From positions 62,728,311 through 62,792,310 of the forward strand of contig NC_057718.1 of assembly GCF_004010195.1 (NCBI RefSeq): a stretch of 64,000 bases of DNA, read 5' to 3'. Origin of the DNA: Chiloscyllium plagiosum (lineage: Eukaryota). A program made the position numbers and the translations under genes. Shown piece after piece: positions 1 through 64,000 of the stretch; the first letter of the stretch is position 1, and every line of letters begins with the position of its first letter. Below the pieces are notes generated by a model. The model saw nothing but the letters and a program-made list of their open reading frames with translations, made no database searches and was not told the origin of the DNA.

Positions 1-405
1 ACTCTTCCCCTCTCTCCCAGATTAATACCAAAGTTCCCCTTTTTCGCACTTTCTACCTGTCAGTCTCCACATTCAAAGGATCATCCTTTACCATTCTGCC
101 ACCTCCAGCAGGATGCAACCACCAAACACAACTTTCCCTCACCTTCACGGTCAGCATTCCATGACACCCTGGTCCACTCCATTATCACACCTAACACCAC
201 CTCACAATATGTTCCACTTATTCCTCCTTTCCTTCCATCAAAAAGGATAAAAACGCCATTTCCAGCTCCTTCCAGTTCTGAAGAACACATATCTTGAACT
301 CAAAATATTAACTCTGATTCTCTCTCCATAGATGCTGCCAAACATGCTGAGCTTCTCCAGCACTTTATTTTCATTTCAGATTTCTAGCATCTTCAATCTT
401 TACTT
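1..405 (+). mobile_element. Old Penelope-like element fragment with degenerate pseudo-LTR
   Basis: 1-180 aligns by eye to 11090-11255; 278-405 resembles the pLTR and tail. Confidence 0.6.
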
Positions 406-407
406 TT

Positions 408-970
408 ATAAAAGTAAGGACATTATGTTTCAGGCACTCATGACACCACATGTTTAATACTGTGCGCTGTTTCGGTCTCTTTATTTTAAAGGAGGATGCA
501 AATGCATTAGAGACAGGTCAGAGGAACTTCACCAGGTTGATAGCTGGAATGGGCAGGTTGTCTTGCAAAGATAGGCTGGACAGGCTCAGCTTGTTTCGCT
601 GGAGTTCAGACAAGTGAGGAGCAACTTGGTTGATAAAAGATTCCAAATGCTCTTGACGATAAGGTTAGTAACTTATGCTTCTTCTTGTTGGTGAGCCTGG
701 AACTAGAGAATATTAAGGGTTACCCCATTACGACAGAGATAAAGATTTCTTCTTGAGGGCTGAGAGTTTGGAACGGTGTCTCAGTAGGCAGTGCAGGCAA
801 GGTGATTGAATATTTTTAAAGGTGCAGGTAGAGAGATTTTTGTTAAGTTAGGGAATCAAAAGGCTATTGGGAATAGATGGCAAAGTTAAAGTTGAAACAC
901 AAACAGACCAGCCATGATGTCACGGAATGGTAGAGCAGGTTGAAGGGTCCAAAATGGCCTACTTTTGTTC
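408..970 (+). mobile_element. CR1 LINE 3' fragment, decayed
   Basis: RPHxxYCxxFxSxY-like coding remnant and ggcctacttttgttcct 3' end. Confidence 0.7.
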
Positions 971-3429
971 CTTCAGTTTGTGTTAGTGTTTTTCTCCCTC
1001 TCACTCCCCAGAGACTGTTTTTTCCTCCTCCTCAGAGTGCATGCATCTCTTCTTTCACACATATCCAGCCCCTTTAGACTGTATATTTTTCTCTTTCTCA
1101 TACCCTTTGAGTCTATGTGCAAATACCTCCCTCTTCTCTCTGAGTCTACCTTTCTCTTGCTTTTTCACCCTTAGGAGTCTTTCTCACTGCTGCTGGTCTG
1201 ATACTCAAGCTGATGTGCCGTCATTCAATTTCCAGCCAGTTATCCAACCACAGACTGTTTTTCTCCCATGCTTGCTGCTGAAAGGCTCAATGGTAACATG
1301 CTCAGGATAGAAATACCTTGTGACTAAAGGAGCAGTCCCTCACAAAATGTAATTCCTCTCTCATTGGTTACCCATGATTGATTATGCAAACCTGGGTAGA
1401 TTCAAAGGGTCCAGGTCGGAAGCAGTAAAAGGGATGCATTTTTCCTTTCTTGTCTGCAGCTAGGTGTCCTTGGAGAAGGAACACTGTTTGCTGGTATACC
1501 TCAGGCATTTTGAGATTGGTATGCATTGAGTAGTGGAAAGGACTGGAGTGCATCATCACTCTTTCCATCTATCACTTTAATCTGAGTTTTGCATTATTCT
1601 GGCACAAACATGGTGGGCTGAAAGGTCTCCTTCTGTACTCTATTCTATAAATTTCGAAAATAAATCAATTCTGATTATTTTAGACTGGATTATTTTTTGC
1701 AGATAGATCATTCCATGTAAAATAACTTGCCAATGTTCACAACAAATTTCTGCATCAATGTCAAGACCCAAATCCCACTCATTTTGTAACTCTTAATCAC
1801 AGTTTTCTACTTGCTCACAGCTGAGTTACCTTCCTCACAGCAATTAGTATTGTGGAACCTGAGATGATGCTGCACTTCAATTGTCATCTGAAGTAGTTTA
1901 ATCCTTTCTCAAGCACTAGAGATACTGATATAATCACAGTACTGCTCAAATAACAGCTGGAAGGAACAGGATCTGAAATAATCATCGAATAGAGCAGAGA
2001 AGAAGTCAGAAGATATGCCAGAACTAGACTCAAATTTTCAGACAATGGGCAGTAAATGGAGCTCGATTGCTTTCAATGAAATAATATGAAATATTAGTGT
2101 GGTAGTAGTCCAGATCAAGATTATAAAAACAAAAAAATAGCATTTTGTCTTGGACTTTAACACAAATTATGTCTTGATTTCAATCTTGATAGTTTGTGCA
2201 TGCATACACCAAGTCATTCCAGAAAACATTATATTCAAACATTACTTTCCAACTGCTAAAATGTATAGATCTCTAATGATTAATTAGGTTTAAAATTAGG
2301 ATAAAATTGTAAAAAAAAGCAATTGGCAGGAGAGTAGAAAACAGCAGATACTTGCTAGAAAATTTGCCAGAATTGAGTACAAGTCAGAGGCAGTCACAGT
2401 GAAACTGTACAAAACACTCCTCAGACCACATATTGAACACTGCTCCATTCTTAGATACAGAAGCACAGAGAACAGCTTCAAGCACTTGAGCCAATATAAT
2501 GAAGAGCCTCAGCCCTAGTGCTAGAGTAAATAGCAGAAAGTTTTAACCCTTCAACTTTTAAAAAAAAACTAACAGATGATCTTAAAGTAGCAAACTACAA
2601 TCAGACAGCAGGGTAAGGTGACAGTGCAAACAAGCGAAAGACAAATTTTGGACTAACATCAGTAAGTTCATCCAACAATATATAAATATACAAAGAAATT
2701 GAGTAGCAAAGATGAAAAGGTTAAAAATTATTTAGTAATGACTGTTTTGTCCTTTTATTTTAAATGGGATGTGGGTGATGCACAGGTGGCCAGAGGTTGT
2801 TGCCTATTCTTAATTATTCTTGACTTAGGTGGCTTCTAGGCCAGAGGAAAGTTAAGAATCAACTATACTTCTATAGGTCTGGGGTTAGAAGTAGATCTGA
2901 TTGGAGGAGGATGGTAAAATTCCCTTCCTGAAGATTATTAGTGAACCAGATGGATTTTTGTCACCACGGAGACCAGCTTTGTGCTCCAGATTTAGCAAAT
3001 GAATTTAACTTGCACCAACTAGTCCAGTGACATCAACTATGCCTAGGAACACTGTAATGGATGAGTTTTTAATTTATTCAGAAATATCCAAGGTCTAAGG
3101 ATTGGTGCTTCATATTCATGACCTCTTCTTGTTGTTAAAACCTACTTTAATGATAACATACAATCTTTGAAATTACCTCTTCTGCAATCAGACTGAATAA
3201 AGTACATTAAGTTTGAAAATCATGGGAAATCAGGACAGAAAAGATGGGGAGAATGTCCCAATTTGTAGAAGAGTTGCAAAACAAAGAACATCGATTTTAG
3301 CCACAAAGGAACAAATGATAGTTGAGGGAAAATCTTTGTTTACCCATGACTGATTCAGGTTCTGATGTAATTTCTGAGCTTGTGACAGAAATAGCTTCAC
3401 AGAATAAAAGAATTCCTACATTGGGGAAA

Positions 3430-3735
3430 GAGGCCATTCAGCTGTCGAATCTGCACTGATCCTCTGAAGGGCATCCAACCCAGCCACAGACCCAGACCCT
3501 CTACCAAAGGCCCCGCATTTTACCATGGTTAGTCGATCCAACCCAACTACGGGGTAATTTAACAGGGGCAATCTACCTAACCTGCACACCTATGGACTGT
3601 GGGAGGAGACCGGGGCACCTGGAGGAAATCCACACAGTTATGATGAGAACATGCGAATTCTACACACTGGATTCGAACCTGGATCTCTGGCCCTTTGTGG
3701 CAGCATTACTAACTATTGAGCCACCATGCTGCCAA
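3430..3735 (-). mobile_element. HE1-type tRNA-derived SINE, diverged
   Basis: Reverse strand reads ggcagcatggtggctcaatagttag...ggttcgaatcc, with body similar to 27744-28060. Confidence 0.7.
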
Positions 3736-4264
3736 ATTTCAAAATTTAGCTTCAACTTGGTCGGTTAAAGGGATTTTGTCCAAAGAGAAAAAATTGGTCA
3801 GACTACAGGAAAAAGGTGAGCGAGTAGTATGAATTGAGTTGCTGTTGCTAAGAGCTGATACAGGCAATGATGGGTTGAATGGCCTCCTTTTATGCACAAC
3901 AACTCTATGATTCTAAAGGCTAAATCCCACATATTTAAGATTATAGAATTTACACTTCTTTTGGATACCAACAACTGGGTAAATAAGTTCAGCAAGTATG
4001 AACATAAAAACAAAACAAACTCACTAACACGCATAACATATAACAGATTTTTTTTTTCTAGAATAATCACAAAACTAAATTCTTCAAATCTTCAACTTTG
4101 CTTTTAATCACCAGTCTCTCAGATTTCATCGATCTTGCATTAAATTTACTAGAATCACATTCCAATATTATACTTATTAAAATTACTCCATAAACTAGGT
4201 TCATATGCTTATTCTTTACAGTGAATGCTAAGAAGTATTTTGTTATTTTGATTGACATTCCTAC

Positions 4265-4422
4265 CTAATAAGTGTAGTCCAACATGAGCGTCCATCCAGA
4301 CAACGCAAATAGCAGCTAATGGTAGTTTTCTTGAATTGTTTAACATCCTCCAATTCCTCTTCTCTCATATCTTGTCTCTGAGCTACAAACAGCTGCATAA
4401 GGTTAAATAGTTCTTCAACAGC
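4265..4422 (-). CDS. USP34: USP34 exon 21 (AVEELFNLMQLFVAQRQDMREEELEDVKQFKKTTISCYLRCLDGRSCWTTLI(S))
   Basis: Peptide match; atatag / gtagga; 158 nt; next exon not found in window. Confidence 0.95.
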
Positions 4423-5214
4423 CTATATAATAATGAAACAGTACAGAGTAGTTAGTTTGGTACAGCAATGGTTCAGCAAACAATGAAACTCATTTCTAAA
4501 TTAACTCAACAACACATTTACTTAACTACTTTTACGAATGACATTGATCAGCTAGCTATATGAAATTACTGATTAGCATTATGACAACAACTTGTTCTTT
4601 TTATTCTTGGGATGTGAGGTGTACTGTCAAAGTTAGCATTTTCTGTCCATCCATAACTGCCATTGAGAAGGTGTTGAGTTACTTTCTAGAACTGCTGCAA
4701 TCCATGTGATCCAGGCTGACTTACCACATTACTGCGGAAAGAATTCCAGGATTTTGACCCAGTGACAATGAAGGAATGATGATACATTTCCAAGTCAGGA
4801 TGGGGAGATACTTGGAGGGCAACTTGCAGACGGTGGTGTTCCATATGTCTGCTACCTGGGTTCTTTTATGGGTAGAGGTCATCATTTTGGAATTTAGTAT
4901 AATGCCTTTCATGTAACTAAATGCATCAATGTGTTTCACAGGTGCATTCCCAAGCAAAAATGACATCCAGCCATTGTTGTATTTCTTGCAATATTGCTAA
5001 GTAGCACGGATTAAATAGCGTGAATTCAATTTACTTGAAAATCTCATACAGTTTTATTTAATAGCTCAAACTATACTTACAGTTACAGATAGCTATTTTG
5101 CATCAAACCCTAGCATGCTGCTGCTGGACTTCACATGATAGTTGGTCACACAGCTTCATCCTGGTCCTTAGCCTATTTGCACGTTCAGCCCCAAAAGCAA
5201 CACAGCTTTTGATG

Positions 5215-5790
5215 CATGCATCAAAGGAAATTCCACTAGTCTGTGCACTGATGTACACCAATGAATATTTCCAATAGCTCCATGTCAATCAGCTCACTCT
5301 TAAACTTCTCCTGCATGAACACTGCATTTTATAAGTGGCTTGACTGAAAAAAGTGTATCTTTTCTGAAGTTTCCTATATTGTTAAATCTGTCAATGTACA
5401 ATTGTTCTAAGTTCTGGACTAGATCTAAGCCTTCTTGATCTCTTCTGCTGCAGCTGGTATCTCTGTGATCTTGCGAAGTCACAATGTTGATATATCTATG
5501 CATCAGTAATCCTGTTATTGCTGGCCCACTCGGGTCCACAAGGCAAAATTCTGCAGGTCCATACAGAATTGCTACAGCTGCATTTCATCCTCAATGTACT
5601 AATGCAAGGGGTAGGTATCTTATAACAGGCAGTTAATATTGCTGTTGTACATTGGATCATTTACTTCCAATGATCCAGGAACACATCCTTCAGGATTTTG
5701 ACTAGAAGGATATTTGCACTAGTTCCTGTGCTGACTTTCGTCAAGTGTGGGTTTGTCAATTTTCTTTGGGCACATGATGTTAATAATGGG
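5215..5790 (-). mobile_element. Decayed Ty3/Gypsy pol remnant (protease to start of RT)
   Basis: Translation across frameshifts gives KVSTGTSANILL (DTG-like), LVDPSGPAITGL, LEQLYIDRFNNIGNF, ELIDME...VHQCTD*. Confidence 0.55.
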
Positions 5791-6407
5791 AAAAGATTCT
5801 AACTAGTTGACTTCCTGCACACAACATGCAACATTCAAACTGTGGAAACTCCTGAAAATTCACCTCTTGGTCAAACTATTTGCAATTCTGAATCTTCACT
5901 CTAGTAAGTCTTGCATATAGCCTTGTGTACATGATTGCTTTTTGTATGGGTTGAAAACTCATTTAGGGACTCAAACATGACAAAGTTACAAACAGCCTCA
6001 GAGTTGCCATAGGAAAGAAATACCATAGCATTTTTAGTGATTCTTACCATATGGGACAATCCTAAGACAACATCACCTCGACTGTGTTTATTGGTAGTTT
6101 ATAACAACAGTTATATCAGGTATATACTAGCTTTTACCTGAAGTCTATTCTCTAAACTGCATCCACTACACTAACAACATGCATTCAAGATCGTAATCAT
6201 TCACTGCAGAATAAAAGTTCTGTCACCTTTGGTTCCTTTACCATTCACCTTAAATCACTGTCCTAATGTTTTTGACCCTCAATAGGAAAAGCATCTCTTC
6301 TCTAATCTCTCCAGGCACCTCAATTTTAAGCAATGAAACAAAATCTGCTGAAAAACTCATCAAATATGCACTAGCCTATACACTATGCAGAATTTTCTTC
6401 ATGCAGT

Positions 6408-7563
6408 CATCGATGACTGTATCGGCGCTGCCTCGTGCTCCCACGAGGAAGTTGAACAGTTCATCCACTTTACCAACACCTTCCACCCCGACCTCAAATT
6501 CACCTGGACCGTCTCAGACTCCTCCCTCCCTTTCCTAGACCTTTCCATTTCTATCTCGGGCGACCGAATCAACACGGACATTTACTATAAACCGACCAAC
6601 TCCCACAGCTACCTAGACTACACCTCCTCCCACCCTGCCCCCTGTAAAAACGCCATCCCATATTCCCAATTCCTTCATCTCCGCCGCATCTGCTCCCAGG
6701 AGGACCAGTTCCAAAACCGTACAACCCAGATGCCTCCTTCTTCAAGGACCGCAATTTCCNNNNNNNNNNNNNNNNNNNNNNNNNNNNNNNNNNNNNNNNN
6801 NNNNNNNNNNNNNNNNNNNNNNNNNNNNNNNNNNNNNNNNNNNNNNNNNNNNNNNNNNNNNNNNNNNNNNNNNNNNNNNNNNNNNNNNNNNNNNNNNNNN
6901 NNNNNNNNNNNNNNNNNNNNNNNNNNNNNNNNNNNNNNNNNNNNNNNNNNNNNNNNNNNNNNNNNNNNNNNNNNNNNNNNNNNNNNNNNNNNNNNNNNNN
7001 NNNNNNNNNNNNNNNNNNNNNNNNNNNNNNNNNNNNNNNNNNNNNNNNNNNNNNNNNNNNNNNNNNNNNNNNNNNNNNNNNNNNNNNNNNNNNNNNNNNN
7101 NNNNNNNNNNNNNNNNNNNNNNNNNNNNNNNNNNNNNNNNNNNNNNNNNNNNNNNNNNNNNNNNNNNNNNNNNNNNNNNNTGGAGGAAGAGTGCCTCATC
7201 TTCCGCCTAGGAACCCTCCAACCACAAGGGATGAACTCAGATTTCTCCAGTTTCGTCATTTCCTCTCCCCCCATCTTGTCTCAGTCAAATCCCTCGGACT
7301 CAGCACCACCTTCCTAACCTGCAGTCTTCTTCCTGGCCTCTCCCCCCCACCCCCACTCCGGCCTATCACCCTCACCTTGACCTCCTTCCACCTATCGCAT
7401 TTCCAACGCCCCTCCCCCAAGTCCCTCCTCCCTACCTTTTATCTTAGCCTGCTGGGCACACTTTCCTCATTTCTGAAGAACGGCTTATGCCCGAAACGTC
7501 GATTCTCCTGCTCCTTGGATGCTGCCTGACCTGCTGTGTTTTTCCAGCGACACATTTTCAGCT
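6408..7563 (+). mobile_element. Penelope-like element family A, 5'-truncated (RT C-terminus, pLTR); spans an N gap
   Basis: IDDCIG (YIDD motif), LPFLDL, TDIYYKPT..SYLDYTSSHP, EEECLIFRLGTLQPQGMN; pLTR with hammerhead motif. Confidence 0.85.
6760..7180. other. Assembly gap (421 N)
   Basis: Run of n. Confidence 1.
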
Positions 7564-7589
7564 TTCAGCACTCATGTCAAGTAGCTCAT

Positions 7590-9620
7590 CATGATTGCTC
7601 TGCCACTCTGTGATATTATGGCTAATCTGATAATCCATAATTCCATTTTTCTGCCTTATTGCCATAACTGTAAATTCACTTAATCATTAGAAATTTATCT
7701 CCTGCAGCCTTGAATAAACTTACTGGCCCAGCCTCAACAGCTCTCTGCAGTAAAGAATTTCACAATTACCACTCTCAGACAAAAAAGAAATCTCTGCCTC
7801 TCTGTCTTACATGGATAACTTCCAATTCTGGGTTTATGCCCTCTGGTCCTACACTCTCCCAAGGCGAAGCAACCTCTCCAAATCTACACATTCAAGCCGA
7901 GAATTTTGTTTGTTTCAATAAGGTCTCCCCTCATGCTTCTAAACTCCTGTGTGTACAAACTCAACCTCTTCTCAAAGACAATCCCTTGATATGAAGGTCA
8001 AACGAGTGAACCTTTTCTGGACTGTCTCCAATCTATCCTTGGATAAAGAGCCAAAACTGTGCACAATATCCCAACTGTGGTCTGGTAAGTGTCTTGTGTA
8101 GTTTTAGCAAGACATCCCTATTTCATACATCATTCCTAAAAGCCAACACATCCATTTGCTTTCCCTATCACCCACTGAATATGGATCCCAGATTTTTATG
8201 ACTCATGCACCAGGACTCCAAATCCCTGTGGTGCAACATGCTGTAGCATTTCCCTATTTAAATATTATTTAGCTCTTCTTCTGACCAAAATACATTACTC
8301 AAATTTTCCCACATTACATCCCATCTCCAAGTTTAACCTGTCTTTATTCTTTTGCAGACTCTGTGTCATCTCATGACTTGCTTTTCCAACTATTTTTGTG
8401 TCATCTGCAATCTTGGAGATAGTACTGCCATCATCCAAGTCATTAATATATAAATACCTGTGGCCTCAATGATCCTTGCAGCACTCCACTAGTTACAGGT
8501 CGGTATACTGAAAATGCTCCACTTACCACAACTCTGTCTCCTATTAGCCAATCCTCTATCCATGCTAATTTCCGACCCATAAAATTATGGGCTCTTATTG
8601 GAGCCCTATGTGTGGGAACCTAATCAAATGCCTTTTAGAAATCCAAATATATTGTAGCTACATTTGTAGGTTCCCCTTTATCTACGTTGCTAGTTACCTC
8701 CTCAAAGAACTGTAATAAATTTATCAGACATGACTTCCCCTTCATGAAGCCATGCTGACTCCATTTGTGTTTCTAAATGCTCTTCTAGTACATCCTTTAT
8801 ATCAGACTCTAGAATTTTCCTAATGACGGGATGTTAAGTTAACCAGCCTGTATTTACATTTTTTTTTGTCTCCTTCCTTCTTTGATTAAATGTGTTACAT
8901 AGGTAGTTTTCTGATCCTCGGCAACTTTTCTAGAATGTTAAGGATTCTTGGAAGATTACTACCAGTGCATCCACTATATCTGCAGCTACTTCATTTAAAA
9001 TCTTGGAATGCAATCCATCATATTTAGCAGTATTATTGGCCATTAGACCTCTAGCTTCCTTTGCACTATATTTATTTCCCCCCTCCCAATCTCCTTAGTC
9101 ACTTAATATTTTCATAATGCTATTAGTAACCTCTACCGTGGAGACTTAGGTAAACTCCTCTACCTGGCTCCCCTTTAATATTTTCCCAGCCTCGTTCTCC
9201 AAGGGGCCTATGTTCACTGTTGCCTCTCTCTTCTTTTTCATACATTTAAAGGTGTTCTTACTGTTTGCTTTCACAAGTACTTGCTAGTTTAACCACCTAG
9301 TTTTCTTTCTTCCTGTTTATGATATTTCTGGTAATCTTTTATTGGCTTTTTAAACTTTCCCAACCCACTGATTTATCACTAATCTTTGCCACAATATAGA
9401 TTTCTTTCAATTTGACACTGTCCTCAACTTCCCTGGTTACCCATGGGCTGTTTATATTCTTCCTGGAATCCTTCTTTCTCATTGAGAGATAACTTTGATT
9501 TTTTTTTACAAAATTTCTGCCATTTATCAACTGTCTTTTCTGTTAAACTCCTTTCGCAATCCACTCTCACCAACTCTGCCCTCACTCCCAAGTAATTTCC
9601 TTTATTTAAGTTTAACACCG
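7590..9620 (-). mobile_element. CR1 LINE ORF2 fragment, decayed
   Basis: [11 protein letters not shown], DFxKAFD, GVxQGS and FADD remnants on minus strand. Confidence 0.8.
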
Positions 9621-9769
9621 TTCTTTCAGATCACTCCCATGTAATTGTTAATTTATTTAAGTTTAACATGGTTCTTTTATACTGTTCACCAGTTCTATCT
9701 GTTTGTCTGTTTTCAATTCTACCAATGCTCGCAAATATAATAAAAAAAACTTATCCACTCATGACCTCA

Positions 9770-9918
9770 CTAACATTTGTGGAATATAGCGTGTATATAA
9801 ACTGGCTTCTGTGTTTCCTATTATATAGGAGTGACTACACCTCTGAAGTACATCATTGGCTGTAAAGTACTTTTGGACCGTATGAGATCTTAAAAGCACT
9901 ATATAAAATTACGTTCTG
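9770..9918 (+). mobile_element. Deu-SINE (SacSINE1-like) 3' tail fragment
   Basis: gtgactacacctctgaagtacatcattggctgtaaagtacttttgg...cactatataaa resembles the tail at 21110-21200 (reverse). Confidence 0.5.
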
Positions 9919-10539
9919 CTTCCTTCCTGAGAGAAGCTGGATGGCTGACATCTCATTTTTGTTGCTCAGAAAATGTCCTTTAAAAGGACTTTAAGGGGCA
10001 TGGGGCAAGCAAAAGAATAGCTCAGGACCAGATGGCACACGTGGACAGAAATACTATTGCATTTTTTCCTGTAATGACTACGTAGCTGAGTAAAAACATT
10101 GCTACAATTCTATGAATATATTCGAAAAACTAGTTTAGTTGTGGACTTAATCCTATTCTTTCACCGTCTATGTAGTAAGCAATGTTCTCTCGAAAGCTAT
10201 GCAGCTGCTCCAAGTGCACATCAGGTAACTAGCATGCAGTACTGACTTCTAATTCTGGAAGTTGATGCCACATACAGACATCGGGGGCCCACACAGGTAG
10301 AATTAATGATAATGTTGGTAATAAGAGAAGCCTACAGAGTTGCCTTCATAGAGCCATAATTCAGCTTTGAAATTTCAGAAGTATACTTCCTTGTTTCCTG
10401 CTACCTACTTCACTCTAAACCTGGAGTTGTGACCAGAATATTTTTAGACATTTTATGATTGAAATTACAGATAAAAATGGTTCCTGAGCAGCAAGCACAC
10501 TAAAATTCTGCGAAACATTAGCCCTCCAGCCTTTCCATC

Positions 10540-10845
10540 ACAGCATAGTGGCTCAATGGTTAGCACTGCTGCCTCACAGCACTAAGGGTCCATGTTCAAT
10601 AGCAACAGTGAAGTTTGTCCATTCTCCCTACGAGTGTGGGGGTTTCCTCCGGGTGTACCAGTTTCCTCCCAAAGATGGGAGGATTGGCCATACTAAATTG
10701 CCCATAGTGCCCAACGATGTCTAGGTGAGGTGAGTTAGTCATGGGAAATGCAGGATTATAGGGAATACGTTTGGGGAGGGGGGTTGTTCTTTGGAGGATC
10801 GGTGTGGACTCAATGGGCCAAATGACCTGCTTCTGCACTATAGAG
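10540..10845 (+). mobile_element. HE1-type SINE
   Basis: gtggctcaatggttagcactgctgcctcacagc head; CR1-like 3' tail. Confidence 0.8.
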
Positions 10846-10865
10846 TTGCTCTGCAGGGTGGGAGC

Positions 10866-11810
10866 CTACCCCCTGTAAAAACACCATCCCATATTCCCAA
10901 TTCCTTCGCCTCCGCCGCATCTGCTCTTAGGAGGACCAATTCCAATACCGAACAACCCAGATGGCCTCCTTCCTCAAAGACCGCAATTTCCCCTCAGACG
11001 TGATTGACAATGCTGTCCACCGCATCTCCTCCACTTCCCGCTCCTCCGCCCTTGAATCCCGCATCTCCGATCGCCACCAGGACAGAACCCCACTGGTCCT
11101 CACCTACCACCCCACCAACCTCCAGATACATCGTGTCATCCTTTGTCATTTCCGTCACCTCCAAACAGACCCCACCACGAAGGATATATTTCCCTCCCCT
11201 CCCCTATCAGCGTTCCGGAAAGACCACTCCCTCCGTGACTCCCTCGTCAGGTCCACACNNNNNNNNNNNNNNNNNNNNNNNNNNNNNNNNNNNNNNNNNN
11301 NNNNNNNNNNNNNNNNNNNNNNNNNNNNNNNNNNNNNNNNNNNNNNNNNNNNNNNNNNNNNNNNCCTCCTCCATCGCCAGACCATGGCAACACGACACCT
11401 GGAGGAAGAGCGCCTCATCTTCCGCCTAGGAACCCTCCAACCACAAGGGATGAATGCAGATTTCTCCAGCTTCCTCATTTCCCCTCTCCCCACCTTATCT
11501 CAGTCTCAACCCTCGGACTCAGCACCGCCTTCTTGACCTGCAATCTTCTTCCCGACCTCTCCGCCCCCACCTGCCTATCACCCTCACCTTAACCTCCTTC
11601 CACCTATAGCATTCCCAATGCCCCTCCCCCAAGTCCCTCCTCCCTACCTTTTATCTAAGCCTGCTTGGCACACCTGCCTCATTCCTGAAGAAGGGCTTAT
11701 GCCCGAAACGTAGATTCTCCTGCTCCTTGGATGCTGCCTGACCTGCTGTGCTTTTCCAGCAACACATTTTTCAGCTCTGATCTCCAGCATCTTCAGTCCT
11801 CACTTTCTCC
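10866..11810 (+). mobile_element. Penelope-like element family A fragment with pLTR and tail; N gap 11259-11364
   Basis: High similarity to 6640-7563; RTPLVLTYHP, PPLSAFRK..SLRDSLV motifs. Confidence 0.85.
11685..11712 (+). ncRNA. Minimal hammerhead ribozyme motif (family A)
   Basis: CTGAAGA-a-GGGC ttat GCCC-GAAAC-GTA. Confidence 0.65.
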
Positions 11811-12558
11811 CAAAGAATGGAAGAGCCTTGGGAAACGTTGATGGGCAGAGAGATCTGGGAGTGCAGGTCCATTGTACCCTGAAGGTTGCTGCACAGGTGG
11901 GTAGAGTGGTCAAGAAGGCATAGAGTATGCTTGCCTTCATCGGACGGGGTATTGAGTATAAGAGCTGGCAGATCATGTTAAAATTGTACAAGACATTGGT
12001 TTGGCTGCATTTAGAATACTGTGTACAGTTCTGGTCGCCACATTACCAAAAGGATGTGGATGCTTTGGAGAGGGTACAGAGAAGGTTTACGAGAATGTTG
12101 CCTAGTATGGAAGGTGCTAGCTATGAAGAAGGTTGAGTAGGTTAGGTTTGTTTTCATTAGAAAAAAGGAGATTGAGGGGGGGGACCTGATTGAGGTTTAC
12201 AAAATCATGAAGGGTATAGACAGGGTGGACAAAGACAAGCTTTCTCCCAGGGTGAAGGATTCAATAACGAGCAGTCACGTTTTCAAGGTGAGAGGTGGAA
12301 AGTTTAAGGGGGATACACGTGGCAAGTACTTCTGACAGAGAGTGGTGGGTGTTTGGAATGCGTTGCCAAAAGAGGTGGTAGAGGCAGGCATGGTAGATTC
12401 ATTGAAGATGCGTCTGGACAGATGCATGAGTAGATGGGGAGCAGAGGGATATAGATGCTTAGGAATTGACCAACAGGTTTAGATGGTACATTTGGATCAG
12501 CTCAGGCTTGGAGGGCCGAAGGGCCTGTTCCTGGGCTATAAATTTTCTTTGTTCTTTG
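11811..12558 (+). mobile_element. CR1 LINE 3' fragment
   Basis: ORF 11927..12136 LYKTLVxxHLEYCVQFWSPHY..LERVQRRFTRM; gggccgaagggcctg tail. Confidence 0.9.
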
Positions 12559-12583
12559 TAAACCTCTATCTTTTTCTTCCTTC

Positions 12584-12678
12584 CTTCCTGAAGAAGGGCT
12601 CATGCCCGAAACGTCGATTCTCCTGCTCCGTGGATGCTGCCTGACCTGCTGCGCTTTTCCAGCAACACATTTTCAGCT
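12584..12678 (+). mobile_element. Solo family A PLE pseudo-LTR segment
   Basis: Near-identical to 7470-7563. Confidence 0.85.
12588..12615 (+). ncRNA. Minimal hammerhead ribozyme motif (family A)
   Basis: CTGAAGA-a-GGGC tcat GCCC-GAAAC-GTC. Confidence 0.65.
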
Positions 12679-12889
12679 TCCTTCAACTAGTACCTACCTA
12701 GTTGATACTGACTGTATTATATTGCCACAACATATTCAATTCCCTTACAAAAGTATCTTTTAGCCAAATATAATTCATAAAGTTTTAGATCAAAATAGGA
12801 CTGAATTCAATCTATCAAAGCATGCGTCCATTGGTCAAGTAACTCATTAAAAATTAGCAACAGGTGGAGAGAGCTGTTCATAACTGATT

Positions 12890-14180
12890 GGAGCAGAAGT
12901 ACACAGGAGCAGCAGGTCATTCAGCCCCTTGAGCTTGCTTCACCAATCCAGATCATAACTGAACATCTACCTCAATGCCATAGTCACATCCCCTTCGCTA
13001 TCTCCATATTCCTTGAAGTCATTAGAAACTAGAAATTCATCACTCCCTTCCTTAATGTCTGAGCTTTCAAAATCCTCTGGAGTAGAAAATTTCAAAGATC
13101 TGCCAACCTCTGAGTGAAGAAGTTCTATTCATTTCAGTCTTATATGTTTTTTTTTAAATTCAGTCTCTCCAATTCCAGACTCTGCAGCCAATGGATACAT
13201 TCTTTCGGTAATTGTTGTCTGTCCCTTTAAGAATTTTGTAGGATTCTATGAGAATGTCTTTCACTATTCTAAACTTCAGAGAAAACAAGTCTAGTCTCCT
13301 CATCGCTCCTCGCAAGGCAGTCCCACCATCCTAGAAATCAATCTGATCGACCTCTGCTGAACTCCATCTATGGTAAATATATCCTTCCTTCAGTAAGGAG
13401 GGCAAGAACTGAACACATTACTCCAGGTGTGGTCTCACAATGTCCTTTCCAACTGAAGCAAGACTTATTTGCTGCTGTTTAGGAACCTCTTGTGATAAAG
13501 ACTGACACATAATTTCTCTCCAAATGGTTTGTTGCCCCTGTATGCTCATTTTCAGTAACTTATGAACAAGGACACCTAGGTCCTTTTGGACATCAATTCT
13601 GTTCAATCTTTTACCATTTACGAAGTAGAGTACAACAGCAAGCAGGTTATGCTAAATTTGGATAATACATTAGCTAGACCTCAGCTACAGAAGTGTGTGC
13701 AGTTCTGGGTGCTTCAGAAGGCATGTGAATACATTGGAGAGAAGATAAAGAGATTTACCAGGGTGGTTCCACAGATAAAACTTCTGATGTGAAGGTACAC
13801 CGCAGAAGTTTTCCTTGGAAATCTGATTGTAGTTTTCAAAATTATGAGGTGCCTGGACAGAGTAGAGAGGGAGTAATCGTTCCCACTTATGAAAGGATTG
13901 AGAATGAAAGGACAGAGATTTAAAGGAATTTGTTAACAAAGTGAATGCAGTCCACGAAAAAAAGCGGTTTCACGCAGGGAGTAGTTAACATTTTGAATGC
14001 ACTGCCTAGAAATGTGGTGGAGGCAGATTCGATAGTCAAGAGACCATTAGATAATTCTGTACATTTGTTTCTATTCAAATAATTATCAGGTAAAGGTATG
14101 AGAAAGTTACCAAGTCATAATACTCACAGAGCCATTGCAGACATGATGGCCCAAATGTTGTCTGCTGCCATAACAGTTCT
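12890..14180. mobile_element. Two CR1 3' fragments joined head-to-head (minus about 12890-13620, plus about 13625-14180)
   Basis: ORF 13418..13606(-) VRPHLE; ORF 13586..13792(+) RPQLQKCVQFW. Confidence 0.7.
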
Positions 14181-14347
14181 GAAAATTCATGGATAACTTA
14201 TACTTTGATATTCCCATTACGTTCTAAATTCACCCTCTCTAATCAATCTTGGGTAGAATCAGCCGTCTAACAACTTCAGCATCTTATTTGACCCCATTCT
14301 GAGGTACTATCAACCATTACCATAAAGATCACTTATTTCTGCCTCCA

Positions 14348-17300
14348 TAGAACATTGAACAGTACAGGCTCTTTGGCCTTTGATGTTGCGTCGATCTGTG
14401 GAACCAATGTGAAGCCCATCTATCCTACACTCTTTCATCGTCATCCAGACATTTATCCAATGATCACTTAAATGCCCTTAAAGTTGGCGAGTCTACTACT
14501 GTTGCAGGCAGTGCGTTCCACGCCCCTACTACTCTCCGAGTAAAGAAACTATCTCTGACATCTGTCCTATATCTATCACCCACCAATTTAAAACAGTGTC
14601 CTCTCGTGTTAGCCATCACCATCCAAGGAAAACAGGCTCTCACTGTCCACCCTATTGAACCCTCTGAGTAACTAATATGTCTCAATGGAGTCACCTCTCA
14701 ACCTTCTCTCTAGTGAAAACAGCCTCAAGTCAGAGTCATAGAGATGTAGAGCATGGAAACAGACTCTTCGGTCCAACTCATCCATGCCGACCAAATATCC
14801 CAACCCAATCTAGTCCCACCTGCCAGCACTCGACCCATATCCCTCCTAACGCTTCCTATTCAGATACCATCCAGATGTCTTTTAAATGTTGCAATTGTAC
14901 TAGCCTCCATCACTTCCTCTGGCAGCCCATTCCACACATGCATCATCCTTTGCATGAAAAAGATGCTCTTTAGGTCTCTTTTATATTTTTTTCTCTCTAC
15001 CCTAAACCTAAGCCCTCTAGTTCTGGACTTCTCCACTCCAGGGGAAAGACTTTGTCTATTTACTCTATCCATTATCCCTCATGACTTTATAAACCTCTAT
15101 AAGGTCACCCCTCAGCCTCCGATGCTCCAGGGAAAATAGCCCTAACCTATTTAACCTCTCCCTATAGCTCAAATCCTCCAACCCTGGCAACATCTTGTAA
15201 ATCTTTTCTGAACCCTTTCAAGATTCACAACATCTTTCCGATTGGAAACAGACCAGAATTGCATGCAATATTCCAACAGTGGCCTAACCAATATCATGTA
15301 CATTCGCAACATGACCTCCCAACTCCTGTACTCAACACTGACCAATAAAAGCAAGCATACCAAGTGCCTTCTTCACTATCCTATCTACCTGCGACTCCAC
15401 TTTCAAGGAGCTATGAACCTGCACTGTAAAGTCTCTTTGCTCAGCAACACTCCCTAGGACCTTACCATTAAATATACAAGTCCTGCTAAGATTTGCCTCC
15501 CCAAAATGCAGCACCTCGCATTTATCTAAGTTAAACTCCATCTGCCACTTCTCAGCCCATTGGCTCATCTGATTCAAGATGTGACCTCAGCGTTTCCTCA
15601 TAAGACCTTCCCTCCATACCAGGCAACATCCTAGTAAACCTCCTCTGAATCCTTTCCAAAGCTTCAACATCCTTACTATAATACGGTGACCAGAACTGTA
15701 CACAATACTCTAAGTGCGGCCACACCATAGTTTTGTACAACTGCTGCATAACCTCGTCGTTTCGAAACTCAATCCCTCTACCAATAAAAGTTAACTCACC
15801 ATATGCCTTCTTAACAAACCTATCAACCTGGGTGGCAACTTTCAGGGATCTACATACATGGACACAGATCTCTCTGCTCATCTACGCTACCAAGAATCTT
15901 ACCATTAGCCCAGTACTCTTGATTCTTGTTGCTCTTTCAAAAGTGAATCACCTCATGCTTTACCACGTTAAATTCCATTTGCCACATCTCAACCTAGCTC
16001 TGCAGCTTATCAATGTCCTTCTGTAATCTGCAACATTCTTCAGCACTATCCACAATTCCACTAGCTTTAGTGTCATGCGCAAACTTAATAACACATCCTT
16101 CATGCCCTCATACAGGTCATTTATAAAAATGACAAACAGCAGTGGCTGCAAAAAGATCCTTGTGGTATGGCACTAGTAACTGAACTCCAGGATGAACATT
16201 TCCCATCAACCACCACCCCTAGTCTTCTTTCAGCTAGACAATCTCTGAGCCAAACTGCTAAATCGCCCTCAATCCCATGCTTCCATATTTTGTGCAATAG
16301 CATACCGTGGGGAACCTTAGCAAATGCCTGACTGAAATCCATATACATCACATCAACCGCTTTATCCTCATCCACCTGTTTGGTCACCTTCTCAAAGATC
16401 TCAATAAGGTTTGTGAGGCATGACCTACCCTTCACAAACCTGTTGACTATACCTAATCAACCTATTCCTCTCTAGATGATTATAAATCCTATCTCTTATA
16501 ACCTTTTCCAACACTTTACCCACAACAGAAGTAAGGCTCACTGGTCTATAATTACCAGTATTGTCTCTACTCTCCTTCGTGAACAAGGGAATAACATTTG
16601 CTCTCCTCCAGTCTTCTAGCACTATTGCTGTAGACAATGACGACATAAAGATCGAAGTCAAAGGCTCTGCAATGTCTTCCCTGGTTTCCCAGAGAATCTT
16701 AGGATAAATCCCATCTGGCCCAGGGGCTTATCTATTTTCACAGGGAAAAGACTTTGTCTATTTATCCTATCCATGCTCCTCATAATTTTGTAAACCTCTA
16801 TAAGGTCACCCCTCAGCCTCCGACGCTCCAGGGAAAACAGTCCCAGCCTGTTCAGCCTCTCACTATAGCTCAAATCCTCCAACCCTGGCAACATCCTTGT
16901 AAATCTTTTCTGAACCCTTTCAAGTTTCACAACATCTTTCCGATAGGAAGGAGACCAGAATTGCACGCAATATTCCAACAATGGCCTCCCAACTCCTGTA
17001 CTCAATACTCTGGCCAATAAAGGAAAGCATACCAAACGCCTTCTTCACTATCCTATCTACCTGCGACTCCACTTTCAAGGGGTTATGAACCTGCACTCCA
17101 AGGTCTCTTTGTTCAGCATCACTCCCTAGGACCTTACCATTAAGTGTAAGTCCTGCTAAGATTTGCTTTCCCAAAATGGGACACCTCGCATTTATTTGAA
17201 TTAAACTCCATCTGCCACTTCTCAGCCCGTTGGCCCATCTGGTCCAGATCCTGTTGTATTCTGAGGTAACCCTCTTTGCTGCCAACTACACCTCCAATTT

Positions 17301-17870
17301 TGGTGTCATCTGCAAACTTACTAACTGTACCTCTTATGCTCGCATCCAAATCATTTATGTAAATGACAAAAAGTAGAGGACCCAGCACTGATCCTTGTGG
17401 CACTTCACTGGTTACAGACCTCCAGCCTGAAAAACAACCCTCCATCACCACCCTCTGTCTTCTAACTTTGAGCCAGTTCTGTATCCAAATGGCTAGTTCT
17501 CCCTATATTCCATGAGATCTAACCTTGCTAATCAGTTTCCCATTGGAACCTTGTCGAACACCTTATTGAAGTCCATATAGATCACATCTACTGCTCTGCC
17601 CTCATCAATCCTCTTTGTTACTTCTTCAAAAAACTCAATCAAGTTTGTGAGACATGATTTCCCACGCACAAAGCCATGTTGACTATCCCTAATCAGTCCT
17701 TGCCTTTCCAAATACATGTACATCCTGTCCTTTTAAATTTTGCCCCTCTCACTCTAAATCTATGCCCTCTCGTTCTAGACTCCCCCACTTCAAGGAAAAG
17801 ATCATGTATATTTACCCTATCCGTGCCCCTTGTGATTTTATAAACCTCTATAAGGTCACCTCTCAGCCTC
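14348..17870 (-). mobile_element. Nested cluster of three to four CR1 LINE fragments
   Basis: Multiple ORFs with CR1 RT motifs (GNYRPVSLTSVVGK, QHGFVRGKSCLTNL, VPQGSVLGPLLF, FADD, LEYCVQFWSP). Confidence 0.92.
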
Positions 17871-18796
17871 CTGTAGGAAGTCCATGTCCCTATCCCCCAA
17901 TAGAGGATTTGGTATCACTCTCCAAATTTTCTCAAGGGCAATTGGGGACTGACAATAGACATTGTTCTGCCAATGATGTTCATATCCCAGGTTTAAATAA
18001 GTATAAAAATGGAAGCAGTGGAAGCAAAGTAACTTGTTATGTGATTTTATTAAATATGACCCTAGAACATACCCTAGAACTTGCCGAAAATGGATGCCAG
18101 AAAGTGTTCAATTTCTTAATATTGGCATCCAACCTCTTGATAAGTACAAAAAGTCAGAATAAAACGTGATACTATTTTTCCAATTGTAATTACCATGTGC
18201 TGGGAAAGCCTGTGTTTCTTTTACTTTTAATAGACAAAATGGACTGGGAAGCTTTAAAAGGTTAATTAGGTTCAAAGAAATGCTCATTGACCTAGAGTTC
18301 TCAAAGGGTTGAGCTGCTAAGAAGCAAAAGGGTAAATAAAACTCCACTGCCATGGGATTGGGTTTTGTCTGTTTTCTTTTGCAGGTAGTCAATCCAAATG
18401 CCTGGCAATTCAAACGTTTAGAAAACAACAAATACCTCACTCTGAATGCAACAGTTTTAGCTTAGTTAGTCTTTCAACAGTTCCTGGTCGTGAATGATGT
18501 TTCGGAGATCACATCAGAGAGAGTATTACTTTCTATGTTATAAATTTGGAAGAGACAGAACACTGAAAGCAGGAAGAGTAAGAAATTATGAATTATTTCT
18601 TTTGAAGTGCTGACAGAGCCGAGCAGATCATTTAAAGGGGTCAGTGAGGGGAGTCTCTAGTGACTTTGCATCATTGAGACAGCTGTGACCAGAATGAGAC
18701 AGGTTCATAATTTGTTCCTTGTCAGTGGCAATGTATCCAGGGACTTCTGGACGGAATAGATCTGCTTGTGAATATGACTCAAAAGCCAAAATAATT

Positions 18797-19511
18797 CAAA
18801 GTTTGGGTGAAGATTTGTAGCTCGGGTTCTCGTTGTTGTGGTTCTGTTCGCCGAGCTGGAAATTTTTGTTGCAAACGTTTCGTCATGAGTGCCATGCTTC
18901 TAGGAATTCCCTGGCTGTTCTTTGTTTGGCTTGCCCTATAACGGTAGTGTTGTCCCAATCGAAATCATGTTGCTTGTCGTCTGCGTGTGTGGCTACTAAG
19001 GATAGCTGGTCGTGTCGTTTCGTGGCTAGTTGATGTTCATGGATGTTCATGTAGTGTACAAAATCCCATGCAAGGACTGCACAAAACACTATATAGGACA
19101 AACAGGAAGACAGCTAACGATCCGCATCCATGAACATCAACTAGCCACGAAACGACACGACCAGCTATCCTTAGTAGCCACACATGCAGACGACAAGCAA
19201 CATGAATTCGACTGGGACAACACTACCATTATAGGGCAAGCCAAACAGAGAACAGCCAGGGAATTCCTAGACACATGGCACTCATCCACAAACTCCATCA
19301 ACAAACACATCGACCTGGACCCAATATACCGGCCACTACAGCGAACAGCTGAAACTGACAACCGGAAGCGGCAGGGACAGGCCACTATAAATGCCGGAGG
19401 AAACACCACAGAAGCGCTTCACAGGAGGCTCCCAAGCACTGAGGATGTCACCTCGACAGGGGACGAAACGTTTGCAACAAAAATTTCCAGCTCGGCGAAC
19501 AGAACCACAAC
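18797..19511 (+). mobile_element. Penelope-like element family B: GIY-YIG endonuclease end plus pLTR, with inverted 5' segments; 13-bp TSD
   Basis: VVYKIPCKDCTKHYIGQTGRQLTIRIHEH; TSD agccaaaataatt at 18784-18796 and 19512-19524. Confidence 0.9.
19436..19475 (+). ncRNA. Minimal hammerhead ribozyme motif (family B)
   Basis: gca-CTGAGGA-t-GTCaCCT cgac AGGgGAC-GAAAC-GTT-tgc. Confidence 0.7.
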
Positions 19512-19675
19512 AGCCAAAATAATTGCATGAGAAGTGCAATATCATACAAAATGGAGGCAGACTGGAAAGACTAAAATCACATGTGCGATAATACATCTGT
19601 GCAAGTAGTAATGCAAGTACATTATGTAAGTACATAGAGTATTTTATTGTGCTCAAGGCAAAAATTTTAAGTATT

Positions 19676-19762
19676 GAAAATGTGTTGCTGGAAAAGCGCA
19701 GCAGGTCAGGCAGCATCCAAGGAACAGGAGAATCGACGTTTCGGGCATAAGTCCTTCTTCAG
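19676..19762 (-). mobile_element. Solo family A PLE pseudo-LTR segment
   Basis: Reverse complement of 12588-12675; possible gtatt TSD. Confidence 0.85.
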
Positions 19763-20362
19763 GTATTCCTCATTTGTTAATTAATGTTTGAATTATGTTG
19801 ATTTTAGTTAGTTTGCTATAATAAAAGTTTTAAAAAGTAAAATGTTGTCCATTGGGATTTTTTCCATTGATATTGTGGAGTTTCCCTTCTTTTAAAAACA
19901 TTATTGGTCTCTTAATAATGTACGTATAGGTCATATCAATTTATTAACGTCAAGTGTAAACAAATGTCAAAGATGTCCATTGTGATGGGCAAATTATTTT
20001 AGAATTTGGTTTAACAAACAACTTATATTAATAAAGCATTAGAAGTTTAACTTATTGCACAATTATGTCAGAAAGCTGCTGGTTTAGATTCAAAAAATCA
20101 AAAATACATGAGTTCCACCTGTGCTACATTAATAACATGTTAAAAAAATATATAACAAATACACATACTGGTCATAAAAAATCATATACGACTTCAAAAA
20201 TGAATCTTATGTTTGTATTAGAGATCCAGCATGCAGGACTGTTCTAATGCACTTTCTACTAGATTATGTTATGCAACACTTCCAAGAACAGCAAATTCTG
20301 CTTACTGAAATACATGAAGTCCAGCTAGGCTGAGAACTAGTAAATTGATACAAAACACTTAC

Positions 20363-20997
20363 CGCTGGGTACTGGCTTGCATGAGGTGTTAGATTTTTGA
20401 AAGCCCATTGAATATTCTGATGAGAAGCTAACTGCCGTGTGAAAGCAGAGGATTGTTCACAACACAGGCGTAAAATTCCATAATATGCTGGTAGCATCCC
20501 TCGGTTAAAGAGAACAACATCTTGGTCGTCGTGATCAGCCAAGATGTAATTAAAAGCAATGTTTTTTGTCACTATAGGATTCTGTACAATGAATCGCACA
20601 TTTTCTGGGCAATCCACACATACATTGTACCAGAAGATGAGCAGTGCCTGTTTATTGTGGTTTGTTGCAATAGCAGGTTCAGACAGCTTAGGCTGGAAGA
20701 GATTCCAGAGGTCCATGAAGTAACTAGAGAACATCAGCTTCTCAGTCTTCGAGACCAAACAGTACGTCATGAAGCTAAAATAAGGAACTAATTTTGTGGT
20801 GCCATGGACAGCAGCATCAACATATAATTTGGCTCTTGAAAGTAGACCCAGAAGAATATTGTACACCTGATGGAGGACAACAGTAGTGTCTGGACTAAGA
20901 GGTAAATCACGAGTAGGATTATGCAAAGAACGTGTTGATCGGAACATCTGACGGAAAGAATTGCTTGGAATGAGAGAAACCAAAAGGTAAGCTGCAG
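20363..20997 (-). CDS. USP34: USP34 exon 20, large exon ((S)AAYLLVSLIPSNSFRQMFRS...NLTPHASQYPA)
   Basis: ORF 20264..20983 closely matches USP34; ttacag / gtaagt; 635 nt. Confidence 0.97.
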
Positions 20998-21104
20998 CTG
21001 TAAGGAATGAACAAAATTACAATCAATATAATGGATCACAATATTTAGCTACACACAGTGATTGTGATACAGTTATCACTTCGTGACTCTTTAAAGCAAA
21101 AAAA

Positions 21105-21530
21105 AAAAGACTTGTTTTCAGATAGATTTATCACAAGCACAGGTCAAGCCATATTACTTTCCAGCCAACAAAGTACTTTTCAGAGTATAGTTCACTGATG
21201 TAGAAAAAAGGATAGCGAATGTGTATGCAGGAAACTCCCACAATTATGAATTCGACAATGGTCAAATCAACAGTTTGATTGAGTGATAAATATTATCCAG
21301 GATATTGAGATAACTACTACTGTACTCCTCTTTGAAATAATGCCATGGGAACTTTTACATCCACCTGTATGAGCAGACAGAGCTTCAGTTTTAACATCAC
21401 ATCTGTTAAATGGTATACTTCCTACGGTACAGCACCAGAGTATCAGCCCTGACCTTTGTGTTTCAAGTACCGGAGATCTGAACACACAATCATCTGACTC
21501 AGAACAATATTACTATGAACTGAGCCACTG
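21105..21530 (-). mobile_element. Deu-domain SINE (SacSINE1-like)
   Basis: tRNA-like head cagtggctcagt; Deu core caggtggatgtaaaagttcccatggcattatttcaaagagg. Confidence 0.7.
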
Positions 21531-21724
21531 ATTTATTATTCAAAAACAAGAACCTTGGCACGGAATAAAATAAATATTAAATAAGGCCACATAGGCAACC
21601 ATTGCATTCCACGCTATTTTACCAAAGACCAGTGAAAGTGTGGTTAACGATGGAAAGGCACAAAATTTCAAAAACATTCAATTACAAACTAGAACATTAA
21701 AACATATATCTAGCACCGACTTAC

Positions 21725-21872
21725 ATGTTCTGACTCGAGGGTAGTTGTGTGCCAACAAAAAACGCTCCACCCAGTTCTCCATGTTTTGGAGTACCCAGCT
21801 ATGAGCTAGCTTATTGCGAGGTGTTTGCATTGCCAGCCAATCTAAGCACTGAGAAGGATTATATTCAATAAC
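21725..21872 (-). CDS. USP34: USP34 exon 19 (VIEYNPSQCLDWLAMQTPRNKLAHSWVLQNMENWVERFLLAHNYPRVRT)
   Basis: Peptide match; gattag / gtaagt; 148 nt. Confidence 0.95.
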
Positions 21873-22148
21873 CTAATCAAACAGAAGAGAACACGTGTTA
21901 ATTGTCTTAATAACCTAAAACACAATTTGAACTCTTCCAATAGATAGTGCAACTGTCAGTATTCAATTACGAAAAGAACTTTCATTTGCTTGAAACTCTG
22001 CAATTACGTACTTAACTCATACCGAAACCAAAATATATTGTGAATAATTGTGTGCTTCAATATAGCTATTAAATCAACCATAACATTTCTGAAAAAAATA
22101 AATTCAGTTCTACAAATTCCATACTTTGTGAAAATTAAACACCTTAAA

Positions 22149-22391
22149 GTTTGTGCGAAGATTTGTAGCTCGGGTGCTCGTTGTTGTGGTTCTGTTCGCC
22201 GAGCTGGAAGTTTTTGTTGCAAACGTTTTGTCCCCTGGCTAGGCGACATCATCAGTGCTTGGGAGCCTCCTGCGAAGTGCTTCTTTCAAAGAAGCACTTC
22301 GCAGGAGGCTCCCAAGCACTGATGATGTCGCCTAGCCAAAGGACGAAACGTTTGCAACAAAAACTTCTAGCTCGGCGAACAGAACCACAAC
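22149..22391. mobile_element. Non-coding fold-back family B PLE derivative (two inverted pLTRs); 12-bp TSD
   Basis: Arms 22181-22286 and 22288-22393; TSD aaacaccttaaa at 22137-22148 and 22392-22403. Confidence 0.9.
22316..22355 (+). ncRNA. Minimal hammerhead ribozyme motif (family B)
   Basis: gca-CTGATGA-t-GTC...GAC-GAAAC-GTT-tgc. Confidence 0.65.
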
Positions 22392-22451
22392 AAACACCTT
22401 AAAATTTACATTTTTGCAATACATTTTACCAAATTAGTTTTTTACTCATAC

Positions 22452-22556
22452 CTCCCAAATTCTTTGAAGAATGCAAGATGCAAATGGAGGCATTCCAGGT
22501 GGTCCGCCAGCAAACTCCATCAACATAGAAAGCAGTTTAAAGAAAGGCTGTGCGGC
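22452..22556 (-). CDS. USP34: USP34 exon 18 (AAQPFFKLLSMLMEFAGGPPGMPPFASCILQRIWE)
   Basis: Peptide match; ttctag / gtatga; 105 nt. Confidence 0.95.
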
Positions 22557-23098
22557 CTAGAAATAATATGAAGTATACAGTGTTTATAGATGAATAATGC
22601 ATTTGATTAAAAGATCCCTTTGCTGCAAAACTTAAGTGACCAGGAGACTGTTTTACTCTCAATACATCAGCATTCTGAGGCACTCAAGAATCTGAACCAC
22701 ATAAATATGGAAAATTCAATCTGTGATCTATGGGACATTTGTTCATTTTAGTCAGACTGGTGGTAGGGCATTACAATTGACCTCAAGAAAAGCCTGAATT
22801 AAGATGTGAAAAACTGGACTAAGTATTAATTTGCTATTTAGATCACATATTCAAAATTGAATGTCAGGTGACATCAAGAACTGGTTTAGCTTGCTGCCAT
22901 ACTATATTATAAGAGCTCACAATGTGTGTAAATAAAATCCACTTGGGCAAGGACTGAAAGGCTAGTAGCACACAAGAGGCCTACAGATTATCGCCTTCAG
23001 GAGAAACAGTATACTTGACAAATAAAACATAAGATGCTGTGAAGAAGCTGTAGCACTTTTTCTCAAAGTCAAGAAATACAACAATACAACAGACATAC

Positions 23099-23143
23099 CT
23101 CAGGAGTCAGCTTTGCTATTGATGTGAATAGCATGGACACAAT
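23099..23143 (-). CDS. USP34: USP34 exon 17 (IVSMLFTSIAKLTPE)
   Basis: Peptide match; gtttag / gtatgt; 45 nt. Confidence 0.94.
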
Positions 23144-23250
23144 CTAAACACACAAAGAGAGAACGGTATTTAAAAACATTTGTAAATTTCTCCCCCAGCC
23201 CTATAACAAATATCTATTCAAATAAAAGCAGTGGTCCCAAATATGCATAC

Positions 23251-23355
23251 GTGTTCTGAAAGGCGATTGTTATAACGGCAGAGGCTGAAGATCAAATTGC
23301 ATGTCTGTCTGATGTTAATACCGTCTCGGATATGTTGAAACAAAAATGGGAAACC
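23251..23355 (-). CDS. USP34: USP34 exon 16 (GFPFLFQHIRDGINIRQTCNLIFSLCRYNNRLSEH)
   Basis: Within ORF 23218..23505; tctcag / gtatgc; 105 nt. Confidence 0.95.
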
Positions 23356-24813
23356 CTGAGAAAAACAACCAGAATAACAACTATCAGAAAAGGGCAATAA
23401 ATAGGCAGCATCCAGTGATAGACAGCAGCAAAATTTCAAATAACTACCAATGAACAAAGCATTTTTGACACATGTCCTAAAATGCACATCTTGAGACAAA
23501 AACAAATATAATAAAGACCCATTTTCAGTACAGGGTCAACACAATATAAAGATCAAGTAAGTCTCCTAGAAATCGCTAATTTTGCATCATTTAAAATGTG
23601 AAAACATATTTCATTATATAGATGATGCTAACATGCACATTTTAATATTTATTAGCCCAAATGTGAAACTGACAAACTTTTGCACAGTAGATCTAATAAA
23701 AGAACATTTTAAGGATGAAATTTGGCCAGTCTACTGGCTGGAGAGGCAGTGACAACCTAGCTGCAGTCTTTTCTGGGAACACTGTTGGAATAGAATTCCA
23801 ATTGCAGGCTTCCGTCATTACTAAATTCTGCAGGGGAATATTTTTGGCATAAAACTCCCCTATATAGCGGATGTCTCTGTTAGGAGAACAGAGGCCAGAA
23901 AAGGTGCCCACTGCAGATATTGCTGTCATCCAGATGCTAAAGATCATCCCTGGAGCTCCAAGATGTGATCACTGGTCACATTGATTAGATCAGCTCACTG
24001 TAAAGGGCAGGAGAGTGACTTCCTATGGATCTTTTGCTAGTTTCCAGGAGGTATGGAGATGGGACAAGGCCTGTAACTGATTACTTAGGGACATTAATTG
24101 TCCTCTGAGAGGAAATGCTGTTCTTGACTGCTCCACCCAGACTTAATCGCAACTAAGTCTGGAAAGTGATGTGCTTTCTATTACACATATTCCCACCCCA
24201 TTATACTGTACTCCACATCCCAGCTTCTCCTGCCGAGGATGCATTAGATGTGCACAAGTTTTGCCCGAAGTTTTCAGGGAACAATACAACATTAAAAAGA
24301 ATTTCATTTGATCCCATCCTTCCATTAGTTAGTAAATGAAAGAAAGTTTTTTTTCAATGAACAGGAGGGACAACTTTTAAACAGAATGTTTTAATGGTAG
24401 TATGAATTAATTTGGAAAATCTAGACAATACATCCAACATTTCTTTATCAACTGTCGAAATTATTTAGAGTTGTATGATGATCACTAGGAAATCAGTTTT
24501 CAGCCATGATGTTATGCAGTAATAAATTTGGGTATTTGATGAGTAAAGGACAAGATGATATTACTGTTTGTTTTTAAATAAGCAGCAGTTGGAAAGAGAG
24601 CACGAGACAAGACTTGGGGGCAAGATCTAATGGTATTAATTACCTAAGCAGGCAAGTGACTTGTATTTGTTAATCAGTAAATTAGGGCACTGGTTAGGGC
24701 AAAGAAAGATCGTAAGATTAAAGTATTAAATTCATTTACTGTATTCAATTATTTAAAACTACAAACAACCATTGAATAATAGTCCAAAACATGTACACTA
24801 AATAGTTAAGTTA

Positions 24814-25478
24814 AAAATCACATAACACCAAGTTATAGTCCAACAGGTTTATTTGGAAGCACTTGGTTTTGCAGCACTGCTCCTTCATCAGGTGGATGTG
24901 CAGCAGGACCATAAGACACAGAATTTATAGGAAAAGCTTACAGTGTCATGCGGCTGAAATATATTAAACAAACTTAGATTAAGTCTTTCACCTTTTAGAA
25001 TGGTTTTGCTAGTTTAGATTCATTAATATATAATTTAATTTATTTTAATTTAATTAAACTTGTACTTGCAGAATTACACCTTATTTTGCTCAAAAACTGC
25101 ATCATCCATGTAAAATTCTGTAAATCCCACTTTACAAATAGAATCAGTGTGACCCAACATTGGGACACAGATAGACTTTAACTTCACACCTTCAATATAT
25201 TATTTGAGCTGAGATGGCACCTATTGTTAAAAGCTTTTTTGAGAATGTAACTTTAACAAACTTCTGGGATTTACGTATGAAGGAACTGAAACATGATTGT
25301 TCTAAAAGATCAAAGCTAAATTTGTTTAATATGACACTTTATGACACTGCACTTCTCTTGCTATAAATTCTGTGTTGTATGTTTCTGCTCCACAAACACC
25401 TGATGAAGAAGCAGCACTTCGAAAGCTAACGCCTCCAAGTAAACCTGTTGGACTATAACCTGGCATTGTGCGATTTGC
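24814..25478. mobile_element. Fold-back family C PLE-like derivative with inverted terminal arms
   Basis: About 24814-24980 is the diverged reverse complement of about 25315-25478; hammerhead motif in each arm. Confidence 0.7.
25400..25428 (+). ncRNA. Minimal hammerhead ribozyme motif (family C)
   Basis: CTGATGA-a-GAAG cagca CTTC-GAAAG-CTA. Confidence 0.6.
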
Positions 25479-25721
25479 TTGAATTTGACTTGATGCCATG
25501 AAATTTCATTGGGGCCACCGTCAAATGTTAAGGTTACTAATGATGATTCCCTCACGACTCTCTCTTACTGTGCTGCTAATGGGAAAGGACAAACAGGGAT
25601 GGTAATGCTGTTGTCTGGTTGCTGTTTGTAAGCTATGATTCCATGAATCTAGTTCCAGAGACAGGTCTCCTTATTTGAACACGAGGCCACGGATATTGCA
25701 CTCCAAGGTCTTTGGTCAACA

Positions 25722-26760
25722 ACACAGGAGCAGAATTAAGCCACGTGGCCCAACGGAACTGCTCCAACAATTGATCATGGCTGAAAGGTTTCTCATACCC
25801 ATTCTCCTCTTTTAACCTTTAATTCCCTTTCTAATTAAGGACCTATCACTGTCTTAAATACATTCAATGATTTGGCCAACACAGCATTACATAGATTCAC
25901 CACCCTCTGGCTAAAGAAATTCCTCCTCATCACAGTTTCAAAGGGTTGTCCCTTCAATCTGAGGCTGTGCCCCCAGGTTCTAGTTTCTCATATTAGTGGA
26001 AGTATCTCTATTTCTACTCTGGGCAGGACTCCGTATTCCGTGAGATCCTCCCCACACCTCACCTCAGCCTTCTAAACTTCATCAAGTAGAGTCAAGAGTC
26101 CCCAATCACTTCTCTTATGACAAGCCCTTCATCCCTGCAATCCTTCTTGCAAACCTCCTCTGAATCCCCTCTACTGCCAACAAATCCTTTTTAAGATTTG
26201 AGACCCAAAACTGCTCTCAATATTCCAAATTCAATCTGATCAGAGCCTTATACAGCCTCAGCAGCACATCCCTGCTTTAGTATTCGACCCCTCATGAAAT
26301 GAATACTAGCATTGCATTCACATTCCTAAATGCCAAATGAACCTGCGTGTTAACATTAAGAAAATCCTGAGCTAAGACTCCCAAGTCCCTTTGCGCTTCA
26401 GACTTCCAAAGCCTTTCCTCATTTAGAAAGGAGTGTACACTTCTATTGTTCCTAATAAAGTGCATAACTTCACACTTTCCCACATGGTATTCCATCTGTC
26501 ATTTCTTTGCCCACTCTCCTGCCCTGTCCAAGTTACGTCTGCAGTCTCCTCACTACTACCAGTCCCTCCACTTATCTGCGCCTCACCTGCAAACCTAGCA
26601 ACGTTATCCTCAGTCCCTTTGTCCAAATCATTAATGTCTAACATAAGCAATGTGGTCTCAACATTGACCTCTGTTGCGGTCACTAGCTGCCATCCTGAAA
26701 AAGTCTCCTTTATCCCCACTGTCTGCCTTCTGTTAGTCAGCTAATCTTCCATCCATGCCA
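25722..26760 (-). mobile_element. CR1 LINE 3' fragment
   Basis: ORF 26292..26495 MEYHVGKCEVMHF...QRDLGV. Confidence 0.85.
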
Positions 26761-27717
26761 GAAGTTGATAAACTCTAACTAGTTTGGTGTCACAAGGATC
26801 ATTGCTGGAAGCTTCGATTATTTAGAACCCATATTGATAACCCAGATGAAGAAACTAACCTTACGAAAGGAAAGTTTGCTGGTGACAAAGACTGGTAGGA
26901 AAGCAAACAATTAGCAAGGAGATACAGACAGATTAAATAAGCAGGTATTAAATAAGTCTATTGGTACAAACATGTGGATGAAGACAGTTAGCATGCTATC
27001 TGCTTGCACGTGCTACTTCGCTTCACATTTTGTGCCCACAAAGCCGGTTAACAGCATTTAATAAAAAAGCCAAAGTACAAGTTTCTCTTCATCAAGAGCG
27101 TGTCTGTTTGCCAAGATCTCCTTATAATAGCACGTTGAAAGTTTAGCCCTCTTCATCCAAGCTAAAGTTTCAGAGAATATTTAGTCTTCAGATATGCAGT
27201 GTGCAGGCCCAAACTTTCAGCTCTGGGAAAATGGTTCCATTTCCATTTAAATACCTCAGGAAAACTGAAAGTTAAAGCAGTAAACACTGACAAAATATCT
27301 GGAGTGGAGCCCAAGGACAAACTGATAATTAAATGTCACCTTTTTACAACTCCTGTTACCAATCCAGTACAAAGTCTGCTTCATGTTCCTTTGGACTCAA
27401 CCTGGAAGGTTGTGCTGGCGACCCTGATGTTTGGACAGTTCAGGGTCCATATAAATTTTGCCCAAGTTTGCTCCATGGAGAAGACACTCCAGTTTTGTTG
27501 TAGAGTTTAAGGAAGGTGACCATCATAATGCAAACTATCACCTCACTGGCTGCCATCAATGAGTTTACAACAACTTGGCAGACAGAGTACAAGATGGGAA
27601 AATGCAAAGGGAAGAACAGAAAAGCAGAATATTTTTTAAATGGAAAAACACAAATAATTCTGTGATAGAGGGATCTGGTGCTTTTGATCATGGAATATAA
27701 AACTTTAGCATACAAGT

Positions 27718-28068
27718 AGGTGGCACGGTGGCTCAGTGGGTGGGTGGCACGGCGGCTCAGTGGTTAGCACTGCTGCCTCACAGCGCCAGAGACCCGGGTT
27801 CAATTCCCGCCTCAGGCGACTGACTGTGTGGAGTTTGCACGTTCTCCCCGTGTCTGCGTGGGTTTCCTCCGGGTGCTCCGGTTTCCTCCCACAATCCAAA
27901 AATGTGCAGGTTAGGTGAATTGGCCATGCTAAATTGCCTGTAGTGTTAGGTGTAGGGGTAAATGTAGGAGAATGGGTCTGGGTGGGTTACGCTTCGGCGG
28001 GTCGGTGTGGACTTGTTGGGCCGAAGGGCCTGTTTCCACACTGTAAGTAATCTAATCTAATGTAATCT
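27718..28068 (+). mobile_element. Young full-length HE1-type SINE with duplicated head, inserted in a CR1 remnant (about 27560-28500)
   Basis: A box tggctcagtgg, B box ggttcaattcc, CpG-rich, (taatc)n tail. Confidence 0.92.
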
Positions 28069-28903
28069 AAAGTAATTAGGAAAACAAATGGAAGGTTGGC
28101 CTTTATGCAAGGGGAATGGACATTAAAATAGGGACGTCTTGTTATAACTAAACAGGCATTGTTGACTACAGCCAGAGTAAAGTTTTGGTCATCTCACTTA
28201 TGGAAGGATATATTAACTGGAAGGCAGTTCACCACAAGTTGGCAAGTTTGGTTCCTGGGATAAAGGGGTTGTTTTACAGGCAAAGATTGAGTAGGTTGAG
28301 CTGATTTAGATCTTAGTGAATCATACAAGGTTTGAGGCATCTTTAGAAAGAGGTTTTTGAATATGTTCAGTGTTGAGTTAGACATATCTTTGATTGACAA
28401 GTTAAGGGTTACAGGTGGACAGGCAGGACTATAGAATTAAGCATACAATCAGAGCTGCCATGATCTTCTTGAATGAGCGGGTTTGTGAAGTATACTCCTG
28501 CTCTGATAGGCAGGCCTGCTACAAATCTCAACAAAATGATCCACATGCGGCATCTGGTATTTATCACCACTGGACTGTGTTTGAAAGCTTTTAGTTGTTA
28601 TCAAAACGAACATGTATATATTTATAGGGGAATTAAATATTTACAAAGTATTAGTACATCTAAAGAAATTCATGTATATCATCAAAATTAAATGACCTGT
28701 AACTCTAGAGCTAAGCTCATAAGAGATCAGGAAAGGAATCTGACAGGCATTCAGAATATAATAAAATTGAATAAAATACATTTTTCTGAATACATTCTAT
28801 TAACAGTTATGACATTCTTGTTTTGGACATTCTTAAATGATGTTTGATTTCTGTACATACAGTGAGATACAGCTAGACATGGAGGAAATACTACAACAAT
28901 GCG

Positions 28904-29210
28904 GCACGGTGGCACAGTGGTTCGCACTGCTGCCTCACAGCGCCAGAGACCCAGGTTCAATTCCCGCCTCAGGTGACTGTGTGGAGTTTGCACATTCTCC
29001 CAGCATCTGTGTGGGTTCCCTCTGGGTGCTCCGGTTTCCTCCCACAGTCCAAAAATGTGTAGGTTAGGTGAACTGGTCATGCTAAATTGCCCATAGTGTT
29101 AGGTGAAGGGGTAAATGTAGGGGAATGGGTCTGGGTGGGTTGCGCTTCGGTGGGTCGGTGTGGACTTGTTAGGCCGAAGGGCCTGTTTCCACACTAAGTA
29201 ATCTAAAAAA
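28904..29210 (+). mobile_element. HE1-type SINE, full-length
   Basis: High identity to 27746-28055; aatgcg direct repeat at the flanks. Confidence 0.92.
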
Positions 29211-29609
29211 AATGCGTGGGGATAAAAGTTTTACAGTAGTTTATTATATTTCTCAACAGGCTTGTTAAACAATGGAATTTTCTTTGAAACAGTTATCGGG
29301 ATCAAAAAATGGGAATAATTCAGATTACTACAAAACTTGAATTGGAAAACTGACTTGCATAACCAGATCCGGAGATAGAAAATTAAGGCAATTGTTGCAG
29401 GATTTCAATGCATACAGCCCACAAATACATTAGCAATAATATCATTGAGTTTTAAACAATTGAACATTTACAATTTCCTGTTTAATTCTGTAACATGAAT
29501 GAAGAATAGGTTTTTGGCGCAATCCTATGCTGTCATTGAAATCTTATGCAAGGATTTTTAAAAGAAATAAAGAAATATATATCACCAGTTCTATGTCTAT
29601 TGACGATAC

Positions 29610-29658
29610 CTTGCCTCCTGTCAAGGCAGCCATGTCATTCTGTGACAACGTAAGGTGC
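29610..29658 (-). CDS. USP34: USP34 exon 15 (HLTLSQNDMAALTGGK)
   Basis: Peptide match; aaatag / gtatcg; 49 nt. Confidence 0.94.
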
Positions 29659-30146
29659 CTATTTTAAAAAAGACAGAATTAGAAAGTACAACTATTAGTG
29701 TTGAATACAGAATGTTAATACTGGGATATGACGCAAGTGTGTATACTTTAGTATTATAAATCTCCATTTCTTGATAAATAAAATGTTACATTTTATAAAA
29801 TTAAATTTAAAAAGTTGGACTTATTACTTTACTTTCAAATTCAAATGACTGCACTTGCAAACAGAAATACCACTGAATTTACAGCTCATATACAAATTAC
29901 CTATCCATGGCAATTTAATAAACACAGCTACTTTTTAAAAAATCCTCGAAACAAAGTAATTTAAAACAAACAGTTCATTTTTAAAATGGTTAAATATGTG
30001 CAAATAAAAAGACCAACACCGTCATAATTCTAAAATATAAAACAAATACTTCACTAGATACGTTTGCAAGGCTGTGGGGAAGGAACTGACAAACAGAAGT
30101 AATTGGAAAGCTCTTGCTCTGTGTGTCTACTATGCTTACGCCTTAC

Positions 30147-30298
30147 CTTTCAGACCGAGACTGTTCTACTAGAAGTGCAATCAAGGCTATCATCTTCTCC
30201 AATGCTGCAGGACGGTATTTCTCTTCTGTTAAAGATAAAATATCTTCCTCCTCCTCTTCTTCCTCACCCTCTTCTTCAGACAATACCTCAACTTGTGG
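30147..30298 (-). CDS. USP34: USP34 exon 14 (PQVEVLSEEEGEEEEEEEDILSLTEEKYRPAALEKMIALIALLVEQSRSE(R)); acidic tract
   Basis: Peptide match; ccccag / gtaagg; 152 nt; alternative upstream in-frame acceptors exist. Confidence 0.93.
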
Positions 30299-30740
30299 CT
30301 GGGGAAACTGCTAAAAAAAATCAAATACGTAAAAATATAAATGGCAAAGATTAGTTTTTTACAAATTGTCATTAAGAAGAATCATCTCTTCCCTGAGCCT
30401 GTAACTAATCATTAAAGCAATTTTTTGTATAATTTACTTAAAGGAATCACTGCAGTCAACTACAATGCATGAGCAAATGTTTTAGCACCATCTTATGTGC
30501 TGTAAAGAACAAACTAATTCAAAATGAAATATAACTTCAAAATTGATGGCAAAACTGATTCTATACACTCAAAAGAAACTCAACAAAATGTAAAATTAAA
30601 AACATAATGTTGGTAACTATAGCAAATTAGATTACATGGCTACCATAGTTTAGAACAAAACTATCATAATTTAGAGAAACTGCTACACAATATTACATTA
30701 TGAAGTTCAATTTTATTGTGAATGATTGAAAATTTCTTAC

Positions 30741-30815
30741 ATTCTCTGGTCCCTTTGTTCCCATGTAAAAATGTACCATTGTCGATATAGCTTGCAATGA
30801 CAAAAGAAACTGGCT
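30741..30815 (-). CDS. USP34: USP34 exon 13 (SQFLLSLQAISTMVHFYMGTKGPEN)
   Basis: Peptide match; tttcag / gtaaga; 75 nt. Confidence 0.95.
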
Positions 30816-30918
30816 CTGAAACAAATAAACAACAGTAGAGTTATGTGAAAAAATGGAGTGAAACATTTAATTGCTCCTCCCTTTAAAACTCCAAAGAATG
30901 AATATCTGTTTAAGTTAC

Positions 30919-31087
30919 CTCTTCCTCTCCCATTTTTGCAAACTCAAACAAGAATGCAAAATATTCAGTGAGATGTTTGCTGTGAGGTTTGACTCCATGT
31001 TCCATAATAGACAACAGCGTCTTCACAAATCTAGTTACACATGAACGGCTTCCAATATCTTCAACTGGACCATCCATGTCATCAGAG
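30919..31087 (-). CDS. USP34: USP34 exon 12 (SDDMDGPVEDIGSRSCVTRFVK...FEFAKMGEEE)
   Basis: Within ORF 30910..31152; ttgtag / gtaact; 169 nt. Confidence 0.95.
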
Positions 31088-31389
31088 CTACAAAGGCAGA
31101 GATCAAGGTATGTCAAAGACATTGTCCAAATCAGTGTAAAGTATTCAAACACAATAAAATCTTAAATACGGCAACAACTTTATAATTGCATCTAAACTTC
31201 TAAAATTAAAGATTTGAACCCTTTACAAATATTCACCTGAAAATGGAACCTCATAATTAACCACAAAATTGGTGTGATTTTCCATTTCTTAACTGTTAAA
31301 CTAGATTGAGACTCAATTGATCTGAGACAGTCATTGCACATAAATGTTTTCACTTATCCAAATATAATTTATATTTGTAAAGTAGTTCT

Positions 31390-32998
31390 ACAAATCAGTT
31401 GGTGAACCCAAAATAAATTGTATGAGGAGAATAAGAGTCCTTGACATTACGGTCACATTTGACCAAGTATGGCGCCAAGGAGCCCAAGCAAAACTGAAAT
31501 GAACGGGTATTGGGTGTGAACTCTTTGCTGGTTCAAGATATACCTGACGCATAGGATAATGATTGTGGTTGCTGGAGGTCAGGCATCGCTGTAGGACTTC
31601 CACAGGGTAGTGCTGTCAGCCCAACCATCTTTAGATGTTTCACCTACAACCTTCCCTCCTCTATATGGTCAAAAGTGGGAATGTTCAGCACCATTCACGA
31701 ATCCTCAGATATTGAAACAATCCATATTCAAATGCAACAAGATCTCGACAATATCCAGGCTTAGGCTAACAAGTAACATTCACATCACACAAATGCCAGG
31801 CTATGACATCTTCAATAAGAGAAAAATCTAACTACCACCTCTTGGCAATACTGAATTTCCCACTAACAACATCCTGGGGGTTACAAGTGACCCAAAACTC
31901 AACTGAACTTGCCATATAAACACAGCAGCTTTAACAAGAGTAGGTCAGAGGTAAGGAATAAGGCAGCGAGTAACTCACCTAATTATCACAAGACTATTAA
32001 TCGAAAGATCTAAAGCAGTTAATCGAAAACTCAACTGAACTTGCCATATAAACACAGCAGCTTTAACAAGAGTAGGTCAGAGGTAAGGAATAAGGCAGCG
32101 AGTAACTCACCTCCTAATTATCACAAGACTATTAATCGAAAGATCTAAGGGAAAGTTCTGGGTTCTGATCCTTGTTCAGATCTCACGTATGGCAGATGTC
32201 CTCATCTATAAGGCACAAGGCAGGATTGTGATGGAATGTTCCTCACTTGCCTAGATGAAAATGCTTGATACCATCCAGGACAAAGCAGCTCACTTGACTG
32301 GCACCACATCCATAAGCATCCACAGCCACCACTGACGCTCACCAGAAGCAGTGTGTACTATCAACTGCAGAAATTCACCAAAGATCTAAAGCACCTTCTA
32401 GACCCATGGTCACTTCCACCTAGAAGGACAAGGGGAGCAGATACATGGGAACAGCACTATCTGCAAGTTCTCCCCTCCAAGTCATTCATCATTGTGACTT
32501 GGAAATATTTCACCATTCATTAACTGCAAATGGAATTCTTTACCTAAGGGCATAGTTGGTCCACCTACAACACATGGACTGCAACAGTTCAAGAAGGCAG
32601 CTCACCACCATCCTCTGTAGCTCAGTGGTTAGCACTGCTGCCTCACAGCATCAGGGATCTAGGTTTGATTCCAGTCTCGGGTGACTGTCTGTGTGGAGTT
32701 TGCACATTCTCCCAGCTTTTTTGTAGGTGTCCTCCGGCTGCTCCGGTTTCCTTCCACAGTCCAAAGATGAGCAGGTCAGGTGATTTGGCTATGCTAAATT
32801 GTCCATAGTGTGACATACATTAGTCAGAGAGAAATGGGTCTGTGTAGATTACTTTTCGGAGGGTCGGTGTGGACTTGTTGGGTCGAAGGGCCTTTTTCCA
32901 CACTGTAGGGAATCTAATCTAATCTTTCAAGAGCAACTAGGAAGGCCAACATGTTGGCCAACCAGCCAGCAACATCCATGAGCCATTAGTGAAAAAAA
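31390..32998 (+). mobile_element. Non-LTR retrotransposon 3' fragment (CR1/L2-group, clade uncertain), rearranged and interrupted by a SINE
   Basis: AFDQVW, PQGSVL remnants; homologous copies at 37580-38632(+) and 42420-44045(-). Confidence 0.7.
32617..32925 (+). mobile_element. HE1-type SINE
   Basis: gctcagtggttagcactgctgcctcacagc head; aatctaatctaatct tail. Confidence 0.88.
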
Positions 32999-33919
32999 AT
33001 CACTTTCTGCCATATTTGATCATAGGATGTGGGCAATGCTGGTTAAGCCAGCAATTGTTACTGATTGGGGGTTAAAAGTCAACTATAAGCCGTGGGCCTG
33101 CAGTCACAGGGAGGCCAAACTATGTAAGGGTTGCAGTTTCTTTCTCCAGAGGACTTCAGTGAACCAGATATGTTTTGCCAACAATTGAAAATGGTTTCAG
33201 GCTCATCATTAGACTCTTAACTCCAGATTTTTTATTGCATTAAAACTTCAACATCTGCCATACGTGAGATCTGAACAAGGATCAGAACCCAGAACTTTCC
33301 CTTAGATCTTTCGATTAATAGTTTTGTGATAATGCCAATGCCTTTCCTTTCAATACAAACTTATGTAAGACAAGATTAGTGACATTAAGAAAGTCAGCAC
33401 TGCTTTCACAATACTTATTAATATACATAATTGAAGATGGAAAATCAATTCATATTTGGCAAGCAACAAATACTTGAGTAGATTCCTGTAGCTTCATTTT
33501 TCGTGAAAAGAAAACATTTCCAATTTTCAAATAATACCTTTTAAAAAAAAACAGAAATGTGCTAAACCTGACAACAGCAATAACCACTTCTATTAATTAC
33601 AAAATTTCACAACAAAAATTACAGATGGAGGCAAATATGAGCAACCAGACCTTATCTGAATAGTCAAAGCCTAAAAGAAAGTTTTCCACTGACTTTACAA
33701 GGCTAAATGTGATACCACTTCCCAAAATACAAAAGATGTAGCATGATCGATCAGGTTCTGACTATTAAACACATCTAGTAGCGTTTTCATTTTGTTTGAA
33801 TTTTACCAATGTAGTATAAAACTCTGCATTAATTACTGATGGGGAGAATCAAACATGCAACACTGCTTTGATCTGTTAAATAATGCGAAAGCAGTAAAGC
33901 CTATTGTTTCCTTCTGTAC

Positions 33920-34830
33920 CATAGAGTCATACAACACAGAGACAGGCCCTTTGGCACAAACTGGTCCATGCCGACCAAAATGTCCATCCACACTAATGCC
34001 ATTTCCCTGCACTTAACGTGTATCATCCTAATCCTTTCCTACCCATGTATTTATCCAAATGCCTTTTAAATGTTGTTAATGCACCCACCTCAACCACTTC
34101 CACTGACAGCTCATTCCATAAGCGTACCACCCTGTGTAAAAAAAGCTGCCTCTCGGGTTCCCTTTTATTCTTTCCCCTCTAACCTTAAACTGATGCCCTC
34201 TAGTCCTCAATTCCCCAACCCTAGGAAAAAGATGGAATGCATTCACCCTATCCATGCCTCTCATGATCTTGTACACCTCTATATGATTCCCCTCAGTCTC
34301 CTACACTCTAAAGAAAAAAAGTCCTAGATTGTCCAACCTCTCCCTATAACTCAGACCTTTGAGTCCAGGCAACATCTTTGTAAATTTCTTCTGTACTCTT
34401 TCCAGTTTAGTAACATCCTTCCTATAGCAAGGTGACCAAAACTGAACACAATACTCCAGTGCAGCCTCACCAATGTCCTGTACAACTGCAGCAGAACTTT
34501 CCAACTTCTATTACTCAATGCCCTGACTGATGAAGGCCAGGGTGCCTTCTTCGTTGCCCTGTCTACCTGTGACTCCACTTTCTGAGAACCATACACCTGA
34601 ATTCCACGGTCCCTCTGTCCCACTACACTCCTCAAAGGCCCTACCATTCACCATGAAACTCCTACCTTGATTTGCCTTTCTAAAACGCAAGACCTCACAC
34701 TTATCTATATTCAATTCTATTTGTCATTTCATCTCCTGCTGCAATTTCTGATAATCTTCCTCATGTCCACGATATTGCCTATTTTAGTGTCACCTGCAAA
34801 CTTACTAATCATGCCTTGTACATTTTCATC
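33920..34830 (-). mobile_element. CR1 LINE 3' fragment
   Basis: ORFs 34301..34504 (LEYCVQFWSPCYRKD) and 34076..34276. Confidence 0.9.
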
Positions 34831-35029
34831 GTCAAGATGACATGTTCCTGCTGGACCTTATCATAGTTTAAATCCCCCTCAGAAAAACCAAACACCACAA
34901 CACAACCAAGTAGGTGAAATCCACGAAAATAAGGATATGCAAGCTTTGCTGAAAAGCTTCTATCTCATGAGATGGTGAGATTGTAACTTTGTGTTAAAGC
35001 ATCCTGGGATATAGTTCAGGGGCTTATTC

Positions 35030-35350
35030 TACAAATGATAGTAAGACTTGAGAGGTGCAACATTTGCTAATATCCGTATTTTCTGGACCCTCTTTTCAGC
35101 CTTCTTCTCTTTCAATTTCTCCTTGCTTCTTTCAATGGCCCTCTAACTATTCGACCATCCAGAGGTTTCGCAATCTTCCAGTCACCCATGTCAATGTACA
35201 CCATATTCATGGCTCACTCGCAGTTTGATTTGAAGCAGAAATATGGATGCATAGGGGATCCAGACTTGGAGTCCAAGTCATCATGCAGTAGGTCTTAGGG
35301 TAGCAGAGATCTTTGGGAGCAGACTGTCAACCATGTGATGCACGTACCTG
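35030..35350 (-). mobile_element. RTE-clade LINE C-terminal remnant
   Basis: Minus translation VHHMVDSLLPK...LLHDDL...HPYFCFKSNCE...IDMGDW resembles the RTE HVxRMxDxRLPK..LYGEL..RPxxRFKD..IDxxxW pattern. Confidence 0.5.
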
Positions 35351-37579
35351 AGGCTTCACAAATGTAACTGGCTTTGTAGTAAGTTTATGCTGATGCAATT
35401 AGCACGCACGAAAACATCATTCCACAAATGAGATGTTGAGGATTTTAAAGTGTACTTCCATTCTTAAGATAGACAAGTACTAACTGAGAATTTCAGGTAG
35501 GGGATATCTGCAAGATGCTTCCTATTTTAAAAATGCGTTGCAACCATTTTTCCACAAAAATAATTCAGTAAGAATTACTTTTAATGCTTATTTTTTAAAA
35601 TGCAATGGTCCTCTCATGATTTTAAAACAAAACAGCTTGACAAAGATCAGTTTTATATAGCAAATTTGCTCCCCCCACCCCTGAGACAAAATAATAAATA
35701 ATCCATTGGCTTGCCTAGGGCTGGAGAATACATCTTGCCCAATGTGGTAGAAGATCCAAAGCTCTTAGCCCATTTTATGTGCAGAGAAGAAACCGATATT
35801 AAAATGGCAGCATAAAAATTTAAGTTAAAAAATATCCCATTAACACTGAGTCAGAGTCAGTTAAGTCAAGCAAAGCCAGTCACTGAAATGGGATAGTTGC
35901 TTGTTTATGAAGCACTGTGAAGACAAATTGTATCAACTGAATTAAGTCCGATTATTATTGTTCTATATGTTTGCTATATGTACAATAAAGCAACTTAATG
36001 ATTCAACCAAATCTCACCTCATCCAGTGTCAAGTGCCCCACTGGAGAGATGGAATAAATAAAAATGTATAAAACACTATGGTTCAAGACACAAATTGGGA
36101 TCAATTGTCACAACCTTCAGGTCACATTTCTGTGAAAGTTTAGGCAGAGTGAATAAATTCTAATAAAAGTAAGGCCTTTACAAAACAGACAGATGCTGCT
36201 GAACCACAAGCAAAAAGGTCCATTTTGCAGATTCTAATAAATATTAGCTAAACATGGGCAATGAGAATCAAATTATTTTCTCTCATCTAATATTCTAAGG
36301 ATTGAAGAAATTGATCGGAAAGGTTGGATTGTATTGAAAAATCTCCAAGACACAGGTCCATAATCATTTCTGAGGAACAAAATCAGAGTAAACTTTGATA
36401 GCAGAACCATAAATGGATTCACATCTGAGTATTCCACAAAATAAAAAGCAACTTTGCACTCAACAGGTACAAAAGAAAGAAAATAAACACCCAATTTTGA
36501 TGATGGCATTAATGTCTTACTTAGGGTTGGAATTATGGAGTAGCGAGTAGTTGTTGCAGCAAGTGGCAGTTTATTTTAAAAATCATTTATCTTTAGACCA
36601 GGAATTAGTATTGAGTTCTAGCTAAAACTGACACTATACATCATCACTGTGACACGCAACTGCTGTGATTACTTTCAGACCTAAAACTGGAGACTTTGAA
36701 GTGAAATCCTATAGGAAGGACATGTTTCATGAGGGAAAAGATGGAGATGTCACAAAATTCAACTTCACAATAAGGTAGAAGATCAGATTTACAAAATGAC
36801 AAAGACATGCAAATGGGAATTAATTAATTGTTAGACTCTGAACTCTCAGCAAGATGCTAGCACATTTCTTAATTATCAAATAGTCTGGAAATTTTTATTT
36901 TTAACCCTGATTTGGTATTTACATGGAATAGATTCTCATAAAAGCTGGCAGCACTGTATGAAAGAACCAGGTGAAAACCTGATGATTCACAAGATCTTTA
37001 CCCATGAAGAAAATGATCTGATCATTCTCAATCTATCCACCAGCATGCTAGCATCTCTCCCAGTGCAGCACCAAATTAATGAACTATTCCAGTATTATCA
37101 TCTCCACTTTATAACTGAAAATCTTGGGCAAATGAGGACATTTAGCCTTTAACAATTTTGACTTGTGATTAAAACCCACTCCCTCAAATCCATCTTCAGC
37201 ATATTTACCATCTCTTCCAAATTACAATCAGTTCTGAAGAAGGCTCACTGGACCTGAAAAGGTGACTTTGCTTTCTCTCCATAGATGCTGCCAGATCTAC
37301 TGAGTTTTGGCCCAACAATTTGCGTTTGTATACAATTCAACACTTTTGATATGGTTGAACATTGTTCTGCATATACGTAGAGTGAACTTTAGTGCCAAAT
37401 GATAGGTAGGAAGTAAAAAACAATTTAATGTCAAACCTGACCCAACACAGAAGAGCAACTAATCTACTTTTAGGAAAATAGTTTGTCAGTATGGTTTCTT
37501 TATCTTAATAGAATTTATTTTAAAATTAAAAGAGTCTGAACATTTGGTAACTACCTTAGTTTTAAATTTCTAGTCTATA

Positions 37580-38632
37580 CAGCCTATTGTGTGGAACTTT
37601 TACAACGTGCCTTTGTAAGTCATGGTAGACCATGTGGAGCTTGCTAATTCCACTGGTGTTGCAACTTCCTCCAAAAAATCAAGAAGGATGGTCACATAAG
37701 ATCTTCACTGCTTGAATCTATATCAAAATGATATGTCCCAATCATTCTCCTCTGTTTTTGCTATGCTCTGCTAACCATAAAGTGAGAAATGGGCTTGTTC
37801 ATTAATGATTGGTAATGAACATTCTGCATTGATGACTCCTCAGATATTGAAGGTGTCTATGTCCACATGCAGCAAAACCTGGAGTGATAAATAACATGAG
37901 GCATTCACACCACACAAGTGCCAATCAATCAGAATCTAGCCATCAACTCTTGACATTCAATGATATTTCTATTATTGTTCCCCGACTATCAATATCCTGG
38001 GCTTACTCGTGACCACAAAATGAACAGGATCAGCCATATAAATACTGTTGCTCAAGAACAGAACAGAGTCTGGAAATTCTGTAGCAAGTAACTCATTTTC
38101 TGAGTTTTCAAAGTATGTCCAAAGCATAAGGATAAAATAATCTTGCCTTGAGCAAGCTCTAAAAACTTAAAATAAATTTGATATCAGATAAGACAAAGCA
38201 ACCAACTTGATTAGCATTCCATTAATTGCCTTCAACATTCACTCCCTCTATCATTGATGCACAATGGCAGGAGTGAGTATTATCTACAAGATACACTGTA
38301 GTAAAATCACCAAGGCTGCTTCATCAGCATTTCTCAAACCCATAACCTCTACTACATAAAACGGTAAGTGCAGCAAATGCATGAGAACAACATTAGAGTG
38401 TTTCTCTCCAAGTTATGCACAATCCTCATTTGGAAGCAAACTGCCACTTCTTTACATACTAGTGTCAAAATCCTGGAACAAACCCCTTGCCCCCCCCTTC
38501 TCTCTAACAATGCTGCGAGTGTTCCTAAACCTTATGGACTAGAGGCACACCATCACCTATTCTGAGGACAATTTGGGATGGGCAATAAACGTTAGCCTAA
38601 ACAGTAATGCATATATCACAAGAATGAATAAA
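37580..38632 (+). mobile_element. Non-LTR retrotransposon 3' fragment (same family as 31390-32998)
   Basis: Colinear similarity; 3' end gggatgggcaataaa...aatgaataaa. Confidence 0.7.
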
Positions 38633-39285
38633 GTTGCTGTAAATATAAATGACTGGATTTAATTTGAGATAGAAGAGAGTCTGGGGGCAATTTATTCACA
38701 CAGGGGATGGACAGTGTCTGGAACAGGCTGCCAGAGGCAGTGGTTGAGGCAAGTACAATTTCGACATTTAAGATACATTTGGACAGGTACATGGATGGGA
38801 CATGGAGGGGTATGGGCCAAATACAGACAACGGGACTAGCTTAATTGTGAAAACTGAGCAGCATGGAAAAGCGGGGCTGAAGGGCCTATTTCCATTCTGT
38901 AAACCTCTATAAAAACTTACCAGATCACTGTGCATGTAACCCAAATTTACTCATGATAATTAAGAAAAATGCTGAACTTTATAAAATAGAAATTAACAAA
39001 TTCACCATACTATGACATGAGCACTGCTGTACCAATACTTATTTATGGATTATAATTGGGCTGGCACAAGCAACAAAATATTAAAATCACATGCCACATA
39101 CTTCTCAGAGGCACAGGATTCTTATAGAAAGAAACCAACTGGCTCATTGTGTATCCGCCAGCTCTCCAAATGGGCAAATTATAGTAGTTTTGTGTTTACT
39201 TACATAAATTTACCAATCTCACACCAGGACTGGTAAATGGATACAGGTTTTGTTTATTTGAAAACCTGTTACAGGATTACTCAGG

Positions 39286-39633
39286 GTGTTACGGTGGCTC
39301 AGTGGTTAGCACTGCTGCCTCAGCACCAGGAACCTGTGTTCACTTCCAGCCTCGGGCAACTGACTATGTGCAGTTTGCACATTCTCCCCTGTGTTTGCGT
39401 GGGCTTCCTCAGTGTGCTCTGGTTTCCTCTCACAGTCCAAAGATGTGCAGGTCAAGTGAACTGGCCATGATTAATTGCCCACAGTATTCGGGGGTGTGTA
39501 GGTTAGGTGCATTCGTCAGGGGAAATGGAGGGGAACATTCTGGGTGGGTGGGTTACTCTTCGAAGGGTCAGTGTGGACTTGTTGGGCCAAATGACTGTTT
39601 CCACACTGTAGGGATGCTATGATTCTATTCTAT
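39286..39633 (+). mobile_element. HE1-type SINE
   Basis: cggtggctcagtggttagcactgctgcctc head; ctatgattctattctatg tail. Confidence 0.85.
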
Positions 39634-39645
39634 GATAAATAGACA

Positions 39646-40705
39646 TGTTACAAAAGTTCAACAACTATTTTTAAAGGAAAACACAGCAACATTTCTTCAC
39701 ACTACATGCTGCAAGTTAGACTAACAATGGCTGCTAATCACATACTCCACACCCTGGTTACTTGATCATTGGCATGTTTCCTTCTAAACTGATATCATGA
39801 CATCCCCTTTCTCTAAGATAAAATCACACACATTAATTAAAATACATATGCATTATAATTGTTGTGAAAATAATAACTGAAGAACTTGAGACTTTTGAGT
39901 GCCTTTGTAATATTAACTTGTCAGTGTGTTGTTATTTTACAAATTGTTGTTACAAATTGTACAAACTAATGATTGTGGAATACACACCACAGACATAAGT
40001 TCACTGAGTTTACCTGAATATATGTTCAATGCATAATTTGAGTGCTAAGTGTTATATAGTTGTCCAATTCCCCAAGTTAGCTTCTGTTTTTGTTTTTCAC
40101 ATGTAGTTCTATCAGGTGTTATGATCTCAAGATTTAGGTTAACTGCAAGCTTGTGATACTTCAGTGGGTGACCAAGTTCCCTGGATGGGATATATGACTT
40201 GAACCTTTTAATCTACATGCAGACTTAGCAGTTTTGTGTTTGGGTTTCAGTTGTGTATGGCATTCATTCTCCATTGTTTTACAAGAAAAATTCCCTCATT
40301 TGCTGATAAATTAGACAGGTGATGGCTCAGAGACGTCGTCTTAAATCAACCTTCTAAACAGGCTTTTCACTGGTGACAGTAAGCTCATATCTAGAAGTGT
40401 TATTCAAAAGTATAGGATAGCAATACAAGATCCTGTTTTTTCATCTTGTATTTCACAATTAGTGTTTCACAAGTGCTAACCATTTGCTTGGTGAGACTGT
40501 TAAATCTGGGACAGAGTGTTGAAGCTGTCATAAAGTTTGTACCTCATTTGAAAGGTTGTCTCTGAAAGTCTGACAATGTATTGTGATCAGTTATGTCACT
40601 TCTTCTGGTGCACGGAGCAGAGAGTATTCAACTCCTTGTGTCTACCATGGTTATACTTGAGAGATCCTTCAAATGTCCTATGACTAAAACTTGGAAGAGC
40701 AGTAA
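39646..40705 (-). mobile_element. Decayed Ty3/Gypsy 3' end: integrase remnant, polypurine tract and candidate 157-bp LTR
   Basis: YCSSKF...PEEV...CPRFNSLTKQMVST...SPVKSLFRR...GTWSPTEV remnants; PPT agagaaagggga (39803-39814) abutting TGTCA...TAACA (39802-39646). Confidence 0.55.
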
Positions 40706-40719
40706 GTGACTACAGGAAA

Positions 40720-41775
40720 ATCATATTATCATAGAACGCCTGAAGCACAGAAGGAGGCCACCAAAATCCATTTCAGTGTTGGCTCTGAAAAAGAACTACT
40801 CATCACAGGCAATCCCTACACTATCCCCAAAGCCCTGCATATTCTTCGCTTTCAGATAATAATCCAATTATCTCTTGAATGTCTCACTGTTTTCACCACA
40901 CTCTCAGGCAATGTTGCCTCTAAGCTGTGCACCTGCTCGACACACACTGTTCCACGGTTCCACACACACTGACTTTTGGTTTGGAATCCACTGCCTTGGA
41001 GGTCTACAGACTAGCAGGAAAAATTAGAAGGAACACAACTCTCAGGCAGTATATTCCAGATCCTAATTATTCTAAGAATCACAGAAGTGTAATGGTGCAG
41101 GAGTCGTCCTTTGGTCTGCACTGGCTTGTTACCTACTGCTAATCTCCTGCTTTTACCCATACCCTTTTTTTAAAAATTGTTATATCATTATTTTTAATCC
41201 AAGTAATTAACTAAGGCCCTTTCAAATGCCTCCATCACATTTCCAGATAATGTGTTCCATATTCTAACTACTCCTGAGAAAAGTTTTCCTCACTTTTGCT
41301 CCTTTGATGAGCACGAACAGTTTCAACCTATCTAGTCTATCATGCCCTCTCACGATTTTGAAAACCTCTCTTGAACTGTCCTCTTAGCCTTCTTCGCTCC
41401 AAGAATAACAGGCCAAACTTCTTCAATCTATCCTCATAACTGAAGTTCCCCATCCCTGGAACCATTCTTGTAATCCGCTTCTGCACTCTCTGCAATGTGA
41501 TCACATCCTTCCTATACTGTGATGCCCAGAACTGTACACAATACTCCAGCTGAGATTTTAATACTGTGTTGATATAGCTTTGTTTTCCAATTACCTTACA
41601 TCTGTGCACTCTGGCTTTTGATCATTCTACCAATGGAACAATTTCAGCCTACTCTCTCCAGATTCCTCGTAATTTTAAATATCTCTATGAATCTTCACTT
41701 CGCAAAGGGTAATAAGTCCAACTTCTTGAATCTATACAACTGAAGTTCCTCATGCCTGGAAACATTCTCTAGAAT
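40720..41775 (-). mobile_element. Mosaic of CR1 3' fragments
   Basis: ORF 41340..41609 QLEYCVQFWASQYRKD; several repeated 3'-end motifs. Confidence 0.75.
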
Positions 41776-41981
41776 CTAGCAATGTCAAGAAAATCTAGAA
41801 CAAGTCACTTATAAGTTAGTTAAATTGTCTTGTTAAGCAGGGGCCTGTCTGGGCTGGCATTTAGCTGTCAATCAGCTGAAAGCCCTTTGTGCAATTGTTG
41901 TTAATCACTGCAGCAGGAAGCAGAGCTCAGCGAGCTGGTGACTCATCAGTATGTATCTTTTTCAAAAAAAGTAATCATTTT

Positions 41982-42095
41982 TTCTAATCAACCTGCTCAG
42001 AGATATTAATACACACCTCTGGAACAGATGGGACTTAAACCTGAGCTTCCTGGTTCAGGGGTTGGGACATTATCCCTGTGCCGCAAAAGGGCTCT
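41982..42095 (-). mobile_element. Short tRNA-headed SINE (family of 50113-50490)
   Basis: Reverse reads gcggcacagggataatgtcc...caggtttaagtcccatctgttccagaggtgtgt...ctctgagcaggttgattag. Confidence 0.6.
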
Positions 42096-42419
42096 CCAAG
42101 TCTCTCTAACAGAATTTATGTGAAATACATGGCCAATAAGGAGCACTAGGCCAGTCTATGTCAGAGTAAGTACTTAGCAATTTGATACAAAGAGGGATTT
42201 TTAACTGCATAAGGGGAATGGAACGTTTTAAGTAACTTTTACTGCAAGAGGTTTAGATTGCTCAGTTCAGTGAAAGGAGAGAAGGTATCCTTTTATGAGC
42301 AGCTGCTGTGAGGAATTGTATCTTAGACTATTCAAAATTCATTGATTTTTAACGGTTTAAAACAACCTAGCACAGGAAAAATAAGTTTGCAGTAAACAGT
42401 ACCAAAGAAAAGTATTTTG

Positions 42420-44045
42420 GTTTTCATTCACTCATGGAATGTGAATGGGCCAGCACTGAATGCCTATCACCAGTTGCCCATGAAAAGGTAGTAGTGAGCT
42501 GCCTTTTTGAACTGCTGCATTCTATATGCTATATGTAGATCCACAGTACTGCTGGGACAGAATTCCAGGATTGTGACCCAATGGTACTGAAGGAATGGTG
42601 AGTGGCTTGGAGGTGGACCTGCAGATGTTGGTATTACTATGTATCTATAGCTCTTGTCCTTCTACTTGGTAGTGGTCATGGCTTGGAAGTCTAAGGAGCC
42701 TCGGTGAATTTCTGCAGCGCATTTTGTAGATTGTATACACTGTTGCCACTGGACATCAATGTTGGATTGAATGACTGTGGATGTGGTGGCAATACATCAG
42801 GCTGTTTTATCTTGGATGGTATCAAGCTTCCTAAGTGTTATTGCACTCATGAAAGTGTAGAGTATTTCAGCACACTCAGCCTAGGGGTTGTAGACAGTGA
42901 ACAGCCTTTGGGAGTCAGGTGAGGTAACCTCTGCAGGATTCCTAGCCTCTTACCTGTTCTTGTCAATTTATTTATATGGCTAATCCAGTTGAGTTTCTAG
43001 TTAATGGTATGAATGTTATCTTCTAATCTTCAGCCTTTTCAGTTATTGTCAGGTCTTCCTACATTTGGGCATGAGCTGCTTCAGTACCTGAGGAATTACA
43101 AATTGTGCTGAACACTCTACAATCATTGAATATCCCATTTTTAACCTACAATGAAGGGAAGCAGCTGAAGATGATTAGACTTTGGACACTACCCTGAGAA
43201 ACCCCTGCATGGATGACATGGGAATGAGGTGATGGACCTCCGACCACCACAATGAACGTCCTTTGTGTCAGATGTGACACATCAGTCCAAGATAGAAGCA
43301 TTTGCAAAAAAGTTTTGTAGGAAGTGTCAAACGGATGATCTATTCTCCAATGGTCCCCAGCATTTCACATGCCAATCTTCAGTCAATTCGATTCACTCCA
43401 TGTGGAATAAAGAAATTACTTCAGTGACTGGATAGTGGAAAGTCAATGGGCCCTGACACCATTTCAGCAAAAGTATCAATGGCAGGCTGCATCTGAGGGT
43501 CTGGAAAAGCTGGTCAGGCAGCATCTGAGGTGCAGGAGAATCAACATTTTGAGCATCAGCCCTTCATCAAGAATAAGGCTTGTGGTCCTAGAAGGGGGTT
43601 GAGAGATAAATACGGGGGTGGGGGGAAAGAGATGGGGAAGGTAGCTGGGAATGCAATAGGTAAATGAAGGTGATAGGTTAGAGTGGAGGATGGAGCGGAT
43701 AGGTGGGAAGGAAGATGGACAGGTAGGACAGTTCAAGAGGATTGGAAGCTTGGATCTGGGATAAGGTGGGGGGAGGGGAAATGAGGAAACTGATGAAATC
43801 CACATCGATACTGTGTGGTTGCAGGGTCCCAAGGCAGAAGATGAGGCGTTCTTCCTCCAGGTGTCAGGTGGTTAGGGTTTGGCAGTGGAGGAGGCCCAGG
43901 ACTTGCATGGCCTTGGCGGAGTAGAAGGGGGCGTTAAAGTGTTCAGCCACAGGGTGGTGGGGGTGTTTAGTGCATCTCAGGGACACTGATCTCTAGCATC
44001 TGCAGTCCTCGTTTTCTCCTGGAACTGAGACTCTCGTCCCACATC
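42420..44045 (-). mobile_element. Non-LTR retrotransposon fragments (family of 31390-32998), interrupted by a PLE
   Basis: Reverse-complement similarity including the 3' end cacattccatgagtgaatgaaaa. Confidence 0.6.
43480..44020 (-). mobile_element. Penelope-like family A fragment with tail appended in inverted orientation
   Basis: Reverse similarity to 11365-11760; plus-strand tail ctgatctctagcatctgcagtcctcgttttctcct at 43987-44020. Confidence 0.8.
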
Positions 44046-44799
44046 CTTATGACTATGATTTGATAATTATTTTTGCTTCCTGGGGCTATAGTGTAGTATA
44101 CAATTTCTGTTCAAATCTTGCCTGAGGCCTCACCTGTTACCTGCCCTTCATTCAAGAGAAATTATACCTCTGATCATTAGTGGTCTATCTATCTTTAACT
44201 ACAAAGACTTGCCAAACTCGTGCCAAGATCAGGAAATGATTGCATGTTTTGACTATTTGAAGATCTGTTGTAGGATTTATCTGTTGCAGATAAATTTGTT
44301 ACAGACGTTCAGCAACTGATAAAGAAAACCATAGCTACATTCCTACATACTGCATGAACATTAGACTGAGTGGTTGTTAGTCACATGTTCGACATCCTGA
44401 TTTCTTGTTCATTAGCAAAATTTCCCCCTAAAGTGATAAGGATAGTGTACATCATGTATGAATAAAGAGTGAGGGAAAGAATAAGAATCTGAGGTTAGGG
44501 CATTCATTTTCTGGAAGGATTGCAAAGTGATGGTTTTGGTCTTGTTAACCTGTTAAACTTGAGGAAATGCTGTTTACAAATTGATGTGAAACAAGTAATT
44601 AGCCCAGTTGATGAGAGCTGGAATAAAATCAAAATGCCGGAAATACTCAGATCAGGAAGTGCCGATGCAGATTGACCTGAAACACTAACCTTATGATTAT
44701 TCATAGGACGAAAAAGCATTGGTGTTGTTTCAGAAGGAAATCAAGGCTTATATTTCATTAAATATATTCTGAAATATAGAAATTATTTTTTGTCATTAC

Positions 44800-44885
44800 C
44801 CATCTTCCATTCCAGGTTGCAGGTAGAGGTGTGCGTGCACAGGCCTGAGTCGTTGAATCACATGAATGCACAAACGCTGGAACAT
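44800..44885 (-). CDS. USP34: USP34 exon 11 (MFQRLCIHVIQRLRPVHAHLYLQPGMED(G))
   Basis: Peptide match; ctgcag / gtaatg; 86 nt. Confidence 0.95.
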
Positions 44886-45091
44886 CTGCAGAGCCCAAAG
44901 TAAGGTGCAAAGGGAGAGGATTTTATACATTTTATTTCACATCTTACGTTTTAAAAAATTATTACCAAAGATATTAACAAGTATACAAAACACTCAAAAA
45001 TAGAATGAAAGCAGTATCTGAAATATGTTTAAAGTATCAAATAGTCTGTCATTAATTACTATTACACTAAATGAACTAAAGCACTTCATAC

Positions 45092-45172
45092 CTGTCTAAC
45101 AATCTGATTTGGACATTTAATGAGGATTTGCATTGGCCACCAATCATCATCTGCCATTCGGTCCAAAAACCA
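45092..45172 (-). CDS. USP34: USP34 exon 10 (WFLDRMADDDWWPMQILIKCPNQIVRQ)
   Basis: Peptide match; gtacag / gtatga; 81 nt. Confidence 0.95.
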
Positions 45173-47124
45173 CTGTACAGAAAGAGGTCAGAATTTTGAA
45201 ATAACACGGACAATTTCTGAACAAAAGTTCCACATTACAATTTTCATATTTCATACGAAGCAGTGAAATTATAATATCAGTGTAAATTTATCATTGCTCC
45301 CACTATCAGGCACATAAAATTCAACTCAAATAATTGTATCTGGACTTGTCAGGAAAGAAGTGTAGGTGTTTAACATTCAGGTTGTGTGTCACAATCAGTA
45401 GCTTGCAGTTCAGCAGATTATAGAGGACATGGCAGCAACAATTTAAGCTGCAATTGATATCCGACAAGGTGCTTTCAGTTCAAAAATCAAAACTAAGGTC
45501 CAGGAGCCAGAAGGCAGGTTAAGCCATACTGTTCCTGCACCTGTGGAAAATTTGGTTTGTAATATGAGCATCTAACTTTGTGCTCAAAGTCTGCAGACTG
45601 CCTCATTCCCACAACCATATTCCAGAAACAGAGTAGAGTCCCTTCGTAAAATGTCTGCCAGTGAATGATCATTTGTGAGAAATTATATGTAGCTATGAGA
45701 GAAACAGATAAGATGGTAGTGCAATGGTGGTAAGTCACTTTTTATTGTAGATGGGGAGGAAACCGAGATGGGTGTGTACACTAAAGATTTGGCATGGTGG
45801 ACAGATATAACTGCAAGGATTCTGCTATAGGTATTGCATGGAAAGACCGAAGAAGACGTCCTGCTGCATCTTGTTAGTGAAGATGTTGATGGCGGCTCTG
45901 AAGAGGGGTAGCTAAATATATTCAAAAGCTGCTAGAGGGTCTTATGACTGAAATGAAGCCATTTTGCAATGCAAGAAAAAAAGAAATGACTCCATCAAAC
46001 ATAATGTCAATTGGCTGAGCAAAAGAGTTACAACATATAACAATGTCTTTATTTTTGTTGATTTAAGACTTTTCTGTCACTTTAAGATCTAAACAGTGGC
46101 TCAAAGATATAGAACCAGTTTCTGGGCGAGCAACATACTCTTGAACTAACCAGCTATAGAACACACAATTTGATTTCACTGGCTTTTGACATTTAGATCC
46201 ATACAAATTATATCAATACATTGCCAATATGCAATGATCTGTAAAGCCACAATGAAATTCAGATCAGTTCTATTTACTTAACAAAAAGGTTTGGCATTTT
46301 TTGTTCATGGACATAGTAGTAATTTTTCAGTAGATATCCTCTTCTATTCTGTATCTCTACTTGAACTATTTGTAAAGATATGCTCTTAAAATACTAAATA
46401 GAAATTTTGAAAAGACACTTTGACAAGTATCTTCATCAGAAAAATATTTGACTGACTTGGCAGTTGTAGAAATTATTGGTCAATAAATGATATTTAGAAG
46501 AAATCAACTGTTCATACATAGTTTTTGTCTAGTGAATCGAGGCCCTTTTTAATGTAAAATAAATCAAAGCATAAACAGCTAAAGTAATCACTTGAACAAT
46601 CTGATTTCTTACTGCAGAAATAACAACACTTTTAACACTTCTATAGCTGTTAATTATGAATTACAGATACCTACATTTCCTTTAGTATATGTGCTGCATG
46701 ACAGAAGATTGTTTGCTGTTTTGTGAATTTGAAGAGGAATAAATATGAATTAGTTATCTGGTAAAGTCAAGAAAAAATGTTTCATGAACATTGGAGAGAT
46801 CAGCATAAGTTTTAAATGTTTTAACTTGATCTTCAAGGAAATGCAAATGTAAATAATCCTGAAGTGAGTAATGAGAGGTGGAGTTTTGTACAAGCACAGT
46901 AAACTAGGTATGCATTAATGTTTCAAAGGGACAGATTCCTGTAATTGCTGCACCCAGCTTTTGTGGCTTGGATTATTCTAATGTTTCTGGAATATAACAA
47001 ATGAAGAAGCACTGAAGTTCCAGCACAACTGCCAGCTAAATCAGGAAATCTTTTCCTTTAGAACTTTCAAAGGACTCATTTAGAACAAAGTATAAATTAC
47101 CAAGAGATCAGCTAGATTCCTCAC

Positions 47125-47190
47125 CTCACAGGCTGCCTGGCTGTTATTAAATTGTTTCGTCAAAAGCTCAATCCATTGCAACATGGTGGG
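47125..47190 (-). CDS. USP34: USP34 exon 9 (PTMLQWIELLTKQFNNSQAACE)
   Basis: Peptide match; tcatag / gtgagg; 66 nt. Confidence 0.95.
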
Positions 47191-48249
47191 CTATGAGAAA
47201 GAGAATTATAATACCAGGTCATGGCATGTTATTCGTAATCCATAATCTAAAATTTATGAGATCAATGACGTGAGGGAAGGAAACAGATTCATGTTTTTAA
47301 ACTCAATATATTATCCAGATAAATTCACAATCCCCTCAAAAAAAAGTAGTTGGTAAATGTACGAACAAACATTTCAAGGGTCAAGATCACAATACCTGAT
47401 TTTGAAAAGTGACAGAAACCAAACAAAAATCTACATTCCTCCTACACAAATGTATCAAACCAGGAATGCTTCTGTAGGTGATACTTATTCATGAACTGTA
47501 TATCAAATAATACTGTTAATGGCAGTAACTCCCAATACAATATGGCTCCATGCTTGTAGATAACTTGCTTTAAATGTGAACCTGATCTGAGAATTTTGGC
47601 CACAAATTACAATAATATCCTTACATCTAACATTTAGAAGCAGATGCCAAAAGTTAAAGTAGCATTATGAGCATAAGGCATGGATGCTTTGTCCCTTGCT
47701 GCAATTTCTCACTGACATTACTTCCCTGGCTGATGTTGGTTAATTAGTAGTATATCAGAAACTAGAACCACACCTCCATACATACATTAGGCTTTCAGAT
47801 GGCTATATCTATATTAATATATTGCATTTTTATAAAGCAATACACTGCTCCATTAGTTAAGAGATTCACATTAAAAATAAAAGTACAATTTCTTAAAACT
47901 GTACTTCATTTTGTTAAGTACTGGCACCTAGTTTTAGGCAAATGTTATTCAATTACATGCAGACCAAGAATCTGTCGTTCCTCTAATGTAAATGCCATAC
48001 TTTTATTTGTTCTGGGATTCAACATCAGTGGTTTGCCCATCTCCTTTAGGTGGACACAACGGTACATATACACTTGTGATCTCACAGCCAAATTAAGTCG
48101 CAACAACATATTCAATATTTAGTTGCAACACTGATGATTCCCTTGTCCAGTATCCTGGCGACTGCAACCTGACTCCACATCCCCAGATACCTCAGGTCAT
48201 AACCTGCTGAGTGATGCTGAGGAAGAGAGGGTGAACGTGTGAGGGGAGG

Positions 48250-48575
48250 GTTGCAATGGTGGCTCAGTGATTAGCACTGCTCCCTCACAGCAGCAGAGAC
48301 CCAGGTTCAATTCTCCCCTCAGTGTTTGTATGTTCTCCATGTCCGCATAGGTTTCCTACAGTTTCTTTCCACAGTCCAAAGATGTGTAGATTAGGTGGAT
48401 TAGCCATGCTAAATTGCCCATAGTGTCCAGGGATGTGCAGGCTATGTGGGTTAGCCCTGGGAAATGTAGGATTACAGGGTTGGGGTAGTGAAGTAGGTCA
48501 AGGTGGGATGCTCTTTGGAGGTTCAGTGTGGACTCAATGGGCTGAATGGCCTGCTTCCACACTGTAGGGATTCCA
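48250..48575 (+). mobile_element. HE1-type SINE
   Basis: ggtggctcagtgattagcactgc...ccaggttcaattc. Confidence 0.85.
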
Positions 48576-48615
48576 TGTTACATTGTACACTATGATAATT
48601 AAAACTTCCACTTAC

Positions 48616-48663
48616 CTTTTCTTTGGAATGAATGAAAGTTTCCAGGACAAAAGAGGTGCTTAG
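48616..48663 (-). CDS. USP34: USP34 exon 8 (LSTSFVLETFIHSKEK)
   Basis: Peptide match; tttaag / gtaagt; 48 nt. Confidence 0.94.
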
Positions 48664-48776
48664 CTTAAATCAAAGAAATATTCAAGTCAACAATCATGTA
48701 TGATTAGAAAATCTTCTCTTCAATCAATAAAAAAAGTTAGTGTTTGCAAAAAATCAAACATGGAATAAACACTCAC

Positions 48777-48852
48777 CTTAGCAGTCATAAGTGATACTGC
48801 TTTTGGATCTGGTAATGTGCTAGGGATGCTACTGCATAACTGCCACATAAAG
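48777..48852 (-). CDS. USP34: USP34 exon 7 (FMWQLCSSIPSTLPDPKAVSLMTAK)
   Basis: Peptide match within ORF 48720..48914; ttccag / gtgagt; 76 nt. Confidence 0.95.
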
Positions 48853-48976
48853 CTGGAAAAGCAGAATTCACTGAAATCAGCATACTCTTTATTTTCTCCC
48901 CCCCCCGGTGCCACTCACTACAATAGTCCAGACATGTTACACTGGTGCAGACCAATTTTGATCCAGTAGTACTTAC

Positions 48977-49041
48977 CCAAAGTAGGTATGCTCAAAAATA
49001 TTCTTGTCCTGAAGAAACTGCATGTTGTCATGCCAGATCCA
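48977..49041 (-). CDS. USP34: USP34 exon 6 (WIWHDNMQFLQDKNIFEHTYF(G))
   Basis: Peptide match; ttgtag / gtaagt; 65 nt. Confidence 0.95.
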
Positions 49042-49339
49042 CTACAATAAAAACAGCAAAAACAATTCTGGGAGTGAATTAGCAACGAGGTTTGTTTGAG
49101 CTAACTGAAACATATTCAAGAACAGCAGTTTGCTACATTTTCAAAAGATACATTCACCGCTTCTGCATTAATCAAACGCTATTTTATATTGTATTTAATA
49201 TTACAATTCCTCTGTATCATGTTGGATGCATTAGTAAAATAGTAGAAATGACAAAACCAAATGACTTTCCATTTATGTAGTTTCTTTTTTACAAAGCAAT
49301 TTATAGCAAATTAAATACTTTATAAATATAGTCATTAGC

Positions 49340-49635
49340 AGAGTGTAGAAAACACAACAAAATTGGCACACAGAAGATTCCCACAAACAGCAATGTAATA
49401 ATGATCAGAAAATCATGCTGAATAATGGATGAATGTTGGCCAAGACATGAGGGATAACTCTCCTCTTCTTTTTCAAAAAAGTGTCATATGATCTTCTATG
49501 TCCAACCGAGTAGGTAGAGAGAGAGATTTGGTTTATTGTCCGATCCAAATGTCAGTACACTGCTCTCGAAGCGCTATATTGTAGTGCCAGTGTAGATTAT
49601 TGTGCACAAATCCCTGTGGAAGACTTGGACCCAGT
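49340..49635 (-). mobile_element. Deu-domain SINE fragment
   Basis: Reverse ggttggacatagaagatcatatgacacttttttgaaaaagaagaggagagttatccctcatgtcttggccaacattcatcc. Confidence 0.6.
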
Positions 49636-50112
49636 GTAAAAAGATCATTTTCATTTATGATCTAGAAAAGGGCTTAAATAGAACAATTAACTTCAAGTAT
49701 AGACACACTATTGTAAGTCAGAACAAATGACAGGTTGCAGACTAATTTTAAATTAGGTCAGGTGAATGTGCCTCAAATGATAAATTGCATTGCGCCCAGT
49801 GATCAACTCAGTCAGACATTAGGCACTTAATTTTCATATGCAAAGAATGTAACAGCGGTTTCAGATGCTCTCTTAAACAAAGTGGTAATGAGGGTCCCTT
49901 CTCCTTCTCCCTACATCCCTCTCACGTTTGAAGGTTTGCATTACCCTTAACAATCTTTGTATATAAATACTAAATTGGCTACATGCTTTTACTGGTGGAA
50001 GGTATTAGTTTTTAAAACAATGCAAAAGAAGTCACAGTAATTTTGGTGGTCGGAAGTTTGCTCAGTTGTATTTGATAACACTTCAGAGAATGAAAAACTA
50101 GTAGTAACGACA

Positions 50113-50490
50113 TGGGCTCCTGTGGCGAACTGATAGTGTCCGAAGAGGCTCTGGTTCAAGTCCCACCTGCTCCAGAGATGTGTAATTGTATCTGAAAAGG
50201 GTGATTAAAATATCTAAAGTAGTAATGAAAGGTTTTGTGGCACAGTGGCAGTGTCCTTATCTCTGATCCACGTGATCCAGGATCAGGTCCTATTTGCACC
50301 AGAAGTATATTATAACACCTCTGAACAGGCTGATTACAACATTTTAATATTTTCTAATGAGGTCAGTGGCTCCTTTGTTTAGGGGTATGGCACAGTAGGT
50401 AACATTTCTACCTCTGGACCAAGAAGCCAAGGTTCAAGACCCATCATGTTCCACAGAAGTAAGAGAGCATCTTTGAACAGATTAGTTTCA
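50113..50490 (+). mobile_element. Three head-to-tail short tRNA-headed SINE-like units
   Basis: Each has a tggc..agtgg-like A box, ggttcaag/ggatcagg B box and a shared ccaga...tctgaacag...gatta tail. Confidence 0.6.
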
Positions 50491-51127
50491 AAGTAAGTAA
50501 TGAACAGCATTTGTATTAGGCCTACCCAGCCTAGGAATCTTCAGGGGCTGTTATTGCCAACATACACCTCTTGTTTTAAAATCTTCTGTACATAAGAATG
50601 TTTACAAAAGCTTTTCTGCAGATTCAGAGGGAGCAAGAGTGCTTTCCTCACCGCTCAGTAATCAGTCATCTTATTCAGCTGTTCCAGCATCCAGTTTCCA
50701 ACACCCCCATCCAAATCTTCTTCCTCATCAACCCCAACCCTCTTCCTAAATCATTACCATTCTCTTATTAAACTTACCTTCAGACTACTGATAGCAGGGT
50801 TAGTGGTCAGACAATTGTCCTCAAAATTCATTAGCTGTCTACCATGACACTATAGAAATCAATAGCTCAAGACAAAAACTATAATAGAAGATGGGCAGAA
50901 GCCTTCTAGTTAAGATTTTCACTGTCTATTCTGATCATTTTTGACTCAGGAAATGGACATAGACAACATTTTAAATTTAGAACTGTTAATTTGAAAGAAA
51001 TGTAGAGCTTTTAGGAAACCTGATGTGTTTAAAGAAATTAAATACAATTCAATTAGACTTTATCTTTAGGGTTTGCAGTAGAATTTTCTAGAATTTTTCT
51101 GAAATCAGCCATAGGTTTTCTCCTAAA

Positions 51128-51285
51128 TAAAAATGAAAAGAACTGCAAATGCTGTAAATCAGTAACAAAAACAGACATTTCAGGTTAGGTGACCCTTCCT
51201 CAGGTTCTGATTTCTGATAACTCTGATTTCTCGCCACAGATGCTGTCAGACCGGCTGGGCTTTTCCAGCAATTTCTGTTTTTGTG
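51128..51285. mobile_element. Short inverted PLE pLTR derivative
   Basis: Minus-strand hammerhead and tail joined to plus-strand cagatgctgtcagacc...ttttccagca. Confidence 0.6.
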
Positions 51286-51435
51286 GCGTAGATTTTCTTG
51301 TTTACTTGCTTTCCAGGGAAATATCATTATTAGAGAGGATGTGCAAGATAAGCAAGGGTGTACCATTAATGTAATGAGTAGACTGAAGGCTTCTGCATTT
51401 TCTATATGTTTGTATAAACACTAAGCATTATTTCC

Positions 51436-51660
51436 AAACCAAAAACAGAAATAACTAAAATAACCCAGTGGATCCGGTAGCATTTGTGGACCGAAAGCAG
51501 AATCAATGATTTGGGTGCAGTGACCCTGCCTTCTTCAGACCTCAAAGCAGGACTGAAACACTTACACTTTCTCTCCACGGATGTGCCATACCCGAGTTTC
51601 TCCAGCTATTTTGGTTTTTATGTCAGATTTTCAAGGTCTACAGTTGTGTGGATTCTTTTG
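51436..51660. mobile_element. Short decayed fold-back PLE pLTR derivative
   Basis: Inverted pLTR halves with tail on the right (tcagattttcaagg...). Confidence 0.5.
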
Positions 51661-51739
51661 TTAAACATTATTTCCAAACTTTTCCAGTCACATTTTTCCA
51701 ATAAGTTATAGTCAACAAGTCAGAAAAATATCTCAATAC

Positions 51740-51835
51740 CTCCAAAAGTTCTGGTGAAACATCAAAGCTGTACTCCTTCCCATTTTCTTCCTCTGTGTCT
51801 ACACGCTTGTAAAACAGCATGTATGCACTGTGTGT
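51740..51835 (-). CDS. USP34: USP34 exon 5 (THSAYMLFYKRVDTEEENGKEYSFDVSPELLE)
   Basis: AYMLFY end-of-USP-domain motif; ttttag / gtattg; 96 nt. Confidence 0.95.
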
Positions 51836-52749
51836 CTAAAATCAAAATATTGCATCAGCAGAGTAAAAACGTACACATCTTTTCCTTTGGTAATGTATAT
51901 AACTTAGATTATTTTGTACATGGGGTTCAGTTTGAAAATTTGCAGTATCTGTTCTTAGATGAATAGGAGTATCTGCAATTTTAATGTGCCACAATAACTG
52001 CTATTTTATGGTTTCAATCAGTAATTGCACAAACTTACCATCAAAAGGTCCTACAAGTTAATCGAAAATGGTTTATGAAATTTTTTCAGGCACCAGTTTC
52101 TCCATCAGTAATTAAACTTTTTATGATTCAACAGTAAGTGATTAAACCAAAATAAAATTTGCTGAGGTGCAATCAGTTCTACTTATGGGATTTCTTTCTT
52201 AATATTTTTACTTGAAGTGTTTACTTGATGAAATTTATGATGCTTTTAATAAAAAGAATAAGTTAAACTTGTGAGAGAAAATGATTAAAGATGTTCTATC
52301 ACAACTACCTGTTGCAGATTTTATTTAAAGCGTATATTAAACTGGGGGGGGGGGGGGGGAAGTATGAGGAAAGAAAAAGCACCAAGATCTTTAATGTGAC
52401 ATCAATGTTCAGGAAGAGCCCTGGTTGAATTCTGAAGCCAAATACTTACGCACTTAAAGTTTATCGACAGAAAAGATCAATGGTAATAAGTGAGTCTGCA
52501 ACTCTAATTCCTATCAACTTTGAGCCAAGAGAGAAAGAGAAAAGTGAACCATCCTTTCTCATTTATCTTTTAAATAAATTGAAAGCTAAGGAAAATACTT
52601 AGAGGCAATCAAGGCTCCAGGCTTTTAAAATCACTTGAGAAACTAGTTTAGGCTGGGAGTGGCACAGTTGTGGACTGGAGGTCAAGGGTGTGGTGAATGA
52701 CACCAAAGCAATATGGGCAGAAGGTGTGGGGTTGAGTGGGTTGTGGGTT

Positions 52750-53450
52750 CAAATCAGAATTGAATTGAATTTATTGTCACTTGTACCAAGGCACAGTGAA
52801 AAGTTTTGTCTTGTGAGCAAAACAGGCAAATCACATAGTTAAATAGTATAGATAAGTAAATAATAGGTAAACAGTAGCAAAAACAAAAACACAGGTACAG
52901 GCGAACGTTAAGTGTTTGAGAGTCCATTCAGTATTCTAACAACAGTAGGGTAGAAACTGTTCCAAAATGGCTGATGCATGTGTTCAGGCTTCTGTATCTT
53001 CTCCCCGATGGCAGAGGTTGTAGAAAAACATTGCCAGGGTGGAATGGATCTTTCAGAACGCTGACTGCCTTTCCTTGACAGTGGGCCTTTTGGATGGATT
53101 TTGTGATTGTCTGGGCTGAGTTCACCACTCTGCATAACTATCTCCGATCTTGAATGGTACAGTTCCATACCTGGTAGTGATACATCCAGACAAAATGCTC
53201 TCGATGGTGCACCTATAAAAGTTGACAAAGGTATTTGTCGTCATGCCAAGTTTCCTCAGCTGCCTGAGGAAGAAGAGACGTTGTTGGGCGTTCGTAACCA
53301 GTGCAGCCACATGAAGAGTCCAAGAAAGCTTGTTGTGATGACCACTCCCAGGAGCTTGACACTTTCCACTCGTTCCACCACCACTAATGTGTAGGGGGGC
53401 ATGAGTAACATCCCGCCGAAAGTCAATAATTAGTTCCTTAGTTTTTCCCA
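52750..53450 (-). mobile_element. Rex1/Babar-like LINE 3' fragment
   Basis: KTKELIIDFRR...LSWTLHV...AQQRLFFLRQLRK...FYRCTIESILSGCIT; (aattc)n tail. Confidence 0.8.
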
Positions 53451-54295
53451 AGGAGACTTAGGAATGAGGAGATGGTTGTTAGCTGTAAAGCTTGCGGATA
53501 ATGGGAACGAAGTAGGTGAGTGAAGAGATTGCAAGAAAGAAAAAGTCAACTGCTAAAGCCAAGGTAGTTACTCTCTCCCACCACCTAAAAAAGGTATGAG
53601 AGTGTAAGGGAAAAAAAAAATTGAAAACAGGTAGCAGGACCATTAAAGAGAAAATGGATAGGGCCCAAAGGAAAATTAAAATAGCAGTAGTGTATAAACT
53701 AGAGGCAAGTAAGAGTTATAAAACTTCCTGCCTTGGTATGCTGTGTCACAGGAAATCAACTAGTTAAGTAGTGCAGAATTAAATTTGGGTGGAACCAACC
53801 TCCACTCTGGTCTAGAATAAATCTCAGTAATCATTGAAAGTAAAATTTTATCCAAGTCAGTTTATTTTGCCTTCAAATATAATATTTGGCATTACTCCTC
53901 AGTTTTCCTCACTATCTTCTTAACGTGGCAAATGATTCCAAAGAGTTAAGAACCAATACCTCATTCAATAGGAGAGCACAGACAAATATTCTAATCAACA
54001 AGTGGAATAGCTGCGCATGGCTTTATCATCAGAGACAAGGTAAATTTCATGCTGCGCATGGCTTTATCATCAAATCAAACATCTTCAGCTCTCAAACAAT
54101 TCAAATTGATTCATAATTTGTAATTACTGCCCACACCACATTGTAAATCAACATTAGTCTGATGGAGACCTGTATATTAAACCATGGCTATATTGCTAGT
54201 CCAAAGAACAGCATGTGTATAAATCTGCCCATCATGAATTCTCTGACTTTGTAACTAACAGAAATCCTCAACAAAATGGAAACAACTTCATTTGT

Positions 54296-54870
54296 CAGAG
54301 TCAAACTACATGGAAACAGAGCCTTCAGTTCAATTTGTCCACACCAACCATGTTCCCAAACTAAACTTGATCCACCCAAACCTTTCCTATTCATGAACTT
54401 ATCCAAATTTCTTTTAAACATTGTAACTGTTCATGCACACACCGCTTCCTCTATTTTTATATCTCAAACCCTCCATTCCTGGCAACATCCTGGTAAATCT
54501 TTCCTGAACTTCCTCAAGTTTAATAATATCCTTCCGATAACAGGGTGACCAGATTGGACACAGTACTGTAGAAGATGCCTCACCAATGTCTTGTACAACC
54601 CCAACATGACATCCCAACTCCTATACTCAAAAGGTATGAGCAATGAAGGCAAGTGTACTAAGTGTCTTTTTAACCACCCTGTCTACCTATGATGCAAATT
54701 TCAAAGAATTATGTGCCTGAATCCATAGGGGGCTCTGTTCTACTGCAACACTACCCAGGGCCTTAACCATTAATTGTATATGTCCGATCACTTTTGTACT
54801 ACCAAAATGTAATACTTCACATTTAACCAATTTAAACTCCATCTGCCTCTCCTCAGCCCACTGACCCTAT
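54296..54870 (-). mobile_element. CR1 LINE 3' fragment with internal deletions
   Basis: ORFs 54414..54617 and 54464..54652. Confidence 0.85.
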
Positions 54871-55769
54871 TCTGAGAGAGCTAGGTCTTAATCTCATGCA
54901 TATCTGCGCAACACAGCACTTATCGCTTGCTTGATTCATTGACACAGATTGTTATAAAGTTCTAGCAAGTGAAACATACATCTGTGGGTTGAAAACTTGA
55001 AACTGATCACTAAATCAACTATAGCATGTTGTGGCTGAAAGACAGGAGCAAGTTAGGTGAGGATATGCAAAAAAAAAGATTTTGCGACCAAAAAGTTCAG
55101 AAATCTTATACACCAAGATGACCTGTATGTTGCAAGATATATCATTTCTACAATGTATCAAAATAAATCAGTGATTAACATGCTTGATGTAGGAAAAATA
55201 AATTCAGGTCCATTATCTCCACATGCAAAGATCCCAATCTGAGCCATGCAGCCGACTAGTAGCAAACTAGTTTTAGCTCCCTACAAAATCTGAGCTCTGG
55301 TCACCTCCTTTGCAGGTCTTTTTTGAAACATTATTGGTTGCCTTTCATCCAGTAGCTAACTGGTGGAGTCTCAGCTATTTGACCAATTAATAAAATCCTC
55401 TAGGGGTCATGATTTACTCCTCAACCATTTGCTCAAAGAGGTTTGATCTTCTACTGGATAATGAACCTTGTTTCACCGTTCATTCCTTTCCTTCACAATT
55501 CTCTTCCTCCCTCTCTCTAGCCTACCTTGCTTCTACAGCGTTCTCCAAGTGCATGTCTCTTGCACCCTGCTTAATCTCAGTCCTTAATCTTCACTCTACT
55601 TTACAATGCCAATCAATATCAAGTAACAGAATAAAAGATCATTAGCAATAAAAACAACATCCCATTAGCACAACTGCAATTATTCTTTTCAGGATAGTTC
55701 CAAAACAGATAGTTTTTAAAGGTTTTGGAGATTTGGGTGGGAGAGAAGAGAAAAAGTTTTTAAAAAAAA

Positions 55770-57450
55770 AGTACAGCACAGAAGGAGGCCATTCAGCGCA
55801 CTGTGCCCCATTGTCTGAATAAACTGGCCATCCATTCTAATTCAATTTTCTAACATCACAACCTTGAAGATTACAGCACCTCATGTGCAGATCCAGGTTC
55901 CTTTCAAATTAATTAAGGGTTTTGCCTCAACCATCAAACTTGACAGTGAATCCAAGGCATCCATCACCCTCCGGATAAATGTTTTCCCTACATGCTCTCT
56001 AATTCTTCTACCAATCACATTTAAATCTGTGGCCCCCTGGTAACTGACCTCTCCAGTAGGGACAAGTCTTTCATGTCCACTTAATCCAAGCCCTTCATTA
56101 CGTTATGCACCTCAATTAAGTCACACTTCAGTCTCTTCCATTTCAAAGAAACCAATCATAGCCTATCCAATGTTTCTTCATAACTGCAATTTTCAAGTCC
56201 TGGCAAATTCTTGTATATCTCATCTGTAAACTCTAAAGCATTATGTGCTTCCTATAACTTGGTGAGCAGAAGAGGGTACAAAACCACAGCTGTGGTCAAA
56301 CTAGCACTTTATATAGTTCCAGCATTATAATCCCTGCTTTTGCATTGAGTATCTCATCCAATGAAGGAACGCAACTCAAACATACTTTGCTACCTTATTG
56401 AGCTGTTCTCCTACCTTCATGGGCCTGCAGATACACATTTGAAGGTCTCTTACTTTCTCTACCCCTCTCAATATTGTACAGTTTATTGAGTATCTGCTGC
56501 TTTGTTCACTCTCCCCTTATGGATAACCTAGTACTTTACAGGATTGAATTCTATTTACCATTTATCCACCCATTCCATCAAACTACTGATGTAATCCTGG
56601 AGCCAACAACCATCTTCTTCACTATCAACTACCCAGAAAAATTTTGTGTTGCCTGCAAATTTCCCAATTATGCTTACCACATACAAGTCCAAATCATTCA
56701 TATATACAACGAACAACGAAGGATCCAAAATACAGCTCTGTAGAACACCACTAGAAAACATTTTCCATTCACAGAAACGTCCGTTAACAATTATCCTGTG
56801 CTTCTGGTCACCGAGCAAACATTTGGTCAAATTGTAACATTTCCTGTACTCCATGGGCTTTAATTTTTCTTGACCAGTTTGCCATGTGGAACATTGTAAA
56901 TGTCTTATTAAAATCTGATTAGAATATAGGGTACATCCAGTGCACTACCTACATCAATCTCCTTATTATTTCCTCAAACATTCAACTGAATAACACATGA
57001 CTTTCACTTCACAAAACCATGCTGACTATTCCTGATCAATCTGTGCCTAAGTAATAGATAATTCTGTGTCTCAGCAATGATTCTGGTCATTTGCCCACCA
57101 CTGAGGTCAGACTGACCAGTCTCTCTTTCACACCCTTTTTGAATAATAGCACAACATTTACAAATCTCCAATCCTTTAATATCTATAGTGAGGAATGCAA
57201 AATGATCCTCAGAGCATCCACTATTCCTCCCTGACTTCCTTTAGCAGCTTAGGATACAATTTCTCTGACCTTGGTGATTTATCTACCTTCAATGAGGTCA
57301 GTATCTCCAGTATTTCCTTCATTATGCTTATTTTATCTAATATTTCACACTCCTCTTTAACTAGAATGACTGCATCATCCAACCCCTTTGTGAAGACAGA
57401 GGCAAAGCACTCATCAAGAAGCCTGCCCACATCTGCATCCATGCACAGGT
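55770..57450 (-). mobile_element. CR1 LINE ORF2 fragment, decayed
   Basis: SGVLQSCILDPSLFVVYMNDL; FASVFTK...LKVDKSP...LYPKLLKEVREE. Confidence 0.85.
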
Positions 57451-57544
57451 TGTGAAGTACTAAAGATTGCAAAGTACTAGTTAAGGCTCCTCATTCTAAA
57501 AAATAATCGAAAAGAAATCTTAATTATTCTCCAAAAATATTTAC

Positions 57545-57598
57545 CTTTTCAAAGGAAAAATCCATGAACTTGTCTGTGACAGAATCATATGTTTTGGT
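57545..57598 (-). CDS. USP34: USP34 exon 4 (TKTYDSVTDKFMDFSFEK)
   Basis: Peptide matches USP34; ttttag / gtaaat; 54 nt. Confidence 0.95.
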
Positions 57599-58761
57599 CT
57601 AAAAAAAATTAAAAAAAAATTAAAGTGTTGCATAATTCAAAGTCCTGGAAGTTGACAAGAAATATAAGCACAGCCCTGAGATTTTAAATGTTTGTTGCAC
57701 AGAAACATGGTAACTGGATATTAAATAGAAGGTAGCAAACAAGCTTGATTGCATCAAATAATGGGAGAATGTACAAAGTACAGGTGATGTTGGAGTGAGG
57801 TCAGGAAGTGGGTTAAATAACAAAGGCACTGATTAATGAACATTACTCTAAAAGGTCATTTGTACAGAATGATGCAAAATGAAAATACTTGTGGACAGGA
57901 TTACAAGGCAACCAAAAGGATCAAAATTATTTTGTACATACATTGAAAGCAACAAACATAGTAAAGATCTTTTATACTAATAACATCATCCAATATTACT
58001 GTTACAAATCAGTTTTGGCATTGATATTTTTAAAGTCGACATTTGGGAAATTTCTATCAAAAGAGAATGCACATGAAAGATAATCTAGTTCCACAAAATA
58101 CAGGCAATAAAAAGGACTCTTTTCTGTCAATTCTTCTCCCTTTCTCATTTGAAGGGATTGACTCCATACATCCAGGAATCAGACATTTTCAAACATTTCT
58201 GTAAAGTCTGTGTAATGAGAGTTTGCAGACTAATTGTTTGGGGCTTCAGGGTGTTGGAGCAATTGATCTTAATCCTATCTTCCCGCAGGAATTTCTCAAT
58301 TGACCTCAGTGGAGATCACTGGATATCAATCAGCAGCAAGGAACCATGTCAGCTAGGTCCCTGCCTTGCTCCACAGCACTGATACTAAATGCAGTACATC
58401 TTTTCCATTCTGGATTAAAGAAACTAATTCTTGGGAGACCAGAAGTTTTTTTTTATATTTTAGCTGTGGCACATATTATTTTTATCAATGGTGCTGTCAA
58501 TCCAGTTTCAAAAATAAACAGATCTCCTTAGTCAAGTGGCAAAGCCCTAAAATTACCAGAGGTCTTAAAACTGGACATTAAAAGTATACAGTAATTTTCA
58601 TTAAAATTTACCCTAAATAAATGAACAGAGGAATTAGATTGTCAAAATACAATGATTGTTCTTAAATGGATAGCAAAGTAAATGCCAGAAAAGAGGTAAT
58701 ACTGCCACTTACATCTACTGTTCCTGTGAGAAACAATCAGAAAAAGAAAACTAGAACTTAC

Positions 58762-58840
58762 TGTCATTTCTCCACCAAAGCATTCAGAGGCAAGTTGAGT
58801 AGAATCAAATGGTTTTACCTCAGCATCATTAAATAGATAC
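58762..58840 (-). CDS. USP34: USP34 exon 3 (YLFNDAEVKPFDSTQLASECFGGEMT)
   Basis: WYLFND catalytic-box motif across the junction; ctttag / gtaagt; 79 nt. Confidence 0.96.
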
Positions 58841-59059
58841 CTAAAGAGGGGTTAAAAACCACAGCTATTAAAACAAATGGTATTAGCTCTTTTACCCAGT
58901 CTTATGTAAAAAGTTTTACATGGGATACAATTTCACTTAATTGGCATTAAGCCAATAACGAAGATACTGTTAATTTCTACTTTCAGAGAAAGGAAATATG
59001 AGGTGTTAAAGGAGCCCATACGACTAACTTGAAAATTGACACTATAAACATCTGCTTAC

Positions 59060-59210
59060 CATTTATTGTTTTTATAAGCATGAAGATTCACAATATCTCT
59101 GATAAAACTATAATAATGCCCTCCATCTGCTGTCCCTGTGTGCACAGTCACTCCAATCAAATCATACTCAAAGCTTTCACTTTGTTTAACTTCACCATTC
59201 TCTTTAAAAC
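59060..59210 (-). CDS. USP34: USP34 exon 2 (FKENGEVKQSESFEYDLIGVTVHTGTADGGHYYSFIRDIVNLHAYKNNK(W)); contains His box
   Basis: USP His-box motif GGHYYSFI; ttcag / gtaagc; 151 nt; phases fit neighbours. Confidence 0.96.
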
Positions 59211-59899
59211 CTGAAATGAAATAAAAACAAAGTTCACTTCAGCATGACATTGCCAGTTAAGTCTGTTTAGAAAAGAAGGCTCGTGTTGTAACTCATCCAA
59301 CATTGGAAGGTTTTTAATCAATGAGCACGTAGCAGCATCAAACTGATTGAAATTCAACTGCAGGACATAAGCATGAACTGCTTCAACTTATTCTGTCACA
59401 GTAGTGGATATAGCAATCTCAATCTCTATAAAGCTAAACGTCATGACATTTGAGTTATGACATTCGGTGAAGTGCACTTTCTGCACAGCTCTAGAATACA
59501 ATGTTTTACATAATTAACCAAAAGTGCATGCATTAACAAGGATTAGAGGAGAACATTGAACAGATTTACATCTAGCTTCCTTTATCCTTTTAAAGACAAT
59601 TCAGAATTAATCTCTTTGCAGTCACTCACAAAAAAGTATAGTTAGAACACTAAAATTTTGTATCAACAGTCAATTTCAGTATATACAAAACAATTAGAAG
59701 AAAATCTCAATTAGCATGTAGGACTGAAACCCTACGAAACTGATTTACATCTTGGAAACTGCCATAACAACTAGCATATTAGTTACCAAAAAAAATCAGG
59801 GAAATATGAATGACATTTCATCAGACAACTGAGTTTTTAACATTATTCTCTATTTGTAGTGAAGCAGAATTATTAAATTAAATAAAACTATTACAGTAC

Positions 59900-60072
59900 C
59901 ATCTACACGGTCAGTTTTTCCCATAAGATAATCTTCAGTGTAAGGAGTCATGTCAAGTCTCAGAGGAAAAGAGAAGTGGGTGTTGACTTTTTCTTTCATC
60001 ATTGTAACCATATTGAAAGTGTAACGCATGGTATTGAAACTCAAGATTCGAGGTAATTTCTTGAAACAAGCC
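59900..60072 (-). CDS. USP34: USP34 coding exon 1 of 21 in window ((R)ACFKKLPRILSFNTMRY...DYLMGKTDRVD(G)); USP catalytic domain
   Basis: Translation matches recalled vertebrate USP34; acceptor tcacag, donor gtactg; 173 nt. Confidence 0.95.
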
Positions 60073-60569
60073 CTGTGACAGATGCAAAAAGAAACAATCA
60101 CAGTGGGCAAAAATGTACATATTTATTCATTCCAAGTATCCAGCGGAATTAAATCCATTGGTAGTGCATGCCTGTGTTATATTTTCTTTTAAGAAAAATT
60201 CTGTTTGATTTAAACGCCAATACAGTTAATATCTCATGTAAAGACATCCCTTCCAGATATACATGTTTTCCTCTTTCGGACAGATAACAAAGTTGCAGAT
60301 GGAATGCCATGGTAGCAGTGTTGAGTGGTGGAAAATACTCTTACAGTAGCATCACTGGAATCATTGCATAATATGTAAAACAACATTTAAAACAGGGTTT
60401 TTTCAGTGATCAGCAAATTTTATTACTCAACAACTAATATCAATCATGCTGTTGAATGTTCAAGAGTCCCATCATGCTTATTAATTTAAAAATGCAATTA
60501 ATTGGCTATGGTACAAAGCCTAAATATTGCTAGAAAGAGACAAAGTCAAAGCATTTCAGTTTGCACTTA

Positions 60570-63500
60570 ACCATAAGATATGGGAGCAGAATGAGGCAAT
60601 TCGACCCATCGAATTGGCTCCATCATTTGATCATGACTGAAATGTTTCTCAATTCCATTCTCCTGCCTTCTCCCCCTTGATTCTTGATTATTAAGAGATT
60701 CAAGGGTCATCTGTCTCGGTGTTAAATAACTCAATGACTTGGCCTCTACAGCCTTCTGTAGCAATAAGTTCCACAGCTCCATCTCCCTCATCAATTCCTC
60801 ATCAATTCTAAAGGAGGCCGTGCCCTTCTAGTCTGTTTTATGGTGGAAGCAGCTTCTCTACATCCACTTGATCCAGTCTTTGTAGAATTCTGTAAGTTTC
60901 AATGAGATTCCTCCTTATCCTTCTAAACATTGTCAAATACAGATCCAGAATCCTCAACCACCCCTCAAATGACAAGCCCTTGGTTCATGGGATCAATCTT
61001 GTAAAATACCTCTGAATCCCCTCATTGACCAGCACATCTTTCCTTTGATGCAGGGCCCAAACTGCTCACAGCATTTCAAAATGTGGTCTGACCAGAGCCT
61101 TGCATAGCCTGAGCAGAGCATCTCTGCTCTTGTATTCTAGCCCTCTTGAAATGAATGCTAACATTGTATTTGCATTCCGAAATGCCAACTGAACCTGCAT
61201 GTCAACCTTAAGGGAATGCTGATCTCGGACTCCCAGGCCTCTTTGTGCCTCACATTTCCAAAGCCTTTCCTCATTTAAAAAATGTACACCTCATTTGCTA
61301 CTCTAGTCTTCCTACCAAAGTGCATAACCTCATACCTGGCCACATTGCACTATATGTCACTTACTTGTCCAGCCTGTCCAAGTCCTTCTGCAGCCTCCCT
61401 GCTTCCTCAACAGTACCTGTCCCTCCATCTACCTTTATCATCTGCAAACTTAGCAACAATGCCCTCAGTTTCTTCATGCACACTCTGTCTTCTGTCAGGT
61501 AGCCAATCTTCTATCCAATCTAACATAATGGGTTGGATCTTATTTAGCAGCCTCCTGTGCAGCACCTTGTCAAAGGCCTTCTGGAAGTCCAAATAGATCA
61601 CGTTCACTGGCTCTACTTTGTCTAACATACTCATGACCTCCTCAAAGAATTTAAACAGATTTGTCAGGCATCACCTCTTCTTGATGAAGCCATGCTGACT
61701 CAGCCCTATTTTACCATGCACTTCCAAGCAATCTGCAATCTCATCCTTAATAATGGACTCCAAAATCTTACCAATGACTGAGGTCAGGCTAACCAGCCTT
61801 TAGTTTCCTGCCCATCTCCCTGCATAAACATACCATAAGAAACAGTAACAGGAGTAAGCCATTTGGCACCTCAAGCCTGCTCTGATATACAATAGGATCA
61901 TAGCTGGTCTGATATTTCTCATACCCACTTTCTTGCATAACCCTTTATTTTTCTGTTCTGATCAAGAATTTGTCCATCTCAGTCTTAAATGTACAAAGAG
62001 ACACTATTCCCACAGCTCTCTGTGGCAATAGGTTCCAAAGATTCTCAATCCTCAGAAAAAATTCTCTCTCATCAGTCTTAAATTGGTGCCTCTTTATTCG
62101 GAGGCCATGCCCTCTGGTCCTAGACTCTCCTATGAGGGGGAACATCCCATCAGCATTTACCCTCTCAAGTCCCTTGAGAATCCTATACGGAGATCACCTT
62201 CCACCTTCTAAACTCCAATGAGTAAAATCACAATCGGTTTAGCCTTTGCTCATTAGGCAATCCTTTCATTCCAGGGATCATCCTAGTGAACCTTCGCTGA
62301 ACTGCCTCCAACATAATAATCTTTCCTTAATTAAGAGGACCAAAACTGCTTTCCATAAATGGTCTCACCAGCATCTTGTACAGTTGCAGAATGACTTTCC
62401 TACTTTTGCACTACAACCCCTTTGAAATAAAAGTCAGCATTCCATCAGCCTTCTTGATTACTTGCTGCATCTATAGGCTAATACCACAAAGTCCTTTTTG
62501 TGTTGCAGCATTCTGCAGTTTTTTCCATTTAAATAATATTCTGTTCTTTCATTGTCCCTTCCAAAATGTAGTGGAGGCACTTGACGAAGGAGCAGTGCTC
62601 TGAAAGCTAGTGTTTTCAAATAAACCTGTTGGACTATAAACTGGTGGCGTGTGATTTTTGACCTCTTTCAAAATGAACAACTTCATATTTTGCCATCACC
62701 CACCTTTCTGTCCACTTACTTGACCTATGAATCTCTCTCTGCAAAATGTTTCTATCCCTCTCACAACCTGTCTTTCCATCTATTTTTGTATCGTCTGCAC
62801 ATCTGGCCACAGTACATTCACTTCCTTTCCCAAAGTCATCAACATATATTGTAACCAGTTATGGTCCCACCACAGATACCTATGGAATCCCACTGTTCAT
62901 GGTTCACTAACCTGAAAAAGAATGCTTTATCTCCACTCACTGTCTCCTGCCATCAGCCACTTCCTTATTTATGCCAATATACTAATGCCAAGGGCTCTTA
63001 TCTTAGAACTGACTGTTTCAGAGGTACCTTGTTGAATCCACTCTCAAAGTCCAAATACAATATATCTATTGGTTCCCCGCTATCCGCCCTAGTTGAGACT
63101 TATTCAAGAAACTCCAAAATATTTGCCAGACACAATTTCTCTTTAATGAAGCCATGCTGACTCTGCTTAATTAGATTATGATTTTCCAAATATGCTGTTA
63201 CTTCTTTAATAATTAATTCCAATAGTTTTCCAACAATGTTAGGATAAGCAGCCTATAGTTACCCATTTTTTTGCCAACTCCCTTTTTGAATATGGGTATC
63301 ACATTAGCAGTTGTCTAAACCCTTGGCACTTTACCAGAATGCAAGGATTTTTGGAAAATCACAACCAATGCATTACTATCTCTGTGGATCCTCCTTTTAG
63401 GAATCCTAGGACGCAAGCCATCTGGGCCAGGAGACTTATTGCCTTGAGCCCCATTAGTTTGTCTAATACTTTTAGTGGTGGTGATGGTACTTAATTCCTA

Positions 63501-64000
63501 CCTGTATTCTTCATTGGATGTTTGAAGTTTCTTCCACTGTAAAGACTGATGATAATTGTCAGTTTAACTATTCAGCCATTTCCTCATTCCCCATCTCCCT
63601 AGGTTCATTCTCTAAGGGACATATGTTCACTTTGATCTCTCTCTTCTTTTTATATATTAGAAAAGCTCTTATGGTCAGTTTTTTATTCTTCACTAGTTTA
63701 ACCTCTTAGTTTATTTTCTCTCAATCTTTTTAGTGTTTCTTTGTTAGATTCTGAACTAATCCCAGTCTTCTGGGCTATGACTGAATTTTGCCTCCTCATA
63801 TGCTTTTTCATTCAACTTAAAACACTCCTTAACTTCCTTGGTTAGTCATGGTTAGTTTATCATTCTCCTCAGAATCATTCCTTCCTGGGATGTATTTTTG
63901 ATGATAGTCATGAATTACCTCCTGAAATGCCTAACATTGCTTGCTTACTGTCATTCTTGCTAATCTATCCACCATTTCACTTCAGCTGACGATATTCATT
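60570..64000 (-). mobile_element. Two tandem CR1 LINE fragments (about 60570-61810 and 61830-64000)
   Basis: YLDFQKAFDKV, FADD, QHGF motifs; two 3' ends. Confidence 0.88.
62569..62660 (+). mobile_element. Solo family C pLTR segment inserted in CR1
   Basis: Similar to 25397-25478; imperfect caaaatg flanking repeat. Confidence 0.7.

Follow-up and report, generated by a model that had tools for sequence, protein, structure and literature searches.

Minimal type I hammerhead motifs occur throughout a 64,000-nucleotide stretch of Chiloscyllium plagiosum DNA (the window), which shows that the known Penelope minimal hammerhead signature extends to sharks; most of the motifs are relics. Very probably they lie near the 3' ends of 5'-truncated insertions of Penelope-like retrotransposons (PLEs) in USP34 introns and are passive, decaying passengers, not working host ribozymes. 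Their assignment to PLEs, made in an earlier note on this DNA, was confirmed for families A and B by adjacent PLE proteins.

Table 1 Hammerhead copies, PLE remnants and host gene, in window positions.
Feature	Position	Strand	Remarks
USP34 (ubiquitin carboxyl-terminal hydrolase 34), host gene	4267..60074	-	mapped coding exons, 93-95% identical to USP34 of vertebrates
Remnant of a Neptune-type PLE ORF, before 7473	6409..7287	+	90% identity to P0113, 84% to P0114 (PF00078 precomputed)
Family A minimal hammerhead	7473..7500	+	core intact, G10.1 to C (C:C mismatch 10.1-11.1), GUC, covariance model 31.5 bits
Remnant of a Neptune-type PLE ORF, before 11685	10865..11509	+	tblastn; in-frame stop, N gap 11259-11364
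Family A minimal hammerhead	11685..11712	+	core and stems intact, GUA, covariance model 43.5 bits
Family A minimal hammerhead	12588..12615	+	intact, GUC
Family A hammerhead	19735..19762	-	core intact; stem I of 1 bp, stem II mismatched (A:C)
Older family A-like copy	43543..43570	-	core broken (C3U, G12A); preceded by endonuclease remnant 43684-43971 (-)
Family B insertion	18798..19512		hammerhead, endonuclease pieces, 12-bp direct repeat on both sides
Family B minimal hammerhead	19439..19472	+	intact, GUU
Family B insertion	22146..22392		two inverted end pieces, tail only on the inverted one, 12-bp direct repeat on both sides
Family B hammerhead	22222..22255	-	broken (G12A); inverted partner of 22319; ~36-nt tail
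Family B hammerhead	22319..22352	+	core and proximal stems kept, stem II weak at its distal end, GUU
Family C copy	24863..24891	-	broken (G12A, no triplet left); forms an inverted pair with 25400
Family C hammerhead	25400..25428	+	core intact, stem I lost, CUA
Family C copy	62581..62609	+	C3U, C11.1U; still with a 3-bp stem I and the AGCU palindrome
Group D copy, decayed, older	278..309	+	weak Neptune-type protein similarity at 56-204
Group D copy, decayed	37234..37263	+	C11.1U, triplet lost
Group D copy, decayed	51174..51203	-	core letters kept, C11.1U, no stem I; then inverted end piece 51216-51271 (+)
Group D copy, decayed	51505..51538	-	G12 lost

At each of the 15 positions cited before there is a hammerhead-like motif or a decayed but recognisable copy of one. 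On the minus strand the earlier coordinates lie approximately at the low end of the motif (H17), and C3 is found at 19762, 43570, 22255, 24891, 51203 and 51538. The separate insertions number fewer than 15, since 22222/22319 and 24865/25400 are inverted pairs that each derive from one insertion. A full core had been claimed for all 11 copies of families A, B and C; C3UGANGA9...G12AAA15.1...U16.1 H17 is complete in seven of them, at least one per family (7473, 11685, 12588, 19762 (-), 19439, 22319 and 25400), but broken in the other four (43570 (-), 22255 (-), 24891 (-) and 62581; lesions in Table 1). Core, stems I and II and the palindrome are all kept in 4 of the 11 (11685, 12588, 19439 and 22319), and the stems are damaged in the core-intact copies 7473, 19762 (-) and 25400.

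Watson-Crick pairing was kept in 24 of the 27 family-level pairs (exact permutation p=1.1e-4) in a covariation test covering only families A, B and C; for stem I taken separately it was 8 of 9 (p=0.009). The claim of at least three sequence families of minimal type I hammerhead motifs with compensatory stem changes therefore stands. Stem II, described before as wholly different between families, does differ, but the G10.1-C11.1 pair is common to them (G-C in 9/11 copies) and A and C both have 4 bp; within family C, position 10.2 is A-U in 25400 and G-C in 62581. An extra base between A9 and G10.1 is present in all 11 copies. There is no loop 3, and positions 15.2-16.2 are palindromic, CG in A and B and GC in C, with Watson-Crick pairing in 9/11. 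Helix I comprises 2 bp in A and 3 bp in B and C. Monomer folds were not more stable than those of shuffled sequences (z 0.44 to -1.28), and the helix III self-duplex amounts to merely -1.7 to -2.5 kcal/mol. The CpG that includes the catalytic G12 was lost in 8 of the 15 copies, which have TG or CA at C11.1-G12; CpG observed/expected is 0.26 over the window.

The motifs of families A and B lie downstream of remnants of PLE ORFs for RT and a GIY-YIG endonuclease, of Neptune-type Penelope in the case of A. The remnant before 7473 consists of an RT end (6409-6732), an N gap (6760-7180) and the endonuclease C-terminus (7183-7287). A CX2-5CxxC linker is found in the homologues P0117, P0118, P0163 and P0164, and both long A copies have an N gap at this place. 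Family B copies follow a Poseidon-type endonuclease that is 87-93% identical to bamboo-shark proteins; here the homologues P0097, P0099, P0103 and P0104 have a C-terminal GIY-YIG without the linker. As the window copy begins at the endonuclease (P0097 is 89% identical to it), the linker was checked on homologues, and the labels Neptune and Poseidon rest on this motif of the homologues. The 19439 hammerhead overlaps the final codons of the Poseidon-type ORF, and an ATG in a different frame begins at its A9.

Insertion structure fits this placement. Beyond the predicted cut site, insertions continue for 40 nt in B, ~60 nt in A and ~50 nt in C, and for another 36-40 nt where they bear the tail; the sequence of each full copy runs across the scissile bond. 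Target-site duplications of 5-12 bp flank four insertions. The tail-bearing 11685 copy extends ~100 nt beyond the cut site, the 12588 insertion (~12588-12676) begins at the 5' edge of the motif and has an 8-bp direct repeat on its flanks, and the copy at 19735 belongs to an insertion of 87 bp (19676-19762) that has a direct repeat of 5 bp. In 18798-19512, an inverted end piece (18798-18885, -), which bears the tail and half a hammerhead, and an inverted endonuclease piece (18853-19050, -) are joined to a forward GIY-YIG endonuclease (19036-19452, +), which is followed by the hammerhead and a tail-less end. This insertion and 22146-22392 have the structure of EN+ PLEs. Like the Neptune and Penelope/Poseidon EN+ PLEs of PMC8557442, the shark elements have a C-terminal GIY-YIG, 5' truncation, an inverted 5' copy and a 30-40 bp tail, and the linker is present in homologues of A and missing in those of B as in these clades; unlike them, only fragments are present in the window. 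Inverted pairs, tails at one end and 5-12 bp duplications agree with PMC8557442 and PMC4209133 and are standard Penelope features. No full-length PLE or partial tandem was found in the window, only 3' end fragments, so that the term pseudo-LTR, correct in placing A and B in a PLE terminal region, is loose wording.

How such copies arise may be modelled on the Poseidon element PAc of Anolis carolinensis (Frangieh et al. 2024, PMC11167929). As in PAc, an ATG marks the beginning of stem II in family B; the predicted cut follows after 28 nt (26 in PAc), the end region is AC-rich with two endpoints ~36 nt apart (the tail), and no read ends were found at the cut site, as was also reported for RNA reads in Anolis. 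The B endpoints lie ~68 and 104 nt after the ATG, a putative start, versus initiation at 111-118 in PAc. By analogy, the PLE protein would begin reverse transcription at either of two internal sites just 3' of the hammerhead on uncleaved RNA; even the shortest insertion would then include a copy of the ribozyme, and the very high number of motifs would be accounted for. In a tandem precursor, a 4-bp helix III may form between two motifs by pairing of their palindromes (ACGU or AGCU), with slow cleavage after GUC, GUU, GUA or CUA that would probably need the element's protein, as PMC4209133 suggests. After insertion, the CpG at C11.1-G12 and that of the palindrome would decay by transition and the motif would be inactivated.

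The PLE membership of family C was taken from architecture alone, the inverted-pair layout (24815-25000 versus 25300-25476). No adjacent ORF is present, and none of 74 PLE-related proteins gave a tblastn match in its flanks (24700-25600 and 61500-62700). Family C, and perhaps group D, could accordingly belong to non-autonomous hammerhead elements like the non-LTR retrozymes, moving as small RNA circles with PLE help; retrozymes are known in one chondrichthyan genome and were argued to be derived from PLE pLTRs (bioRxiv 10.64898/2026.07.22.740005). They share the type I hammerhead and the relation to PLEs, but non-LTR retrozymes (PMC7229834 and the bioRxiv paper) are described as tandem repeats of hammerhead units, whereas the window has no such array (four short, unrelated repeat rows were seen). 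Since the C copies also form a PLE-type inverted pair and all three are alike up to ~50 nt beyond the cut site, we consider a retrozyme origin unlikely and keep family C with the PLE insertions. The group D copy at 278 is related to family A downstream of the motif.

The mapped exons of USP34 run on the minus strand from 60074 to 4267 (the largest at ~20348-21001) and enclose 13 of the 15 sites; some stretches of the homologous protein had no match in the window. The statement that all sites lie within one gene holds for these 13, but 278 and 62581 are beyond the mapped exons and intronic by inference. Six copies are on the USP34 sense strand and nine are antisense. Core and stems are kept in 4/9 antisense but 0/6 sense copies, and in 22146-22392 it is the sense copy that is broken. 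Intact copies, paired in cis or across families by the ACGU palindrome common to A and B, might cut host transcripts as dimers often enough for selection to purge them from the sense strand; 11685 and 12588 are both intact, on the same strand and 903 nt apart. In tables made from the tally of all 15 copies, however, the strand bias was not significant (Fisher p=0.10; p=0.31 for the core only, 6/9 antisense versus 2/6 sense), copy ages are unequal between the strands, and most lesions are CpG transitions, as would be expected in the absence of selection. Close pairs are oppositely oriented, so cis dimers between them are impossible. RNA reads cross the predicted cut sites without any pile-up of read ends in a ~2% sample of one single-cell poly(A) run, a library type poorly suited to reveal cut ends, in which depth across the family B cut site was flat (199.9 versus 196.5). 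Cleavage of host transcripts with such selection is quite improbable on this evidence. The broader form, in which abundant PLE families of carpet sharks with a common ACGU palindrome form cross-family dimers in host pre-mRNAs and cut them, so that selection strips intact motifs from the sense strand (0/6 versus 4/9), is held to be very improbable; if true, sense-strand loss would be a genome-wide in vivo readout of minimal hammerhead cleavage.

Amniote RECK carries conserved intronic hammerheads, a model for domesticated copies that would cut or regulate USP34 pre-mRNA. The 13 sites between mapped USP34 exons and the six sense-strand copies would suit such a role, but none of the six keeps core and stems and all four intact copies are antisense. 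At 19752 the best sense copy, 19762 (-), carries a private stem II lesion, absent from 895/930 RNA reads of other copies. Furthermore, its insertion is absent from the matching contig of the related organism B (an empty site, with 14 letters differing in ~600 of flank), which likewise does not align with the family B element; the copy is thus not conserved at the orthologous intron site in this one relative. The empty site weakens domestication, for which we see hardly any probability, and the copies are better read as passengers.

Families A and B are extremely abundant, as 72,496 contigs of one DNA run align on a 1.1-kb stretch with A/B, in line with the very large population proposed earlier. 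This abundance and diversity are no surprise: PMC4209133 (Cervera & De la Peña 2014) describes genomes with thousands of these motifs, which form several covarying families and are for the most part single truncated relics, with some opposite-strand pairs 100-700 bp apart. The shark motifs resemble these in all such traits (type I, extra base between A9 and G10.1, G10.1-C11.1 pair, palindromic 15.2-16.2 without loop 3, covarying families, single truncated copies, opposite-strand pairs 100-700 bp apart) and differ in the host; cartilaginous fish were not found in main-text passages of that paper or by a term search of its supplement file 2. Compared with Schistosoma mansoni in the same source, stem I is shorter in family A (2 bp versus 4-5 bp) and so is stem II in A and C (4 bp versus 7-8 bp). 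"Poorly catalogued" is correct narrowly, as Rfam had no match and a shark-specific paper was not found, but the kind of family was known from PMC4209133. "Ribozyme population" overstates function, with a core or stem lesion in 7/11 copies and an RNA run without ends at the cut sites. In vivo cleavage of PLE minimal hammerheads is left open in PMC4209133, PMC11167929 and PMC8557442, and very many dated copies in several families are material for strand and age tests of it.

The loose core CTGAnGA..GAAA by itself is weak evidence, near chance, with 17 sites in the window; 200 dinucleotide shuffles had 6.2 on average (max 16). Rfam gave no hammerhead match over the whole window at the gathering threshold and none among eight matches at E<=10 in 7000-26000; its best sub-threshold matches, miRNA models on the inverted repeat 22254-22320, were rejected as a PLE inversion. 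Pfam had no match at E<=0.01 on the PLE fragments of the window, GIY-YIG remaining below the cut-off with E=0.013. A structured descriptor (core, stem II of at least 3 bp, paired 15.2/16.2 and UH), on the other hand, found 6 sites versus 0.045 by chance (max 1). Despite the loose core and the Rfam result, a chance origin of the motifs is refuted by this descriptor, by stem covariation between families and by the constant position beside PLE ORFs, and its probability is practically nil.

A covariance model was built from 39 non-shark metagenome motifs, hand-picked from 71 palindromic matches. Its top seven sites were all among those cited (E 1e-11 to 0.014), a ranking that is not fully independent for A and C, from which the seed pattern was drawn; the intact B copy 19439 (E=0.17) came below three unrelated sites. 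A site at 46404-46444 (-) with E=0.054 was rejected, as it has no GAAA-NNUH. The metagenome contigs (at least 118 loci from 15 of 64 parts) served only as non-shark control. Their loci did not match the shark flanks beyond two motif matches of 27-35 nt, and two matches in viral contigs were both unrelated to the shark copies. Positions 15.2-16.2 were palindromic in 79 of 88 distinct matches and, although stem I was absent from the search pattern, its position 1 was Watson-Crick paired in 61 of these 79 (34.8 expected), compared with 3 of the 9 non-palindromic matches.

Hammerhead motifs or decayed copies of them were present at all 15 positions cited in the earlier note (minus-strand copies are named here by the position of C3). 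The loose core matched 17 sites in the window but is frequent by chance alone (200 shuffles averaged 6.2, with a maximum of 16). With a structured descriptor the window gave 6 sites, where shuffles averaged 0.045. Scored position by position, all core bases recur, as had been claimed, in 7 of the 11 copies of the sequence-distinct families A, B and C but not in the other 4; four of the 11 (11685, 12588, 19439 and 22319) keep the core together with stem II, the palindrome and no fewer than 2 bp of stem I. The proposed Rfam scan gave no model matching at threshold. A covariance model built on 39 non-shark metagenome motifs, whose seed pattern was derived from families A and C, gave its top ranks to seven of the noted sites, and stem I covaries among the metagenome motifs, though the search pattern excluded it.

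The claimed covariation of stems between families was borne out: 24 of 27 family-level positions were paired (exact permutation p = 1.1e-4), with 8/9 in stem I (p = 0.009) and 10/12 in stem II (p = 0.037) across families A, B and C. Scoring of nine paired positions gave 79 Watson-Crick cells out of 99; 20,000 shuffles of columns, which take no account of relatedness, gave 48.7 (maximum 65). Compensatory changes were found at 10.2, 10.3, 10.4, 15.2/16.2, 2.1, 2.2 and 2.3 (numbering, like the catalytic role of G12, from PMC4209133 and PMC6155905, the latter naming the RECK hammerhead in a figure legend).

The motifs are real and of a kind already known; the novelty is at most a new host group. 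No shark or skate example was found in the abstract, results, discussion, part of the methods or one supplement of PMC4209133, whose figures may hold one, and a literature search yielded no shark-specific report of such hammerheads. In one candidate paper 'shark' was the motif's name, not the host. The study in bioRxiv 10.64898/2026.07.22.740005 includes one chondrichthyan genome.

An origin from Penelope-like elements (PLEs) holds for families A and B. Copies 7473, 11685 and 43570 (−) of family A lie downstream of reverse transcriptase and/or endonuclease C-terminal remnants, and a GIY-YIG endonuclease frame ends within copy 19439 of family B. The flanks of family C copies showed no PLE protein similarity, and no ORF is tied to them. 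Homologues, on which both clade calls rest, carry in family A the CX4CxxC linker assigned to Neptune in PMC8557442, and in family B lack a linker, as do Poseidon-type PLEs. The nearest relatives of the window's repeat proteins are entries from Chiloscyllium punctatum and Hemiscyllium ocellatum (87-93%; 90%), which makes a carpet shark the probable host. Group D, the older decayed copies, has downstream sequence in common with family A (nhmmer E 1e-7 to 7e-4, three copies). Weak Neptune-type protein similarity at 56-204 stops ~75-90 nt ahead of the decayed motif at 278, which therefore seems to be without the endonuclease region. The N runs at 6760-7180 and 11259-11364 each interrupt a family A ORF remnant, where they cover the linker/endonuclease region.

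At 19439-19460 the family B hammerhead overlaps the endonuclease ORF's last codons and an ATG in another frame, which begins at A9. The C-terminus of the PLE-related database protein P0097 likewise lies inside the hammerhead, with the stop in distal stem II/loop II. PMC11167929 describes a like arrangement for PAc, the Poseidon element of Anolis carolinensis. In tandem, the end of one family B ORF and the possible start of the next would overlap within the ribozyme. PLE protein sequence also occurs inside shark/ray database isoforms named MAP3K7, NT5DC1, CUEDC2 and CHID1 (P0098, P0106, P0109, P0132), either by exonisation or as a gene-model artefact.

Motif-bearing insertions in the window and their structure
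Feature	Positions	Structure
Family B unit	22146-22392	two inverted end pieces; ~36-nt tail on the inverted one only; flanking 12-bp direct repeat
Family B unit	18798-19512	plan as 22146-22392, longer endonuclease piece, own 12-bp repeat
Family A insertion	19676-19762	5-bp repeat
Family A insertion	12588-12676	8-bp repeat
Family C inverted pair	24815-25476	no clear duplication

These insertions match the layout described for EN+ PLE insertions in PMC8557442. The inverted-pair arrangement recurs in six non-shark metagenome contigs (L017, L020, L055, L065, L108, L115), where minimal hammerheads stand back to back on opposite strands. Measured from the predicted cut, insertions without a tail end after 40 nt (B), 59-63 nt (A) and ~48-50 nt (C); with the tail, they end after 76 nt (B) and ~100 nt (A). 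Two of four young family A copies (12588 and 19762 (−)) start at or 1-2 bases from C3, directly after the target-site duplication; reverse transcription could often stop just past stem II (n = 2). The flank of the latter (19763-19775) carries ~9-10 nt that match, in reverse orientation, sequence from upstream within the element itself; this is a very small 5' inversion or else a microhomology that arose by chance.

Reads and contigs were compared with 19090-20200 at 85% likeness. DNA run X1 gave 72,496 matching contigs and X13, from the related organism B, 54,946; summed depth was ~1e6-1e7 over the repeats, where the distal unique flank had 6-34. This depth is not a copy number and indicates no more than extreme repetition. 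A 5,908-nt contig of organism B joins 19670 directly to 19763, the empty site of the A copy, so at least one copy was inserted recently. Its first 930 bases lie off the B element, which suggests that the insertion at 18798-19512 is missing there too. From RNA run X21, a single-cell poly(A) library of which ~2% was read, 3,010 reads matched, 130 extending into the tail and none on the flank 19850-20200. They come from many copies (90/3,010 at least 99% alike); other copies carry the pairing base at 19752 in 895/930 reads, and GUC replaces GUU at 19472 in about half (119/219). Coverage was uneven by strand, ~7:1 over B (199.9 against 27.8 at its motif) and ~1.5:1 over A; under the usual library convention the excess would be on the sense strand of the element in both. 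Depth was flat across the predicted B cut site and read starts or ends piled up nowhere in 19090-20200, a weak test in such a library.

Anatomy, covariation, location at PLE ends and decay of the motif are directly evident. For mechanism, the shark elements probably start cDNA synthesis 40-100 nt past the cut site on uncleaved RNA, and nearly every insertion, even a short one, would therefore copy the motif. According to PMC11167929, PAc reverse transcription begins at two internal sites, which define the tail, and its hammerhead cleaves only with the element's protein and is dispensable for in vitro insertion. Single S. mansoni minimal hammerheads failed to cleave, and dimers did so weakly (PMC4209133). 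Any cleavage would probably occur in tandem precursors via the 4-bp palindromic helix III (-1.7 to -2.5 kcal/mol). Since a cis dimer requires two motifs on one strand, opposite-strand pairs cannot form it; among the intact copies, only 11685 and 12588 lie close together on one strand, 903 nt apart and antisense to USP34.

The host gene is USP34 (250-codon frame 20264-21016 (−), 93-95% identical to bird and frog proteins), with exons mapped on the minus strand from 60074 to 4267. C11.1-G12 is a CpG and reads TG or CA in 8 of 15 copies (CA in 43570, 22255, 24891, 278 and 51538; TG in 62581, 37234 and 51203); the palindrome CpG is also altered in 43570, 51203, 278 and 51538. Methylation-driven CpG decay (window observed/expected 0.26) would explain motif loss without selection. 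Fully intact copies number 0/6 sense and 4/9 antisense to USP34 (p = 0.10), which leaves room for selection against host-RNA cleavage.

Other repeats in the window include many decayed LINE-type reverse transcriptase fragments (11816-12433, 14737-17871, 33920-34730 and others; PF00078 at 17140-17499) and a dispersed ~300-bp family (10545-10853, 27738-28082, 28903-29206, 32617-32943, 39284-39641, 48244-48601). The frame 53122-53457 (−) matches ALKBH8_N (PF09004, E 6.6e-11), a domain (DUF1891) typical of Rex1/RTE-like LINE ends. A 123-bp tandem duplicate at 31894-32148 (97.6%) and its linked 83-bp inverted copy at 33251-33333 (98.8%) represent either a repeat of recent origin or a misassembly.
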